This document shows positions 1 to 64,000 of a stretch of 64,000 nucleotides of DNA, in pieces. The notes beneath the pieces are model-generated. The model was given only the letters and a program-made list of their open reading frames with translations. It was not told the DNA's origin and did no database searches. Origin of the DNA: Candidatus Multivorans sp. Its GTDB lineage: Bacteria; Acidobacteriota; Thermoanaerobaculia; Multivoradales; Multivoraceae. The DNA lies in NCBI GenBank assembly GCA_965224025.1, contig OZ245033.1:3712001-3776000 (forward strand), written 5' to 3'. The number at the start of each line of letters is the position of its first letter. Position 1 is the stretch's first letter. A program made the position numbers and the translations under genes.

Positions 1-40
1 TTGGCTCGGGCTCGCCGCTTCGCGGCATCGCGCTTGATGC
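1..40 (-). repeat. Dispersed palindromic repeat family B, copy 1 (window edge)
   Basis: Reverse complement of 1-40 (GCATCAAGCGCGATGCCGCGAAGCGGCGAGCCCGAGCCAA) matches 15811-15850 at 38/40 nt. Confidence 0.75.
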
Positions 41-81
41 CAGTCAGCCGGGACGTCGGCCGGCCGACGCCGCAGACCCAG

Positions 82-975
82 TCAGCCGAAGACGATCGCG
101 CGATTGTCGACGACCAGAACGCGGTGTTCGAGGTGGGCCTGGACGGCGCGGGCCAGGACGACCCGTTCGAGGTCCCTGCCCCGGCGCACGAGGGTGGTCA
201 CCGAGTCGCGGTGGCTGACCCGGGTGACGTCCTGCTCAATGATCGGTCCCTGGTCGAGCTCGGCGGTTGCGTAGTGGGCGGTGGCCCCAACGACCTTGAC
301 CCCGCGCAGGTAGGCCTGACGGTACGGGCCGCCGCCGGGAAACGCCGGCAGGAACGAGTGGTGGATGTTGATCACCCGGTTCGGGTAGCACTCCAGGAAG
401 CGCGGGGTGAGGATCTGCATGTACCGTGCGAGCACGACCAGGTCGACCCGCGCTTCGTCCAGGATCCCGATCATCTGTTCTTCCTGCTCGCTGCGCGTCT
501 CGCGCGTTACGGGCAGGTGGTGGTACGCGAGACCGTTGTACTCGGCCTCCGCCGCATGGTCCGGGTGGTTGCTGATGATGCAGACGGGTCGCCCCGGCAA
601 CTCGCCGAGCCGCCAGCGCGACAGCAGATCGTGCAGGCAGTGCGCCTGTTTCGAGGCCAGCACGCCCACCCGCTGCTCCTCGTCCGAGAAGGCCATCCGA
701 CTCCTGACCGAGAAGTGATCGCCAATCTCCCACTCGAGCAGCGGCTGGATCGTCTCCCGGTCAAGGTCGAAGTGGTCGATGGCGAACTCCAAACGCTGGA
801 AGAACTTGCCCTGCTCCTCGTCCCGGTGCGTCTCGGACGAGCAGATGATGCCCCCGTGATCGTTCACGAATCCGGTCACGGTCGCGATGATCCCGATCGC
901 GTCGTCGCAGCTCAGCAGCAGGGTCGCGGCTACGTCGTGCGACGACTGCTGGGCGCCGTGTCTGTGCTGGGCCAA
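82..975 (-). CDS. purU: Formyltetrahydrofolate deformylase
   Basis: N-terminal ACT-like domain; LVVLARYMQIL, INIHHSFLPAF, GATAHY and LDQGPIIEQ motifs. Confidence 0.95.
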   Translation of the reverse strand: MAQHRHGAQQSSHDVAATLLLSCDDAIGIIATVTGFVNDHGGIICSSETHRDEEQGKFFQRLEFAIDHFDLDRETIQPLLEWEIGDHFSVRSRMAFSDEEQRVGVLASKQAHCLHDLLSRWRLGELPGRPVCIISNHPDHAAEAEYNGLAYHHLPVTRETRSEQEEQMIGILDEARVDLVVLARYMQILTPRFLECYPNRVINIHHSFLPAFPGGGPYRQAYLRGVKVVGATAHYATAELDQGPIIEQDVTRVSHRDSVTTLVRRGRDLERVVLARAVQAHLEHRVLVVDNRAIVFG

Positions 976-1064
976 ATCGTGACGGAGTCTACATGCGGCG
1001 CGAGGCGCGGCACTCCGTCCACGGGCAGGCTCACGCGCCGCCGGGCGCCGATGCCCAACGCGGT

Positions 1065-3410
1065 ATGATCACCCGCAGCATGCCTGCATCGGCGCACCGG
1101 ACGCGGCCCGTCGCCAGTACGTGTGCGTCACTGGCGCTGGCCCTCTTGACGTCAGCATCTGCGGGCGCCCAGACAGCACAAACACCGGCCGACGGCATCA
1201 AGCTGTTTGAAGAAAACGTCCTGCCGGTGCTGGAGCAGAACTGCTTCATGTGCCACTCGGACCCGGACCGCGCCGAGAACGGCTTCCTGCTCACCACCAG
1301 GGCAGGTCTGTTGCGCGGCGGCGAAAGGGGCCCGGCGATCTCCACCTCCGAGCCCGCCCTGAGCCTGTTGCTCGATGCGGTCGAGTACCACAACGACCAG
1401 TTGCAGATGCCGCCCTCGGGTCGGCTCGCCGACACCGACATCGAGGCGATCCGGCAATGGGTTCAGCTCGGTGCGCCGTTCGGCGGCGACGAGGACGACC
1501 TCACGGAACTTGCGCCCGCCGGGGACGAGTTCCAAATCACCGATGCCGACCGCGCATGGTGGTCCGTGCGACCGCTCGTGCGCCCTGATGTCCCCGCGGT
1601 GGCGGACTCGGACTGGCCTCTCAACCCGATCGACAACTTCCTGCTCGCCCGGATCGAGGCGGCCGACCTCGAGCCGCCGCCAGCCGCCGCACGTCGCGCC
1701 CTGATCCGGCGCGCGAGCTACGACCTCACCGGGCTGCCGCCGACTCTCGAGGAGGTCGAGGCCTTCGAGCAGGACCAGCGCCCCGACGCCTGGGAACGCC
1801 TCATCGACCGTCTGCTGGAATCGCCCCACTACGGCGAGCGCTGGGGCCGGCACTGGCTCGACCTCGTCCGCTACGCCGAGACCGACGGCTACGAGCGGGA
1901 CCGAAAGAAGCCCTCGGCCTGGCGCTACCGCGACTGGGTGATCGATGCGCTCAACGCGGACATGCCGTACAACGAGTTCCTGACCTATCAGCTCGCCGGC
2001 GACGAGATCGACCACCCCACCGCCGCGTCGATCATCGCCACCGGCTATCTGCGGCTCGGTATCTGGGACGACGAGCCCACGGACACCGCGCTCGCCCAGT
2101 ACGACGATCTCGACTCGGTCCTCGATACGACCTCCCGGGTGATGCTCGGCATGTCGATCGGCTGCGCCCGCTGCCACAACCACCGCGGCGACCCGATTCC
2201 GCAGACCGACTACTACCGGATGCTGTCGTTCTTCCGAGGCATCGCGCCCTACAAGGTCGGCGGCGGCAACCAGCCGACTCCCGAGAACTACACGGACTGG
2301 ATCCCGGCGAACCTTGGGACGACGGACGACTCGAGCCTGCCAGTGGATTGGGGGCCGGCGAACCTCATCGAGGTCCTGCGGGTCAAGGAGGTTGGACCCG
2401 AGGCGCCGCCCACCCATGTGCTCATCCGCGGCAACCCGCACGCGCCGGCGGAACGGGTCGAGCCCGGGTTCCCGCTCATCCTGGGCAACGCGGATCCGGG
2501 CCTTGCCGAGCGCGCCGCCGACTCGGCCACCACGGGCCGCCGCCGCGCCCTGGCCCGTTGGATCGCCGACGACGGCAACCTGCGCACCTCCCGCGTGATG
2601 GCCAACCGCCTGTGGCAGTACCACTTCGGCCGCGGGCTGTCGCCGACGCCGAACGACTTTGGACGCTTCGGGCAGGAGGCGACCCAACCCGAGTTGCTCG
2701 ACTGGCTGGCGACCGAGTTCGTGGCCAGGAACTGGAGCCTCAAGGCGATGCACCGGCTCATGATGACCAGCCGTGCCTACCAGATGTCCTCGCGCCCGCC
2801 CGCCGGAGCACTCGAAGCCGATCCCGGCAACGACCTGTTCAGCCGCTTCAACATGAGACGGCTGACCGCCGAGGAGATTCGGGACTCCGTCCTTGCGGCG
2901 ACCGGGCGGCTCAACCTCGAGTTCGGCGGCCCCAGCGTCTACCCGCCGATGCCGGCAGAGGTTCTCGCCACCGCTTCGCAGCCCGACCAGGCCTGGGGCG
3001 ACGCGACTCCCGAACAGGCCTCGCGGCGCAGCATCTACATCCATGTCAAGCGTTCCCTGCTGCATCCATTGCTCGAGAGCCTGGACTTCGCCGACACCGA
3101 CTCCACCTGCCCCGTACGCTTCACGACCACCCAGCCGACCCAGGCGCTGATGATGCTCAACGGGGCCTTCATGGGCGAACAGGCGGCGGCTCTGGCGGAG
3201 CGGGTGGCTGGTGACGCGGGGACGATCGAGGAGCGCGTCGCCGGCGCGCTGGAACGCGTGCTTGCGCGCCGGCCGCGGACCGCGGAGATCGCCCGCGGCG
3301 TCGGCCTGATCGAGGAACTCAAGCGTGAAGAGGGCTTCACTCCCGACGCCGCGTTTGCCAGTCTCTCCCTTCTGTTGTTGAATCTGAACGAGTTCGTCTA
3401 CCTCGACTAA
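1065..3410 (+). CDS. Planctomycete-type cytochrome c / DUF1549 / DUF1553 (PSD1) protein
   Basis: Signal peptide; CFMCH and CARCH heme motifs; NPIDNF, YGERWGRHWLDLVRYAET, RVMANRLWQYHFGRG and RRLTAEEIRDS motifs; start uncertain. Confidence 0.9.
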   Translation: MITRSMPASAHRTRPVASTCASLALALLTSASAGAQTAQTPADGIKLFEENVLPVLEQNCFMCHSDPDRAENGFLLTTRAGLLRGGERGPAISTSEPALSLLLDAVEYHNDQLQMPPSGRLADTDIEAIRQWVQLGAPFGGDEDDLTELAPAGDEFQITDADRAWWSVRPLVRPDVPAVADSDWPLNPIDNFLLARIEAADLEPPPAAARRALIRRASYDLTGLPPTLEEVEAFEQDQRPDAWERLIDRLLESPHYGERWGRHWLDLVRYAETDGYERDRKKPSAWRYRDWVIDALNADMPYNEFLTYQLAGDEIDHPTAASIIATGYLRLGIWDDEPTDTALAQYDDLDSVLDTTSRVMLGMSIGCARCHNHRGDPIPQTDYYRMLSFFRGIAPYKVGGGNQPTPENYTDWIPANLGTTDDSSLPVDWGPANLIEVLRVKEVGPEAPPTHVLIRGNPHAPAERVEPGFPLILGNADPGLAERAADSATTGRRRALARWIADDGNLRTSRVMANRLWQYHFGRGLSPTPNDFGRFGQEATQPELLDWLATEFVARNWSLKAMHRLMMTSRAYQMSSRPPAGALEADPGNDLFSRFNMRRLTAEEIRDSVLAATGRLNLEFGGPSVYPPMPAEVLATASQPDQAWGDATPEQASRRSIYIHVKRSLLHPLLESLDFADTDSTCPVRFTTTQPTQALMMLNGAFMGEQAAALAERVAGDAGTIEERVAGALERVLARRPRTAEIARGVGLIEELKREEGFTPDAAFASLSLLLLNLNEFVYLD

Positions 3411-3426
3411 GCTGAGGAGCAGAACG

Positions 3427-4905
3427 ATGACCCACGACGCTGATCGACCTCGCAACACCTTCTGCGGTCAAACCCGGCGCGAGTTCCTCTGGGAGGCCGG
3501 TGGCGCCTTCACCTCCGTGGCTCTGGCGACCATGCTGTCCAACGACAATTTCCTCGCCGCCCAGACCGTCGCCGCCGACGGCGCCACCGAGTGGAAGAAC
3601 CCCCTGGCCGCCAGACCGCCCCACTTCGACGGCCCGGCCAAGGCGGTCATCTTCCTGTTCATGTACGGCGGGCCCAGCCAGGTCGACACCTTCGACTACA
3701 AGCCGGACCTCTATCCCTTGGACGGCAAGACGATCGAGATCAGGACCAAGGGCCGCGGCGGCTCGCGGAACCAGGGCCGCGTCGTCGGACCGAAGTGGAA
3801 GTTCAAGCAGTACGGCGAGTGCGGCAAGTGGGTTTCCGACCTGTTCCCTCACATCGGCGGCTGCGTCGACGACATCGCCTTCATCCATTCGATGACCGCG
3901 GACGCGCCGCTTCACGGCTCGGCGATGCTGCAGATGAACAGCGGCCGCATCCTCTCCGGCAGTCCGGCCCTCGGTTCGTGGGTGAACTACGGTCTCGGCA
4001 CCGAGAACGAGAACCTGCCCGGCTTCGTCGTCATGCTCGACCCGACCGGCGGCCCGATCAGCGGCGCCAAGAACTGGTCCAGCGGCTACATGCCGGCCAG
4101 CTACCAGGGCACGGTGATCCGTTCAAGCGGCACGCCGATCCTGTCTCTCGATCCGCCGGCGGGAATGTCGCGCCAGGCGCAGCGCCGGCTGCTCGACCGC
4201 CTGCGCGAGTACAACGAGGAGCACGCCGCGCCCCGTGCCGAGAACAGCGAACTGGCCGCCCGCATCGCCAGCTACGAACTCGCCTACCGGATGCAGCAGC
4301 ACGCGCCCGAAGCGGTCGATCTGTCCGGCGAGTCGGAGGAGATCCGGAACCTCTACGGTCTCGACCAGGACCGCACGAAGGACTTCGGCCGCCGCTGCCT
4401 GCTGGCCCGCCGCCTGGTCGAGCGCGGCGTGCGGTTCGTTCAGGTCTACTCGGGCGGCAACCACAACGACAACAACTGGGACGCCCACGGCGATCTGGTC
4501 AAGAACCACGAGTACCACGCCGGCGCCACGGACTTACCCGTCGCCGGTCTGCTGCGCGACCTGAAGCAGCGCGGCCTGCTCGACAGCACACTGGTCATCT
4601 GGGGTGGCGAGTTCGGCCGTCAGCCCACCGCAGAGTACGCCGAAGGCACCGGACGCGATCACAACGCCTATGGCTTCACCATGTGGATGGCCGGCGGCGG
4701 TATTGCGGGCGGCGCCAGCGTCGGCGAGACGGACGAACTCGGCAACCGGGCCGAGGTGGACCGCTTACACGTCAAGAACCTGCACGCGACCGTCCTGCAG
4801 CAACTCGGTCTCGACCCCAACGCTTTGTCGTACTTCCACGCCGGCCTCGACCAGAAGCTCGTCGGCGTCGAAGGCGCGAAGCCGATCCACCAGATCGTCG
4901 CTTAG
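3427..4905 (+). CDS. DUF1501 domain protein (sulfatase-like fold, Tat signal)
   Basis: TRREFL twin-arginine motif; FMYGGPSQVDTFDYKP, LLARRLVERGVRFVQV, WDAH, WGGEFGR and GRDHN motifs; usual partner of PSD1 genes. Confidence 0.92.
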   Translation: MTHDADRPRNTFCGQTRREFLWEAGGAFTSVALATMLSNDNFLAAQTVAADGATEWKNPLAARPPHFDGPAKAVIFLFMYGGPSQVDTFDYKPDLYPLDGKTIEIRTKGRGGSRNQGRVVGPKWKFKQYGECGKWVSDLFPHIGGCVDDIAFIHSMTADAPLHGSAMLQMNSGRILSGSPALGSWVNYGLGTENENLPGFVVMLDPTGGPISGAKNWSSGYMPASYQGTVIRSSGTPILSLDPPAGMSRQAQRRLLDRLREYNEEHAAPRAENSELAARIASYELAYRMQQHAPEAVDLSGESEEIRNLYGLDQDRTKDFGRRCLLARRLVERGVRFVQVYSGGNHNDNNWDAHGDLVKNHEYHAGATDLPVAGLLRDLKQRGLLDSTLVIWGGEFGRQPTAEYAEGTGRDHNAYGFTMWMAGGGIAGGASVGETDELGNRAEVDRLHVKNLHATVLQQLGLDPNALSYFHAGLDQKLVGVEGAKPIHQIVA

Positions 4906-5078
4906 GCTGTGGCGTTCCCGGGACGTCGCTGGCGTCACCCGCCTGCGCGGAGGACGGGCGGACACAGGTTGGCGACCGCGAGATCAGGGGTCTCTCATAG
5001 GGGATCCGGATTGGGGTGCATTGTCGGCGTAGAGTCAGCCGCGATGGCGTCCGTCTTGCATTGCCAAGGCCCCGACTC

Positions 5079-8000
5079 ATGTTGAGGTGCAGTAGATGGC
5101 CGGCTACGACTCTGTTGTGGGTGTGCGCAGCTAGCGCGGCGTTGGCACAGCAGACCATGACCTTCGAGGCGGAGGGCGCCTCTGAGGCCGACCTGAACGG
5201 GCAACTGGAACTTCGGGTAGACGGAACGCCGGTCGAGATCGAGAGCGTCAGGGCGGCCGAAGATGGCTGGCAGACGCTGGTCTACATTGACTTCGCGCTG
5301 ACCACGCCAAGCTCGATTCATCAACTGGCGAACTCTCTGCTCGACCAGATCGAGGCGCTGCTGGCCCTCGGCAGCCTGGAGATCGTGGTGGCGGACCCGG
5401 CGGCTCGCACGATCCTGCCGCCGACCCGGGACCTCGAGTTGGCCGAAGCGGCGCTGAGCCGGCTGGCCACGAGCGAGGAGGCCGCGAGCGCGCTGGTCGA
5501 GAGACGCCGCCTGTTCGCCAGCGAACGGCAGATCGAAATCTCGCGAGCCCGGCAGCCGCAGACCGCAGCCGGCAGCGACAGGACCGTCGAGCTCGAGACC
5601 GTGCTCGAGCAGATGGCCACGAACGCACTCCGTGACGAGGCGGCGATGCGGAGCAACCAGATCGACGAACTCGTCGGGTTTCTCGCCGACCGCGAGGATC
5701 TGAGGCGGGACGAACCATGGGCCGGTGAGCAGGACGATGAAGATGTACCTGGCAACGCCGGCGAAGAGGAGAGCGGAACCCTGAACGCGCGGCGGCATCT
5801 GGTTCTGCTCAGCGATGGCCTGGTCACCGATCCGCTGAGCTACTACCTGGAACTTGTGCCGACCGCCGGCTCGCTCGCGGTGGAGGCGGCCGGCATGCCG
5901 GGACTCCGGCCCGTTGGGCGTACCGCGGCGGCCTTCGGCTGGATCGCCGCGCCGGTTGCCTTCGCCCCCGAGGACGAGGGCGACGGCGTCGACGTCCGTT
6001 CGAACGAGGTCACGGTCGGTTTCACGCTCCGCTTCGGCCAGCCCCGGTCCGGTGCGCGGCAGACTGTCGAGGAGGAGCTCGGGCTCTTCCTCCAGCCGTC
6101 GGAATGGGACGTGGCGGCCACGGCCACGGGCGGCGAGGTGCTCTCGAACGGTATGGAGATCGCCGACTGGATCGAGCGGCTTCCCCGCCGCTTCGAGGCG
6201 AGGTTCCGGCTTCCGGACGGCGTGGCAGCCGCCGGTCCGCTCGATCTGCGGTCGCGAGACGAAGAGCGCGAACTCCGTGCGCCGACCGTGGTTCCCGGCG
6301 CGGGCTCGCCGGACGAAGTGGCCGAGGTGCGGCTGCGGCGCGCCTTCGAGGGTGATCTGGACAGCGAGTTCGAGGGCGGAGGCAATAGCGGTATCGAAGT
6401 CGTCGCTTCGATTCAGATCGAGTCCACGTCGCCCGAGCGCACGGTCGGACGCGTGACCAGCATCATCGTGCCGGCCGCCGGCGCACCGCCGGGCGATGCC
6501 GCATCGTGGCGGGTCAGCACCGGACTCCACCGCGAGGACGGCAGCGTGATCACGAGTCATGGCCGGCCCTTCGCGCCGCCGGACGAGGAACACCTTTCAT
6601 TCGAGCGGCCGCTCCAGCTCCCGCCCGGCACCGACTCCGCGATCGTGCTGGCCGAGAACCTCGCCTCCGGGCGCTGGGGCTATGCCCTGGTCGACTTCGT
6701 CGACCTGGCGGACCTGAGAGAGGAGGCCGAGGCCCGTACCCTCTCGCGCGCGATCGATCTGAGGCCCGAGGATCCGAATGACCGGCGCGGTCGGGTCGCC
6801 TTCCTGGCCGAAGTGCAGGAAGGGTTCACCGACCGCGTGCAGCGGGTCGTCTTCTACTACAACGGCCGGCGCGTCGCCGCCCGCAACCGGGCGCCGTACC
6901 GGGCCCGCATCGATCTCGGACGGGGTGACCGGCTCGGCCGGGTCGAGGCCGTGGCCTTCGACGCCGAGGACCGGGAGCTCGACCGCCACGAGCTGCTCGT
7001 CAACCAGCCCCCGCACGCGTTCTGGGTGCGCATTACCGAACCCGAGGGCGGTCCCCATGCCGGCCCCGTCGACGTTGCCGCCGAGGTCAAGGCGCCGCGC
7101 GGCAGCCGGCTCGCCGAGATGCGCTTCTTCGTCAAGGACCGGCTGGCGGCGACTGCCCGGGAAGAACCGTTCCGCCGCGAAGTGCTGGTGCCGGTGGGCG
7201 ACCCGGAGACTTTCCTCCGGGTCGAGGCCCAGTTGCTGGACGGCCGCATCGCGGAGGACGTCGTCTTCCTCAACCGACCCGGCCTCTCGGCCCGTATCGG
7301 CGTCGAACTGGTGCAGCTCTACGTCGTCGCCACGGACCGTTCCGGACAACCGGTGCGGGATCTGTCCGCCGCCGACTTCTCCGTCTTCGAGGACGACCGC
7401 GCCCAGGAACTGGAATCGTTCCGGGTCGCCTTCGACCTTCCCCTGACCCTGGGCCTGGCCATCGACACCTCGAGCAGCCTGTTCCTGCGCATGCCCGACG
7501 TGAAACGCGCCGCAACCGCGTTCCTCGACTCGCTGCAGGCCAGCCGGGACCGGGCCTTCCTGGTCGGCTTCGGTACCGAACCTCGCCTGGTTCGCGCCGC
7601 CACGTACAACCTGAACGCGGTGCGCGGCGGTATCGGTTCGCTTCGGCCGCGAGGCCGCACCGCGGTGTGGGGCGCGCTTTCCCTGGCCCTGGACCAGCTC
7701 GCGGGCCTGCGGGGGCGCAAGGCCCTGGTCGTCTTCTACGACGGAGACGACGAGGACTCCGACGCCGCCTTCAGGCAGAGCCTGGAGCAGGCCCGGCGCG
7801 CCCGTGTTCCCGTTTACCTCGTGCTGATGAACGACGAGGCGGCGCGCACGGACGGGCGCAGCTTCAGTACCCGCACCTTCGTCAGCAAGCTCGAACGGAT
7901 GGCGAAGGCCGGGGGCGGCCGCGTCTACTACGTGCGTCACGACCAGGACCTGGCGCCGATCTTCGACTCGATCCGTCGCGAGCTCCGGAGCCACTACCTG

Positions 8001-8114
8001 CTCACCTACTATCCGAAGGAGGAGCCGGGAGGACCGAACTGGCGGCAGGTCAACGTGGAGCTCGGCCGCAATGGAGTGACGGCCAGGACGATCGAGGGCC
8101 GCGAGGTAAGGTAG
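5079..8114 (+). CDS. Secreted VWA domain protein (acidobacterial type) with Ig-like domains
   Basis: Signal peptide; C-terminal VQLYVVATD..LGLAIDTSSS (MIDAS DxSxS)..KALVVFYDGDD..ELRSHYLLTYYP; start uncertain. Confidence 0.85.
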   Translation: MLRCSRWPATTLLWVCAASAALAQQTMTFEAEGASEADLNGQLELRVDGTPVEIESVRAAEDGWQTLVYIDFALTTPSSIHQLANSLLDQIEALLALGSLEIVVADPAARTILPPTRDLELAEAALSRLATSEEAASALVERRRLFASERQIEISRARQPQTAAGSDRTVELETVLEQMATNALRDEAAMRSNQIDELVGFLADREDLRRDEPWAGEQDDEDVPGNAGEEESGTLNARRHLVLLSDGLVTDPLSYYLELVPTAGSLAVEAAGMPGLRPVGRTAAAFGWIAAPVAFAPEDEGDGVDVRSNEVTVGFTLRFGQPRSGARQTVEEELGLFLQPSEWDVAATATGGEVLSNGMEIADWIERLPRRFEARFRLPDGVAAAGPLDLRSRDEERELRAPTVVPGAGSPDEVAEVRLRRAFEGDLDSEFEGGGNSGIEVVASIQIESTSPERTVGRVTSIIVPAAGAPPGDAASWRVSTGLHREDGSVITSHGRPFAPPDEEHLSFERPLQLPPGTDSAIVLAENLASGRWGYALVDFVDLADLREEAEARTLSRAIDLRPEDPNDRRGRVAFLAEVQEGFTDRVQRVVFYYNGRRVAARNRAPYRARIDLGRGDRLGRVEAVAFDAEDRELDRHELLVNQPPHAFWVRITEPEGGPHAGPVDVAAEVKAPRGSRLAEMRFFVKDRLAATAREEPFRREVLVPVGDPETFLRVEAQLLDGRIAEDVVFLNRPGLSARIGVELVQLYVVATDRSGQPVRDLSAADFSVFEDDRAQELESFRVAFDLPLTLGLAIDTSSSLFLRMPDVKRAATAFLDSLQASRDRAFLVGFGTEPRLVRAATYNLNAVRGGIGSLRPRGRTAVWGALSLALDQLAGLRGRKALVVFYDGDDEDSDAAFRQSLEQARRARVPVYLVLMNDEAARTDGRSFSTRTFVSKLERMAKAGGGRVYYVRHDQDLAPIFDSIRRELRSHYLLTYYPKEEPGGPNWRQVNVELGRNGVTARTIEGREVR

Positions 8115-8121
8115 CGGAGAG

Positions 8122-11100
8122 ATGATCTGCACATCTTCGCGGCGCTGGCTGTTGCCGGCCGTGACTGCAACGCTCGTCGTTCTTTCCGCAGATGTGAGTG
8201 CGGCTCAACTGCTGAACCGCGACTCCGAGATCATCTTCCAGATCCCAGCCGCGCCCGCATGGCAGCTCGACGGGACATCCATCGAGGTACTCGAGAACGG
8301 CGAATCCAGGGAAGTGCTGGCGGTCGACCGGGTCGCCGAACGCTGGCGGATCATCGTCTACTTCGACCTGCCGGGCTCGACGCCCGCGGGCATCGAGGCC
8401 GCGGCAGCAGCGGTCGACGCCTCCGCCGACGCCCTGGTGGCCCTTGGCGACATCGAAATCATCACCGCCGACCGGATCGCCGAGGGGGTTCTAGAACCTA
8501 CCGCGAACGCCCAGGAGGTGCGTGCGGCGGCCGCCGTCTTGGCCGCCCGAGCCGGCGCGGCGGGCGCGCTGCTGGAACTACGCCGGGACCTCCAGGCAAC
8601 CGCTGAAGCCCGCTCAGGCGACCCGGACGCGGACGGCCTGCGCACCGCGGACCTGCTCGATGGATTCCTGCTGGAAGTCGACACCTTGCGCTGGCAACGG
8701 GCCAACCTGCTCGAATCGCTCGAGGGCGGTGCCTGGGCAACGGGTCCGGCGCGGGCGCTGTTCCTGGTACGCGACGCCATGGACCTGAGCGGCGACGCGT
8801 TCGCGCAGCGGCTCCTGGACAAACCGACACCCGCGTTCGAGCGCGCCGCCCTCAGCGAACAGCGTCAGCAGCGCAGCCTGGCCCGCGCCGTCGCCGCTCT
8901 CGGATGGCGCGTCTACCCGCTTCACGTTGCGCCGGCGGTCGAAGGAACGGATGACCTCCTGCCCGGGCGACTGCAGGCCTCACACGATTTCGCCAATGCC
9001 AGCGGCGGCCGCGTGCTGAACGGCGAAGACGAACTGGCTGCGGCGCTCAAGGAACTCGCCGCCTCCTGGCGCCTGCGCTACCGCTCGACGGGCACGCGCG
9101 ACGGCGCCACGCACCCCGTCGACGTGCGCGTCGCGTCCTCCGGCGGACGGCCCCCCGGCGCGCCGCCGCCGGAGGTTGCCGCGCGCCGTTGGGCCACGGT
9201 CGGCGCGCCCACGGACCTGGTCGCCCTGCGCGCGAGCCGGGCGTTGGAGGCAATGAACCGGGACGGGGACGACTCCAGCATCGGCGCCAGCAGCGAACTG
9301 GCGATTCGCGGCGTCCTGCTGCCACAGGGCGTCCAGTCGACCACGGACGGCGCCGGTGCCGAACTGGTCACGCTCGACGGCGTCGCTTCGATCGGCGGCA
9401 GCCCCCCACCCTCGAGCGACTCCCTGCGAATCACTGTCCACGGCCGCGGCCTGGATGCGCCGCCCTTCCTGCTCCATCGCGCGGGAACGGGAGCCGATCT
9501 CGACGGCGGGGCCTGGCGCTTCCGCACCCTCTTCGACCTGCCGGCCGCGATCGACGAACTCGTTCTGATGGTGGAGGACCTGCGGAACGACAGGTGGCGG
9601 GTCACCTTCCTGGATCCCGGTTCGAATCCCATCGACGACCGCGGCGACGTCGAGCTGCTGGTGCCGGATACCGCCCGCGGCCAGCTTGTGGCCAAGCCGA
9701 CCGAAGCCGAGATCGTCGCTGCGGCGAGAGCTGCCTCCAGGCGCGCCGGCTGGGCCGGCGGCAGCCCTCTCCGCCAACGCACCTCCTCCGGTGACAACGC
9801 GCAAGCAGCCAGCCTGGTGCGACTGATCCCGCCCCGCGGCGAGCGGTCCGGGCTCAGCGGCAGGAGATCCTTCGGCACGGTGACGACGAGCGATGTCGTC
9901 CGCCGCGTGGAGTTCTACCTGGACGGCGAACTGGTCTTCGACGACCGGAGGAAGCCGTTCGAGAACAGGCTCGACCTGGGACCGGAGGCGGTGCCCCACA
10001 CCATCCGCATCGTCGCCTACGACCGCTCCGATCGGTGGTTGAGCGAGGACGAGTTGACGATCAACGAGCACCGCAGACGGGCGGATGTCGGCATCGCATC
10101 GGTCGAAGCGCAGCCCGGAGGCCGCTACGCCATCGAAGCCCAGGTCGAACTGGCCGCCGGCCGGCTACTGGATCGGGTCGAGTTCTACCGCAACGACCGC
10201 CTGGCGGCCACGATGACCCGGCCGCCGTTTCGCACGGTCCTGCCCGGGCCCGCGATGCCGGGCGCCGACTTCGCCCGCGTCGCCGTCTACCTCGACGACG
10301 GCACGACGATCGAGGATGTCGAGTTCCTGTCCTCCGACACACCCGTCGCCGAGACGGTCGTCAACCTGGTCGAGGTGTACGTCGTCGTCAACGACGACGA
10401 GGGCAAGCCGATCACCACGCTGACCCAGGAGGACTTCGTCCTGCTCGGCGGCCGCAACGAGATCCCGATCGAACGCTTCGCCGTCGCCGAGGACGTGCCC
10501 CTGGTGCTGGGACTCGCCGTCGACAGCTCCCGGAGCATGTACGCCTTGATGCCTGATACGCGGATTGCGGCGGCCCGCTTCCTCGGCAACACGTTGACCA
10601 CGATCGACCAGGCGTTCCTGGTCGACTTCGACAACCGCCCGCGTCTGATTGCGGACACCACCGCCGATGTCGGGGACCTGATCGGAAGCCTGAAGGACCT
10701 CCGAGCCGACGGCCAGACCGCTCTCTACGACGCGATGCAGTACAGCCTCGTTCATCTCGCACGAGACCAGGGCCGCCGCGCCCTGGTCGTCCTGACGGAC
10801 GGCGACGACCTCGGCAGCCAGAGTAGCTACCGCAGGACGTTCAGGACCGCCGGGAACACCGGTGTGCCGATCTACGTGATCTCGATGAGCCAGGAGGAGA
10901 ATCCACGGGGACGCGGTCCCCGCAAGCTCGACATGGAGGCCATCTCGAAGGCAAGCGGCGGCCGCGTCTACTACGTAGGCAGCATGGACTCGGTGCTCCG
11001 GGCCTACGCGCACATCGGCAATGAACTCAGAAGCCAGTACATGCTCGGCTACTCGACCAGCGCACCCCTGACTTCGAAGGAAGTCCAATCGATCAAGGTC

Positions 11101-11163
11101 GAGTTGAAGTCCAGGCGGCCGGACCGCGAAGTGCGGATTGCGGTCGGCCGCGGACGCGGCTAG
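8122..11163 (+). CDS. Secreted VWA domain protein (acidobacterial type), paralog of upstream gene
   Basis: Signal peptide; LGLAVDSSRS MIDAS, TALYDA, RALVVLTDGDD and ELRSQYMLGY; two VEFY-type Ig-like domains. Confidence 0.87.
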   Translation: MICTSSRRWLLPAVTATLVVLSADVSAAQLLNRDSEIIFQIPAAPAWQLDGTSIEVLENGESREVLAVDRVAERWRIIVYFDLPGSTPAGIEAAAAAVDASADALVALGDIEIITADRIAEGVLEPTANAQEVRAAAAVLAARAGAAGALLELRRDLQATAEARSGDPDADGLRTADLLDGFLLEVDTLRWQRANLLESLEGGAWATGPARALFLVRDAMDLSGDAFAQRLLDKPTPAFERAALSEQRQQRSLARAVAALGWRVYPLHVAPAVEGTDDLLPGRLQASHDFANASGGRVLNGEDELAAALKELAASWRLRYRSTGTRDGATHPVDVRVASSGGRPPGAPPPEVAARRWATVGAPTDLVALRASRALEAMNRDGDDSSIGASSELAIRGVLLPQGVQSTTDGAGAELVTLDGVASIGGSPPPSSDSLRITVHGRGLDAPPFLLHRAGTGADLDGGAWRFRTLFDLPAAIDELVLMVEDLRNDRWRVTFLDPGSNPIDDRGDVELLVPDTARGQLVAKPTEAEIVAAARAASRRAGWAGGSPLRQRTSSGDNAQAASLVRLIPPRGERSGLSGRRSFGTVTTSDVVRRVEFYLDGELVFDDRRKPFENRLDLGPEAVPHTIRIVAYDRSDRWLSEDELTINEHRRRADVGIASVEAQPGGRYAIEAQVELAAGRLLDRVEFYRNDRLAATMTRPPFRTVLPGPAMPGADFARVAVYLDDGTTIEDVEFLSSDTPVAETVVNLVEVYVVVNDDEGKPITTLTQEDFVLLGGRNEIPIERFAVAEDVPLVLGLAVDSSRSMYALMPDTRIAAARFLGNTLTTIDQAFLVDFDNRPRLIADTTADVGDLIGSLKDLRADGQTALYDAMQYSLVHLARDQGRRALVVLTDGDDLGSQSSYRRTFRTAGNTGVPIYVISMSQEENPRGRGPRKLDMEAISKASGGRVYYVGSMDSVLRAYAHIGNELRSQYMLGYSTSAPLTSKEVQSIKVELKSRRPDREVRIAVGRGRG

Positions 11164-11168
11164 CAGAG

Positions 11169-11266
11169 TTCGCCGTAGAACGCAGCGAAGCGAGTTCTCA
11201 GGCGGACGCTGCCGGCGAGGTGGGGGCTGGGGCCAAACATGGAGCCCGCGACAGGTTTGGCGGCTC
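11169..11266. repeat. Double-hairpin palindromic element family C, intergenic copy (may act as terminator)
   Basis: Stems AGAAC..GTTCT and CCAAAC..GTTTGG between convergent genes; aligns with 23363-23460. Confidence 0.7.
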
Positions 11267-12126
11267 TAGGGCTCGGCGACCACCGGGTTCTCCAGCACAC
11301 CGAGGCCGTCGATCTCGATCCGCACCACATCGCCGGGAACCAGGAACTTCGGCGGCTTGTAGCCCAGGCCCACACCCGCCGGCGTGCCGGTGGTCACCAC
11401 GTCGCCAGGCTCGAGCGTACACATCGTCGAGATCGTCTCGACCAGCGTCGGACAGTCGAAGACCAGCTCGCTGGTGTTCGAGTCTTGCCGCAACTCGCCG
11501 CGCACCCAGGTGCGGATGCCGAGCGAGTTCGGAGCCCCGACCTCGTCTGAGGTGACCAGGTACGGACCCATCGGACCGTGCGTATCCCAGCCCTTGCCGA
11601 GGACCATCGTCGGCGAACGACGCTGCCAGTCGCGGACGGACACGTCGTTGACGATCGTGTAACCCGCGATCACGGCCTCCGCATCGGCTGCCGCGACGCC
11701 GCGGCAACGGCGCCCGATCACAAAGGCGAACTCGCCCTCGTAGTCGACCGCGGAGGATGCCCGCGGGATGTGAATGTCGCCGCCCGGCCGGTTGATGCAG
11801 GTGACCTGCTTGTTGAAGACCGTCGGGAACGACGGCGGCTTCTGCCCGGTCTCGGCGGCGTGGTCCGCGTAGTTCAGGCCGATAGCCAGGAACTTCCGGG
11901 GCCGCGGCACCGGGGCCAGCAGCGTCTGCTCGGCCAGCGGCGCCCGGCCGGCACCGGAGCCGACGGCGCCCCGGGCAGCGTCCATCGCTTCCTCGCCGGC
12001 CGCCAGAAACCGGCACATGCCGCGTGGCAGGTCCGGCGCTGCGACGCTCAGGTCGACCACGGTGTCCTCGTCCACCAGCACGCCGATCGCGGAACGGCCG
12101 TTCCGCAGCAGGGAAAGGAGTTTCAT
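11266..12126 (-). CDS. Fumarylacetoacetate hydrolase family protein
   Basis: IGLNYADH, DYEGE, NDVSVRD, GKGWDT and LEPGDVVTTGTPAGVG motifs. Confidence 0.93.
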   Translation of the reverse strand: MKLLSLLRNGRSAIGVLVDEDTVVDLSVAAPDLPRGMCRFLAAGEEAMDAARGAVGSGAGRAPLAEQTLLAPVPRPRKFLAIGLNYADHAAETGQKPPSFPTVFNKQVTCINRPGGDIHIPRASSAVDYEGEFAFVIGRRCRGVAAADAEAVIAGYTIVNDVSVRDWQRRSPTMVLGKGWDTHGPMGPYLVTSDEVGAPNSLGIRTWVRGELRQDSNTSELVFDCPTLVETISTMCTLEPGDVVTTGTPAGVGLGYKPPKFLVPGDVVRIEIDGLGVLENPVVAEP

Positions 12127-12140
12127 CAGCCGGCTCCCCT

Positions 12141-14102
12141 CTACTTCGCCTTCGGCAACGCCAGGGCAATGATCTCCGCCTGGCCCTCACCGCCGACCGC
12201 CATGGCGATGTACTGGCGGCCACCGATTTCGTAGGACATCGGCGTTCCGCCAGGCGCCAGTTCCAACTCCAACTCGTGGACCACGTCGCCGGTCTTCTTG
12301 TCGTGCGCCCGGAGGACGGCGGTTTCGGCGCCGCCACCGCCGCCCATGCCCGGCGCGCCGCCCTGGGCCTGGAACAGCAGGGTGGGGGTCAGCAGCGGCC
12401 CGGCGGCGGGCGGTCCGCCAAGCGGACCTGGATCCTCACCGGTAATCCGCTCGATCGGCCCCCGCGGGCCGTCACCGAGAGGCTTCATCCAGGCATGCTC
12501 GCCGGTGTTCAGATCGATCGCCGTGATCCGGCCGTAGGGCGGCCTGGTCAGGGGCAGTCCCATCGGGCCCGGCAGGAAGAAGCTCTCGATGCCGCTCATG
12601 CCGCGGATGTAGCGGAAGTTCGAGCGGGCGCCGTCCGGCTCGGTCAGCTTGACGACCATCGGCATGGTGTAGGACGGGATGTAGATCATCGAGGTCTCGG
12701 GATCGACCGCGGCGCCGAACCAGTTCGCTCCACCCCCCCAGCCCGGCAAGAGCACGGTGCCCTGGAGCGAAGGCGGCGTAAACAGCGGTCCGTAGATCCA
12801 CCTGTCGCGGATCTTCTTGGCCGCCTCGTGCAGTTCCGGCGTGAACGAGATCAGCATGTCGTCGCTCTCGAAGCCCTGGTGCTCGTAGGGCGCCGGCCTG
12901 GTCGGGAACGGCTGGGTGGGCGAGGTGCGCTCGCCCGGCACGTCGGTCTGCGGCACCTCCCGCTCCTCGATCGGCCAGACCTCTTCGCCGGTCACGCGAT
13001 CGAAGACGTAGATGAAGCCCTGTTTCGTGATCTGGGCGACCGCCTTGATCTCCTTGCCGTCGACCGTGATGTCGACCAGGTTCGGCGCCGCCGGCACGTC
13101 GTAGTCCCACAGGCCGTGGCGGACGAATTGGAAGTGCCACACCTTCTCTCCGGTGTCGGCGTCGAGGCAGACCAGGCTCTCGGCGTAGAGGTTGTCGCCC
13201 AGGCGGTGGCCGCCGTACCAGTCGTTCGTCGGCGTGCCGGTGGGCAGGTAGACGTAGCCCAGTTCCGGGTCGCCGCTCATCAGCGACCAGACGTTCGTGT
13301 TGCCGCTGTAGGTCCAGGACTCGTTCTCCCAGGTCTCCACTCCCGGCTCGTCGCCCTGAGGGATCGTGTGGAAGATCCACTTCTGCTCACCTGTGCGCGC
13401 GTCGAAGCCGCGCACGTGGCCGGGCGGCATCTCCTTGCGCAGCGGGTCGTCCTTGATCGAGGCGCCGACGACCACCGTGTCGCCGATGATCATCGGCGCC
13501 GAGATGACGGAGTAGATGCGGCGTTGCACCGGCCGCCCGAGACCCTTCGTGAGATCGACCTTGCCCTCGGTACCGAAGCCGCCGACAGGCTCGCCGGTGT
13601 GGGCGTCGATCGCCCACAGCCAGGCTTGGTTCGTCGGCATCAGGATCCGCGCCTGCTCGCCGTCCGTCCAGTAGCCGACGCCGCGGTGGTTGTAGCCGAG
13701 GTTCGTGGGTCGGCTGGTGCGCCAGTCCTCGGTGTCGAACAACCACTTCGACTCTCCGGTCTCCCCATCGATCGCGGCCACCTGGCCATAGGAGGTCGTC
13801 ACGTAGAGCACGCCGCCGACCATCAGCGGCGTCACCTTGTAGGGGCCCGGCTGGAGCATCCGGTTCCGAGACTCCGCCTCGGCGTTGTCGGGAGACTCCC
13901 AACGCCAGGCGACCTCGAGGTCGGCCACGTTGTCGCGGTCGATCTGATCGAGCGCCGTGTACTTCGTGCTGCCGTAGTCGCCGCCGTAGGACGGCCAGTC
14001 ACCGGCGCCGACGCCCTGCTGGGCCCCGACCGCGCCAGAGCAGAAGGCCAGCAGCGCCGGAACCAGGGTCGACGATCTGAACGCTCCGTGTAATCGGGTC
14101 AA
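12141..14102 (-). CDS. PQQ-dependent quinoprotein dehydrogenase (glucose dehydrogenase-like, soluble/periplasmic)
   Basis: DWPSYGGD, TPLMVGGVLY, HGLWDYDVPAAP, WPIEER..TSPTQPFP and GGANW motifs; TTG start at 14102 with GAAGGAG RBS; the 1253-aa ORF call is over-extended. Confidence 0.9.
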   Translation of the reverse strand: MTRLHGAFRSSTLVPALLAFCSGAVGAQQGVGAGDWPSYGGDYGSTKYTALDQIDRDNVADLEVAWRWESPDNAEAESRNRMLQPGPYKVTPLMVGGVLYVTTSYGQVAAIDGETGESKWLFDTEDWRTSRPTNLGYNHRGVGYWTDGEQARILMPTNQAWLWAIDAHTGEPVGGFGTEGKVDLTKGLGRPVQRRIYSVISAPMIIGDTVVVGASIKDDPLRKEMPPGHVRGFDARTGEQKWIFHTIPQGDEPGVETWENESWTYSGNTNVWSLMSGDPELGYVYLPTGTPTNDWYGGHRLGDNLYAESLVCLDADTGEKVWHFQFVRHGLWDYDVPAAPNLVDITVDGKEIKAVAQITKQGFIYVFDRVTGEEVWPIEEREVPQTDVPGERTSPTQPFPTRPAPYEHQGFESDDMLISFTPELHEAAKKIRDRWIYGPLFTPPSLQGTVLLPGWGGGANWFGAAVDPETSMIYIPSYTMPMVVKLTEPDGARSNFRYIRGMSGIESFFLPGPMGLPLTRPPYGRITAIDLNTGEHAWMKPLGDGPRGPIERITGEDPGPLGGPPAAGPLLTPTLLFQAQGGAPGMGGGGGAETAVLRAHDKKTGDVVHELELELAPGGTPMSYEIGGRQYIAMAVGGEGQAEIIALALPKAK

Positions 14103-14294
14103 TTCGGCTTCTCCTTCAGGTGGGGTGCGCGGCCGCGCGATCATACCGGCGGTAGAGCAGGATACGGCGGTCCGGCACCCGAGTTTCCTTCTCCGCCACG
14201 TGAAGCCGCCGCGAAGCGGTCCGACTTGCCATATGCTTGCCCTCCTCTTCACAAACACGATCCTGCATCCCCCCTCGGACTCCGACAACCAAGC

Positions 14295-15740
14295 ATGCTC
14301 ACGCCGGCCACGATCGCGCTGGCCATGGCAATCCTCGCGGCCATGGGGGCCGCCGGCGCGCCCCTTGAGGACCAGACCGACGATCCGGCCCTGCCGCGAG
14401 CGTCCGAGCGGCTGCAGCGGTACCTGCGGATCGACACCACGAACCCGCCCGGCAACGAGAGCCGCGCCGTCGCCTTCTTCGCCGACATCTTCGAGCGCGA
14501 GGGCATCCCCTACGAGACCGTCGAGCCGGTAGCTGGCCGCGGCAGCATCTGGGCGCGTCTTACGGGCGGTTCGGCGCCGGGCATCGTCCTGCTCCACCAC
14601 ACGGACGTGGTGCCGGCGGACGGCCGCTTCTGGAAGCACGTCCCGCTTTCCGGCGCCTACGACGAGGGTTACCTCTACGGTCGCGGCGCCCTGGATACCA
14701 AGGGTCTGGGCATCATGCACCTGGAGGCGTTCCTCGCCCTCGCCCGATCCGGCAAGCCCCTCGACCGCGACGTCATCTTCCTCGCCACGGCCGACGAGGA
14801 GGCCGGCGGTCTCCTGGGCGCCGGCTGGCTCGTCCGCAACCGTCCGGACCTGCTCGAAGGCGTCGGTCTGCTCCTGAACGAGGGCGGCAGTGGACGCATT
14901 CTGGGCAACCGCGTGGCCTTCAGCGTCGAGGTAACGCAGAAGGTACCGCTCTGGCTGAGATTGAACGCGGTGGGTCCCGCCGGCCACGGTTCCAGTCCGT
15001 CTCCCAGAAGCGCGGTCACCGACCTTGTCGAAGCGCTGGAACGTCTGGGTCGGAACCCCTTCGCGCCTCGTATCGTGCCCGCCGTGGGTGACTTCTTCCG
15101 AAGTCTGGCTGACCTGGAGGCCGCGGCAGCCGATCTGGCCGATCCCGAGCGGCTGATCGCGGCGCCGGAACGGCTCGCCGCCCTGCACCGGACGAATCCG
15201 ATGCTGCACGCCCTGACCAGGAACACCTGCGCGGTGACCCGGCTCGAAGCGTCGAGCAAGATCAACGTCGTGGCCCCCGCCGCGACCGCCGAACTCGACT
15301 GCCGCCTGTTGCCCGATCAGAGCCCGCGCCTCTTCATCCGCGACCTGAGAGCCAGCCTCGACCAGCCGTCGGTCCAGGTCGAGGTCCTCATGTCCTTCAC
15401 GCCGGCCGTCTCCTCGACCGACACCGAGCTCTACCGCGCCATCGAGAACGTCACCGCCCGCCGCTACCCCGGGTCGTCGGTCTTGCCCGCCGTCACCGCC
15501 GGCTTCACCGACAGCCACTTCTTCCGCGACCTCGGGATCGTCGCCTATGGCTTCTCGCCGGTCGTCGTCCCGAACTCCGATCAGGGCGGCGTGCACGGCA
15601 ACAACGAGCGGATCTCGGTCCAGAACGTCGAGCGCGGTTGGCAGACGATGCTCGACCTGCTGCAGACGATCGCACTCGAGCCAGGCCGACGGCAGCCCAC
15701 GGCTGCCGGGGTCACTCCGACCGCCGGCGGCCAGGACTGA
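14295..15740 (+). CDS. M20/M25/M40 family metallopeptidase
   Basis: HHTDVVPA, YGRGALDTKG, ADEE, GFTDSHFFR and HGNNERI motifs; signal peptide. Confidence 0.9.
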   Translation: MLTPATIALAMAILAAMGAAGAPLEDQTDDPALPRASERLQRYLRIDTTNPPGNESRAVAFFADIFEREGIPYETVEPVAGRGSIWARLTGGSAPGIVLLHHTDVVPADGRFWKHVPLSGAYDEGYLYGRGALDTKGLGIMHLEAFLALARSGKPLDRDVIFLATADEEAGGLLGAGWLVRNRPDLLEGVGLLLNEGGSGRILGNRVAFSVEVTQKVPLWLRLNAVGPAGHGSSPSPRSAVTDLVEALERLGRNPFAPRIVPAVGDFFRSLADLEAAAADLADPERLIAAPERLAALHRTNPMLHALTRNTCAVTRLEASSKINVVAPAATAELDCRLLPDQSPRLFIRDLRASLDQPSVQVEVLMSFTPAVSSTDTELYRAIENVTARRYPGSSVLPAVTAGFTDSHFFRDLGIVAYGFSPVVVPNSDQGGVHGNNERISVQNVERGWQTMLDLLQTIALEPGRRQPTAAGVTPTAGGQD

Positions 15741-15810
15741 CGCGGCGGTCACCGGCCTTTGGCCGGCGGCATTATCTGGCCGCCTCCGGCGGCAGCGGGT
15801 CAGAAGACCC

Positions 15811-15850
15811 GCATCAAGCGCGATGCCGCGAAGCGGCGAGCGCGAGCCGA
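15811..15850 (+). repeat. Dispersed palindromic repeat family B, copy 2
   Basis: 38/40 identity to reverse complement of 1-40; hairpins GCATC..GATGC and GCCGC-GAA-GCGGC. Confidence 0.75.
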
Positions 15851-15867
15851 CGGCTAGGATCGCCCAC

Positions 15868-17445
15868 ATGAAGCACGCACCCTCCATCGCCTTCGCCCTC
15901 ATCCTTCCGGCCTTTCTCGCCTGCGCCGCCGAGCCGCCCGACCCCTTCCTCGTCCAGACCGCCGCAGGTCTGGTTCAAGGCTTCGCTCCGGAAGGCAGCG
16001 ACGACATCGCCGCCTTCCTCGGCATCCCCTTCGCCGAAGCCCCTCAGGGCAATCTGCGCTGGCGCTCACCCCAACCCGCCGGCTCCTGGGACGAACCCCT
16101 CCAGGCCAGCGAGTACGGCCCCATCTGCCCGCAGGGGCGCGCGCAGCTCCCCCAGAGCGAGGATTGCCTGTACCTGAACGTGTGGACGCCGACGGACCCC
16201 GGCGACGACGAACCGCTGCCGGTCATGGTCTGGATTCACGGCGGCGGCTTCCGAGCCGGCAACGGCCGTCTCGGCGAAGCCCCCGAGACCGGCCGCGGCG
16301 CCGGCCTGGCACGACGCGGTGTGGTCGTGGTCAGCATCCAGTACCGGCTGGGAGCGCTCGGCTTCTTCGCCCACCCCGCCCTGGCCGCCGAGGCCGCGGC
16401 CTCCGGCGAACCCGAGGGGAGCCACGGCGTGCTCGACATGATCGCCGCCCTCGAATGGGTGCAGCGAAACGCCGCGGCCTTCGGCGGCGATCCGGACCGG
16501 GTGACGATCTTCGGGGTCTCCGCCGGCGGGATGGCGGTGAACACCCTGATGAGCACGCCCGAGGCCGCCGGCCTGTTCCACCGCGCGATCGCGGAGAGCG
16601 GCTACGGCACCTGGCGGCTGCCCCACATCAGCGAAGCCCGCTGGGGACTGCCCTCGGCCCGCGAGCAGGGCGCGGCCGTGATCGCCGAAGCCGGCTTCGA
16701 CCTTGGCGAGGCACCCTCCGCCGACCATCTCCGGACACTGCCGTTCGAGGAACTGGGCGCGCTTGGCACCGGCTTCTGGGTGCCGATTACAGGGACCGTG
16801 CTCCCCGACGAGCCCGGGATCGTGTTCGCCCGCGGCGAGCAGCACGACGTGCCGTACATCACCGGCGGCAACAGCTTCGAAGGGACCATCTTCCGCGCCT
16901 TCCAGGTGGCCCCCGGCGACCACTTCGCCGCCTTCGGCGTGCGCGAGCAGCAGGCCCGAAGCCTCTACGGCGCAAACGGCGACACGGACGTCGACGCCGA
17001 GCGCGTCGCCGCGGCCACTCTGTTCGGCGACCAGCGCTACGTCATCTCCGCCCGCTACCTCGCGGATCAGATGAAGACCGTCTCCTCGCCGGCACGCACC
17101 TACTACTTCCAGTTCGTCCCCGAGGCGCAGCGCGAGACGTTCCCCGGCGCCCCCCACGGTTCCGAGGTCGCCTACGCCTTCGGCGCCACGAACGACCCGG
17201 AGTCCGAGCGCAACTCCGGCGCGGACGGCGCCGCCCTCGGCGACGCGATGGCCGGCTACTGGACCCGCTTCGCCGCCACCGGCGACCCGAACGGCGACGG
17301 CGCCCCGGACTGGCCCGAGTACGATGGCGAGAGCGACACGTGGATGGTGCTCGACGCGCCACAGCCGAGGGCGATGCAGGGTGTGATCAAGGACAAGCTG
17401 GACCTGCTGGAGGCCGTGTACCTGGCGCGGATCGGCGGGGAGTAG
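15868..17445 (+). CDS. Carboxylesterase type B (probable lipoprotein)
   Basis: FLGIPFA, SEDCLYLNVW, WIHGGGF, GVSAG nucleophile motif, HGSEV; lipobox FLAC. Confidence 0.93.
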   Translation: MKHAPSIAFALILPAFLACAAEPPDPFLVQTAAGLVQGFAPEGSDDIAAFLGIPFAEAPQGNLRWRSPQPAGSWDEPLQASEYGPICPQGRAQLPQSEDCLYLNVWTPTDPGDDEPLPVMVWIHGGGFRAGNGRLGEAPETGRGAGLARRGVVVVSIQYRLGALGFFAHPALAAEAAASGEPEGSHGVLDMIAALEWVQRNAAAFGGDPDRVTIFGVSAGGMAVNTLMSTPEAAGLFHRAIAESGYGTWRLPHISEARWGLPSAREQGAAVIAEAGFDLGEAPSADHLRTLPFEELGALGTGFWVPITGTVLPDEPGIVFARGEQHDVPYITGGNSFEGTIFRAFQVAPGDHFAAFGVREQQARSLYGANGDTDVDAERVAAATLFGDQRYVISARYLADQMKTVSSPARTYYFQFVPEAQRETFPGAPHGSEVAYAFGATNDPESERNSGADGAALGDAMAGYWTRFAATGDPNGDGAPDWPEYDGESDTWMVLDAPQPRAMQGVIKDKLDLLEAVYLARIGGE

Positions 17446-17449
17446 GTGA

Positions 17450-18019
17450 CGAGATGGCTTCGTCGCGCCTTCGATAGCCTCTGGCGGCTCCCGAGATGAC
17501 AGCCCGGCCTGACCTCGCGGCCAGTACACCGACCTCCTGCGCGTATGCCATCAGGTTCGTTCCGACGTCCCGCGGGCCGACGACTGCCAGACCGCCCCTA
17601 TCCACCAAGGACCGGTCGCCGCAACCATAGAGAACGGGAGGCGTCTTCTCACGAAGCCGTGCCTTCAGCCGCCTGGGGTAGCTGTCATCGGCTCGACTTA
17701 CGACCCAGATCGCTCGGGTCTGCCACCGTTCCACCGCGAGACTCGACTGGACTCCCCGTCCCAGCAGGGACTCGATCCGCCGGCGATCGATTCGAGGCCC
17801 GGCGGCCGCCAGACACTCGTCGAGCACGGCGCTGCCCTCTACGCCGACCAGGTCCGCTGGCTCGCGCCTGATCTCACGCAGGCGATTCGCCAGCTCCGAG
17901 TATTCGCGTCTAGGCGAGAGCGGCCTCAGCGCCGGATCCCTGGGCCGCCCACGGCCAACAATAAGCGGAGCGGTCAGCAGCAAGATGGCCTTCGTGTTTT
18001 GCGAAAGCGGCTCGCTCAT
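17450..18019 (-). pseudogene. dprA: Truncated DNA-processing protein DprA (Smf)
   Basis: TKAILLLTAPL, YPRRLKARL..PPVLYGCG, LAVVGPR and VISGAARG, then similarity ends; C-terminal half is missing. Confidence 0.75.
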
Positions 18020-18027
18020 CGTTCCGC

Positions 18028-18496
18028 TCAAGCCGCAGCCAGCGCCAAGGGCCAAACCTCGCCACTGCCCTCGTTTCTCAACAGCCATGCAGCGGCCGTG
18101 AACGTCCAGCGGGAATCGACGACGTCATCCACCAGTAGCACCGGTGCCGCCGAGGGTCGGCCGTCCAGCTCGAGCGCGCTCCCAGACCTCCCTGTTGTCG
18201 GAGTTGATCGTCTCCGCTCGGATGCCCATCCGCTCTGCGGCGGCAATCTGGTTCCTCATCAAGGCAAGGAGCGGCGACACCAGAAGGGCCGGTCCCATAC
18301 CTGCCTCCCGCAGGAGCTTGGCGGCGATGAAGTAGACGAAGCTCTTTCCCCATCCCGTGCGCTGTAAGACCAACAGCCGGCCTCGCCCCTCGACGACATG
18401 CCGAACAGCCTCGTCCTGGCCGCGCCGGAACGCTGCGTCCGGCTGGCTGGTTCCGAGTCGGAGGAGTTGTACGGCGCGATTCTCGTTGTAGTTCAT
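18028..18496 (-). pseudogene. RecQ-family helicase / phosphoribosyltransferase fusion with large internal deletion
   Basis: N-terminus FRRGQDEA..QRTGWGKS (Walker A)..VSPLLALMRNQ joined out of frame to the C-terminal PRTase motif VLLVDDVVDSRWTFT. Confidence 0.8.
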
Positions 18497-18570
18497 CGAC
18501 CGGCCGTTGTATCGCATTCGGCCTACCTTGTCAGCGTCTTGAGAAGACGGCTGGCAGGCTCAGCCGACCT

Positions 18571-18720
18571 TCACTGCTCGAATGCCGAAGTCGTTCGTGT
18601 CTCCTCGTACAACGCCGGCACGAACTTCTCCGTCTCGCCGCTCTCTTCGATGTTGTGGACGATCCAGTCCCGGAGCAGTTCCTCCGTGAATTGCCGGCGG
18701 ATGAACCAGTTCAGGAGACT
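18571..18720 (-). pseudogene. C-terminal remnant of an unidentified gene
   Basis: Start-less frame SLLNWFIRRQFTEELLRDWIVHNIEESGETEKFVPALYEETRTTSAFEQ* with genome-like GC3 codon use. Confidence 0.4.
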
Positions 18721-18732
18721 GTACGAAGATCA

Positions 18733-18978
18733 CTAGAAGCGGCGCCCCTCATCACGGGCGGCGAGGATCACCTCGGTCGTGACGGAAGGACGCCTGCTCC
18801 GCGCCGCCTTGATCCGTTCGATGACCGCCGTTGTGGGCTCGTCGGCGGCGCTCTCCATGCCGACGATTCGAGCGACAGGCTCGCCGCGTCGCGTGATCGT
18901 CACGACCTCGCCCCGTTCCACGGCACGCAGGAGTTCGGGCAACCGGGTCTTTGCCTCGTAGGATCCGATAGTCGTCAT
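18733..18978 (-). CDS. Type II TA antitoxin, Phd/YefM family (orphan)
   Basis: MTTIGSYEAKTRLPELLRAVERGEVVTITRRGEPVARIV signature; AGGGGG RBS. Confidence 0.9.
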   Translation of the reverse strand: MTTIGSYEAKTRLPELLRAVERGEVVTITRRGEPVARIVGMESAADEPTTAVIERIKAARSRRPSVTTEVILAARDEGRRF

Positions 18979-18990
18979 AAGGTCCCCCTT

Positions 18991-19024
18991 GTAGACCAGA
19001 CCTGTAGACCAAGTCGGTAGACCA
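18991..19024. promoter_or_regulatory. Triple direct repeat GTAGACCA, probable TA autoregulatory operator
   Basis: GTAGACCA at 18991, 19004 and 19017 (exact 13-bp period) just upstream of the antitoxin RBS. Confidence 0.55.
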
Positions 19025-19068
19025 GCCTATTCCAGATTCTCCGACCTTTCCCCGAGAGGCGCGCAGCG

Positions 19069-20061
19069 TTGTTCATCTGCACATTCATCCTCGCAACCAG
19101 CGCGATGGCCCCCAGCCCTCAGGACTCGACTCTGGGCCACCCGCCCGCTCGGGGCGACGACCTCGGACGCCAGGCCTTCCTCCGCTACTGCCGGGAGTGC
19201 CACGGGGAGGAGGGGGACGGGCTCGGCAAGTTCAGCTACACGACCGGCGAACGGCCCCGCAGCTTCCAGTCCGGGCGCTTCAAGCTGGCCACGACCGAGA
19301 ACGCGATTCCCTCGGACCGGGACCTCGAAGAGACGATCCGGCGCGGCATGCCGGGTACGGGGATGTCCGCTTGGGGACAGGTCCCGGACGCCGAGATCGA
19401 GGCAATGGCGCGCTACGTGCGCAGTTTCAGCCTGAACGCGCTGCGCAAGGAACTCGACGCTGAGGTCGCGGCCGGCGAGTTGAGCGCGGCGGAAGCCGAT
19501 GCCGAGTTCGCGCGCCGAACCGCGCCCGGACCGCCGATCCGGATACCGCCCAAGCCGCCGTTCGACGACGAACGGCGTGCCCGCGGCGAGCGCCTCTACC
19601 TGGAAGCCTGCGCCTCCTGCCACGGCCCCAACGGCCGGCGGCTCCGCAATGACCCGATGGCCGACTTCGAGGGCAACCACACCCTGCCGACCAACATCAC
19701 GGGCGGCATCTTCAAGGGCGGAAACGGCAGCGCCGACATCTACAGCCGCCTCTATCTCGGCATGGACGGTACCGCGATGCCCGGTTACCGCGATGCGTAC
19801 GGCACGGACGAGATCTGGGATCTTGTCCATACGGTGGAGCGGATCATCGCCGAAGGTGGTTTGGGGCTGCCTGAGGACGAGGCGGCAATCGCCGCGGCGG
19901 CGGCAGCCGCGCAGGATTTCTCTTCGCTCTTCGACGAGCCGGAGTACGAGGAGCTTCCGGAGAACGTCCGGGAGGAGACCTCGCCGATTCTGTTGGGAGT
20001 GGGGGGCGTGCTATTGCTGGCGGTGCTGGTCGGGGCGGCGCTGTTGACGAGTCGGCGGTAG
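19069..20061 (+). CDS. Diheme c-type cytochrome with C-terminal membrane anchor
   Basis: CRECH and CASCH motifs; RPRSF..GMPGTGM and GMDGTAMP distal Met motifs; hydrophobic C-terminus. Confidence 0.85.
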   Translation: MFICTFILATSAMAPSPQDSTLGHPPARGDDLGRQAFLRYCRECHGEEGDGLGKFSYTTGERPRSFQSGRFKLATTENAIPSDRDLEETIRRGMPGTGMSAWGQVPDAEIEAMARYVRSFSLNALRKELDAEVAAGELSAAEADAEFARRTAPGPPIRIPPKPPFDDERRARGERLYLEACASCHGPNGRRLRNDPMADFEGNHTLPTNITGGIFKGGNGSADIYSRLYLGMDGTAMPGYRDAYGTDEIWDLVHTVERIIAEGGLGLPEDEAAIAAAAAAAQDFSSLFDEPEYEELPENVREETSPILLGVGGVLLLAVLVGAALLTSRR

Positions 20062-20086
20062 CCCCAACGAAGCCGGCGCTACACGC

Positions 20087-20185
20087 CGGATGCGGGCAGG
20101 ATGCCCGCGTTTCATCCGTGCGCCCGATGACGGGCGTACGGAGTGGGTCGCGGGTGGCGCGGATCGCGCCACCCGGGTTCCCAGG
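20087..20185 (+). repeat. REP-like palindromic repeat family A
   Basis: GCGGGCaggatGCCCGC, CCGTGCGCCCGatgaCGGGCGTACGG and CCCGGGTTCCCAGG modules; between convergent genes. Confidence 0.8.
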
Positions 20186-20194
20186 ACTGCGGCC

Positions 20195-21331
20195 TTAGTT
20201 CGCGGCGCGGAACGCCAGCATGAAGTCGCGCAGGCGCTCGACGCCTTCGATGGGCATCGCGTTGTAGGCGGAGATGCGCAAGCCGCCGACTGAGCGGTGG
20301 CCCTTGATCGACATCAGATCCCGCTCGGCCGCGCCGGCGACGAACGCCTCTTCCAGCTCGGGTCGGCGAAGCCGGAAGGTCACGTTCATATGCGAGCGGC
20401 TTTCCCGCTCGGCGTGGGCAACGAAGAAGTCGCCGCCGTCCCGGTCCAGCACGTCGTAGATCGTCGCGCTCTTCGCGGCCGCCCGGACGGCCGCGGCCTC
20501 CAGACCGCCGACCTCGTCACGCAGCCAGCGCGTCATGAGGAGGAACACGTAGACACCGAACACGTTCGGGGTGTTGAGCCGCGACCCCTTCGCCGCCTGG
20601 CGGCGGTAGCTGAGCATCGAGTGGAGGTCGTCGCCGCAGCGTTCAAGCAGGCGATCCGAAACGACGACGACGGTCAGCCCCGAGGGCCCGGCGTTCTTCT
20701 GGGCGCAGGCGTAAAGCAGGCCGAACTCGCGCACACAGGCGGGGCGCGACAGGAAGTCGGACGACACATCGCACACCAGCGGCGATTCCCCAACCGCGGG
20801 CGGGCGGCGGAACTGGACGCCCTGGATCGTCTCGTTCGAGGTGTAGTGCACGTAGGCCGAGGCCGGCGGCAGATCGAGTTCCGCGTCATCAGGCACACGC
20901 ACGAAGTTGTCGCCCTTGCCGTCCCAGGCCACGTGGACCTCGCCCTCGCGCGCCGCTTCGACCGCCGCCTTGCTGCCCCAGGCGCCGGTCAGGATGTAGC
21001 TCGCCGGCAGGTCCTGACCGCGCAGCAGGTTGATCGGGATCATGGAGAACTGCAGCGAGGCGCCGCCCTGCAGAAACAGCACCTTGTAGTCGTCCGGGAC
21101 GGCGAGCAGCTCGCGCAGGTTGGCCTCCGCTTCGGCCAGGATCGCGTCGAACGCCGGCGAACGGTGACTGATCTCCAGGACGGAACTGCCGGCGCCTGGA
21201 AGCGCGAGCAGGTCGCGCTGGATTTCCTCAAGGACCGGCATTGGAAGCACCGCCGGTCCCGGCGAGAAGTTGAAGACACGCTGCTCCCGTCTCTGCTGCG
21301 CGGAAGGCTGTCGATCGAGAGTCAAGGTCAT
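20195..21331 (-). CDS. serC: Phosphoserine aminotransferase
   Basis: FNFSPGPAVLP, EISHRS, FLQGGASLQF, NETIQG, AQKN (PLP Lys) and GHRSVGGLR motifs. Confidence 0.96.
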   Translation of the reverse strand: MTLTLDRQPSAQQRREQRVFNFSPGPAVLPMPVLEEIQRDLLALPGAGSSVLEISHRSPAFDAILAEAEANLRELLAVPDDYKVLFLQGGASLQFSMIPINLLRGQDLPASYILTGAWGSKAAVEAAREGEVHVAWDGKGDNFVRVPDDAELDLPPASAYVHYTSNETIQGVQFRRPPAVGESPLVCDVSSDFLSRPACVREFGLLYACAQKNAGPSGLTVVVVSDRLLERCGDDLHSMLSYRRQAAKGSRLNTPNVFGVYVFLLMTRWLRDEVGGLEAAAVRAAAKSATIYDVLDRDGGDFFVAHAERESRSHMNVTFRLRRPELEEAFVAGAAERDLMSIKGHRSVGGLRISAYNAMPIEGVERLRDFMLAFRAAN

Positions 21332-21387
21332 GGCTGGTGTCCGTATGGTTGCCCAACCCGGGGCGGTCAGGGAGGCGAATCGTAACC

Positions 21388-21527
21388 CGGATGCGGGCGA
21401 GACGCCCGCGTGCCATCCGTGCACCCGCTAACGGGCGCACGAAGTGGTTCGCGTGTGGGCGCGATCCCCGTACCATCCGTGCTCGGCGCACGAGTGGTGT
21501 GCGGATCGGCCCACCCGGGTTCCCAGG
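21388..21527 (+). repeat. REP-like palindromic repeat family A (with partial internal duplication)
   Basis: CGGATGCGGGCGAGACGCCCGC..CCATCCGTGC (twice)..CCCGGGTTCCCAGG. Confidence 0.75.
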
Positions 21528-21547
21528 GCCGTTGTACGCTTCCGCGC

Positions 21548-23698
21548 ATGACGGTCGCCGATCCGACTCCACCCCAGGCGCCGGTGACCACCCTCCACCA
21601 CACCGCCTGCACGCTGGACTGCCCCGACTCCTGCTCGCTCGAGGTCGAGGTCCAGGACGGCCGGGTCGCCAAGGTTCGGGCGGCGCCGCCGGATGTCGCG
21701 CACCCGCTGACGAGCGGTTTCATCTGCTCCAAGGTCGGGCGCATCTCGCGCCACCTCTACGGCGAGGACCGCCTGCTTCACCCGGCGCGTCGCGTGGGAG
21801 CGAAGGGCGACGCCGCCTTCGAGCGCATCTCCTGGGAGGAGGCCCTGGACCTGATCGTCTCGCGCATGAAGGAGGCCAAGGCGGCCTTCGGCGGCGAGTC
21901 CGTCCTGCCGGTCAGCTACGGCGGATCGAACGGCCTGATGACCCAGGACACGGCCGACGCCATCCTGTTCCGCCGCTTCGGCGCCTCGGGGCTGGCGCGC
22001 AACGTGTGCGCGGCGCCCAGCACCGCCGCCGCGCTCGGCCTCTACGGCAAGATGGCGGGCGTCGCCCTCGAGGACTACGAACACGCCTCGCTCGCCATCG
22101 TCTGGGGCGCCAACCCGTCCTCCACCGGCATCCACCTGGTGCCGATCCTGCGCACGATGCAGGCGCGCGGCGGCAAGCTCGTCGTCGTCGATCCCCGCCG
22201 CACGCCGCTGGCAAAGAAGGCCGATCTGCACCTGCAACCGAACCCCGGCACCGACCTGTGCCTGGCCCTCGCGCTTCACCGTGAGCTGTTCCGGCGCGGC
22301 GACGCCGACCTCGACTTCCTGGCCGAGAATGCAACCGGCGCCGAAGAGTTGCGGCAACGCGCCGAACCCTGGACCTTCGCCCGCGCGGCCGAGACCACGG
22401 GCATTCCGGAAGCGGACATCGCCCGCTGCTACGAGTGGTACAGCACGTCGTCGCCGGCGGTCATCCGTTGCGGCTGGGGTGTCGAGCGCAACCGCAACGG
22501 CGGCTCGGCCGTGGCGGCGATCCTCGCCCTGCCGGCGGTGGCCGGGAAGTTCCAGGTCCGCGCCGGCGGCTACACGATGAGCAACAGCGGCGCCTTCCGC
22601 AACGTGGGCTGGCGCGAGCCCTCGCCCGGCGCCCGGATCGTGAACATGAACCACGTCGGCCGGGTGCTGACCGACCCGGATGCGATAGAGGGACCACCGG
22701 TCAAGGTGCTGTTCGTCTACAACGCGAACCCGCTCGCCACCCTGCCGAACCAGGAACTGGTACGGCGCGGTCTGGAGCGGCACGACCTGTTCACGGTCGT
22801 CTTCGATCAGGTCCTGACCGACACCGCCCGCTACGCCGACCTGGTGCTGCCCGCGACCACCTTCCTCGAGCACCACGACCTCGCGATGGGCTACGGCGCG
22901 ATGGTGCTTCACGCAACGAAGCCGGTCGCGCTACCGGTCGGCGAAGCGCGATCCAACAACCGGGTGTTCGGCGACCTGGCGGACCGCCTCGGCCTGCTGC
23001 GTCACGTCGATCCTCGCTCCGAAACGGAGTGGACGCAGGCGATCCTGGGCCGGGAACTGGCGCAGCGGCTCGTCGATGAGGGGTTGGTGGCGCCGCGAAC
23101 CGGCCGCCGTCCCATCCAGTTCGTCGATGCCTTCCCCCACACCGGGGACCGCAAGGTCCACCTCTGCCCGCGGTCCCTCGACGCCGAGGCGAGCAACGGG
23201 CTCTACGCCTTCCATGCCGCGCCGGACGCGGAGCGCTACCCGCTGACCCTCATCTCGCCCTCCGTACCGCAGACGGTCAGTTCGACCTTCGGGCAGCTAC
23301 GGCCCGGCGACGTGCCGCTCGAGATGCACCCAAGCGACGCCGCCGCTCGCAATCTGGGCGCTTTCGCTGCGGAACGCAGCGGAGCAAGTTCCAAGGCGGA
23401 AGGTCCCAGTGAGGACGGGATGGGCCGAAACTCCGAGCCTGCGAGGCGTTTCGGGGCGCTCGATGAGGGACACAGGCCGCGGGTGCGCGTGTTCAACGAC
23501 TACGGCGAGGTGCGCTGCCGTCTGCGCCTCAACCCGGACCTCAAACCCGGCGTGACGCTGCTGCCCAAGGGCGTGTGGTTCCGGAGCACCGAGTCCGGCA
23601 CCAACGCCTGCGCCCTGGCCCCGGATACGCTGACCGATATCGGCGCCGGCGCCTGCTTCAACGACGCCCGGGTCGAGGTCGAGGCGCTGGCCGACTGA
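21548..23698 (+). CDS. Molybdopterin (bis-PGD) oxidoreductase, cytoplasmic single-subunit type
   Basis: ACTLDCPDSC..FICSK Fe-S motif, FERISWEEALD, WGANP, VVVDPRRT, TDTARYADLVLPA, MHPSDA; no Tat signal. Confidence 0.9.
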   Translation: MTVADPTPPQAPVTTLHHTACTLDCPDSCSLEVEVQDGRVAKVRAAPPDVAHPLTSGFICSKVGRISRHLYGEDRLLHPARRVGAKGDAAFERISWEEALDLIVSRMKEAKAAFGGESVLPVSYGGSNGLMTQDTADAILFRRFGASGLARNVCAAPSTAAALGLYGKMAGVALEDYEHASLAIVWGANPSSTGIHLVPILRTMQARGGKLVVVDPRRTPLAKKADLHLQPNPGTDLCLALALHRELFRRGDADLDFLAENATGAEELRQRAEPWTFARAAETTGIPEADIARCYEWYSTSSPAVIRCGWGVERNRNGGSAVAAILALPAVAGKFQVRAGGYTMSNSGAFRNVGWREPSPGARIVNMNHVGRVLTDPDAIEGPPVKVLFVYNANPLATLPNQELVRRGLERHDLFTVVFDQVLTDTARYADLVLPATTFLEHHDLAMGYGAMVLHATKPVALPVGEARSNNRVFGDLADRLGLLRHVDPRSETEWTQAILGRELAQRLVDEGLVAPRTGRRPIQFVDAFPHTGDRKVHLCPRSLDAEASNGLYAFHAAPDAERYPLTLISPSVPQTVSSTFGQLRPGDVPLEMHPSDAAARNLGAFAAERSGASSKAEGPSEDGMGRNSEPARRFGALDEGHRPRVRVFNDYGEVRCRLRLNPDLKPGVTLLPKGVWFRSTESGTNACALAPDTLTDIGAGACFNDARVEVEALAD
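23363..23460. repeat. Family C palindromic element inserted in frame in the oxidoreductase CDS
   Basis: First 38 nt match 11169-11206 at 31/38; stems GGAAC..GTTCC and CCGAAAC..GTTTCGG. Confidence 0.7.
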
Positions 23699-23706
23699 GC
23701 CAAGAC

Positions 23707-24678
23707 GTGGATTCGAGAGTCCTGCTCGCAGTGAGCGCCCTGATCTGCGTCCCGGCAGTACGCACGGTCGAGGCCGCCGATGAAGGAGCGGAAGACGACG
23801 CCGTGACGCCTCCTTCCAAGATCGTCATCGCCCACCGCGGCGCCAGCGGATACCTGCCCGAGCACACCCTGCCGGCCTACGCCCTCGCCCACGGCATGGG
23901 CGCCGACTTCATCGAGCCGGACCTGGTGCTCACGCGCGACGGCCATCTCATCTGCCTCCACGACATCTACCTGCAGGCGACCACGAACGTCGAGCAGCTC
24001 TTCCCCGACCGCGCCCGCCACGACGGCCGCTGGTACGCGGCCGACTTCACGCTCGAGGAGATCCGCCGGCTTGAGGCCGAGGAACGCCTCGACGGCCGGT
24101 TCCCGAAGGGCGCCAGCCGGTTCGCCGTACCCGCCTTCACCGAGATGATCGAACTGGTCCAGGGCCTCAACGAACGCACCGGCCGCAACGTCGGGATCTA
24201 CCCCGAGCTCAAGGCCGCGGCCTGGCACCGCGCCGAGGAACTGCCGATGGAGGAACCGCTGCTCGAAGTCCTCGGCCGCTACGGCTACCTCGAAGACGGC
24301 GCGCCGGTGTTCGTCCAGAGCTTCGAGGAGGACAACCTGAGACGTCTGCGCGCCCTCGGATCCGAACTACGCCAAGTGTTCCTGATGGCCGAGGTCGAGC
24401 AGTACCGGCATTTCCTGAGCGCCGAGGGCATCGCCGGCATCACCGGGTTCGCCACCGGAATCGGACCGGCGAAGACCATGCTAGAGCGGCAGCCGGAACT
24501 GATCGGCTGGGCCCACGACGCGGGCCTCACCGTCCATCCCTACACCTTCCGTGCGGACCAGGTGCCCGACCGCGACGAAAGCCACGAGGCGGAACTCCGC
24601 CGCTACCTGTTCGACCTCGGCGTCGACGGCGTGTTCACCGACTTCCCGGATCGGGCGCGGGCGGTTCTGGACCGCTAG
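23707..24678 (+). CDS. glpQ: Glycerophosphodiester phosphodiesterase
   Basis: IAHRGASGYLPEHT, IEPDLVLTRDG, IYPELK, VQSF, VHPYTFR and DGVFTDFP motifs; signal peptide. Confidence 0.92.
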   Translation: MDSRVLLAVSALICVPAVRTVEAADEGAEDDAVTPPSKIVIAHRGASGYLPEHTLPAYALAHGMGADFIEPDLVLTRDGHLICLHDIYLQATTNVEQLFPDRARHDGRWYAADFTLEEIRRLEAEERLDGRFPKGASRFAVPAFTEMIELVQGLNERTGRNVGIYPELKAAAWHRAEELPMEEPLLEVLGRYGYLEDGAPVFVQSFEEDNLRRLRALGSELRQVFLMAEVEQYRHFLSAEGIAGITGFATGIGPAKTMLERQPELIGWAHDAGLTVHPYTFRADQVPDRDESHEAELRRYLFDLGVDGVFTDFPDRARAVLDR

Positions 24679-25885
24679 GGGCTTGCGCGGCAGAAACTGG
24701 GGGCGCCGGCGTCCCCGCCGGCGTCCGGCGCGAAGCACCGGCCTCCGGTGGTACTGCCGCGCTGGTGCCACTCAACTCCAGTTCCGCCCGGCGCGCTGCC
24801 GGCGCCAGCCCCGCCAGCCGCTCCACCTCGGCGTAGAAGGACGGGAAGTTCCCGCCGGAAGCCTCCAGCAGGGCAAAGAACGCGGGTACGAGATCGTTGT
24901 AGGTGGCCACCGAGACCAGGTCCGCGTTGTTGAGCCGCGACAGCCATCCCCCCAGATCCGACTCGCCGACGCCGCCGTTCCCCGCAGCGCGCCAGGCGGG
25001 GACCAGCTCACGCCGGTAGCGCGCGGCAAGCGACCGGAACACTTGGGCCTTCAGCGCGAGTTTCCGTTGGTCGCTGTCCTCGCTCCGGTAGATCGTCGCC
25101 AGCTCCTCCCGAACCTCCACCAGGAACCGGTTCAGCTCGCGCCGGCGCTCACGACCCCGCTCGAAAGCCTCGAGTTCGTCGCTCCGGCCCAGCGAGCGCA
25201 GCCACCGGCGCACGCCGGCGACTTCGACCGCGGTGGCAAACGACTCGTTGAAGGCGCTGTCGTCCTTGACGTAGGCGACCTGGTGCGCGAGTTCGTGGAA
25301 GATCAGAGCCGCCAAGTCGGCGTCGGCGTAGTCGAGAAACGTGTTGAGCACCGGATCGGCGAACCAGCCCAGAGTCGAGTATGCGGCCACGCCGCCGATG
25401 CGCACGTCGTAACCCTCCGCGGTCAGCCGGTCTCCGTGGCGCCGGGCCGCCCGCTCGTCGAAGTAGCCGCGGTAGGTCGCGCAACCGGCAAACGGATAGC
25501 ACCAAGTCTTCGGTTCCAGGCTCAACTCCGGTGCGGCCACAACGTTCCACACCGCAAACGGGCGGCCGAGGTCGGCGAAACTCCGATAGCTCCTGTTCTC
25601 CGGCAGCGCGAGTTCCCGGCTGGCGAAGTCACGAATCTCGACAGCCAGACGCAGTCGCTCCCGGGTGGCGGCGGAAAGTACCTCCGCGCGCCCCGGCTCC
25701 AGCAGACGGTCGATCGACCGCCGTTTGACCAGCACTCCGGCGCCGCCCCAAACCGCCTGAGAGTAGTAGCGAACACTGCCGCAACTTGCCACCAGGACCG
25801 CCAGAACGAGGGCGATGGCGACCGCCAAGAACCGCTTGCGGACGGGAGTTCGCCGAGATCTCCGCGTGCTACCCTGCCTAGTCAT
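24635..25885 (-). CDS. Predicted zinc aminopeptidase lipoprotein (DUF2265-like)
   Basis: Lipobox VASC; WCYPFAGCATYRGYF, AYSTLGWFADP, HELAH and FNESFA motifs. Confidence 0.85.
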   Translation of the reverse strand: MTRQGSTRRSRRTPVRKRFLAVAIALVLAVLVASCGSVRYYSQAVWGGAGVLVKRRSIDRLLEPGRAEVLSAATRERLRLAVEIRDFASRELALPENRSYRSFADLGRPFAVWNVVAAPELSLEPKTWCYPFAGCATYRGYFDERAARRHGDRLTAEGYDVRIGGVAAYSTLGWFADPVLNTFLDYADADLAALIFHELAHQVAYVKDDSAFNESFATAVEVAGVRRWLRSLGRSDELEAFERGRERRRELNRFLVEVREELATIYRSEDSDQRKLALKAQVFRSLAARYRRELVPAWRAAGNGGVGESDLGGWLSRLNNADLVSVATYNDLVPAFFALLEASGGNFPSFYAEVERLAGLAPAARRAELELSGTSAAVPPEAGASRRTPAGTPAPPVSAAQAPSGPEPPAPDPGSR

Positions 25886-27101
25886 GAAACTCGCGCTTCA
25901 CTGGCAGGTACTGATCGGAATGGCGGCGGGGCTGTGCTTCGCCCTGGTCTTCGGCGATGTGACCTGGATCACCTGGGTGGCGGATCTCTTCATGCGTCTG
26001 CTCCGGATGGTCATCGTGCCCCTGATCTTCACCTCGATCGTCCATGGCGTGTCCGGCATCGGCGACGGCAGGTCGATCGGCCGCCTGGGCGGCAAGACCC
26101 TCCTCTGGTACGCGCTAAGCAGTTTCATGGCGATCCTGGTCGGCCTGATGCTGGCCAACAGCATACGTCCCGGCAGGGGTCTCGTCATGCCCGAAGGCGT
26201 GGACCGCCTGACACCGGACGACCTGCAGACCCCGGGCTCGATGGCGGACATCATCCAGCGCCTGGTCCCGGACAACCCGGTCGGCGCCGCGGCCGCCGGC
26301 GACATCCTCGGGCTCATCTTCTTCTCGATCGTGCTCGGCGCCGCAATCGGCGTGATGCGCGGCGCAACGGGCGACCTGCTCCGGCAGGGCTTCAGCGCCG
26401 GCTTCGAGGCGATGATGAAGGTGACCACCTGGGTCATCCGTCTGCTGCCGATCGGCGTCTTCGCCCTTCTCGCCCGCGCCGTCAGCCAGATGGGCCTCGA
26501 CGTGTTCCAGCAGGTCGGCAAGTACATGTTCACGATTGCGGCCGGGCTCACGCTTCACCTGTTCGTCGTCCTGCCGCTGCTGTTCAGCCTGCTGACGCGC
26601 AAGAACCCGGTCCACCACTACCGGGCGATGGCTTCCGCCATGGCGATGGCGTTCTCGACCAGTTCTTCGGCGGCCACCCTGCCGATGACGATGAAGTGCC
26701 TGCGGGAAAAAGTCGGCGCCTCGAACCGGGTGACCAGCTTCGTCACGCCCATGGGCGCCACGGTCAACATGGACGGCACGGCGCTGTTCGAGTGCGTCGG
26801 CGCTCTGTTCATCGCCCAGGCGCTGGGGGTCGAACTCTCGTTCTACACCCAGTTGGTCGTCGTGCTGACCGCGCTCCTCGCCTCGGTCGGCGCCGCCGCG
26901 ATTCCTTCGGCAGGCCTGGTGATGATCTTCATCGTGCTCGAAGCGATCGACCTGAACACGCCCGAGGCCTACGCCCTGGCCGGCCTGATGCTCTCGGTCG
27001 ACCGTCCGCTCGACATGTTCCGGACGATGGTCAACATCACCTCCGACTCGGTCGGCGCCGCAGTGATCGCGAAGTCCGAAGGCGAGGAGCTGAAATACTG
27101 A
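25884..27101 (+). CDS. Dicarboxylate/amino acid:cation symporter (DAACS, GltP-like)
   Basis: AFSTSSSAATLP, GATVNMDGT, DRPLDMFRTMVN motifs; multiple TM helices. Confidence 0.95.
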   Translation: MKLALHWQVLIGMAAGLCFALVFGDVTWITWVADLFMRLLRMVIVPLIFTSIVHGVSGIGDGRSIGRLGGKTLLWYALSSFMAILVGLMLANSIRPGRGLVMPEGVDRLTPDDLQTPGSMADIIQRLVPDNPVGAAAAGDILGLIFFSIVLGAAIGVMRGATGDLLRQGFSAGFEAMMKVTTWVIRLLPIGVFALLARAVSQMGLDVFQQVGKYMFTIAAGLTLHLFVVLPLLFSLLTRKNPVHHYRAMASAMAMAFSTSSSAATLPMTMKCLREKVGASNRVTSFVTPMGATVNMDGTALFECVGALFIAQALGVELSFYTQLVVVLTALLASVGAAAIPSAGLVMIFIVLEAIDLNTPEAYALAGLMLSVDRPLDMFRTMVNITSDSVGAAVIAKSEGEELKY

Positions 27102-27140
27102 GGTGACGGAGACCGCCGCCGACCCCGGCGAGGCGTAGCG

Positions 27141-27238
27141 CGGATGCGGGCAGGATGCCCGCCTGCCATCCGTGCGCCCGATGACGGGCGCACGGAGTGG
27201 TTCGCGCGTGGCGCGGGCGCGCCACACGGGTTCCCAGG
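27141..27238 (+). repeat. REP-like palindromic repeat family A
   Basis: Perfect stem CCGTGCGCCCG-ATGA-CGGGCGCACGG plus flanking modules; between convergent genes. Confidence 0.8.
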
Positions 27239-27260
27239 TCAGGTCGTAGTGCGGCGTAGC

Positions 27261-28097
27261 TCAGGCACGCAACGTGGCGTAGCGGTCGAGCCGCGGCAAG
27301 GCCGTATCCCGGCCCTCCGGCGGCAGCGGCAGGATGACGCGGTCGACGCCGAGTTCGGCATAGGCGTCGAGCACGTCCTGCTGCGGCGGCGCGCCGAAGA
27401 CGCTGACCTGGATCGACTCGACGGCGCGGACGGCCCGCTCGGCGCGCCGCTTCAGGTCCTTGATGCCCGCCAGCACGGCCTCCGTCGAACGGCCGATCGG
27501 CAGCCATCCGTCGCAGAGATCGACCACCCGCTGGCGCGTGTGGCCGGTGCCTCCGCCGAGCACGATCGGCGGATGGGGCTTCTGCTCCGGCTTCGGCCAC
27601 GACCAGATCGGCTCGAAGTCGACGTGGCGGCCGTGGAACTCCGCCTCGTCCTCGGTCCAGATCGTCTTGAACGCGGCCACCTGCTCCTCCAGCCTGGCGA
27701 AGCGGGTCGTGTAGTCCGTGCCGTGGTGCTCCATCTCCTCCCGGTTCCAGCCGCCGCCGATGCCGAATACGAAGCGGCCGCCCGACAGCACGTCGAGACT
27801 CGCCACCGCCTTCGCCGTGGTGATGGTGTCGCGCTCGATGATCAGGCAGATGCCGGTGCCGAGCCTGATCGTGTTCGTGCTCATCGCGGCCGCGGTGAGC
27901 GCGACGAACGGATCGTGCGATCGGGAGTACTCCGGCGGCAGCTCGCCGCCGCCCGGGAAGGGCGTGCGCCGCGAGGTGGGAATGTGGGTGTGCTCGGGAA
28001 ACCAAAGAGACTCGAAACCGCGTGCCTCGACTTCCGTGCCGAGTTCGTCCGGTCGAATCGCGTCGCCGGTGGGAAACATGAAGATGCCGATGTCCAT
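27261..28097 (-). CDS. LLM-class (probably F420-dependent) oxidoreductase, Rv2161c-like
   Basis: GFESLWFPEHTHIP, DPFVAL, RLGTGI, LDVLSGGRFVFGIGGGWNREE and PKPEQKPHPPI motifs. Confidence 0.88.
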   Translation of the reverse strand: MDIGIFMFPTGDAIRPDELGTEVEARGFESLWFPEHTHIPTSRRTPFPGGGELPPEYSRSHDPFVALTAAAMSTNTIRLGTGICLIIERDTITTAKAVASLDVLSGGRFVFGIGGGWNREEMEHHGTDYTTRFARLEEQVAAFKTIWTEDEAEFHGRHVDFEPIWSWPKPEQKPHPPIVLGGGTGHTRQRVVDLCDGWLPIGRSTEAVLAGIKDLKRRAERAVRAVESIQVSVFGAPPQQDVLDAYAELGVDRVILPLPPEGRDTALPRLDRYATLRA

Positions 28098-28119
28098 GGC
28101 GGCGGATTGTAGCGGCAGG

Positions 28120-28431
28120 TCGCCGGCCGCGCGCGGCCCGGCCCCGGGCGGCGTCATCCACCGCCCCCACGCCTCGACCTGGATCCGTTCACGGCCGGCC
28201 AGCGCGCGCAGATCGGCCTGCGTACCCTGCGCGATCAGGGTGCCTTCGTGGAGGACGAGGATCGAATCGCAGGTCTCGTGGAACCTCCCGAAGATGGTGC
28301 GATGACGTGAACACCGTCCGCTCGCCGGCGAGCGACCGCACGAGCTCCCGCATGCCAACGATCTCGGCCAGGTCGAGCGACGACGCCGGCTCGTCCAGCA
28401 GTACGACCTCAGGCTCGTGCAGGACGCTCAT
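28120..28431 (-). pseudogene. ABC transporter ATP-binding protein, C-terminal fragment (frameshifted)
   Basis: VVLLDEP (Walker B), SSHHLREV (H-loop), then CDSILVLHEG in another frame; Walker A is missing, IS remnant abuts. Confidence 0.7.
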
Positions 28432-29184
28432 GGCCCCGGCCGGTCTTTGAGGGCGGCGATGGTCACGCCGGTCTGAGGTACTGCTCGACTTCGGGCAGGG
28501 ACCTGAGCTTCTCGAACGGAGTCATCACATCTCGGTGGCGGTAGCGTTTCCCGTGCCCCTTTTGTCGGTGACTTCGGTCGAGAACAGGCAGGGGCGGTGG
28601 AAGTTGAGGAAGGGCGAGAGCGTGTCGCGGGCGAAGACGTTGACTTCGCGGGCGAAGGGCTTGGGGATACGAGGCAACGCTGCGAGATGCCGCGCACCGT
28701 CGCCACATGCTCCCACTGCGTCACCTCGTCCACAAGGTTGACGTGGTACACGCCCTTACAGCCGTCCCGGTCCCCCTGGTGCACCGTGTCGACGGGCAGG
28801 AAGCCCGGCCGACCCTTCGGCTTGGGCTTGTGGCGCTCGCCGAGCGAAACCGCAGTGGCCGAGTCTCCTTGAACGTGGTGCGGCAGCGCCGGTAGGTCAT
28901 GGACTTGCGCAGGTTGTAGAACTGGCCGTTGGAGACCCCGGCCAGACGCTCGAAGCGCTCGTCGCCGTAGTCCTCGTGCATCCGCCGCATCACGGCGCAC
29001 GTGGCGTGCCCGCACAGTTGGCCCAGCGCCTCGTTGCCCGACAGGAAACTGCGAATCTCGCCAAGGTCTGAAGTCGGCGTGTCTGGAGCGTCACGATCAT
29101 CCTCCGATGATCCCTGAACCTCAACCACTCACGCTCACCTCTCGTTGGATTGACGCCACACGCTCACGCTCACTTCTCGTTGGA
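28428..29184 (-). mobile_element. Degenerate insertion sequence (integrase-core DDE transposase fragments) with end repeats
   Basis: Fragments in several frames: GRPGFLPVDTVHQGD..VNLVDEVTQWE, LSPFLNFHRPCLF, MTPFEKLRSLP; 22-nt direct repeats at 29128 and 29163. Confidence 0.75.
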
Positions 29185-29233
29185 CAGCGCTTCCAGTAGG
29201 CCGCCCCAATCGCCACGGGTAGACTCGCGCACC

Positions 29234-30427
29234 GTGACGACCGCCCTCACCTTCGGCCCCATCCGGACCCCCGCCGAGTTGGAAGCACAGGCCCACCACG
29301 AGGCCCTGGCCTTCAACACGCCCCATGACTCCTGTGTCGTCTGGCTGCGCTCCACCCGTGACCACGTGCGTGTCGTGCGCGCCGGCGACGAGGTCATCGG
29401 GGGGCTGGTCCAGTACGACATGGGGCAGTTCTTCGGCGGCAGGTCCGTTCGCAACATCGGCATCGCCGGCGTGGCCATCAGTCCCACGGCCCGAGGCCGC
29501 GGCGCCGCGAAGTCGCTCATGGCGGCAACTCTGAACGAACTGCACGACGCCGGCGTGGCGGTCTCGACCCTCTACCCCACGACCTTCACGCTCTACCGAC
29601 GCGCCGGCTACGCCGTCGCCGGCCATCGCTACCAGTACAGGTTGCCGCTCGCCAAGCTGGGCCGGATTGCGGCGGCCAGGGAGATCCGTCGTCTCGACCC
29701 CAAGCGCGACGCGGAGGCGCTCAAGCGTCTCTACCGCCGCCTGGCCTCGAACCGCCCCGGCTGGCTGGACCGCAATGAACACATCTGGGAACGGGTCCAC
29801 AACCACCCCGCCGGCCGCGATGTCCATGGCTACGCAGTCCCGGGCGATGACGGAATCGACGGCTACGTCGTCTACACCCAGGGTGAGGTGGCGCGCTATC
29901 CCTACGGCCTCCAGATCCGGGATGTCCAGGCCGCGAACCGCGAGGCGGCGCGCCGCATTCTGGCCTTTTTCTCCGACTGCCGCACGCTGGCGCGGCACGC
30001 GACCTGGTACGGCGCCCTGGACGATTCCCTGCTGCTCGAGGTGCCCGAAGTGGGCACGGAGATCTCGGTCGCCGAAACCTGGATGCTGCGCATCGTGGAC
30101 ATCGCCGCCGCGTTCACCGAGCGCGGGTATCCGCGGGACACGAGTGCCCGCCTCGAACTCGACGTGACCGACAACGTGGTCGCCCGCAACGAGGGACGCT
30201 GGATCATCGAGATCGAGGGCGGCAACGCCGACGTCAACCGTGCCGCCGGCGGGACCGGGCCCGACGTGCTGCAATTGGACATCCGCGCCCTCGCCTCTCT
30301 CTACACCGGACACCTCAGCGCCCGGCGCCTCGCCGACCTCGGTTCCGTGCAAGGATCAGCGGTCGCGCTGGACCGGGCCGAGCGGGTCTTTGCCGGTCCA
30401 CCGCCGGCCATGCCGGACTACTTCTAG
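29234..30427 (+). CDS. Eis-like GNAT acetyltransferase (GNAT-GNAT-SCP2)
   Basis: GIAGVAISPTARGRGAAKSLM, STLYP..LYRRAGY, WMLRIVD and LASLYTG motifs; C-terminal DYF. Confidence 0.9.
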   Translation: MTTALTFGPIRTPAELEAQAHHEALAFNTPHDSCVVWLRSTRDHVRVVRAGDEVIGGLVQYDMGQFFGGRSVRNIGIAGVAISPTARGRGAAKSLMAATLNELHDAGVAVSTLYPTTFTLYRRAGYAVAGHRYQYRLPLAKLGRIAAAREIRRLDPKRDAEALKRLYRRLASNRPGWLDRNEHIWERVHNHPAGRDVHGYAVPGDDGIDGYVVYTQGEVARYPYGLQIRDVQAANREAARRILAFFSDCRTLARHATWYGALDDSLLLEVPEVGTEISVAETWMLRIVDIAAAFTERGYPRDTSARLELDVTDNVVARNEGRWIIEIEGGNADVNRAAGGTGPDVLQLDIRALASLYTGHLSARRLADLGSVQGSAVALDRAERVFAGPPPAMPDYF

Positions 30428-30444
30428 GACGGAGACTCTCCAAC

Positions 30445-31389
30445 ATGGAACGAAGACGGAACTTCACGCGCATTGCACTCGTCCTCACCGCCGTGATGAC
30501 CCTCGCGGGCAACGCCCTGGCCCAGGACGCCCCGCCCGCGGAGACGCGCCTCGACACCGCCGAGATCGAGCCCTTTCTCGGCGAGTGGGTGCTGGAAGCA
30601 TTCACGGCTCAGGGCTCCCTGAACAGCCTGATCACCTTCACCGACGACAACGGCAAGGCCACCGCCGACTTCTACCTGGACCGGCTCGCCGACTTGACGA
30701 TCGAGAACATCAGCCTCACCGAAACCGGTGTCCTGCTGCTCTTCAACCTGGAGATCGGGGCTCAGGTGATCCCGGTCGAACTCGGGCTCGCCCGTGAAGG
30801 CGACGGGCTCGTGGGCGACCTGAGCGCCGCGTTCTTCGAGGCGGTCATCAAGGGCAGGACGAAGGAAGCGGCGGAGGCCGCCGGAATCATCGTTCGCAGG
30901 CACCCGGTCGGCGAGCGCGAGGACCTGTCCTCCTCGAGGATCGAGATCGCCGGCCAAGCGATCCGGCTGCGCTTCGACCGGCTGCCCGCGCCCGGGCCCG
31001 ACTACGACCGGATCGAGACCCTGACCGACGGCGCGGTGCTGGACCCGATCCACGGCAAGCCGTTCAAGTTCTGGACCGACGCCGACCTCGCCTTCGAGAA
31101 CGCGAAGATCGAGGCCCACAACCACGGCCCGACCTATCCCGGCGTCTACAGCCTGTGGCTCAAGCGCGAGAGCGACGGTTGGAAGCTGGTCTTCAACCAC
31201 CTCGCCGACGTCTGGGGCACGATGCACATGGCCGACCACGACGCGGGCGAGACCCCGCTCACCTTCCGTACCCTCGCCGAACCGGTGGAGCAGGCCGAGG
31301 GCGTGCTGGAAGTGGACGAGAACGGCGGGACGCTGGTGATCCGCTGGGGCTCGATGGAGTGGTCGACGCCCTTCCAGCTCGCCGAGTAG
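30445..31389 (+). CDS. Secreted DUF2911-like protein
   Basis: Signal peptide; PGVYSLW..WKLVFN..WGT..GGTLVIRWG C-terminal domain. Confidence 0.65.
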   Translation: MERRRNFTRIALVLTAVMTLAGNALAQDAPPAETRLDTAEIEPFLGEWVLEAFTAQGSLNSLITFTDDNGKATADFYLDRLADLTIENISLTETGVLLLFNLEIGAQVIPVELGLAREGDGLVGDLSAAFFEAVIKGRTKEAAEAAGIIVRRHPVGEREDLSSSRIEIAGQAIRLRFDRLPAPGPDYDRIETLTDGAVLDPIHGKPFKFWTDADLAFENAKIEAHNHGPTYPGVYSLWLKRESDGWKLVFNHLADVWGTMHMADHDAGETPLTFRTLAEPVEQAEGVLEVDENGGTLVIRWGSMEWSTPFQLAE

Positions 31390-31391
31390 GA

Positions 31392-31463
31392 CCTGGGAAC
31401 CCGGGCGGCGCGATCCGCGCCACCGGTGAACCACTGCGCCCGTCATCGGGCGCACGGATGGCA
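31392..31463 (-). repeat. REP-like palindromic repeat family A (inverted, partial)
   Basis: CCTGGGAACCCGGG..GCGCCCGTCATCGGGCGCACGGATGG; between convergent genes. Confidence 0.75.
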
Positions 31464-31475
31464 CGGAGCCGCCGG

Positions 31476-32675
31476 TCAGAGTTCGGCCGCGATCGGCGAG
31501 CCATCGTTCAGACTGTCGCTCGGATAGACGACGACCTGTTGGCCCGGGGCCAGGCCGGACAGCACCTGAGCCTCCTGCGGGTTGCGCTCGCCAACCTCAA
31601 TCGGCGTGAGCGCCGCCTTGCCGTTCTCGACCACGAACACCGCCCAGTCGTTGCCGCGCCGGAACAGGGAGCCGGTCGGAGTCTTCAGCTCGTCCTCGCT
31701 CTCCCAGACGACGACCCGGGTCTCGACGCGGAACCCATCGCCGAGACCGGTCCAGATTCTCGGCGGATCGGTGATGTCCATCACCACGTTGACGCGTTGC
31801 TCCTCGACCCCAAGCGCTGAGATCTTGGTGAAGCCCGAGGGCTCCACGCGTCTCACACGTCCCTGCAGCGGACGGTCGCCGCCCCAGCGATCGATGAGGA
31901 CCTGCTGGCCCGGCCGGATCCGCACCGCGTCCTTCGACAGGTAGTCGGTGACCACCTCGATCTGTTCCGGGTTGCCGACATCGAGCAGCGCTTCGCCGGC
32001 CGGAACGACCGACTCGCTCTCGCGCAGGCGCCGCAGCACGACGCCGGAAACCGGCGATGTGATTTCGATCGTCTCGCCGTCGGCGGCGGCGCTCCGGCCG
32101 CTGGAGTGCAGCAGACGCACGCGGGCCGCCTGCAGTCGGCTGAGCGCGGTTCGCACCGCGTACTCCGCCGCCTCCAGCGCCTCCTGGCGGGTGTCCAGGT
32201 CGAGTTGGGCGGTCTCCATCTGCTCTACGGACACGATCCCGTCACGCGTCAGCCGCCGGTAGCGCTCCACTTCGGCACGCGAGAAGGCCACCTCCGCCGC
32301 GGCCCGTTCGTAGTGCGCCTCGGCCTCGCCCACGGCCGCAAGCGCGGTCTCCACAGCGGCCTGCGCCTCCGCCCGGCTGCGGGCGTCCAGCAACACCGGC
32401 GCGGAGGGCAGGAACACGGCTAGCACGGTCTCGTTCGCGACCACGGTGTCGCCCGGTTCGAGCTCGATCCGCAGCACCCGGCCGCCAAGCGGCGCCGAGA
32501 TGACGAAGCGGTCCCGGACCCTGGTTTCGCCCTCCTCGTCGATCGTCACTTCGATCGGCCCGCGGACTACCTGGGACACTTCCGCCGGCACCGGCTGCGG
32601 CCGCGTGCCAAGAAACACCGCCGCGGCAGCCACAAGCGCTCCCACGATCCAGAGCGCCCAGCGCCGCGTCTTCAT
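31476..32675 (-). CDS. Periplasmic adaptor (membrane fusion protein, HlyD/MacA-like)
   Basis: N-terminal TM, ISAPLGG lipoyl halves, coiled-coil hairpin, FTKISALGVEEQRV. Confidence 0.92.
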   Translation of the reverse strand: MKTRRWALWIVGALVAAAAVFLGTRPQPVPAEVSQVVRGPIEVTIDEEGETRVRDRFVISAPLGGRVLRIELEPGDTVVANETVLAVFLPSAPVLLDARSRAEAQAAVETALAAVGEAEAHYERAAAEVAFSRAEVERYRRLTRDGIVSVEQMETAQLDLDTRQEALEAAEYAVRTALSRLQAARVRLLHSSGRSAAADGETIEITSPVSGVVLRRLRESESVVPAGEALLDVGNPEQIEVVTDYLSKDAVRIRPGQQVLIDRWGGDRPLQGRVRRVEPSGFTKISALGVEEQRVNVVMDITDPPRIWTGLGDGFRVETRVVVWESEDELKTPTGSLFRRGNDWAVFVVENGKAALTPIEVGERNPQEAQVLSGLAPGQQVVVYPSDSLNDGSPIAAEL

Positions 32676-32698
32676 CGCTTCATCGTCCTCAGTTCGTC

Positions 32699-35068
32699 CT
32701 ACTCGCGGGTCTTCAACACCGCGACCAGATCAAGGTCGTGGAGCTTACGCCGGACCGTCCACGCCGAGATCGCCATCGACCCGAGAACGGTCGCCGCGGA
32801 AACCAGGAACGTGTTCGCCTCGACCACCACGGGCAGCCGGAACAGCTCGCTCTCGAAAGCGCTCATCGCGCCGGCGATCATGCCGTATCCCAGGAGCAGA
32901 CCGAGCGGAATCGACGCCACCGTCAGGATGGCGAGTTCGCCAAGCAGGATCGACGAGATCTCGGCGCGGGTGAACCCGATCACCCTCAGGCTGGCCAGTT
33001 CGCGGCTGGTCTCGGAGAGTGAGATGCGCGCGGTGTTGTAGATCACGCCGAAGGCGATGATGACGGCGAAGAGCAGGTTCACGCCCATGATCATCGACAT
33101 GTTGTCGACCATGTAGGTCTGGATGTTCTCGAGGGCGGCGCTCCGCAGCGTCACGCCGGCCACCGCCGGCATCGCCTTGAGCAGCGCGAACAGCCGTTCC
33201 TCGGCCAGACTGTCGACCTTCAGCATCGCGCCGCTTACCGTGTCGTCGCGCCGCACCAGCCGCCGCAGCGACTCCTGTTCCATGTAGGCGGCCACTCCGA
33301 GCAGGTCGTCCACTGTGTCGGTCAGTACGACTTCGCGCACGGGCCGGGCCGCCTCCATGACTTCGACCACGAGCCTGTCGCCCGGTTCCACCTGCAACTG
33401 CTCCGCAAGCAACGTGGACAGGACGAGACCTGGCCGGTCGAGCTGGATGGCGCTGTAGTCGACATCGACCACGCGCCGCAGCCTGGCGTCGGGTGCGAGC
33501 GCCTGGATCGCGGTCTGCTTCTGCAGGTGGCCGTTGCGCAGCCGGGCCGCGACTCCGCTGGTCGGCTCCACCTGCATCACGCCGGAGAGAGCCGCGAGTT
33601 CGTGCACCGCGCTCCGTTCGACCGGTTCGAAGAAGCTCACCGACAGGTCCTGGCGCTGGATGATGTTGAACTGCACCTCGAGCAGTTCGTCCATCGAGTC
33701 CATCATCGCGCTGCCGACGACCATGATCGCGCCGGCGAAGGCGATGCCGACCACGGACAGTGCCGCGCGCAGCGGCCGGCGCGACAGGTTGCGGAGTACC
33801 ATGCGCGCCGGCTGCGAGAGCCACCTCCTGGCGCCCAGCCGTTCGAACAGCGACACCCGGAAGCTCTCCGGGGCCGCCGGGCGCATCGCCTCGGCCGGCG
33901 GCAGGGAAGCGACACTGCGCACGGCGCCGACCGCGCCCACCGCCGCCGCCGCGAAACTGACCGCGATGGCGATCAGGATGCTCGGAACCGACACTTCGTA
34001 GACCAGGAACGGAAAGCGGAAGTACTCCATGTAGAAGCCCAGCATGCCGTTCGCGAGCAACAGGCCGGCCACGATCCCGATAACCGAGCCGATCATCACG
34101 ACGGCGATCGCCCACTGAACGTAGTGAAGCCCGAGACGGGCGTTCGAGTAGCCGAGCGCCTTGAGTGCGGCAATCTGCTCCCGCTGCACGGCAACCGTCC
34201 GCCGGAGAACCACGTTGAGCAGGAAGGCGGCCACGCCGAGGAAGATCATCGGCACGATGAACGCCATGTTCTGCAGTTGGGTCAGCTCGTTCTGCAGGTA
34301 CCAGTGCGAGAGTTGGTCCGACCGCGGGATCGCGCCGAGACCGCCGTAGGTATCGAGAAGCGCATCGAGTTCAGTGATCGCGGCCCGCTCGGCGCTCTGC
34401 GACGAGCCGGTCAGCGCCAAGGCGACATCGTTGAAGCCGCCCTCCATCTCGAACGCCGTCGCCAGGTGCCGCCGGGACATCCACAAGAGGCCGAAGTGCT
34501 TCGGATCGGGGAAGAACTCGCCCGGACCGATGTTGTAAATGAACTCAGGACTCAGCGCGATCCCCACCACTTCCAGCGGCTGGCGCCGGCCATTGATCAC
34601 CGCGGCGACCCGATCGCCCAGGTCGAGGCCGTGGGCCTCGGCGAAGCGCTCACTGACCAGGGCCTCCTCCGCCCGGTCGGGGTCCAGCCAGCGCCCGCGG
34701 CGCAGGACCACGTCGTTGAGAACCGGACGGCCCCGTTCGGGCACCGAGATCAGCCGGCCGTTGACCGGCTCCGCGACGCCGGGCACATCGAGCGTGACGC
34801 CGGCGACCACCCGCGTCTGCACTTTCTCCACACCGGGGATCGCCTCGATCCGCTGCTCGACCCAGTTCGGCGCCCGCTTGGCGCCGGCGAACACGTCCGC
34901 GAAGGCGTACCGCGCGTAGTACGACGCCCGTGTCGTCGAAAGCGAGCCGAATACGCCGAGCGACATGACCAGCAGGGCGATGCCCGAGCCCACGACCAAC
35001 GAGATCGCCAGCACCTGGGAACGCACGTTCCACAGGTCGCGCAGGAGTTTGCGGTCGAGCGCTCTCAT
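32699..35068 (-). CDS. ABC transporter permease, FtsX/MacB-like (duplicated)
   Basis: RKLLRDL start, two MacB periplasmic domains plus QIAALKALGY / ELASLRVIGF motifs. Confidence 0.92.
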   Translation of the reverse strand: MRALDRKLLRDLWNVRSQVLAISLVVGSGIALLVMSLGVFGSLSTTRASYYARYAFADVFAGAKRAPNWVEQRIEAIPGVEKVQTRVVAGVTLDVPGVAEPVNGRLISVPERGRPVLNDVVLRRGRWLDPDRAEEALVSERFAEAHGLDLGDRVAAVINGRRQPLEVVGIALSPEFIYNIGPGEFFPDPKHFGLLWMSRRHLATAFEMEGGFNDVALALTGSSQSAERAAITELDALLDTYGGLGAIPRSDQLSHWYLQNELTQLQNMAFIVPMIFLGVAAFLLNVVLRRTVAVQREQIAALKALGYSNARLGLHYVQWAIAVVMIGSVIGIVAGLLLANGMLGFYMEYFRFPFLVYEVSVPSILIAIAVSFAAAAVGAVGAVRSVASLPPAEAMRPAAPESFRVSLFERLGARRWLSQPARMVLRNLSRRPLRAALSVVGIAFAGAIMVVGSAMMDSMDELLEVQFNIIQRQDLSVSFFEPVERSAVHELAALSGVMQVEPTSGVAARLRNGHLQKQTAIQALAPDARLRRVVDVDYSAIQLDRPGLVLSTLLAEQLQVEPGDRLVVEVMEAARPVREVVLTDTVDDLLGVAAYMEQESLRRLVRRDDTVSGAMLKVDSLAEERLFALLKAMPAVAGVTLRSAALENIQTYMVDNMSMIMGVNLLFAVIIAFGVIYNTARISLSETSRELASLRVIGFTRAEISSILLGELAILTVASIPLGLLLGYGMIAGAMSAFESELFRLPVVVEANTFLVSAATVLGSMAISAWTVRRKLHDLDLVAVLKTRE

Positions 35069-35099
35069 GAGCCGGCTTCGCAGCGCACTTTGTTCCGCC

Positions 35100-35849
<750 letters not shown>

Positions 35850-35944
35850 GCGGCTTCAAGCCCCCACGTCCGCCAGGATCGTCCGCCGACGGGAGGTGAC
35901 TGGACTGTCCGCGATGCTATCCCGTCGCAGCCCCGGACCCGGCC

Positions 35945-38110
35945 CTACGAAGGGGGCAGCAGCGCGTCGAAGTCCGGTGGCGCCGCGGACAGCTCCACGA
36001 TCATCTCCGTGAACTCCCCGGGCTCGGTGAACACCCGGATCGTGCCGCCGTGCTCGCGGACGATATCGCCCGAGAGCGCGAGACCCAGACCCGTACCCTC
36101 GTCCGTCGGCTTGGTGGTGAAGAACGGATTGAAGATCTTGTCCACGACCTCCGGCGGAATTCCGCTGCCGTTGTCGCGGATCCGTACTTCGACGCCGTCG
36201 TCCATCTTTCTCGTCATCACCGTGAGCGTCGGTTCGTAGGACTCGTCCGCCGTGCGCCGCTTCTCGTCGGTGGCGTAGCAGGCGTTGCTGACCAGGTTGA
36301 GGAACACCCGGCCCACATCCTGCGACACGACCTCCAGGGTGCCCAGGTCCGGGTCGTAATCCTTCTCGATCGTGACGTTGAAGTCCGGATCCGTCGCCCG
36401 CGCGCTGTGGTACGCCAGACCCACGTGCTCGTCGACCAGGCGGTTGATGTCGGCAGCCTCACGCTGCGCGGCGCCGCGGCCCATCTTCAGCATGTCGGTG
36501 ACGATCCGGTTTGCCCGCTCGCCGTGGCCCAGGATCAGCTTCAGGTTGCCGCTCAGGTCCTCGAAGATCTCCGCGATCTCCTCCCGCTGGTCTTCGGTCA
36601 GGCTGCCGTCCTCGTTCTCCTTCATGATCTCCTCGACTTCCTCGAGCAGTTCCGAGGAGACTTCCGAGAAGTTCTTCACGAAGTTCAGGGGATTCTTGAT
36701 TTCGTGGGCGACGCCGGCCGTCAACTCGCCCAGGGCGGCGAGCTTCTCGCGCATGACGATCTGGTCCTGCGCCTTCTGCAGGTCGGCCAGCACGACCTCC
36801 AGTTCGTCGTTCTTCTCCTTGAGCTCGTCGGCCAGCTTCTCGACCAGGTTCAGCCGTTGCACCTCGATCGCGTGCCGGCGGAAGACCTCGAGGGCCGCCG
36901 CCATGTCCGCGACTTCGTCATGCCCGCCAATGCCGATCTCGGCCTCCAGGTTTCCGCCGGCCATTTCCCGCATGCTGCTGGAGAGAGCCTCGAACCGGCG
37001 CACGAGCAGACGGCCTACGAACAGCCAGGCGATGAAGACCGCGCCGGCGATGCTGACGATGTTGAGCGCCAGCAGCAGGGCGCGGCCGGTGCTGATCGCC
37101 TGGGACGAGGCGAGGGTCGCCGCGTCGGCGCGGGAGAGGGAATCCGCGACCAGGTCCTCCACATCCGCGCCCAGGCTCAGTGCGAGGTTCTGGTTCTCCT
37201 GCAGCAGTCCCTGCTGTCGGTCAAACACGTCGACTTCCCGTCTTCGGAGGTCGAAAGCGGCCCGGCTCTTCCCGAGCATCTCGCCGAAGAGCGCCTTCAG
37301 GCGACCGGATGCCGCCGTCTCGTCGACCGCGCTCAGCGCGCGCTCGATGCTCGTCGCGGCGGACTCGTACTCTTCCTCGATCGGCTCGATCCGGGGTCGA
37401 TCGGCCAGTACCGCGAGACTGGCCAGGAGTTGATCGACGATCGTGATGTCCTGCTGGAGACCCACCAGCACGCGGTAGCGGTTGATCTCGGGCTCCGAGA
37501 AGTGAACGCCATGGGGAGCGGGCGGCTCGTCGAACGACCGGTAGCCGGTCATCGCGTAGAACAGTTGATCGTCGAGTGCGGGGACGAGCAGCGAGGCGAT
37601 CTCGTCCCGCAGCGGCGCGAGCTCGGCACGCAGCGCCTCGCTCGCCGCACCGAGTTCGAAGCCATCGGATACCGACTGCTGGATTGCCTCGATGTTCCCG
37701 ATCAGATCCCCGCCCCGCGCCTGTATGTTCGCGAACCCGGCTTCGTCGCGGAACGAGTCATCCACTCCGGCCTCCTGGCTCATCAGCCGTTCGAGTTGGG
37801 ACTCGAAGTCGCGGCGGGCCGGAGCGATCTCGTCCGCGGCGCGAAGCAGCTCGTCCTGCGTCGCGGATGCGGTAAGCCGCGGACCCGCGGCGACCAGCGT
37901 TCCGCTGCCGCGGGCGACACCGAACGCGGCCGCGAGTTCGGGCACGGTACCCTCGTTGACTCGGCTCTGCGAATCCCCAACCTGAGCGAAGGCGAACAGT
38001 GCCACCAGACTGGCCGCCAGAGTCAGCACGGCCGCGCCGCCAATGCCGACGTAGAGTTGGGTCGCGATCCGGAACCGGGCCTCGGCCAGCCTGCGGAACC
38101 AACCCATCAC
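35945..38110 (-). CDS. Membrane sensor histidine kinase (TorS-like periplasmic domain, HAMP, HisKA, HATPase)
   Basis: Two TMs, HAMP (GHDEVADMA), AHEIKNPLNF H-box, N/G1/F/G2 boxes. Confidence 0.92.
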   Translation of the reverse strand: MMGWFRRLAEARFRIATQLYVGIGGAAVLTLAASLVALFAFAQVGDSQSRVNEGTVPELAAAFGVARGSGTLVAAGPRLTASATQDELLRAADEIAPARRDFESQLERLMSQEAGVDDSFRDEAGFANIQARGGDLIGNIEAIQQSVSDGFELGAASEALRAELAPLRDEIASLLVPALDDQLFYAMTGYRSFDEPPAPHGVHFSEPEINRYRVLVGLQQDITIVDQLLASLAVLADRPRIEPIEEEYESAATSIERALSAVDETAASGRLKALFGEMLGKSRAAFDLRRREVDVFDRQQGLLQENQNLALSLGADVEDLVADSLSRADAATLASSQAISTGRALLLALNIVSIAGAVFIAWLFVGRLLVRRFEALSSSMREMAGGNLEAEIGIGGHDEVADMAAALEVFRRHAIEVQRLNLVEKLADELKEKNDELEVVLADLQKAQDQIVMREKLAALGELTAGVAHEIKNPLNFVKNFSEVSSELLEEVEEIMKENEDGSLTEDQREEIAEIFEDLSGNLKLILGHGERANRIVTDMLKMGRGAAQREAADINRLVDEHVGLAYHSARATDPDFNVTIEKDYDPDLGTLEVVSQDVGRVFLNLVSNACYATDEKRRTADESYEPTLTVMTRKMDDGVEVRIRDNGSGIPPEVVDKIFNPFFTTKPTDEGTGLGLALSGDIVREHGGTIRVFTEPGEFTEMIVELSAAPPDFDALLPPS

Positions 38111-39294
38111 TGCTCCGAACCGCCGAGACGCCTCGCGGGGCGGTAGCGGCCCTGTTCGTCGATCACGGTCAGAAACACGGCGTCCGACCCCTGGTTGTCC
38201 CCCTCGCCGAACGCGAGGCGAAAGCCCTCGAGATCAATGGTTCCGGCCTCGCGCAGGGCCTGAATGAAACGATCGCGATCGATCTCCGGCCCGCACATCT
38301 CGAGCGCCTCGAGCACTAGGCGTCCTGCCAGATACCCCTCGAAGGAGACGAAGCCGGGTTCCGCGCCGGCGGTATGCGACCGGAGCGCACGCCGGTAGGC
38401 GCCGGCGATTCGCGGACTTCCCGCAGTCGGAAACGGCACGACCTGGGTGACGTAGACGCCGGCGCCGGTGGGACCAAGCTCCTCCGCCAGGGCGTTGCTG
38501 CCGACAAAGGACAGGGTCATGAACACGGGGTCGAGACCGATGTGGCGAGCCCAGGCGATCAAGCTGGCGACCGGTTGGTAGGCGCCCACCATGATCACCG
38601 CCTCCGGCCGACCCAATCCGATGTCCACCAGCGCCGTCTTGACCGCGGTCGTGTTGCGTGGATACACGCCGATCGAGATCGCCTCCATGCCCCGCTTGTC
38701 GAACGCGGCGCGGACACCGGCGAGGCCGGCACGGCCGAATGAGTCGTTCTGGATGACGACCGCGATCCGCTCGATGCCGAGGTCCCGGGTCAGTCGCTCG
38801 ACCATCTCCTCCGTCTCCTGGGCGTAGGAGGCCCGGAGGTTGATCACGTGCGGCTCGTCGCGCAGAAAGCCCGCCCCGGTGAACGGAGCGACGTACGGCA
38901 CTCCCGCCGCCTCGGCCACCGGCACGGCTGAGCGGGAGGTCGGCGTGCCGACGCCGCCGACGAGTGCGAACACGCCATCCTCTTCGATCAACCGGCGCGT
39001 GTTGCGGATCGCCGCCTCCGGCTCGTACCCGTCGTCACGCGAAAGCAGCTCGAGGGTCCGACCGTGGACGCCGCCGGCGTCGTTCGCCTCCTTGAACGCC
39101 GCCTCGATGCCGAGCCGCATCCCCCTGCCGAGTTCGGCCGCGGGACCGATGAACGCGGCCGACTGGCCGAACAGGACGCGCTCGTCGGACACTCCCGGAG
39201 TCGCCTCCGGCCGTGCCCCGGCAGGGAGCGAACCGAGAATCACGATCGCGGCGCAGGCCGACGCGGTCAGGGCCGCCTGTGCATGAACGCGCAT
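38107..39294 (-). CDS. Periplasmic substrate-binding protein (branched-chain amino acid / LIV type)
   Basis: Signal peptide; GGVHGRTLEL..DDGYEP, GVGTPT and NLRASY motifs; overlaps the kinase start. Confidence 0.9.
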   Translation of the reverse strand: MRVHAQAALTASACAAIVILGSLPAGARPEATPGVSDERVLFGQSAAFIGPAAELGRGMRLGIEAAFKEANDAGGVHGRTLELLSRDDGYEPEAAIRNTRRLIEEDGVFALVGGVGTPTSRSAVPVAEAAGVPYVAPFTGAGFLRDEPHVINLRASYAQETEEMVERLTRDLGIERIAVVIQNDSFGRAGLAGVRAAFDKRGMEAISIGVYPRNTTAVKTALVDIGLGRPEAVIMVGAYQPVASLIAWARHIGLDPVFMTLSFVGSNALAEELGPTGAGVYVTQVVPFPTAGSPRIAGAYRRALRSHTAGAEPGFVSFEGYLAGRLVLEALEMCGPEIDRDRFIQALREAGTIDLEGFRLAFGEGDNQGSDAVFLTVIDEQGRYRPARRLGGSEQ

Positions 39295-39309
39295 CGGGCG
39301 CCGCCGGGT

Positions 39310-39729
39310 TCAACCCCGGCGCTTCACCATGGTCACGTGGTTGCGGCCGTCCTCCCGCCGATAGGACGCCTCGTCCATCAGCACCCGCACGAAGTGGACG
39401 CCGAGGCCGCCGATCTTCCGGTTCTCGAGCGCCGCGTCGATATCCGGCTCGGGAGCGTCGTGGAACGGGTCGAACGGCTTGCCGCTGTCGCGAACCTCGA
39501 TCCGGACATCCTCGTCCGTCGAGACGACCTCGATCTCGATCTCGCTGGTCCCCTCCTCGCCGCCGCCGTGACGAACGACATTCGTCGCCACCTCCTCGAG
39601 CGCCAAGACGACGGCGTACGAAACATCCGGCGCCCAGTCTTCCTCCTGGCCGAGCGCCTCCACGGCCTCGGAGATGCCCGGAAGCTCCTCGATCCGGTTC
39701 GGAACGCGCAGTGTGCGGTTAGTCCGCAT
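39310..39729 (-). CDS. Anti-sigma factor Ser/Thr kinase (RsbW-like)
   Basis: LEEVATNVVRHG, DSGKPFDP and IGGLGVHFV motifs. Confidence 0.9.
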   Translation of the reverse strand: MRTNRTLRVPNRIEELPGISEAVEALGQEEDWAPDVSYAVVLALEEVATNVVRHGGGEEGTSEIEIEVVSTDEDVRIEVRDSGKPFDPFHDAPEPDIDAALENRKIGGLGVHFVRVLMDEASYRREDGRNHVTMVKRRG

Positions 39730-39818
39730 ATCTCAGCAACCTCGGTACCGAGGGCGTGAAGGCGCCGCGAGCGGATCCGCGCTGCACCACGACCCGCGTG
39801 AGATATGCGGATTAGCGC

Positions 39819-41015
39819 TCACTCGTCAACAACACGCAGGGTCATGCAGGTCAGGTCGTCGAACTGCGGCGCCTCGCCGGCGAACTCGCTCACCGCCTGC
39901 AGGATCATCTCCGCGGCTTTCCGGGCACTCCGGGTCTTGCCGTCCTCAAACAACGCCCGTACGGCTTCCAGGCCGAACTCCTCGTTCGATGTATTGATCG
40001 CCTCGGTCACACCGTCGGTGAAGAAGACGACCATGTCGCCCCGCTTGAGTTGAACGCTGGCCTGGCCGTACTTGCATTGCGGGATCGCCCCCAGGGCAAT
40101 ACCGCCGGTCAGTTCGAGCTCCTCGGAGCTGCCGTCGGCGTGAACCACGAGAGGAGGGTTGTGGCCGCCGTTGGAGAACGTCAGCACCCTGGTCGATGGG
40201 TCGTACACGCCGTAGAAGACGGTCACGAACATCGCGGCGTCGTTCGTTTCGTTCAGCAGATCGTTCACTTCACCGAGGACCAGGGCCGGATCGCCGACGC
40301 CGACCGCCGCGCCCTTGAGCAGGGTGCGGCTCGACATCATGAACAGAGCCGCGGGAACGCCCTTGTCCGAGACGTCGGCGACCGCGAGCCCGAGGCGGCC
40401 CCCTTCGAGCCTGATCACGTCGAAGAAGTCGCCGCCGACATTGCGGGCCGCCTCCATGCAGCCGTACACGTCGCAACCGTCGACGTGGGGGAACTTGTCC
40501 GGCAGGATCGATTGCTGGATCTTGTTCGCCACGTCCAGCTCGTTCTGCAGCGCCACCAGCTTGTCCCTCGACGCCAGGGCGGCGCGCCACTCGTCCAGGT
40601 GCCTGAGTGTCCGCTCGATCGTGACCTCCAGATCCGTGAAGTCGATCGGCTTGGTGACGAAATCGAACGCGCCGCGGTTCATCGCCGTGCGGATGTTCTC
40701 CATGTCGCCGTACGCCGACACGATGACGGAGCGGATGTCCGGGTCGATCCGCGGGATCCGCTGCAGCAGGCTCAGACCGTCCATCTTCGGCATGTTGATG
40801 TCCGAGAGGACGATGTCGATGTCCCTGTTCTCGGCGAGTTTATCGAGCGCATCGAGACCGTTGCCGGCGAACTCGAAGCCGTACCGGCCCGAGCGGATGT
40901 GACGACGCATGCGCTGCCTGACGAGCCGTTCCAGGTCCGGCTCGTCGTCGACGACCAGGATCATGTAGTCGGGATTGGCCGAACGTGCGGCGCGGTCACT
41001 CGATCTGTCGGACAT
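39819..41015 (-). CDS. Response regulator receiver plus PP2C/SpoIIE phosphatase (RsbU-like)
   Basis: ILVVDDE..SDINMPKMDG..KP receiver; VGGDFFD, ADVSDKG, FTDGVTEA and DDLT motifs. Confidence 0.93.
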   Translation of the reverse strand: MSDRSSDRAARSANPDYMILVVDDEPDLERLVRQRMRRHIRSGRYGFEFAGNGLDALDKLAENRDIDIVLSDINMPKMDGLSLLQRIPRIDPDIRSVIVSAYGDMENIRTAMNRGAFDFVTKPIDFTDLEVTIERTLRHLDEWRAALASRDKLVALQNELDVANKIQQSILPDKFPHVDGCDVYGCMEAARNVGGDFFDVIRLEGGRLGLAVADVSDKGVPAALFMMSSRTLLKGAAVGVGDPALVLGEVNDLLNETNDAAMFVTVFYGVYDPSTRVLTFSNGGHNPPLVVHADGSSEELELTGGIALGAIPQCKYGQASVQLKRGDMVVFFTDGVTEAINTSNEEFGLEAVRALFEDGKTRSARKAAEMILQAVSEFAGEAPQFDDLTCMTLRVVDE

Positions 41016-41034
41016 GCAGCGATGCCGGGACGAC

Positions 41035-41373
41035 CTACTTTCCGGCCGCGGCCAGCGCGTCGGCCTGAGTGTCGTAAACCTGGATGATGCGGTTGAAGCC
41101 GCTGATTTCGAAGACCGATTGAACAGGGTCGGACAGCGAGCACAGGGAGATACTCACGTTGCGCTGCCCCAAGGTCTTGGCCACCAGAAGAACGACCCTC
41201 AAACCGGCGCTGCTGATGTAGGCGAGCTGAGCGAGGTCCATCACAACGGCCCCGATGTCGTCGCCGATGGCCGCCTGCAACTGACGCTCGAAGTCTTGAG
41301 AGTTCGAACTGTCTACGCGACCCTCGACCTTCGCCACAAGAACCCCGTCGAGATGCTCAGCCTGGACGTTCAT
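41035..41373 (-). CDS. STAS domain anti-sigma factor antagonist (RsbV-like)
   Basis: GRVDS, YISSAGLRV phosphorylation motif, VFEISGF. Confidence 0.92.
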   Translation of the reverse strand: MNVQAEHLDGVLVAKVEGRVDSSNSQDFERQLQAAIGDDIGAVVMDLAQLAYISSAGLRVVLLVAKTLGQRNVSISLCSLSDPVQSVFEISGFNRIIQVYDTQADALAAAGK

Positions 41374-41409
41374 CCTCTCTGCCTCCTGTTCCTTCCGCTC
41401 ACAGTATCG

Positions 41410-41900
41410 TCACGGTCCAAGAGGACCGACAGCATTCACTATCACATCGACCTCGATCTCCGCATCCCCGCTGCCTTGAAACGCTCCACTCGTCGGCGAC
41501 ACGCCGGCGTAGTCCCGCCCGGTGGCCACGCGGATGTGGCGCCCGTCGCTGAATGCCGCGCTGGTCGGGCCGAAGCCGACCCAACCCGCCCCGGGCAACC
41601 TGCATTCGACCCAGGCGTGACTGCCGGTCGCCACCGTCTGCTCGCCCGGGCTGCCGGTGGCGTGCAGGTAGCCGGATACGTAGCGGGACGGAACGCCCCA
41701 GGGACGGGCGATGGCAATCATGACGTGGGCGAAGTCCTGACAGGCGCCACGACCGGACGCCGAGACGTGTTCGATCGGAGAATCGGCCGGAGTAGTGCCC
41801 GGTTGGTAGTCGAAGATCGCTGGATCGAAGTCGTAGAAGTCCACGAGCTGCCCTCCGACCGATGCCACATCCCGACCAACTCCGTTCCGAACCCTCGAAG
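41410..41900 (-). pseudogene. Transglutaminase-like family gene remnant
   Basis: GACQDFAH, RYVSGYL, SHAWVE and GRDY motifs; usual GFDPTN reads GFGPTS; no recognisable N-terminal domain or start. Confidence 0.7.
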
Positions 41901-42051
41901 TTCTCGTCGAATCCACACCAGCGCCGGAATCGTCGTGTCGACTCGGTTCGCTTGGACGTTCCGGGCGCCCGCCCCGTATGATCCTGTGAGGCCCGACGAA
42001 GCGACACGCACGCGCGGCCGAACCAACGGACACACTCAAGGAGCACGAAGA

Positions 42052-42636
42052 ATGACTGGAGCGCGCTCCCATTCCCGCGAAGGCGGATTCACACTGATCG
42101 AACTGCTGATCGTCGTGGCGATCATCGGCATCATCTCCGCGTTGCTGGTGCCGAACCTCATGACCGGACTTCAGAACGCGAACCAGACGCGGACCCAGGC
42201 CGACATGAAGAGCGTCGGCACCGCCTGGATGCAGTGGCTCACCGACCAGGTCAGTGCCGCCGCGGCCGGATCGAGCACAACCGCCACCTTCACCTGGAGC
42301 GAGTTCACCTACCCCGATTTCGCCCATGCCGACCTGTCCGGCCTGCTCAGACCGTCGAACTCTTTCTTCTATATGCAGGACGTGCCGGAACGCGACGGCT
42401 GGAACCACCCCTACCGGTACGGTTTCGCGGGTTCGGACAAGCTGCTCGGCATCCAGGTGATCGGCATCTGGAGCGGCGGCCGCGACGGCTCGGCTACCGC
42501 GCAACCGGAGTCCAGCTACGAGATCGGCGCCTTCCCGGGCACCGACTTCAACCAGGATCTGGTCTGGGCCGACGGCTACTGGGTGCGGTGGCCCGGCAGC
42601 GCGGCGGAGGCCGCCGCCCAGGAAGGGACCGACTAG
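42052..42636 (+). CDS. Prepilin-type protein, GspG/PulG-like pseudopilin
   Basis: GGFTLIELLIVVAIIGII cleavage/methylation motif; DGWNHPYRY and SGGRDG; AAGGAG RBS. Confidence 0.88.
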   Translation: MTGARSHSREGGFTLIELLIVVAIIGIISALLVPNLMTGLQNANQTRTQADMKSVGTAWMQWLTDQVSAAAAGSSTTATFTWSEFTYPDFAHADLSGLLRPSNSFFYMQDVPERDGWNHPYRYGFAGSDKLLGIQVIGIWSGGRDGSATAQPESSYEIGAFPGTDFNQDLVWADGYWVRWPGSAAEAAAQEGTD

Positions 42637-42688
42637 TCCCCGCCTTGCTCTTGGTACGCGGCTCCGGCCCGGCCGGCGCCGCCACAGA

Positions 42689-43564
42689 TCAGATTTGGGA
42701 GAAGGCGGTCGGCCGGAGGAAGACGTTCTCGATCCCCGAGACGGTGCCCTTGTACATCTCCATGTCCCGCATCCGCACCCACTCCGGGTGCGCGAGGAAG
42801 GCCTGCCAGTGCTCCCCGTGCGATTCCATGTCGGGCGCCGACAGGATGTAGACGAGGGCCGGCACGTTGGCGCCGATCAGGAGTTCGCCGTACAGGAGCG
42901 GCGTCATGTCCACGTCCCGCATGATGTCGATCTCGCCGTTGTCGAACATGTGGACCTTGCGGCGGGCGGTGTCCTCGTTGTGGCTCTCGTACAGGCGGAG
43001 CTCGAAGATACGGTCCTCCCCGGCCGCGGTCTGGGGCGGCAGCTCCATCACCGGCATGCCCTTGAACGCACGCAGGAACCAGCTCTCGACCCGATCGTAG
43101 ACCGGCGCCCGGACCGGCGTGGCGTACATGGGCGCCGCCGCCTCCAGGTAGGCCGCGTCGGCCTCCAGCGTTGACTTCATGCCCACGAAGTCCTCGACGC
43201 TCGGGAAGCCGATGATCGCCCACAGGGACATCGCGTCCACGGGATCGAGGGGCTCTTCCCCTTCCGGCGGCGGTTCGACGCCGAACACGCCGACACGGGC
43301 GATGCCGGCGCGGTTGAGCGCGGGCACCAGGGCGTTCTCCAGGTAGGCGAGGACGGTCTGCCGGCCGCCCTCGTCGGCCAGGCGGTAGCGGCGGATCTCG
43401 TAGTACTCGCGGCCAGGCTCGCTGGGCTCCGCCGCCTGCTCGCCCTCCGAGTCCCCCTCGGGGACGGCTGCCGGCCCACGGGCGAGGACCAGCGCGGCAA
43501 CTACCGCGACCAGTGAGACGAACCGAAGGCGCCCTCGTGGCTGGATCATCGACATGGTTTCCAC
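42689..43564 (-). CDS. NIPSNAP family protein (exported, tandem domains)
   Basis: YYEIRRY and IFELRLYES repeats, KVHMFDNGEI, WQAFLAHPEW, LRPTAFSQI. Confidence 0.85.
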   Translation of the reverse strand: METMSMIQPRGRLRFVSLVAVVAALVLARGPAAVPEGDSEGEQAAEPSEPGREYYEIRRYRLADEGGRQTVLAYLENALVPALNRAGIARVGVFGVEPPPEGEEPLDPVDAMSLWAIIGFPSVEDFVGMKSTLEADAAYLEAAAPMYATPVRAPVYDRVESWFLRAFKGMPVMELPPQTAAGEDRIFELRLYESHNEDTARRKVHMFDNGEIDIMRDVDMTPLLYGELLIGANVPALVYILSAPDMESHGEHWQAFLAHPEWVRMRDMEMYKGTVSGIENVFLRPTAFSQI

Positions 43565-43640
43565 CTACCTTGCATGACAAACCCTCTTTCCTGTGCGTCA
43601 GCGCGGCGCGGACGCCGCGACTCGACTCCCGAGCCTTCGC

Positions 43641-44573
43641 TCACTCCCTGGCCAGCAGCCAGGCACGCATCGTGTTCGAAACCAGATCCGCGGCTTCCAA
43701 CTGGACCCAGTGGCCCACCGTCGGAACCGTGACCAGCGTGTAGTCGCGGTCGATCCAGTCCCACGTGTTCTTCAAACCGTCCTTGTCCACCGCCGTGTCC
43801 TTCAGGCCGTGGAACTGGAGCACGGACATCTGCAGGTTCGGCATCTCGCCGCCGCCGGCAACCTGACCGTAGTTCGCCCGGTAGTAGTTCAGCATGCCGT
43901 CCCAGTAGGAACGCGCGAAGGCTTCCCGATAGTGCCCGGCCACCTTCTCGCCCTCACTCGCGTACCGGTTGAGCAGACGTTCCGGCACCGGGCTGCCGTC
44001 CGGCGGGGACGTCGCGAAGTTCCGGGCGTACTGGGTGTTCTGCCGCTGCGCCTCGGTGGCGTTCGCGATCACGTTGCCGTAGCCCCTGGGATGGGTCAGG
44101 TTGAGGATCACCAAGCGCTCGATCTGCTCCGGATTCGCCATGGCGTAGCGCCAGGCGATGGCCCCGCCCCAGTCGTGGCCCACCAAGGTCACCGGCGCGC
44201 CGAGATCCTCGATCACGGCCGCCACGTCGCCCAGGATCAACGGCATCCGGTAGTCCTCGACCCGCTTCGGCTGACCGCTCCGGTTGTAGCCCCGCAGATC
44301 CATCGCCGCGGTGCGGAACTCGCCCTCGAGGGCAGCCATCTGATGACGCCAGGAGTACCAGAGGTCCGGGAAGCCGTGGAGGAACAGGACCGGCTTGCCC
44401 TCGCCCAGAGTGACGTAGTGGATGTCGATCTCGCCGCTCTTCGTCGCGTGGTGCTCGACGCGGTCCCACACGTCGGCGTTCGAGTCGTCGGCGCCGAGCG
44501 AGGCCGGGACGACAGCGACGGCGAGCAGCAGCCCCGCCAGGGAAACCGAACGAAGCCTGCCCGCGATACGCAT
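43641..44573 (-). CDS. Alpha/beta hydrolase (epoxide hydrolase-like), exported
   Basis: HGFPD, DLRGYNRS, GHDWGG nucleophile Asp, LNYYRA and GHWV motifs. Confidence 0.9.
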   Translation of the reverse strand: MRIAGRLRSVSLAGLLLAVAVVPASLGADDSNADVWDRVEHHATKSGEIDIHYVTLGEGKPVLFLHGFPDLWYSWRHQMAALEGEFRTAAMDLRGYNRSGQPKRVEDYRMPLILGDVAAVIEDLGAPVTLVGHDWGGAIAWRYAMANPEQIERLVILNLTHPRGYGNVIANATEAQRQNTQYARNFATSPPDGSPVPERLLNRYASEGEKVAGHYREAFARSYWDGMLNYYRANYGQVAGGGEMPNLQMSVLQFHGLKDTAVDKDGLKNTWDWIDRDYTLVTVPTVGHWVQLEAADLVSNTMRAWLLARE

Positions 44574-44765
44574 TTCAGCTTGCCTCCAAAGAATGAAGCC
44601 GTCATCGTAGCAGCGGCTTCCAGGCCGTCCCGGGCAATCAACCGGGCGTCCCGAACTATGATGGCATGATCGAGCCGACGCGCAGCCCCGGACAACCGGC
44701 GCCCGCGCCACTCTGACGGTCAAGCTCTACGACCGCCAACGACCAACCGGAGACCTTCCCAACCC

Positions 44766-46019
44766 ATGAAGAAACAGCATCTCTGCGTGGCCGCCGCCGC
44801 GCTCGCTCTGGCCGCCTGCGCCGAACAGGACGGGCCCCTCCACCCCGGCGCCAACGACCACAAGACGTTGCAGGAGGCCCTGCTTGTCGCCGAGCCCGGT
44901 GCGGTCATCGAACTCGGCGCGGGCCGTTTCGAGCTCGACGCCACCCTGTCCCTCGACGTCGAGGGCGTGACGCTGCGCGGCCAGGGCATGGACGAGACGA
45001 TCCTGGACTTCGCCGGTCAGGCGCCGGGCACCGGCGGCGAGGGGGTCCTGGTGACGGCCGACGACTTCACGGTCGAGAACCTCGCGGTCGAAAACACGCG
45101 CGGCGACGGCATCAAGGTCGAGGGCACCACCGGCGCCGCCTTCCGCGGCGTGCGCATCGAGTGGACGAACGGACCGGACACGAACAACGGCGCCTACGGC
45201 CTCTACCCGGTCCAGGTGACGAACGTCCTGATCGAGGACAGCCGCGTTCGCGGCGCCTCGGACGCCGGCATCTACGTCGGCCAGTCCGCCAACGTCGTCG
45301 TCCGGCGCAACGAGGTCTGGGAGAACGTGGCCGGCATCGAGATCGAGAACACCACCGGCGCGGACGTCTACGAGAACCGGGCCCACGGCAACACCGGCGG
45401 CCTGCTCGTCTTCTCCCTGCCCGAGCTTCCGGTCAAGGACGGCCGCGACGCGCGCGTCTACGACAACGAGATCGCTGACAACAACCTGCCCAACTTCGGC
45501 AAGGAGGGAGCGATCGTATCCACGATTCCGGCCGGCTCGGGCGTCATCGTCATGGCCAGCGACAACGTCGAACTGTTCGGAAACCGGATCCACAACAACC
45601 AGAACTCGAACCTGGCGGTGATCTCGTACCTCTCCACCGGGCGCACCTACAACGACCCCGGCTACGACCCCTACACCGAAGGCGTCTACATCCACGACAA
45701 CGACTTCGTCGGCGGCGGGGAGAGCCCGAACGGCGCCTTCGCCGACGCGTTCGTCGCCCTCGCCGGAGGCGCCTTCCCGGACATCGTCTGGGACGGTGTC
45801 GTGAACCCCGACAAGCTGGTCGACGGCGCGGTTCCGGACGAACTCCGCCTCTACATCCAGAACAACGGGGACGCGGACTTCGTGAACCTTGATCTCGGAT
45901 CCGTGTTCGCGGGCGGTCAGCCGAACGTGACCACCGATCTCGACCCCTACCAGGGGGCGCTGCCGGCGGTTCCGCAGCCTGTGGATCTCGGCGTCGCGAC
46001 GGGCGCCGGCAGTCCCTGA
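44766..46019 (+). CDS. Parallel beta-helix repeat lipoprotein (partner of SO2930-family cytochrome)
   Basis: Lipobox LAAC; NGAYGLYPV, GASDAGIYVGQS, NVAGIEIEN and NTGGLLVF repeats. Confidence 0.88.
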   Translation: MKKQHLCVAAAALALAACAEQDGPLHPGANDHKTLQEALLVAEPGAVIELGAGRFELDATLSLDVEGVTLRGQGMDETILDFAGQAPGTGGEGVLVTADDFTVENLAVENTRGDGIKVEGTTGAAFRGVRIEWTNGPDTNNGAYGLYPVQVTNVLIEDSRVRGASDAGIYVGQSANVVVRRNEVWENVAGIEIENTTGADVYENRAHGNTGGLLVFSLPELPVKDGRDARVYDNEIADNNLPNFGKEGAIVSTIPAGSGVIVMASDNVELFGNRIHNNQNSNLAVISYLSTGRTYNDPGYDPYTEGVYIHDNDFVGGGESPNGAFADAFVALAGGAFPDIVWDGVVNPDKLVDGAVPDELRLYIQNNGDADFVNLDLGSVFAGGQPNVTTDLDPYQGALPAVPQPVDLGVATGAGSP

Positions 46020-47122
46020 TGAAGGCGCGGCTCGTACCGGCGGTCGCCCTGCTGGCGGCCTCCGGCTGTTCGAGCGGTGATTCTCCGACCGGAGGCGGCC
46101 CATTCGACCGCTATCCGCGGACGCTGTCGGCCTGGGAGCTCTTCGCGGGCGACGGTTCGACCCAGACGCCTGCCCCTGGGGTCGAACCGTACGACCTGAA
46201 CACGCCTCTCTTCTCCGACTACACGCTGAAGTTCCGCTTCGTCCGGCTCCCCACGTCCGCGGACGGCGCCCTTCAGCCCGCCCGGTACCGCGCGGCGGGA
46301 CCGTTCGAGTTTCCCGTTGGCACGATGATCGCCAAGACCTTCGCCTACCCCGCCGACCTCCGCGCTCCGACCGCGAACGTGCGGCTGCTCGAGACCCGGC
46401 TGCTCATTCACGAAGAAAACGGCTGGGTGGGCCTTCCCTACATCTGGAACGAGGAGCAGACCGAAGCGGAACTCGTGATCGTCGGCGGTCCGCTCGACGT
46501 CTCTTGGGTTGACGGCAGCGGCCGGACAGTCGAACACACTTACCGGGTGCCGAACACGAACCAGTGCAAGACCTGTCACCGCACGGACGGCGAGCACGTG
46601 CTGCCGATCGGGCCGCGCGCCGGCCAGTTGAACCGAGAGTTCGTCTATGCCGCCGGCGGCGGCGGGCCCGGACGCGCCGAGAATCAACTCGCCCGCTGGC
46701 AGCGCATCGGCTTCCTCGAGGGCGTCCCGACGCCGGCCGAGGCCCCCCGGGCGCCGGTCTGGAATGAGCCTTCGACCGGCAGCGTCGGCGAGCGCGCCCG
46801 CACCTGGCTCGACATCAACTGCGCGCACTGCCACAACCTCACGGGAAGCGGACGCACGTCGGGACTCGACCTGCGCGCGGCGCACGAGGACCGGACCCGG
46901 CTCGGCGTCTACAAGCATCCGGTCGCGGCCGGCCAGGGCACCGGCGACCGCCTCTACGGCGTCGTGCCCGGCCGTCCGGACGAATCGATCCTGGTCTACC
47001 GGCTCGAGTCGGTACACCCCGGCGTGATGATGCCGGAGCTCGGCCGCGGGCTCGTCGATGTCGAGGCCGTCGCCCTCATCCGCGAATGGATTCAGGGGAT
47101 GGCGGCCCGAACCGAAGCCTGA
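46019..47122 (+). CDS. SO2930-family diheme c-type cytochrome lipoprotein
   Basis: Lipobox ASGC; YDLNTPLFSDYTLKFRF, FPVGT..AKTF, ETRLL; CKTCH and CAHCH; MMPELGR; TGATG coupling. Confidence 0.88.
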   Translation: MKARLVPAVALLAASGCSSGDSPTGGGPFDRYPRTLSAWELFAGDGSTQTPAPGVEPYDLNTPLFSDYTLKFRFVRLPTSADGALQPARYRAAGPFEFPVGTMIAKTFAYPADLRAPTANVRLLETRLLIHEENGWVGLPYIWNEEQTEAELVIVGGPLDVSWVDGSGRTVEHTYRVPNTNQCKTCHRTDGEHVLPIGPRAGQLNREFVYAAGGGGPGRAENQLARWQRIGFLEGVPTPAEAPRAPVWNEPSTGSVGERARTWLDINCAHCHNLTGSGRTSGLDLRAAHEDRTRLGVYKHPVAAGQGTGDRLYGVVPGRPDESILVYRLESVHPGVMMPELGRGLVDVEAVALIREWIQGMAARTEA

Positions 47123-47127
47123 CCGCA

Positions 47128-47186
47128 CCCGGAAACCCGGGTGGCTCGATCCGCCCTGGGAACGCGGGCGTCTCGCCCGCATCCGG
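47128..47186 (-). repeat. REP-like repeat family A, short copy lacking the central hairpin
   Basis: Reverse complement reads CGGATGCGGGCGAGACGCCCGCGTTCCCAGG..CCACCCGGG; between convergent genes. Confidence 0.65.
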
Positions 47187-47194
47187 GCCCGCCG

Positions 47195-47851
47195 CTACTC
47201 CGCCAGGATCTGCCGCGTGCGGTGGAAGACCTCGTCGAGGCCAACCTCGTCCGAACCGTAGTACCCGCGGACGCCGCCGGCCCGGTCCACCAGAACCAGC
47301 CGCGCCGCGTGCGCCACGTCGACCAGTCCGCCGGCAAGGTCGATGCGCTCGCCCATGGGCAGGGCGAACCCGTCCACCACGACCGAGCGCACGTCCTGCC
47401 GATCGCCGGTCACCAGGCGCCAACGCTCCAGGTCGAGGCCGCGGCGCCCGGCGTAGTCCCGCAGACGTTCCGGCGTATCGTGTTCCGGATCGACCGAGAA
47501 GCTGACCAGCCGAACGCCCTCGACGCCCTCCTCCCGGTAGCGGCGTTCCAACCGGCTGACTTCCGCGGTCAGCCGGGGGCAGACCGTCGCGCAGCGCGTG
47601 AACACGAAGGAGGCAACGTAGACCTCGCCCGCAAGATCGCCGCTGCCGAAGGCATCGCCGTTCTGGTCCACGAGCCGCCACTCGGGCAACTGCCGCAGAA
47701 CCGGCGGCGGATCCGGCTCGATACGGAGCAGGGGCCGCAGCGCCGGGATGAGCACCACACCCGCGAGCGCCGCCAGAAACCAGGGATTCAGGAACCGGCG
47801 ACGGGGAGGAATCCCCGCTTCGTCCGACCTCTTCGAACCCTCTCCCGACAC
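47195..47851 (-). CDS. Sco/SenC family copper chaperone
   Basis: N-terminal TM; FVFTRCATVCP (CxxxC), SVDPEHDTPERL and conserved His (VAHAA). Confidence 0.92.
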   Translation of the reverse strand: MSGEGSKRSDEAGIPPRRRFLNPWFLAALAGVVLIPALRPLLRIEPDPPPVLRQLPEWRLVDQNGDAFGSGDLAGEVYVASFVFTRCATVCPRLTAEVSRLERRYREEGVEGVRLVSFSVDPEHDTPERLRDYAGRRGLDLERWRLVTGDRQDVRSVVVDGFALPMGERIDLAGGLVDVAHAARLVLVDRAGGVRGYYGSDEVGLDEVFHRTRQILAE

Positions 47852-47878
47852 GCCCCGACACTATCTCGGCTCGATCCT

Positions 47879-47907
47879 TTGACCGCCTCGGTAGCACGCT
47901 ATACACT
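47879..47907 (+). promoter_or_regulatory. Putative sigma70 promoter for the actA operon
   Basis: TTGACC-N17-TACACT ending 54 nt upstream of the actA TTG. Confidence 0.55.
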
Positions 47908-47961
47908 CCGCGCGATCTCGGATCGCGCAGGGTTTCCTACCCTGCTGCGGGGTTCGGAGTT

Positions 47962-48609
47962 TTGGCTCAGATCTTCCCCAAGTGGACTCTCAAGGCGCCG
48001 CTGTACTTGGCGGCCGCTCTGCCGATCGCGGGGGCCGCGGCGGTGGGCGCCGTCTGGTACTACGGTTCGCCCGAGTACACCGACGTCGGTTACCGGCCGG
48101 CTCAACCCGTGCCCTACAGCCACAAGCTCCACGTCGGCGAGCTCGGCCTCGACTGCCGGTACTGCCACGCCTCGGTCGAGGAGTCGGCGGTGTCCAGCAT
48201 TCCGCCCACCCAGGTGTGCATGAACTGCCACCACGTCGCGGCGCGCGAGAGCGAACTCCTGGCGCCGATCCGCAAGAGCGCGGCGCAGGGCCGGCCGATG
48301 CGCTGGGTGCGCGTTCACAACCTGCCCGACTACGCGTTCTTCAATCACAGCGTCCATGTCGGCGCCGGCGTCGGCTGCAGATCCTGCCACGGTCCCGTCC
48401 ATGAGATGGAGGTCGTGACCCAGGTGGAGCCCCTGAGCATGAGCTGGTGCCTCGACTGCCACCGCGACCCTGGCCCGAATCTGCGGCCGCTCGACGCCGT
48501 CACCGACATGGAGTGGACGCCGACCGGCGATCACGAAGCCTTCGCAGAGCAGGCGATTGCGGAACGGGCGCTGGCGCCGCCCGAGGACTGTACGGGGTGC
48601 CATCGATGA
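47962..48609 (+). CDS. actA: Alternative complex III pentaheme cytochrome c subunit
   Basis: N-terminal TM; PAQPVPYSHKLH; CRYCH, CMNCH, CRSCH, CLDCH, CTGCH; WVRVHNLPDYAFFNHS. Confidence 0.92.
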   Translation: MAQIFPKWTLKAPLYLAAALPIAGAAAVGAVWYYGSPEYTDVGYRPAQPVPYSHKLHVGELGLDCRYCHASVEESAVSSIPPTQVCMNCHHVAARESELLAPIRKSAAQGRPMRWVRVHNLPDYAFFNHSVHVGAGVGCRSCHGPVHEMEVVTQVEPLSMSWCLDCHRDPGPNLRPLDAVTDMEWTPTGDHEAFAEQAIAERALAPPEDCTGCHR

Positions 48610-51600
48610 CCGCGGGCAACGGCAACCGGCCTGAGAAGACGTACTGGCGCAGCCTGGAACAGGTGCAGGGCGATTCCCGGGCCACCGATTTCCTGCACCG
48701 GGAGTTCCCGGAAGGCGCTTCCGAGGCGCCGCCCGAACTGCTCCAGGAGGGCTTGAGCCGGCGCAGCGTCCTCGCGATGCTCGGCTCCACCGCCTCCCTG
48801 GCCGGCCTGGCCGGATGCGACGTCATCCGCCGTCCGGTGGAACACATCGTTCCCTACGTCGACGCGCCGGAAGGCATGGTTCCCGGAATCCCGATGGCGT
48901 ACGCCACCACGATGCGGTTCGGCAACCGGGCCCTCGGCGTGGTCGTGGAGAGCCATGAAGGCAGGCCGACCAAGGTCGAGGGGAACGAACTCCACCCGTC
49001 TTCCGGCGGCGCCTCTGGAGTCTGGGCGCAGTCCTCCATCCTCGACCTGTACGACCCGGACCGCTCCAAGACGGTGCGATTCGGTGACCAGGCCTCGTCC
49101 TGGGACGACTTCGTCGCCGCCTGGACCGAAGGCGACCTCGCTCCCGCCGCCGACGGCGCCGGTCTGGCGATCCTCGCCGAGCCGTCCTCGTCGCCGACTC
49201 TGCTCCGGCTCAAGACGGCTCTGCTCGAACGCCATCCCCAGGCGCGCTGGGTGAGCTGGCAACCAGTGAGCGAAGAGAACGCCGACCGCGGTCTCGAATC
49301 GGTGGCCGGCAATCACTACCACGCCCTCTACCACCTGGAGCGGACGCAGGTTCTGCTCTCCCTCGACTCCGACCTCCTGGGCACGGAGGGCGACAGCGTC
49401 CGCAACCTGCGCGGCTACGCCAACGCCCGGCGCGTGGGCGACAACGGTTCCTCCGCGATGCTCCGGCACTACGCCGTCGACGGCGTCCACTCGGTCACGT
49501 CCGCCAACGCGGACCACCGGCTGCGGGTACAGAGTGGCCGTGTCGCCGCGTTCGTGGCCCAACTGGGACAGGCCCTCGCCGCACACGGCCTGGAAGTGCC
49601 GCTGGACGGCGGTGCGCCGGCCGCGGACATCGACGACGCCTGGGTGCAAGCGGTGGCGAAGGACCTGGCCGGGCACCGCGGCGCCGGCCTGATCGTCGCG
49701 GGCGACCGCCAGCCGGCGGAGGTCCACGCGGCGGTCTACGCCCTGAACTCGGCGCTCGGCAACGTCGGCGCTACGGTGACCTGCCACCAGACGCCGGACA
49801 GCGGCAGTTCGAGCGACGCCGACCTGGCCGCCCTGGTGGCGGCGATGAACGAAGGCGCAGTCGACCGCCTTGTTATCCTGGAGGCGAATCCGGTCTACAG
49901 CGCTCCCGCCGACCTCGACTTCGCCGCCGCGCTCGAGAACATGAACAGCGCCGGCGCGGTCATCCACGTCAGCACCCACCGTGACGAGACGAGCCGCCAC
50001 GCGCGTTGGCACGTGCCGCTCGCCCACTACCTCGAGAGCTGGGGCGACGCCCGCGCCACCGACGGCACGGCCAGCGTCGTCCAGCCCCTGATCGAGCCCC
50101 TCTACGGCGCCAGGAGCGCGATCGAGGTGCTGGCGCTGGCGGCCCTGGGCGAGGCGCGGGATGGTCGCGACCTGGTCCGCGAGACCTGGTCCGGGCTGCT
50201 CGGCCTGCCGCTTGACGAGAGTGCCGAGGGCGAAGAGGCGGCGATGGTACCGGCGGATGCCGAGTCCGGCGGCGAGGCTGCGGAAGGAGACGGAGGCGAG
50301 GAGGCGGACGCCCCGCCCGTCGATCCCATGTCGCTGCCGTTTCCGGTCGCGCTCTCCGAGTTCGAAGTCGCCTGGCGCCGGGTGCTCCATGACGGCGTGC
50401 AGGAAGGCAGCGCCGCGCCCGCGGCCGAGCTGGCAACCGTTACTCCCGAAGACTGCGCCACCGCGGTGCGGGCCGCCGGCGACGCCGCCAGGGCGGTCGC
50501 CCTTGGCGAGGAACTGGAGGTCGTCTTCCGCTGCTCCGCGGCTCTGTACGACGGACGCTTCGCGAACAACGGCTGGCTCCAGGAACTCCCCGATCCGATC
50601 ACCAAGCTGACCTGGGACAACGCGGCCCTGATCAGCCCGGCCACCGCAGCGGCCCTCGGCCTGGAGAACGAGGACCTGGTCACCGTCGCGTGCGGCGAAC
50701 GGGAACTCGAGTTGCCGGTGTGGCAGGTGCCCGGCCAGGCCGACCACAGCGTGACGATCGATCTCGGCTACGGTCGTGACTTTGGTGGCCGGATCGCCAG
50801 CAGCGCCAACGACGAGGATCACAACCCGGGCAGGAACGCCTATCTGCTGCGCACCTCGGACGCCCTGCACGTCGGCCGCTGCGCGCTCAAGGCCAGCGGC
50901 GGTTCGTACCCCCTGGCGCAGACCCAGGACCATCACTCGATGGAAGGTCGGCCGCTGGTCAAGGAAGCGGACCTCGACTATTTCGAGGAGCACCCCGACT
51001 TCGCCACCGCCCACAGCGAGAAGCCGCACGAGAACTCGATGTGGGACGAGTGGACCTACCGTGACTCGCCCCAGTGGGGCATGACGATCGATCTGAACGC
51101 CTGTGTGGGCTGCAACGCCTGCGTCATCGCCTGCCAGAGCGAGAACAACATTCCGATCGTCGGCAAGGAACAGGTGATGGAAGGCCGGGAGATGCACTGG
51201 CTGCGCATCGACCGCTACTTCTCCTCCGAGGGCGAACGCGACGGCCTCGTCGACGGTCTGCCTCACGACCCACAGACCAACTTCCAGCCGGTGCCCTGCA
51301 TGCAGTGCGAGAACGCGCCCTGCGAGCAGGTCTGCCCCGTCTCCGCCACCGTCCACGATGACGAAGGGCTGAACGCGATGGTCTACAACCGCTGCATCGG
51401 TACCCGCTACTGCTCGAACAACTGCCCGTACAAGGTCCGGCGATTCAACTACTTCAACTTCACCAAGGACACCCCCGAGGTGATGCACCTGGGCAAGAAC
51501 CCGGACGTCACGGTCCGTTCTCGCGGGGTGATGGAGAAGTGCACCTACTGCGTGCAGCGGATCAGCCGCGCCAAGGTCGACGCCAAGCGGGACGGCCGGC

Positions 51601-51872
51601 CTCTGGCCGACGGCGATGTCGTCACGGCCTGCCAGCAGGCCTGCCCTGCCGACGCGATCCGCTTCGGCGACATCACGGACGGGGCGAGCCAGGTCAGCGA
51701 GGCGAAAGCGGGTCCTCGCAACTACAACCTGCTCGACGATCTGCACACCAAGCCGCGGACCACCTACCTGGCGAAGATCCGGCATCCGAACCGGGACATC
51801 GTTCCCGCCCCGCCGCCGGTCGAGGACCACGGTGCAGCCGACGACGCCGGCCACGGCGGGGACGCGCACTGA
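48606..51872 (+). CDS. actB: Alternative complex III molybdopterin-like/Fe-S subunit (fused B1-B2)
   Basis: YWRSL..EFP..SRRS Tat variant plus LAGC lipobox; EGRPTKVEGN, WLQELPDPITKLTWDN; four Fe-S motifs CVGCNACVIAC, CMQCENAPC, CIGTRYCSNNC, CTYC..CQQAC. Confidence 0.93.
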   Translation: MTAGNGNRPEKTYWRSLEQVQGDSRATDFLHREFPEGASEAPPELLQEGLSRRSVLAMLGSTASLAGLAGCDVIRRPVEHIVPYVDAPEGMVPGIPMAYATTMRFGNRALGVVVESHEGRPTKVEGNELHPSSGGASGVWAQSSILDLYDPDRSKTVRFGDQASSWDDFVAAWTEGDLAPAADGAGLAILAEPSSSPTLLRLKTALLERHPQARWVSWQPVSEENADRGLESVAGNHYHALYHLERTQVLLSLDSDLLGTEGDSVRNLRGYANARRVGDNGSSAMLRHYAVDGVHSVTSANADHRLRVQSGRVAAFVAQLGQALAAHGLEVPLDGGAPAADIDDAWVQAVAKDLAGHRGAGLIVAGDRQPAEVHAAVYALNSALGNVGATVTCHQTPDSGSSSDADLAALVAAMNEGAVDRLVILEANPVYSAPADLDFAAALENMNSAGAVIHVSTHRDETSRHARWHVPLAHYLESWGDARATDGTASVVQPLIEPLYGARSAIEVLALAALGEARDGRDLVRETWSGLLGLPLDESAEGEEAAMVPADAESGGEAAEGDGGEEADAPPVDPMSLPFPVALSEFEVAWRRVLHDGVQEGSAAPAAELATVTPEDCATAVRAAGDAARAVALGEELEVVFRCSAALYDGRFANNGWLQELPDPITKLTWDNAALISPATAAALGLENEDLVTVACGERELELPVWQVPGQADHSVTIDLGYGRDFGGRIASSANDEDHNPGRNAYLLRTSDALHVGRCALKASGGSYPLAQTQDHHSMEGRPLVKEADLDYFEEHPDFATAHSEKPHENSMWDEWTYRDSPQWGMTIDLNACVGCNACVIACQSENNIPIVGKEQVMEGREMHWLRIDRYFSSEGERDGLVDGLPHDPQTNFQPVPCMQCENAPCEQVCPVSATVHDDEGLNAMVYNRCIGTRYCSNNCPYKVRRFNYFNFTKDTPEVMHLGKNPDVTVRSRGVMEKCTYCVQRISRAKVDAKRDGRPLADGDVVTACQQACPADAIRFGDITDGASQVSEAKAGPRNYNLLDDLHTKPRTTYLAKIRHPNRDIVPAPPPVEDHGAADDAGHGGDAH

Positions 51873-52486
51873 TGCGCGAGGCGATGAGATTCCGGAAGGG
51901 GCACCGGCGGCTCGCGGGCGCCGCCTTCGCCGCGGCTCTCCTCCTGCTCGGTTGCCGGGGCATGCCCTCGCCGTATCCACCGATCCACCTGAATCCGAAC
52001 ATGGACTACCAGGAGCGCTACGATCCCCAGGAGGCGAGCGGCTTCTTCTACGACGGGATGGCGATGCGCCAGCCGGTCGCCGGCACCGTGGCGCGCGGTC
52101 AGCTCGACATCGACCACCGCCTGCTGTTCGGCCGCGACGACGAGGGTTACTTTCTGGAAGGTTCGCCGATCCCGGCCACCGACGAAGTGCTGGCCCGCGG
52201 ACAGAACCGCTACGCGATCTACTGCCAGCCGTGCCATGACGAGCGCGGCACCGGACAGGGCATCCTGTTCGAACGGGCCAGCACACCCACAGCGTCGCTT
52301 CACGACGAACGGATCGCCGGCTACAACGATGGCCGCCTCTACGACGTCATCACGAACGGTTCCGGGCTGATGGCGGGCTACCGCTACCCGCTCGAGACCG
52401 AGGATCGCTGGGCGGTCGTGGCCTACGTCCGCGAGTTGCAGGAAGAACGCCGCACGATGCAGGCGGAGCGGGAAGCCCGCCAGTAA
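51872..52486 (+). CDS. actE: Alternative complex III monoheme cytochrome c lipoprotein
   Basis: Lipobox LLGC; NMDYQ, MRQPVAGTVARG, RYAIYCQPCH, ITNGSGLM and DRWAVVAYVR motifs. Confidence 0.88.
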   Translation: MREAMRFRKGHRRLAGAAFAAALLLLGCRGMPSPYPPIHLNPNMDYQERYDPQEASGFFYDGMAMRQPVAGTVARGQLDIDHRLLFGRDDEGYFLEGSPIPATDEVLARGQNRYAIYCQPCHDERGTGQGILFERASTPTASLHDERIAGYNDGRLYDVITNGSGLMAGYRYPLETEDRWAVVAYVRELQEERRTMQAEREARQ

Positions 52487-52508
52487 CGCCCTCAGGGGTG
52501 GAGAGCCA

Positions 52509-54440
52509 GTGACCAGAAACAAGATCCTCTTCGGTATCGGCGTTCTCGCCTTCGTGGCGGTGATCGCCACGGTGCGCCTGGGCGGTTTCCTGGTGGACAA
52601 CGAGTACCGCCAGCCGGAGCGTCAGGTGGCGGCCGAGGAAGCGGTGGGCGAGGCCGAACCGACCCCGCGTCAGCAGGGCATCGCCGACGAGCAGGCCGCC
52701 GACGAAGCGGAGGCGAAGGCCAGGCCCTACGTGGAGGCGGAGTACCGCACGGTTCCGTTCGTCGGCAGCCGGGTCACGGTGTGGGTGCTGGCGCAGCTTC
52801 ACCTGCTGTTCGCCGCCTTCGTGCTGGCGGTGCCGCTGTTCGCCTTCATCATCGAGTTCGTCGGCTACGTCACCAAGGAAGAGCGCTACGACAAGCTGGC
52901 CTACGAGTTCACGAAGCTCTTGAGCGTCTCGTTCTCGATGACCGCCACCTTCGGCGCGTTCCTGACCTTCGGGCTGATCATCCTGTACCCGAAGTTCACG
53001 AACTACCTGATGCACATCTTCTCGCCGACCTTCCTGCCCTACGTGCTGCTGTTCTTCCTGGAAGCGCTCTTCCTCTACAGCTACTACTACGGCTGGGGCA
53101 AGTTCGGGCCGAAGATGCACCTGTTCCTCGGTTTCATGCTGAACGTGGTGGGCACCGCGATCATGTTCATCGCCAATGCCTGGTTGACCTTCATGATGTC
53201 GCCCGGCAAGAGGGAGGACGTCGACGGAGACGGCATCCCGGACTTCGTCTCCGCCGTCTCGGAGAGCGGCGCTCTGCTCAGCCTCCGGGACGCTTTCTTC
53301 AACTTCACCTGGATGCCGATCAACATCCACCGGATCATCGCCAACGTCGCCTTCGGCGGCTCGATCGCCGCCGCGTACGCCGCCTTCCGCTATCTGCAGG
53401 CGAAGACCGACGAGGAAAAGGCCCACTTCGACTGGATGGGCTACATCGGCAACTTCGTCGCCATCATCGCCTTCCTGCCGCTGCCGTTCGCCGGCTACTA
53501 CCTGGCAAGCGAGATCTACGCCTTCAGCCAGACCCTGGGCATCCAGATGATGGGCGGCACCTTCTCCTGGCTCTTCGTCCTCCAGGCGGCGCTGATCGGC
53601 AACCTGTTCCTGGGCGCGAACTACTACCTGTGGCTGGGAATGGGCCGCATCGAAGGCACCGCCCACTTCCAGAAATTCATCAAGTATCTGCTGATCGCGA
53701 TCGCGCTCTGCTTCGCCGTCTGGGCCACGCCGCGCTATGCGATCTCGTCCGTCTCCGAGATCGCCGCCATGGGCGGCGGCAGCCACCCGCAGCTCCGCTA
53801 TCTGGGGCAGATGTCGGCCAAGAACACGGCGGTCAACATCCTGATCCTCTCGACCTACATGAGCTTCCTGCTCTACCGGCGAACCGGCAAGCAGTCGACC
53901 CACCTTCATCGGCAGCTCCTGACCCGCGCCCAGGTCGTGGTCTTCGCCGCGACCGCGTCGCTGGTCGTCTTCTTCGGCGTGTACGGCTACTACGTCGACG
54001 CCGCGACGCGAGTCCGACTCGCCATACCCCAGGTCTACTCCGTGCTCGCCGCGATGGTCGTGATCACCATCATCGACCTGCCTCTGTACCGAAACGCCAG
54101 GCGGCCCGGCGAGACGCAATGGGGCAAGATGCCCGCGATCTCGCAGTACGCACTCATCTTCATCGCACTGAGCTTCACCTGGCTGATGGGCCTGATGGGA
54201 TACGTCCGCTCCGGCCTGCGACAGGAATGGCACGTGTACGGTGTAGTCCTCGATACCTCCCCGGACGCCCATACACCCACCCTCGGGTTCGCCACCCAGG
54301 TCGTTTCGGTCACCGTTCTCATCTTCTTCGGCCTGCTCGGCGTCGTCTTCTGGCTCAGCAGCCTCGCCGGCAAGAAGCCCTGGCAGCCGAAGACGGCCAC
54401 GGAAGCCGACGGCCGGCTCGAGGAGGGGCAATCGGCATGA
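52509..54440 (+). CDS. Cytochrome bd-like (CydA-related) membrane oxidase subunit
   Basis: Many TMs; QLHLLFAAF (His19-like), FFLEALFLY, NAW..MMSPG, INIHRII (His186-like), GLRQEWHVYG (GRQPW-like); no cydB follows. Confidence 0.82.
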   Translation: MTRNKILFGIGVLAFVAVIATVRLGGFLVDNEYRQPERQVAAEEAVGEAEPTPRQQGIADEQAADEAEAKARPYVEAEYRTVPFVGSRVTVWVLAQLHLLFAAFVLAVPLFAFIIEFVGYVTKEERYDKLAYEFTKLLSVSFSMTATFGAFLTFGLIILYPKFTNYLMHIFSPTFLPYVLLFFLEALFLYSYYYGWGKFGPKMHLFLGFMLNVVGTAIMFIANAWLTFMMSPGKREDVDGDGIPDFVSAVSESGALLSLRDAFFNFTWMPINIHRIIANVAFGGSIAAAYAAFRYLQAKTDEEKAHFDWMGYIGNFVAIIAFLPLPFAGYYLASEIYAFSQTLGIQMMGGTFSWLFVLQAALIGNLFLGANYYLWLGMGRIEGTAHFQKFIKYLLIAIALCFAVWATPRYAISSVSEIAAMGGGSHPQLRYLGQMSAKNTAVNILILSTYMSFLLYRRTGKQSTHLHRQLLTRAQVVVFAATASLVVFFGVYGYYVDAATRVRLAIPQVYSVLAAMVVITIIDLPLYRNARRPGETQWGKMPAISQYALIFIALSFTWLMGLMGYVRSGLRQEWHVYGVVLDTSPDAHTPTLGFATQVVSVTVLIFFGLLGVVFWLSSLAGKKPWQPKTATEADGRLEEGQSA

Positions 54441-54922
54441 AGCTGAACGTCCCGATGCCGCTCCGGCTGGTCCTCCTGGTCCTGGGCACCACGGCCTTCT
54501 ACATGTACCTGGGCCAGATCGTGCCCCAGAAGGAGGTACACCCTCCACCGCCGGTGCTGATCAACGCCGAGATGACGACCGAGGATTTGATCGCGGTCGG
54601 CAGCGAGCTCGCCAACGGCAAGGGGCAATGCCTCGCAGCCTGCCACTCGATCGGGTCCAGCGGACCAAGCCGCTATCCGGATCTGGGTGGCATCGGACAG
54701 CGCGCGGCGACGCGGCTCGAGGGGCTGTCCGATGTCGAGTATCTGGCGCAGTCTCTCTACGAACCGGGAAGCTTCGTCGTGCCTGGCTACGAGGACGGTA
54801 TGCAGCCCATGAACGAGCCGCCCATCAGTCTCTCCGATGACGAGATCAAGGCCGTGATCGCCTGGCTGCAGAGCCTGGGCGGAACGCCGTCCGTGACCTT
54901 GGACACCGACCTCGGTTACTAA
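54437..54922 (+). CDS. Membrane-anchored monoheme cytochrome c with CX3CH motif
   Basis: N-terminal TM; GKGQCLAACH, PDLGG, YLAQSLYEP..VVPGY..MQP; ATGA overlap with upstream gene. Confidence 0.82.
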   Translation: MKLNVPMPLRLVLLVLGTTAFYMYLGQIVPQKEVHPPPPVLINAEMTTEDLIAVGSELANGKGQCLAACHSIGSSGPSRYPDLGGIGQRAATRLEGLSDVEYLAQSLYEPGSFVVPGYEDGMQPMNEPPISLSDDEIKAVIAWLQSLGGTPSVTLDTDLGY

Positions 54923-55047
54923 GGCTCAACTTTCAGAAACTATTGAAGCAATGAGGAACAACCGTCAACTCGCCTCTGTTCTGAGGAGTGACTGCTCCCT
55001 CGCGGGTGGGCATCCGGCCCCCGAACCTTCACGGAACTGACTCGATC

Positions 55048-55866
55048 ATGTGGGGACTCAACTTACCGGTTCTTCTGGGCCTGGCCGCGGTCGCCGGTGT
55101 ACTGGCCTGGCGCCGGGTAGACACACTCACCTGGCTGCTCTTCGCCTGGGGCGCGCTGTGGGCCTTCTTCAAGTTCGGATTCGCGGTGCCGATCCCGCAG
55201 TCGGTGGCCACGATCTACCTGGGGATCGCCACCCTGGCACTCGTCTGCTACGCCTCGTCGAGCCGCGAGCGCCTGGTCGAGACGGTCGCGCCGATCAAAC
55301 GGCTCATCCTCGAACCGCGGCGCCTGCCGCTTCTGGCCGCGGTACTGGTGGCGCTGCCCGCCCTGGCCGCCTACAACGTCTACGCGGACATGAGTGTCCC
55401 GCTCGAGGCGCCCGGATTCGGGCGCGAGGTGCATCCGCCGCCGCCAACTGAGATCACGGTCCACGACGAGGCGATCGACATGGCGACCGCGGACAATCCC
55501 TACACCCACCTCCACGAAGACGATCCCGAAGCGTACGAGGAGCACCTGGAGAACGGTCGCCGCGTCTACTACCAGAACTGCTTCTGGTGCCACGGCGACG
55601 GCATGGGCGGCGACGGCATGTTCGCCCACGGCCTGAACCCGGTGCCCAGCGACTTCAACGACGTCGGCACGCTGCCGATTCTGCAGTCCTCCTTCGTCCA
55701 CTGGCGGATCGCCCTCGGCGGTCCCGGTCTCCCGGAAGGCGGCACGCCCTGGGACAGCGCCATGCCGGCATGGGAGCTGTTCCTGACCACCGAGGAGATG
55801 TGGGACGTCAACCTGTTCATCTACGACTTCAACGGCTTCGAGCCGCGCGCGCTGGGGCAGCACTGA
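55048..55866 (+). CDS. Multi-TM membrane cytochrome c (monoheme)
   Basis: About four N-terminal TMs; GRRVYYQNCFWCHGD; PWDSAMPAW; start could be 54988. Confidence 0.85.
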   Translation: MWGLNLPVLLGLAAVAGVLAWRRVDTLTWLLFAWGALWAFFKFGFAVPIPQSVATIYLGIATLALVCYASSSRERLVETVAPIKRLILEPRRLPLLAAVLVALPALAAYNVYADMSVPLEAPGFGREVHPPPPTEITVHDEAIDMATADNPYTHLHEDDPEAYEEHLENGRRVYYQNCFWCHGDGMGGDGMFAHGLNPVPSDFNDVGTLPILQSSFVHWRIALGGPGLPEGGTPWDSAMPAWELFLTTEEMWDVNLFIYDFNGFEPRALGQH

Positions 55867-57614
55867 TGGCTGCACGCATCGACCCGGCCGCCGTTGCGGC
55901 TGCTGCCGCACTCCTGGCGGCGCCTCTGGCCGCCCAGGTCGACCTCGGCACCGAAGAGCAGCGAGCCGCCGGCAAGGTCGTCTACGACAGGTACTGCGGC
56001 CAGTGCCACGGCGACGAGGGCGACGGCAACGGCTACGCCACCCCGCGGGTCAAGCCCAAGCCGCGCGACTTCACGTCCGGCAAGTACAAGTTCCGCACCA
56101 CGCCGAACGGGATGCTCCCCACGGACGACGACCTGCGCCGCGCGATCGAAATCGGCCTCCCCTACACCTCGATGCCGGGCTGGCCCAACCTGACGAGCAC
56201 CGAAATCGACAACGTCATCTACTACATCAAGTCCTTCTCGCCCGACTTCGAGAACCCGGACCGCTACGGTGAACCGCTCGACATTCCCCGGCCGCTCGAG
56301 TCCACCGAGGAGTCGATCGCCCGCGGGCGCGTGGTCTACGAAGAGCAGGGCTGCGCCGCCTGTCACGGCGAGGTCGGCCGCGGCGACGGCACCTCGGCGC
56401 CGACCCTGGTCAACGACAAGAACGAGCCCATCAAGGCCGCGGACCTGACCCAGCGCTGGACCTACCGAGGCGGCGCGACCAAGGAGGACATCTACCGGAC
56501 CTTCTCCACCGGGCTCAACGGCACACCGATGCCGTCGTACGCGGACTCGCTCGAAGTAGAGGACCGCCAACACCTGGTGAACTACGTCTACTCCCTGGGC
56601 GACGGCGACGACCCCGGCTACGGCACGCTGATCACCGCCGCATGGACCGAGGAGGCGATCGACCTGCAGGACGCGGAAGCGCTCGACGCCCTGTTCCAGG
56701 CCGCGCCGATGACCCGCTTCCCACTGATCGGGCAGATCACCGAGCCGGGGCGGAACTTCTATCCCTCGGTCACGTCGATCGAAGCCCAGGCCGTCTACAA
56801 CCGCGGCGAGATCGCCTTCCGGGTGCGCTGGAACGATCTTCGTGCCGACAACACGGGCAGGAGCAACCCCGCCCTCGAAGTGCCGACGTGGGACGAGGAC
56901 AACGGCTTCGGTGGCGACAGCGGTGGCGACGACGGCGGCTTCTTCGGTGTCGAGGAGGACTCCGGAGATGACGGCGGCTTCTTCGGCGTCGAGACCGCGG
57001 ACGACAGTGCTGACGACTTCTTCGGCGGCGCCGACGGTTTCTTCGGCGGCGGCGACGACGCCGGCAGCGACGGCGCCGAATTCTCGGATGCCGTAGCGCT
57101 GCAGTTCCCGGCCTCGCTCGCGCCCGAAGACCAGCCCCAACTCAAGCCTTACTTCCTGTTCGGCGACAGCCAGAACCCGGTCGACCTCTGGTTCGTCAAC
57201 CTGACCTACGGAGTCGCGGACACCTTCCGCGGCCGCGGCAGCGGCGCGATCGAGCCGACCGAGGCCGACATCGTCGAAGCCGTGACCTCCTACGACCAGG
57301 GCGAGTGGACGGTGACCTACAAGCGGCGGCGCGGGTCGCGTGCCGGCGTCAGCTTCGCCGAGCAGCAGTACACGCCGATCGCCTTCAGCGTGTGGGACGG
57401 CTTCAACCGGGAACGCGGCAACAAGCGCGCCCTGTCGTCCTGGTTCTACGTCTACACCGAACCCAGCGTGAAGCAGGCAGCGACCATCCCGGTGCTGCGC
57501 GCCGCCTTCATCGTGCTCTTGATCGAGTTGCTCGTCGTGTTCCTGGTGCGCCGCCGAGCGAGCCAGCAGCAGGAGGGCGCCGCCCTCACCGGCACCGAAG
57601 CCACCGCGGTCTGA
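55866..57614 (+). CDS. Diheme cytochrome c fused to ethylbenzene dehydrogenase gamma / NxrC-like (EB_dh) domain, C-terminal TM
   Basis: CGQCH and CAACH; FSDAVALQFP, PVDLW, GEWTVTYKR and PIAFSVWDG..ERGNK typical of type II DMSO reductase heme b subunits. Confidence 0.82.
   Translation: MAARIDPAAVAAAAALLAAPLAAQVDLGTEEQRAAGKVVYDRYCGQCHGDEGDGNGYATPRVKPKPRDFTSGKYKFRTTPNGMLPTDDDLRRAIEIGLPYTSMPGWPNLTSTEIDNVIYYIKSFSPDFENPDRYGEPLDIPRPLESTEESIARGRVVYEEQGCAACHGEVGRGDGTSAPTLVNDKNEPIKAADLTQRWTYRGGATKEDIYRTFSTGLNGTPMPSYADSLEVEDRQHLVNYVYSLGDGDDPGYGTLITAAWTEEAIDLQDAEALDALFQAAPMTRFPLIGQITEPGRNFYPSVTSIEAQAVYNRGEIAFRVRWNDLRADNTGRSNPALEVPTWDEDNGFGGDSGGDDGGFFGVEEDSGDDGGFFGVETADDSADDFFGGADGFFGGGDDAGSDGAEFSDAVALQFPASLAPEDQPQLKPYFLFGDSQNPVDLWFVNLTYGVADTFRGRGSGAIEPTEADIVEAVTSYDQGEWTVTYKRRRGSRAGVSFAEQQYTPIAFSVWDGFNRERGNKRALSSWFYVYTEPSVKQAATIPVLRAAFIVLLIELLVVFLVRRRASQQQEGAALTGTEATAV
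56892..57080 (+). repeat. Coding low-complexity repeat (D/G-rich, GFFG units)
   Basis: DDGGFFGVE twice, plus DDFFGG and DGFFGG; repeated TTCTTCGG units. Confidence 0.8.
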
Positions 57615-57686
57615 TTACCGCTCCGTTCACATACCGCTACGTCCCATCTCTCGGAACCGACACTCCGTCAACAGAAGAGACACCCC

Positions 57687-59852
57687 ATGTACAAGACGAT
57701 CTACGTCCCGCTCGACAACTCGGACTACTCCAACCAGGCGATCGCCTCCGCGGTCGAACTGGGCCGGAAGTTCGACTCCAGGATGGTCGGCTGCCACGTC
57801 TACGCGGCCAGCATGCACGACTACCGCTTCAAGCAGATGGAGTACACGCTGCCCGAGGAGTACCTCGAGGAGACGGAACTCGACCGCCAGCGGAAGATCC
57901 ACGACTCCCTGATCACGATGGGGCTGGAGCTCATCTCGGAGAGCTACCTCGAGCCGATGAAGGCGGTCTGCGACGAAGCCGACCTCGAGTTCGAGCCGAA
58001 GATGATGGACGGCAAGCACCACGTCGAGATCGTGCGCGACATCCGCGAGTCGGGTTACGACCTGACCGTGATCGGCGTGATGGGAATCGGCCGCGTCCGC
58101 GACACGCAGATCGGCTCGGTCTGCGAGCGGGTCGCCCGGACCGTCGACAAGGATGTGCTCGTGATCAAGCGACTGCCGGCAAGGACCAACGGAAAGCCGA
58201 CGAACGGCAACGGCAACCACGCGGAAGCCGACGCCGACGGCCGCGACACGATGCTGGTCGGCGTCGACGGTTCGCCCCAGTCGTTCGGCGCCCTGATGAC
58301 CGCCATCGACCTGGCGAAGCGGTTCGGCAAGAAGGTCGAGGCGATCTCGGTCTACGACCCGTACCTCCACTACTCCGTGTTCAAGGGCGTGGTCAACGTG
58401 CTGACCGAGCGCGCCGCGAAGATCTTCCGCTTCGAGGAGCAGAACCAGCTTCACGAAGAGATCATCGACACCGGTCTGGCGCAGATCTACCAGTCGCACC
58501 TGGATGTCGCCGAGACGATGGCAACCGAGATCGGCGTCGACCTGACGAAGACCCTGCTCGACGGCAAGGCGTTCCAGAAGGTCCTCGATCACGCCCGGAA
58601 GATCGACCCCTGGATGCTCGTGATCGGCCGCGTCGGCGTGCATAGCGACGAGAGCGAGACCGGCCTCGGCAGCAACGCCGAGAACCTGCTCCGTTCCTGC
58701 CCCTGCGACCTCCTGCTGACCACCCGTCTCGAGTACCCGGAACTCGACGTCAAGGCCGAAGAGAGCATCCGCTGGACGCCCGAGGCCGAGGAGCGCTTCG
58801 AGCGCGTCCCCGAGCAGGTGCGCGGCATCGCCCGCACCGCCCTCTACCGGCTGGCGGTCGAGCAGGGCCACAGCGTGATCTCGAGCGACGTGCTCGACGA
58901 GGCGATGGACCGCTACATGCCCAAGTACACCGCTCGCGAGACGGAGGCGCTCGCCGAGCAGGTCGCCCTGCAGCTCGCGCGCAGCCGTCCCACTTTCATC
59001 TGCCGCAAGTGCGGCGTGACCTCGGCCGAGCCGGATCCGGTCCGCTGCGGCGTCTGCGGCAGTGAGTCGTTCGAGCAGATCACGGAGGAGATGCTGGACC
59101 GGATCGCCGAGATGGAGGGCGGTCTCGAGGTCGAGACGACCTATGACGGCCGCAAGCTCAAGTGGACCGCGGACGCCCGTCTGGCGCTCAAGACGATCGA
59201 GGACGCCTACCGGCGCCGCCGCGCCAAGGCGCGGATCGAGAAGAAGGCGCGGATGAGCAAACTGCCCACCGTCACCTTCGAGTTCGCGCGCGCCTTGATC
59301 GAAGACGAGACCGGCGAGCCGGTGACGATCGAGGCCCGCGAGCAGGCGGCCGACGCGAACGGCAACGACGCGCCCGAGGCGGCGTCCGAGGAGCGCAAGC
59401 TGATCGCCCGCGACGACGACCGCGTGCCGCTGCTCTCGACCTACGAGTGGTCGGGCGAGGCCGTCGAGCGCATTCTCCGGGTTCCCGCCGGCTTCATGAG
59501 GGACCGGACCCAGGAGCGCGTCGAGCTGGTGGCCCGTGAGAAGCACGTCTCGGAGATCGGGATCAAGACGGTCGAAGAGGGCATCGCGCTCGGCCGCGAG
59601 CTGATGGAGCAGATGATCGCGGCCTACGAGATCGGCAAGGGCGAAGGAACTCAGGCGAGCGCAGTCGCCGAGGCAGAGTCGAAGGCCGCGACCGCTGCGG
59701 GCAGATGCCCCTTCTCCGCTCTCGCCGAAGCCGGCGCCGGTGACGCCCAGGTCGAGGCAGCGAAGGACGCGAAGGCCGGCGCCTACCTGAACGAGGTCGG
59801 CCTGATGTCGGCACTCGACGAGAAGCGCAAGGCCGGCGAACCGGAAGCCTGA
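57687..59852 (+). CDS. Tandem universal stress protein fused to PCP_red-like helical domains and a Zn ribbon
   Basis: IYVPLDNS..IGSVCERV and LVGVDGS..LGSNAENL (two USP domains); three WTxEA/DA-type helical repeats; CRKC..CGVC; C-terminal CPF. Confidence 0.8.
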   Translation: MYKTIYVPLDNSDYSNQAIASAVELGRKFDSRMVGCHVYAASMHDYRFKQMEYTLPEEYLEETELDRQRKIHDSLITMGLELISESYLEPMKAVCDEADLEFEPKMMDGKHHVEIVRDIRESGYDLTVIGVMGIGRVRDTQIGSVCERVARTVDKDVLVIKRLPARTNGKPTNGNGNHAEADADGRDTMLVGVDGSPQSFGALMTAIDLAKRFGKKVEAISVYDPYLHYSVFKGVVNVLTERAAKIFRFEEQNQLHEEIIDTGLAQIYQSHLDVAETMATEIGVDLTKTLLDGKAFQKVLDHARKIDPWMLVIGRVGVHSDESETGLGSNAENLLRSCPCDLLLTTRLEYPELDVKAEESIRWTPEAEERFERVPEQVRGIARTALYRLAVEQGHSVISSDVLDEAMDRYMPKYTARETEALAEQVALQLARSRPTFICRKCGVTSAEPDPVRCGVCGSESFEQITEEMLDRIAEMEGGLEVETTYDGRKLKWTADARLALKTIEDAYRRRRAKARIEKKARMSKLPTVTFEFARALIEDETGEPVTIEAREQAADANGNDAPEAASEERKLIARDDDRVPLLSTYEWSGEAVERILRVPAGFMRDRTQERVELVAREKHVSEIGIKTVEEGIALGRELMEQMIAAYEIGKGEGTQASAVAEAESKAATAAGRCPFSALAEAGAGDAQVEAAKDAKAGAYLNEVGLMSALDEKRKAGEPEA

Positions 59853-59911
59853 GTTCCGCTTCTCCGGCGGCAGACCGCCGGCACGGCCCGCTCGAACCAC
59901 TGGGGGCGAAC

Positions 59912-60480
59912 ATGGGCAGACCCAAGGACATCGGCGTCGTCGATCTGATGCTGGAAATCCCAACCGGCGACCCCAACATCCGCGCCGCCTCCGCCGCGCC
60001 GTGCCTTGCGCATCCGCAGGCGCCGATCGACGACAAGCGCTTCTACCCCATCTACGCCAAGTGCGTCGAGCTCGACATACCCATCAACATGCTGGTCGGC
60101 GTGCCCGGTCCGCGCGTGCCCTACAAGTGCCAGTACCCCGGCCTGCTCGACGAAGTCGCTTGGTTCTTCCCGGACTCCGCGTCGTCATGCGCCACGGCGG
60201 CGATCCATGGACCGACCTGTGCGTCAAGCTGTTGCTCAAGTGGCCCAACCTGTACTACTCGACGACGGCCTGGGCGCCCAAGCACTACCCGCGCGACGTG
60301 CTCGAGTTCGCGAACAAGCGAGGCCCGAACAAGCTCCTCTACGCCGGCTACTTCCCCGGCCTGTCGTACGAGCGCATCTTCACGGAAATGGACGACCTGC
60401 CGCTCCAAGAGCACGTCTGGCCGAAGTTCCTGCGCGAGAACGCGGCCGCCGTGTTCAAGCTGGACGACCTGCTGGGCTAG
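59912..60480 (+). pseudogene. Amidohydrolase_2 family gene with internal deletion and frameshift
   Basis: FYPIYAKCVELDIP..GVPGPR continues in another frame near 60175 as VVMRHGGDPW..KWPNLYYSTTAWAPKHYP..NAAAVF; N-terminal region too short. Confidence 0.78.
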
Positions 60481-60598
60481 TACGTTTCGGCCATGCTGAT
60501 TCTCGCGCTGCCGCGCCTGCCGGAGCAGGCGCCGACCGGCGCGCCCCCCGCTCCGGCCGCGCTCGGGGCGCTTGCCGGTCCACGGTCCGAGTAGGCCG

Positions 60599-61528
60599 GT
60601 GTCCGCGTACCGCTTCTGCCGCTCTGACGACGTTCCCCTGATCGTCGAGGCCTTCCACCGCTGCAACGTGGGACCCGGCGCCGTCCCGTGGCGGCTTACG
60701 GTCGACCACATGAAGCGGCTCTCCAGGGAGATCAATCTCTGGACCAGCAGTTGCATGGTGGCCTTTGCGGGCCGCGACCCGATCGGCGTGCTGATCGCAG
60801 CGAAGCGGGCGCCCATCGCCAACCTCGTGCTCCACGTTGCGGTCCACCCCGACCACCGCCGGCAGGGCCATGCCCGCCACATGATGACCTCGCTCAGCCA
60901 GAAGATGGCGATCCTCGAACCGACCCGCATGCTGGCCGAAGTTCCGGCGGAAGCCGTCGCCGCCCACCGTTTCCTCAACGCCTGCGGTTTCGCTGAACGG
61001 CAAACCCTGATCGATTACTTCCACACAGGCGAATGCCCTGCCGCCGGCCCCTTTCTCGCCCTGGTCGGGACTGTTGCCCCGTCGGAGATCACCGCCGGCG
61101 CCGAGTTCGCCGATGTCTCGGATCTGGACCGTTGCTGGCAGCGCTCCGCTCGGACGATCCGCAACCTGCGGGAGCTGGCACTGGGCGTCGGCATCGCCAC
61201 CGATCGCGGCTTTGAGGCCTATCTTCTCTACCGGAGCGCCCGGGACGCCGACGACCCCCTGCCGTTCATCGCCAGGCCGCCCATTCCCACGTCGGGCGCC
61301 GGCCTGCCCGCCGACTCGGCACCCTGCGAGATCCTCGCGATCGGCGGCGAGCGGCCGGTGCCGGCACTTCTGGGACCCCTGCTGGCCTTCGCCGCCAACG
61401 ATTCCAAACGACCGCTCTACTTGCCGCGGGTGCATCCCGCCGAACCACTGGCGGATCGGCTCGAGGACTGCGGCTTCCAGGCGACGCAGAAGACCCTCCG
61501 ATACGAAAGCGACGCGGCCCGGTCGTGA
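60599..61528 (+). CDS. GNAT family N-acetyltransferase
   Basis: VAVHPDHRRQGHARHMM acetyl-CoA motif A; FLNACGF. Confidence 0.75.
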   Translation: MSAYRFCRSDDVPLIVEAFHRCNVGPGAVPWRLTVDHMKRLSREINLWTSSCMVAFAGRDPIGVLIAAKRAPIANLVLHVAVHPDHRRQGHARHMMTSLSQKMAILEPTRMLAEVPAEAVAAHRFLNACGFAERQTLIDYFHTGECPAAGPFLALVGTVAPSEITAGAEFADVSDLDRCWQRSARTIRNLRELALGVGIATDRGFEAYLLYRSARDADDPLPFIARPPIPTSGAGLPADSAPCEILAIGGERPVPALLGPLLAFAANDSKRPLYLPRVHPAEPLADRLEDCGFQATQKTLRYESDAARS

Positions 61529-61545
61529 CTGCTACGCTGCTCATC

Positions 61546-62391
61546 ATGTCCGCTCATTCGGCCGAAGAAACGCCAATCGGAGCGCAGTCCGAGGTCCAGC
61601 CCAAACCGGAGAAACTCGAACTGCTCGAAACGGCCTACGAGCTCACTGACTTCCGGTCCTTCGCCGACCTTGGCGCCTGCTGGGGCGTCGATGGCGCGTA
61701 CACGTTCCACGCCGCCGAACTCTGCGGCGACGAGCTGGAGAGAGCGGTGATCGTCGACGGCAATCTGACTCCCCTGACCCGGGAGCGAGCGAAGGAACAT
61801 CCAAGGGTGGAACTGGTCCAGGCCCGGCTCGGCTCGCAGCGGGCGCTCGACGCGGTCGGCGAGGTCGATGCCCTCATCATGTACGACATCCTGTTGCACC
61901 AGGTCAAGCCGGACTGGGACAGGTTCCTGCTGAACTGGCTGCCGCACGTCAACGTCCTGATCGTCTTCAATCAGAACTGGTTGAAGACCGCACGGACCAT
62001 ACGGTTCGTCGATCGCGGCCTCGACTGGTACTACAGGAATGTCTACGTTTGGGAAGACGATTGGAACACGCGCGCCCGGCTGGAGGCGTGGTTTGACAAG
62101 CATCACCAGCGCGACGAAGACGGACGGCTCGTGCGGGACAACCATTGGTACTGGCAGTTTGGCATCCGTCCCCAGGAGTTGATCGGCCTGCTGGCGAAGA
62201 ACGGTTTCGAACTCGTCTACATGAAGAGGCATCGTCACGCCTTCGGTCGCAGCCGCCCCTGGATCGTGAACGATGGGCTCATCTTTCAGCGCGCCGCCTA
62301 TCCGGAACTCGGCTTCCGTGGTCGGCTGCGCGCCGCGGCCCGCTCGCTGGCTGGACGAACCGGCCTTCTCGAACGCATCCGCAGGCCATGA
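61546..62391 (+). CDS. Hypothetical protein, possible class I SAM methyltransferase fold
   Basis: SFADLGACWG motif-I-like, DALIMYDILLHQ; ATGA overlap with Mrp gene. Confidence 0.55.
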   Translation: MSAHSAEETPIGAQSEVQPKPEKLELLETAYELTDFRSFADLGACWGVDGAYTFHAAELCGDELERAVIVDGNLTPLTRERAKEHPRVELVQARLGSQRALDAVGEVDALIMYDILLHQVKPDWDRFLLNWLPHVNVLIVFNQNWLKTARTIRFVDRGLDWYYRNVYVWEDDWNTRARLEAWFDKHHQRDEDGRLVRDNHWYWQFGIRPQELIGLLAKNGFELVYMKRHRHAFGRSRPWIVNDGLIFQRAAYPELGFRGRLRAAARSLAGRTGLLERIRRP

Positions 62392-63260
62392 AGACCTACT
62401 TCGACGTCGCCGGAGACGGCGGTTCCGACGTTCTCGGGCAGGTTCTCCAGCAGCGTGAGCGCATCGCCGAGGCGATGGCCGGCATCGATCACGTCGTCGC
62501 CATCGGCTCCGGCAAGGGAGGCGTCGGCAAGAGCACGCTGACCATGCAGCTCGCCCTGGCACTCGAGCGGGCCGGCCGCCGCTGCGCGATTCTCGACGCC
62601 GACTTGAACGGTCCCTGCCAGGCCCGTCTTGCCGGGCTGGAACAGGTTCCTCTGCTGCCGGGTGACCGCGGCATGGCACTGCCCCGCACGTCTCGTGGTC
62701 TGGGCGTCGTGTCGTTGGGTTCCCTGGTGCCCGAGTCGGAGCACGTCGCGTTCGAGAGCGTAGCGACGGGCGACTCCCACGTCTGGCGCGCAACCCGCGA
62801 GTTCAACCTGTTCCAGCAGTTGCTCGGTCTGGTGGACTGGGGTCGTCTCGACTTTCTGCTGGTCGACCTGCCGCCGGGCGCCGAACGCACCCTGCAGTAC
62901 GCCGAAGTCCTGGGGCCGGACGCGCGCTTCGTGCTCGTCACGATTCCAGCCGCGCTGGCCCGCGGCGTCGTCGCGCGCTCGGCGGCGGCGCTCGGCACGA
63001 CGCCGAACGAGGTGCTCGGGTACATCGAGAACATGAGCGGCTACTACTGCGGTACGTGCGACGGGGTCCGTCCCCTGTTCCACGGCGCGGCCGGCGAAGC
63101 GCCGAAGCTTGGACTCCCCCGTCTGGCTAGGGTACCGTTCGACCCGCGTCTGGCAACGGCCTCCGATGCGGGCGAAGCGGACTTGCCCCCGGGACCGGTC
63201 ATCCGCGCGATCGACGAGGCCGCCGCACGGCTTCTGCGTTGCGTCGCCCAGACAAGCTGA
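62388..63260 (+). CDS. Mrp/NBP35/ApbC P-loop ATPase (Fe-S carrier)
   Basis: GSGKGGVGKST, LDADLNGP, VDWGRLDFLLVDLPPG and IENMSGYYCGTC motifs. Confidence 0.9.
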   Translation: MKTYFDVAGDGGSDVLGQVLQQRERIAEAMAGIDHVVAIGSGKGGVGKSTLTMQLALALERAGRRCAILDADLNGPCQARLAGLEQVPLLPGDRGMALPRTSRGLGVVSLGSLVPESEHVAFESVATGDSHVWRATREFNLFQQLLGLVDWGRLDFLLVDLPPGAERTLQYAEVLGPDARFVLVTIPAALARGVVARSAAALGTTPNEVLGYIENMSGYYCGTCDGVRPLFHGAAGEAPKLGLPRLARVPFDPRLATASDAGEADLPPGPVIRAIDEAAARLLRCVAQTS

Positions 63261-63282
63261 TTCCGAACGACAGAGATCAAGG

Positions 63283-63810
63283 ATGAAGTTCCTCTGCGTA
63301 CCCTGCGACGAGCAGATGAAGCTGAAGCACGCCCTGGGACCTGATGGCGGTTCCGTCGCCCTGGTCTATGCCTGCCCCACCTGTTCCGCCGAGATGGCGA
63401 TGATGACGAATCCGCACGAGACCCAGGTGGTTGGATCGCTCGGCGTACGGATCGGCCCCGAGACGGGCGACGAAGCCGCGGCGACGTCCTCGAAGTGTCC
63501 CTTCACGGGCATGCTGGCGGAGATGGGCATGTCGACCTCCGCGACCAACTCACAGCCTGAAAGTCGCGAGTCCGGAGATCCCGCGCATCTTGCCGGCCGG
63601 AATCGAGACGGCGGGCACGGCGCCGCGGTCAACGGAGAACCGGGAGGCATTCCCTGGACCGCCGAAGCCCGCGAGCGGCTGGCGAACATCCCCGACATCG
63701 TGCGCACTTCGGCGGTCGCGGGCATCGAGAAGTTCGCTCTCGACCATGGCTACGATGAGGTCGACGCGGCGGTCCTGGAGCGCGCCCGCTCCTTCTTCGG
63801 CATCGCCTGA
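63283..63810 (+). CDS. Zn-ribbon plus PCP_red-like domain protein
   Basis: MKFLCVPC..CPTC; central KCPF; C-terminal IPWTAEARERLANIPDIVR..IEKFA helical domain. Confidence 0.78.
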   Translation: MKFLCVPCDEQMKLKHALGPDGGSVALVYACPTCSAEMAMMTNPHETQVVGSLGVRIGPETGDEAAATSSKCPFTGMLAEMGMSTSATNSQPESRESGDPAHLAGRNRDGGHGAAVNGEPGGIPWTAEARERLANIPDIVRTSAVAGIEKFALDHGYDEVDAAVLERARSFFGIA

Positions 63811-63846
63811 ACCTTCCGGCAGAACATCGCGCACAACGCCCTCGCC

Positions 63847-64000
63847 ATGACCCTGTCACCCCTGGAACGGCCGACGAGCGCCATGCCGGCTGCGTTCGCC
63901 CGCCCGTACGTCATCTCCTGGAACCTGACCTACCGCTGCAACCTGGCCTGCGAGCACTGCTACCTCGACGCCGGCGGCAAGCCGCTGGTCGAGACCGCCA
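63847..64000 (+). CDS. Radical SAM protein, AhbC/AhbD/NirJ-like (partial, runs off window)
   Basis: Frame from ATG 63847 reads ..PYVISWNLTYRCNLACEHCYLDAG (CxxxCxxC). Confidence 0.8.
   Translation, partial: MTLSPLERPTSAMPAAFARPYVISWNLTYRCNLACEHCYLDAGGKPLVETA

Follow-up and report, generated by a model that had tools for sequence, protein, structure and literature searches.

A predicted ACIII encoded in two halves in 'Candidatus Multivorans', with the ActA, ActB and ActE genes beside a bd-like putative oxygen reductase

Gene content of the cluster

The window, the 64-kb stretch of DNA analysed here, was attributed to an acidobacterium in an earlier note made from the DNA letters, and sequences 93-95% identical to it place it in Thermoanaerobaculia / 'Candidatus Multivorans'. 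The gene content described in that note (actA-actB-actE, a CydA-like gene, three cytochromes c, and USP/PCP_red, Mrp, Zn-ribbon/PCP_red and radical SAM genes) was recovered throughout, and according to Pfam, NCBIfam and the translations all named cluster genes lie on the plus strand. The start of the cluster has to be moved, as position 47195 is the end of a minus-strand Sco1/SenC copper chaperone gene (47195..47851; PF02630, 87 bits) which diverges from actA (47962..48609). A divergent Sco1/SenC gene upstream of actA is also seen in 19 of 80 related loci.

The actA gene codes for a pentaheme cytochrome c with an N-terminal membrane helix, five CxxCH motifs and Cytochrome_C7 and QrcA-like matches. 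It is followed by actB (48606..51872), a molybdopterin-like and Fe-S fusion with a TAT signal that matches the Rhodothermus marinus subunit 6F0K_B with 887 bits, and by actE (51872..52486), a monoheme lipoprotein cytochrome c with the lipobox LLLLGC and one CxxCH. The next gene (52509..54440) encodes a CydA-like protein of 643 aa (PF01654, 88 bits), a putative oxygen reductase of the OR-N or "bd-like" type. Three cytochrome c genes follow: c1 (54437..54922; PF00034), membrane-anchored and monoheme; c2 (55048..55866; PF13442), a polytopic membrane protein with a C-terminal monoheme domain and one CxxCH; and c3 (55866..57614), which combines a diheme cytochrome c (two PF00034 matches, two CxxCH) with an NxrC/EbdC-like heme b domain and a C-terminal TM anchor.

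Downstream lie genes for cytoplasmic proteins. The first (57687..59852) has the domain order USP-USP-PCP_red-Zn ribbon-PCP_red (PF00582, 126 bits; PF08369, 72 bits in two stretches), and a USP/PCP_red gene after c3 is present in most related loci. An Mrp/NBP35-type Fe-S cluster carrier ATPase (62388..63260; PF10609, 168 bits) does come after it, as had been noted, although three further genes stand between them: a frameshifted Amidohydro_2 remnant, a GNAT gene and a 288-aa ORF without family. A Zn-ribbon/PCP_red gene (63283..63810; PF08369, 45.8 bits) with a conserved Cys-Pro-Phe and the start of a radical SAM/SPASM/PCP_red gene (63847..64000; PF04055, PF13186, PF08369) complete the series; the latter ends at C1:3777214, 1214 bases past the window end.

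The tight coupling reported for actA/actB (ATGA overlap) and actB/actE (TGATG overlap) is real. The same two kinds of overlap link the CydA-like gene to c1 (ATGA), which is thus translationally coupled to it, and c2 to c3 (TGATG), and the 22 nt between actE and the CydA-like gene contain GGAG. The earlier note had considered an assembly chimera at 52.5 kb. This is excluded: actE is joined to the CydA-like gene in 45 of 61 independent loci, and the G+C content of the whole region is 0.62-0.71. Only one RNA-labelled library has long contigs, and in it the depth is flat over the cluster and equally flat over unrelated upstream genes.

The peripheral arm of ACIII

With its five CxxCH motifs, present in 43 of 47 orthologous segments, and its N-terminal hydrophobic helix, ActA corresponds to the membrane-anchored pentaheme cytochrome of ACIII. 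ActB matches the TAT-variant signal model TIGR04519 and has a C-terminal QrcC-like Fe-S domain. Fifteen cysteines are invariant across 34 ActB sequences, as many as one [3Fe-4S] and three [4Fe-4S] clusters require, the set listed for ACIII ActB (Table 1, PMC8076601). ActE has its single CxxCH in 55 of 55 orthologous segments. The genome holds one ActE and one full-length ActB, the latter being that of the window.

The CydA-like protein and the cytochromes c1-c3

PF01654 covers only residues 87-337 of the CydA-like protein. In the four-helix core His98 aligns with the heme ligand His19 of E. coli CydA and Glu185 with Glu107; among 43 sequences the histidine is conserved in at least 90% and the glutamate in all. 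At the position of the proton-channel Glu99, alignments to three CydA structures place Tyr178, so that this residue has no equivalent here; the available text of the OR-N preprint gives it as kept by some OR-N subfamilies only (Murali et al., bioRxiv 10.1101/2021.01.16.426971). The AF2 model (pLDDT 69.7) consists of one N-terminal helix plus 14 TM helices, and OR-N CydA homologs of the N1/N2 type are described as having 14 TM helices, of which the first four alone are common with canonical CydA, and no CydB. The CydA-like gene is the only PF01654 gene of the genome, and no PF02322 (CydB) match was found in the whole genome. The module fits the published OR-N "bd-like" family of putative oxygen reductases.

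The motif of c1 is CLAACH here and CxxCH in 71 of 77 orthologs, while one CxxCH is found in 74 of 74 orthologous segments of c2. The ten heme motifs counted in the earlier note are therefore reached only if CLAACH, a Cx3CH and not a CxxCH, is included. In c3 the PF09459 (EB_dh) match is above its cut-off (53.5 bits), and by this match the protein holds a domain related to NxrC/EbdC-type gamma subunits. As a member of the gamma-subunit family itself c3 had to be rejected, since TIGR03477 is matched below its cut-off (74.9 against 169.85 bits, model positions 76-203 only) and no alpha subunit partner of the type II DMSO-reductase kind is encoded in the genome above cut-off (best 124.9 against 984.75 bits).

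The CydA-like gene is followed by c1, c2 and c3 in all 67 loci with at least 3.6 kb of downstream sequence, and preceded by actA, actB and actE in 45 of the 61 whose upstream sequence extends over 5 kb or more. Because the three cytochromes are always there and ActABE is lacking in 16 of 61 loci, from several phyla, the CydA-like protein and c1-c3 are an autonomous module. This bears on the role of the CydA-like protein, for which the earlier note had offered two options, terminal reductase or quinol interface. The former stands as a putative function. A substitute for the NrfD-type quinol subunit it is not, because it occurs without ActABE and has the CydA fold: Foldseek gives ten matches of the model at E <= 0.001, each of them to a CydA chain and not one to an NrfD-like protein.

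Whether the module reduces oxygen at all deserves a separate consideration. The CydA-like protein and c1-c3 might instead carry out reverse or sideways electron transfer between cytochrome c and quinone, or reduce NO, nitrite or peroxide, with ACIII co-transcribed only as electron supplier or acceptor. Oxygen reduction by OR-N proteins is called putative in the accessible parts of the literature (Murali et al. preprint; PMC12342949), and a complex-III-like, quinone-interacting role was raised in the available text of the Nitrospina genome paper (PMC3578206). The tyrosine at the Glu99 position and the NxrC-like heme b domain of c3, otherwise found in periplasmic molybdoenzymes, point in the same direction. 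Against this, both the His19 and the Glu107 equivalents of the oxygen-reducing core are kept, the module stands repeatedly in the position of a terminal oxidase, directly after ACIII/cox genes (L124, L116, L112), and the genome encodes no NxrA/NarG-type partner above cut-off. We therefore regard a function other than oxygen reduction as unlikely.

The membrane subunits and the heme-copper oxidase

In agreement with the earlier note, the 64-kb window has no match to NrfD, ActD or COX1. From this the note had deduced a non-canonical complex lacking ActC, ActD and ActF, and it had itself named an actCDF operon elsewhere as evidence against such a complex. Exactly this operon is present at C1:3103146-3106466, on the same contig and 656 kb from the window cluster, and the deduction is not supported. 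The order of genes there is actC, actD, actF, a 359-aa cupredoxin-like ORF and COX1-COX3-COX4-ORF-COX2, and no actA, actB or actE lies beside them. ActC (C1:3103146-3104636) matches R. marinus ActC (6F0K_C) with 682 bits and keeps, aligned and identical, His139 and Ser164 (R. marinus numbering), which are residues of the ActC quinol site (PMC8076601); ActD matches PF11821 with 212 bits and ActF 6F0K_F with 318 bits. All six ACIII subunits are thus encoded in this genome with strong matches, across two operons.

The COX1 gene is the only one of the genome, so the sole heme-copper oxidase adjoins actCDF. NrfD genes occur in three places, all of them outside the window; the two other than actC belong to self-sufficient Qrc-like and Psr/Ttr-like complexes. 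A cytochrome b gene is also present, and a bc-type complex could for this reason feed either oxidase.

Co-occurrence and phylogeny of the two operons

The relatives were studied in a set of 41 genomes from 16 genera of one order. In 32 of 32 genomes with the cluster there is exactly one strong ActD that is encoded 12 kb or more away from every ActB or on a different contig, and such a stray ActD occurs in none of the nine genomes without the cluster (in one genome, G039, contig ends truncate ActD and leave the case ambiguous). The stray loci of nine of 31 relatives were fetched. All nine show the order actC-actD-actF-cupredoxin-COX1-COX3-COX4-ORF-COX2 without actA, actB or actE, and their ActC proteins are 67-75% identical across families. 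The conservation of synteny that the earlier note had asked for also holds on the side of the window, where all 13 loci fetched from the order share the actE/CydA-like junction, even at 45-69% protein identity.

In the ActB tree 12 cluster-type proteins are separated from six canonical ones, and in the ActC tree ten stray proteins from six canonical ones, both splits with 100/100 support. Both trees recover the window's genus and the supported subgroups {G031, G038} and {G026, G036, G033...}. In other Acidobacteriota and in a Myxococcota-type MAG the two operons lie side by side, convergent in L059, L064, L065, L068, L093, L099, L106 and L108 and divergent from a Sco gene in L102. In L102 it is this Sco gene that heads the actC-(D)-F-cupredoxin-COX1 operon.

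These data bear on the hybrid complex proposed in the earlier note, in which ActA, ActB and ActE would dock on the CydA-like protein without any NrfD-type subunit, the CydA-like protein being either the quinol interface or a built-in terminal reductase. The short distance between actE and the CydA-like gene in a tightly coupled string and the recurrence of this junction agree with such a complex, which would likewise predict the conserved coupling of actABE to the CydA-like gene across families. However, a conserved actCDF exists with no other ActB in the genome to serve it, and cluster and stray actCDF go together in the genomes of the order that were studied. In addition, the module exists without ActABE, its protein has the wrong fold for an NrfD, and the Q-loop quinol-binding residues are lacking in the bd-like family according to the published alignments as far as available (PMC3578206; Murali et al. 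preprint). A hybrid complex is consequently very improbable.

Because actCDF lies 656 kb away together with the only cytochrome c oxidase, we consider it likely that the two halves, ActA, ActB and ActE from the window as peripheral arm and ActC, ActD and ActF from the distant operon, assemble into one ordinary quinol:cytochrome c oxidoreductase. It is the co-occurrence and the congruence of the ActB and ActC trees which indirectly suggest this assembly. A single inherited island holding both operons would give the same co-occurrence and the same congruence, the data being from related genomes.

Proposed electron flow

In the assembled ACIII quinol would be oxidised at ActC, and the electrons would pass through the Fe-S clusters of ActB and the hemes of ActA to ActE. 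From there one branch would supply the aa3-type oxidase of the actCDF operon at its CuA, and the other would run over the membrane-anchored cytochromes c1-c3 to the bd-like protein of the OR-N type, where oxygen would be reduced. Each half of ACIII would thus be transcribed with one of its two predicted terminal oxidases; if the halves assemble, a normal ACIII would feed both.

The linkage could also be regulatory only, with ACIII feeding the aa3 oxidase alone, the bd-like module supplied by a bc-type complex or soluble carriers, and actABE placed beside it by operon shuffling. The occurrence of the module without ActABE in several phyla and the cytochrome b gene are compatible with this, as is the rearrangement of the island between lineages, where the operons are convergent, divergent or 656 kb apart. 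We nevertheless give this possibility very little weight: actABE stays joined to the CydA-like gene in at least eight families of the order and in many other Acidobacteriota, and in unrelated arrangements (L124, L116) the module likewise has ACIII or cox genes as neighbours.

Comparison with known systems

An operon with actA, actB and actE as its only genes of the six ACIII subunits is already known from Chloroflexus aurantiacus. The Cr operon (Caur_2133-2144) comprises, in the available text of PMC3150298, actB, actE, actA, actG, SCO1 and cox genes and no actC, actD or actF, and proteomics suggested, according to the accessible part of PMC9316378, that ActCDF is shared in trans. The window resembles this arrangement in combining actA, actB and actE with a neighbouring SCO1/SenC and a terminal oxidase, the membrane subunits being proposed to come from elsewhere. 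In Chloroflexus, as far as these texts go, the Cr operon has a heme-copper oxidase and ActCDF comes from a second, complete ACIII operon. In our case, the oxidase in the window is bd-like, ActCDF has its own operon with the heme-copper oxidase, and no complete ACIII operon was found in the window's genus among the 41 genomes. With canonical ACIII (R. marinus 6F0K, Flavobacterium johnsoniae 6BTM, Roseiflexus 6LOD) the genome shares the six encoded subunits and cox genes after act genes; it differs in having two operons and in the link of the peripheral half to a bd-like module.

The likeness to nitrite oxidisers that the earlier note had pointed out also holds. The OR-N/"bd-like oxidase" clusters of Nitrospira, Nitrospina and Kuenenia, as presented in the available text of PMC3578206, combine the bd-like gene with those for monoheme and diheme cytochromes c, an alternative NxrC and a zinc-finger protein. 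Unlike these organisms, the host of the window probably lives as a heterotroph and encodes no NxrA-type enzyme that scores above cut-off, its NxrC-like domain is fused to a diheme cytochrome, and ActABE lies upstream. A putative bd-like oxidase immediately preceded by ACIII-type genes is described in the accessible texts for Nitrospirales (actAB1B2CDE, then an OR-N5 bd-like oxidase; PMC12342949) and for 'Ca. Manganitrophus' (TO_3/TO_4; PMC9040806). In contrast to the window, the operon there includes actC and actD, has a split ActB and lacks actF, as far as these texts show; the oxidase is a 10-helix N5a/b pair (PMC12342949, PMC9040806).

Maturation genes

The USP/PCP_red, Mrp, Zn-ribbon/PCP_red and radical SAM/PCP_red proteins may mature the cofactors of the module, and the substrate of the radical SAM enzyme would probably be a heme. 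Its best families are TIGR04545 (AhbD, 291 bits) and TIGR04055 (NirJ2, 277 bits), the match spanning the whole radical SAM and SPASM part. Both scores are below the cut-offs of 500; the enzyme is thus a relative of both and an equivalog of neither, and differs from AhbD and NirJ2 by an extra C-terminal PCP_red domain, which we take to be the lid domain of the protochlorophyllide reductase B subunit. Of the 32 genomes with the cluster, 31 encode this AhbD/NirJ-like enzyme, and none of the nine without it does; our literature search found no paper linking it to the bd-like module. Ordinary heme synthesis is represented in the genome by HemF and ferrochelatase; ChdC was not found there.

It is possible, rather than probable, that the OR-N oxidase carries a heme from outside ordinary synthesis, that the AhbD/NirJ-like enzyme tailors or finishes this tetrapyrrole without oxygen, that this cofactor reaches the membrane protein through the two other PCP_red proteins, and that the ActABE arm is exchangeable, serving both ActCDF and the OR-N oxidase. 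If true, this would represent an undescribed heme-maturation route dedicated to one respiratory enzyme class. The Mrp protein matches the MrpORP and ApbC models below their cut-offs, and the CPF motif of the Zn-ribbon/PCP_red protein is kept in 35 of 39 orthologous segments.

Gene content of the cluster

The source genome of the window ('Candidatus Multivorans', G000) comprises 5.14 Mb with 67.6% G+C on three contigs. On the + strand of the window actA (47962-48609; five CxxCH motifs), actB (48606-51872; TAT signal and Fe-S domain) and actE (51872-52486; lipobox and one CxxCH) are followed by a gene encoding a CydA-like protein of 643 aa (52509-54440), by three cytochrome c genes, c1 (54437-54922; Cx3CH heme motif CLAACH), c2 (55048-55866) and c3 (55866-57614; diheme c, EB_dh/NxrC-like domain and C-terminal anchor), and by a USP-USP-PCP_red-Zn ribbon-PCP_red gene (57687-59852). 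Most junctions are tight: actA and actB are joined by ATGA, actB and actE by TGATG, the CydA-like gene and c1 by ATGA, and c2 and c3 by TGATG, while a 22-nt spacer with GGAG separates actE from the CydA-like gene, 125 nt lie between c1 and c2, and 72 nt between c3 and the USP gene. Further 3' follow a frameshifted Amidohydro_2 remnant, a GNAT gene, a 288-aa ORF which matched no family, Mrp, a Zn-ribbon/PCP_red gene and a radical SAM/SPASM/PCP_red gene. The latter extends 1.2 kb beyond the window end, and an FGE-sulfatase-domain gene lies directly 3' of it (G000:C1:3777147-3777896, C1 being the contig of the window, which spans C1:3712001-3776000).

The respiratory and maturation genes listed in the earlier note were all confirmed on the + strand, from actABE to the radical SAM gene. 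The cluster start at position 47195 was misplaced: this coordinate falls in a Sco1/SenC gene, which lies on the minus strand and diverges from actA. The total of ten heme motifs is reached only when the one Cx3CH of c1 is counted. This Cx3CH is found here and in six of 77 orthologous segments, the other 71 having CxxCH; it is a one-residue insertion into the motif, apparently confined to close relatives of the window. An assembly chimera is ruled out by the synteny of the cluster in other loci.

In the Amidohydro_2-like gene (59912-60641) the frame shifts after about 88 codons, and a plausible C-terminal part is found in another frame. Relatives match the one half and the other in differing frames with respect to this ORF, so that the copy in the window is frameshifted or mis-assembled. 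Elsewhere in the window a PQQ-dehydrogenase propeller occupies the end of an open frame of 1277 codons (12141-15974, minus strand), a separate diheme cytochrome c shares 31% identity with the N-terminal part of c3 (19021-20061, plus strand), and a PSCyt1/DUF1549/DUF1553 gene adjoins a DUF1501 gene (891-4905, plus strand).

Transcription signals

Two RNA-labelled runs, with a share of 0.05 of the words each, matched the DNA. In X1, which is labelled metatranscriptomic, a 4547-nt contig of a relative (~88% identical) covers 51421-55868, so that it begins at the 3' end of actB, includes actE, the CydA-like gene and c1, and reaches c2; another contig covers 56438-59854. The depth was 52.9, 52 and 44.8 over the cluster versus 48.8 and 49.7 over unrelated genes (control stretch 30000-47900). 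Because this depth is flat over respiratory and unrelated genes, it looks like DNA in the library, and the contigs are no evidence of transcription or co-transcription of the cluster. A promoter-like site was found 5' of actA (47879-47907), but the scan is not informative, because two such sites were found and 1.1 expected. No terminator-like sites were found between the cluster genes on the + strand in the promoter/terminator scan.

The remaining ACIII subunits are encoded at a second locus

NrfD (PF03916) matches three places in the G000 genome, none of them within the window. The first is an operon at C1:3103146-3113000 which starts with actC (682 bits against Rhodothermus marinus ActC), followed by actD (PF11821, 212 bits), actF (455 aa; 318 bits against chain 6F0K_F of the R. 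marinus ACIII), a cupredoxin-like ORF, and then COX1, COX3, COX4, a 180-aa membrane ORF and COX2 with CuA ligands. No actA, actB or actE was found at this locus. Its ActC retains His139 and Ser164, to which a review of NrfD proteins ascribes quinol binding (PMC8076601). The two other NrfD loci are each complete by themselves. One (L006, G000:C1:1831300-1836900) is a Qrc-like set, in which a multiheme cytochrome resembles ActA (37% identity), a molybdopterin subunit carries an Fe4S4 domain, and an Fe-S subunit shares 56% identity with the C-terminus of ActB; NrfD and a weak ActD-like ORF (60 bits) complete it. Such a complex was found in every genome of the window's genus searched. The other is a Psr/Ttr-like set. 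Full-length ActB, COX1, the CydA family and cytochrome b are each represented by one gene in G000, and no match to CydB was found in the genome.

The earlier note had proposed an ACIII without ActC, ActD and ActF, joined to the CydA-like protein in an NrfD-less hybrid complex. The note itself had listed an actCDF operon elsewhere as a refuting result, and with actCDF present in the same genome its reading is not supported. The best reading of these sequences is that an ordinary ACIII would be encoded by two separate halves, with one terminal oxidase next to each, and that one of these oxidases would be a known, putative bd-like module of the OR-N family of the cytochrome bd superfamily. The main arrangement is no new kind of complex.

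The cupredoxin-like ORF in the interval between actF and COX1 (359 aa; C1:3106324-3107403, L005:10324-11403) combines a signal or anchor with a copper signature (C..H..M) and a C-terminal CarboxypepD_reg domain; its match to a blue copper domain of the PDB has an E of only 0.021. It has a paralog at L005:6205-7026 (minus strand), was kept in all nine fetched stray operons, and canonical ACIII loci, too, have similar genes next to them. It may be the electron carrier between ACIII and the oxidase.

Co-occurrence and phylogeny of the two half-operons

We compared 41 genomes (G000 and 40 relatives), all from one order and covering 16 genera. Of these, 32 carry the CydA-like gene (E <= 1e-250), namely 25/25 of the window's genus and 7/16 others. 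All 32 cluster-bearing genomes possess a single strong ActD that is separated from every ActB by at least 12 kb or lies on another contig; within the window's genus the distance between ActB and ActD is 36 kb to 1.1 Mb where both are on one contig. In the nine genomes without the cluster ActD is solely ActB-adjacent, G039 being ambiguous since contig ends truncate its ActD. The copy numbers of ActB and ActD are equal in every tallied genome of other genera. Because kin are not independent, these counts reflect one or few old events and not many.

The order actA-actB-actE-CydA-like-c1-c2-c3-USP is conserved in 13/13 fetched cluster loci, with protein identities down to 45-69%. Likewise, actC-actD-actF-cupredoxin-COX1-COX3-COX4-ORF-COX2 is found in 9/9 fetched stray-ActD loci. 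Six canonical loci have actABCDEF and then a different cox operon (COX2-COX1-COX3-COX4), the COX1 of which is 33-36% identical. In maximum-likelihood trees cluster-type ActB (12 rows, a partial copy from G034 left out) and canonical ActB (six rows) are set apart at 100/100 support, as are stray ActC (10 rows) and canonical ActC (six rows), and the two trees agree in supported subgroups. The two half-operons, actABE and actCDF, belong together. ACIII can be split into two halves, each probably transcribed with a different oxidase, and annotation pipelines or readers confined to a single locus will miscall a split ACIII as an incomplete or "rewired" complex.

The cluster actB of one relative (G038, L020) gave matches with in-frame stops, one TGA and one TAG, possibly due to decay or sequencing errors.

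The CydA-like protein

In sequence searches matches to solved CydA chains are limited to residues 83-243, in which His98 and Glu185 correspond to His19 and Glu107 of E. coli CydA, and Tyr178 takes the position of Glu99. Among 43 CydA-like sequences from several phyla Glu185, His204, His274, His426 and His575 are invariant and His98 is conserved to at least 90%. An AlphaFold model from the 43-row alignment comprises an N-terminal helix and 14 TM helices (pLDDT 69.7, pTM 0.69). All ten Foldseek matches of the model at E <= 0.001 are CydA chains, and a role as NrfD substitute is rejected on this fold. According to the preprint of Murali et al., the OR-N family has no quinol site, with 14 helices in its subfamilies N1 and N2. 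Sequence and model would fit the OR-N family, a putative oxygen reductase.

In G034 (L025) the CydA-like gene encodes Lys at the His19-equivalent position, possibly through decay or a sequencing error.

The bd-like module in other bacteria

With one genome per species, a pattern scan gave at least 587 stretches that encode relatives, and the best 80 of these, at 57-95% identity, were kept. Their hosts include classes of Acidobacteriota, Rhodothermales, Myxococcota/'delta proteobacterium', Calditrichia, Fibrobacteria, a Gemmatimonadaceae MAG and others. The genes c1, c2 and c3 lie 3' of the CydA-like gene in 67/67 loci with at least 3.6 kb downstream, and actABE lie 5' of it in 45/61 loci with at least 5 kb upstream; the 16 without them include all Rhodothermales loci with enough flank. 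Other neighbours vary: L124 has the order actD-actE-actF-COX2-COX1-COX3-CydA-like, L116 cupredoxin-COX1-COX3-COX4-COX2-CydA-like. Therefore the bd-like module is autonomous, and it occupies positions where terminal oxidases sit. In L102 Sco-actC-(D)-actF-cupredoxin-COX1 lies on one strand and actA-actB-actE-CydA-like diverges on the other, and in eight loci the Mrp-PCP_red-(radical SAM) end faces the COX2 end of the actCDF-cox operon. Module, split ACIII and aa3-type oxidase form one island in many genomes. In the window's genus this island has been split up, its former junction being marked by the Sco gene next to actA.

The likeness to Nitrospira and Nitrospina drawn in the earlier note is borne out. 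In Nitrospina, Nitrospira and Kuenenia a 14-helix 'bd-like oxidase' adjoins mono- and diheme cytochromes c, an alternative NxrC and a zinc-finger protein (PMC3578206), and the protein of the window fits this type as well. Related arrangements are described for Nitrospirales, with ACIII genes directly upstream of an OR-N5 oxidase (PMC12342949), for 'Ca. Manganitrophus', with ACIII-like parts in bd-like 'TO' clusters (PMC9040806), and for Chloroflexus aurantiacus, with an actB-E-A-G operon without actCDF, ActCDF being proposed to act in trans. The operon figure and supplementary tables of the Murali et al. preprint may already show this acidobacterial arrangement. ACIII and bd oxidases are not mentioned in a paper on Thermoanaerobaculia (PMC8528874). 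OR-N 'bd-like' proteins, of putative activity, were proposed as main terminal oxidases of nitrite and manganese oxidisers. Accompanied in every case by its three dedicated cytochromes c, the module occurs widely among probable heterotrophs (Acidobacteriota, Rhodothermales, Myxococcota and others), and these carriers may grow more easily than nitrifiers.

Putative maturation genes

The radical SAM gene encodes Radical_SAM, SPASM and C-terminal PCP_red domains. It scores best against AhbD (291 bits) and NirJ2 (277 bits), in either case below the cut-off of 500. At E <= 1e-30 it is found in 31/32 cluster-bearing genomes, the exception being G017 with 160 contigs, and in 0/9 without the cluster. 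In Rhodothermales-type loci a 37-40% identical radical SAM gene lies between c3 and the USP gene. Among 61 loci with at least 9.5 kb downstream it is found in the flank of 31, the flank of many others ending no further than the PCP_red gene; the Mrp-PCP_red-radical SAM unit of G031 adjoins the actCDF-cox operon instead.

G000 has HemF beside ferrochelatase and one HemN_C-type gene; ChdC was not found in the genome. With HemF and ferrochelatase present, ordinary heme b needs no radical SAM enzyme of the cluster. For this reason, and because the gene was not found (E <= 1e-30) in nine related genomes, a function as the cell's general heme synthase is rejected. A PCP_red domain is common to three cluster proteins, and the Zn-ribbon/PCP_red protein keeps a Cys-Pro-Phe motif in 35/39 orthologous segments. 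Cys-Pro motifs can bind heme. We infer that the maturation genes would act on a cofactor, most likely a tetrapyrrole. Our literature search found no paper linking a 'bd-like' oxidase with a radical SAM enzyme. The co-inherited AhbD-like radical SAM set represents a testable handle on the cofactor of bd-like enzymes.

An FGE gene 48% identical to that of G000 lies 3' of COX2 in the actCDF-cox operon of G034 (L036:16937-17575).
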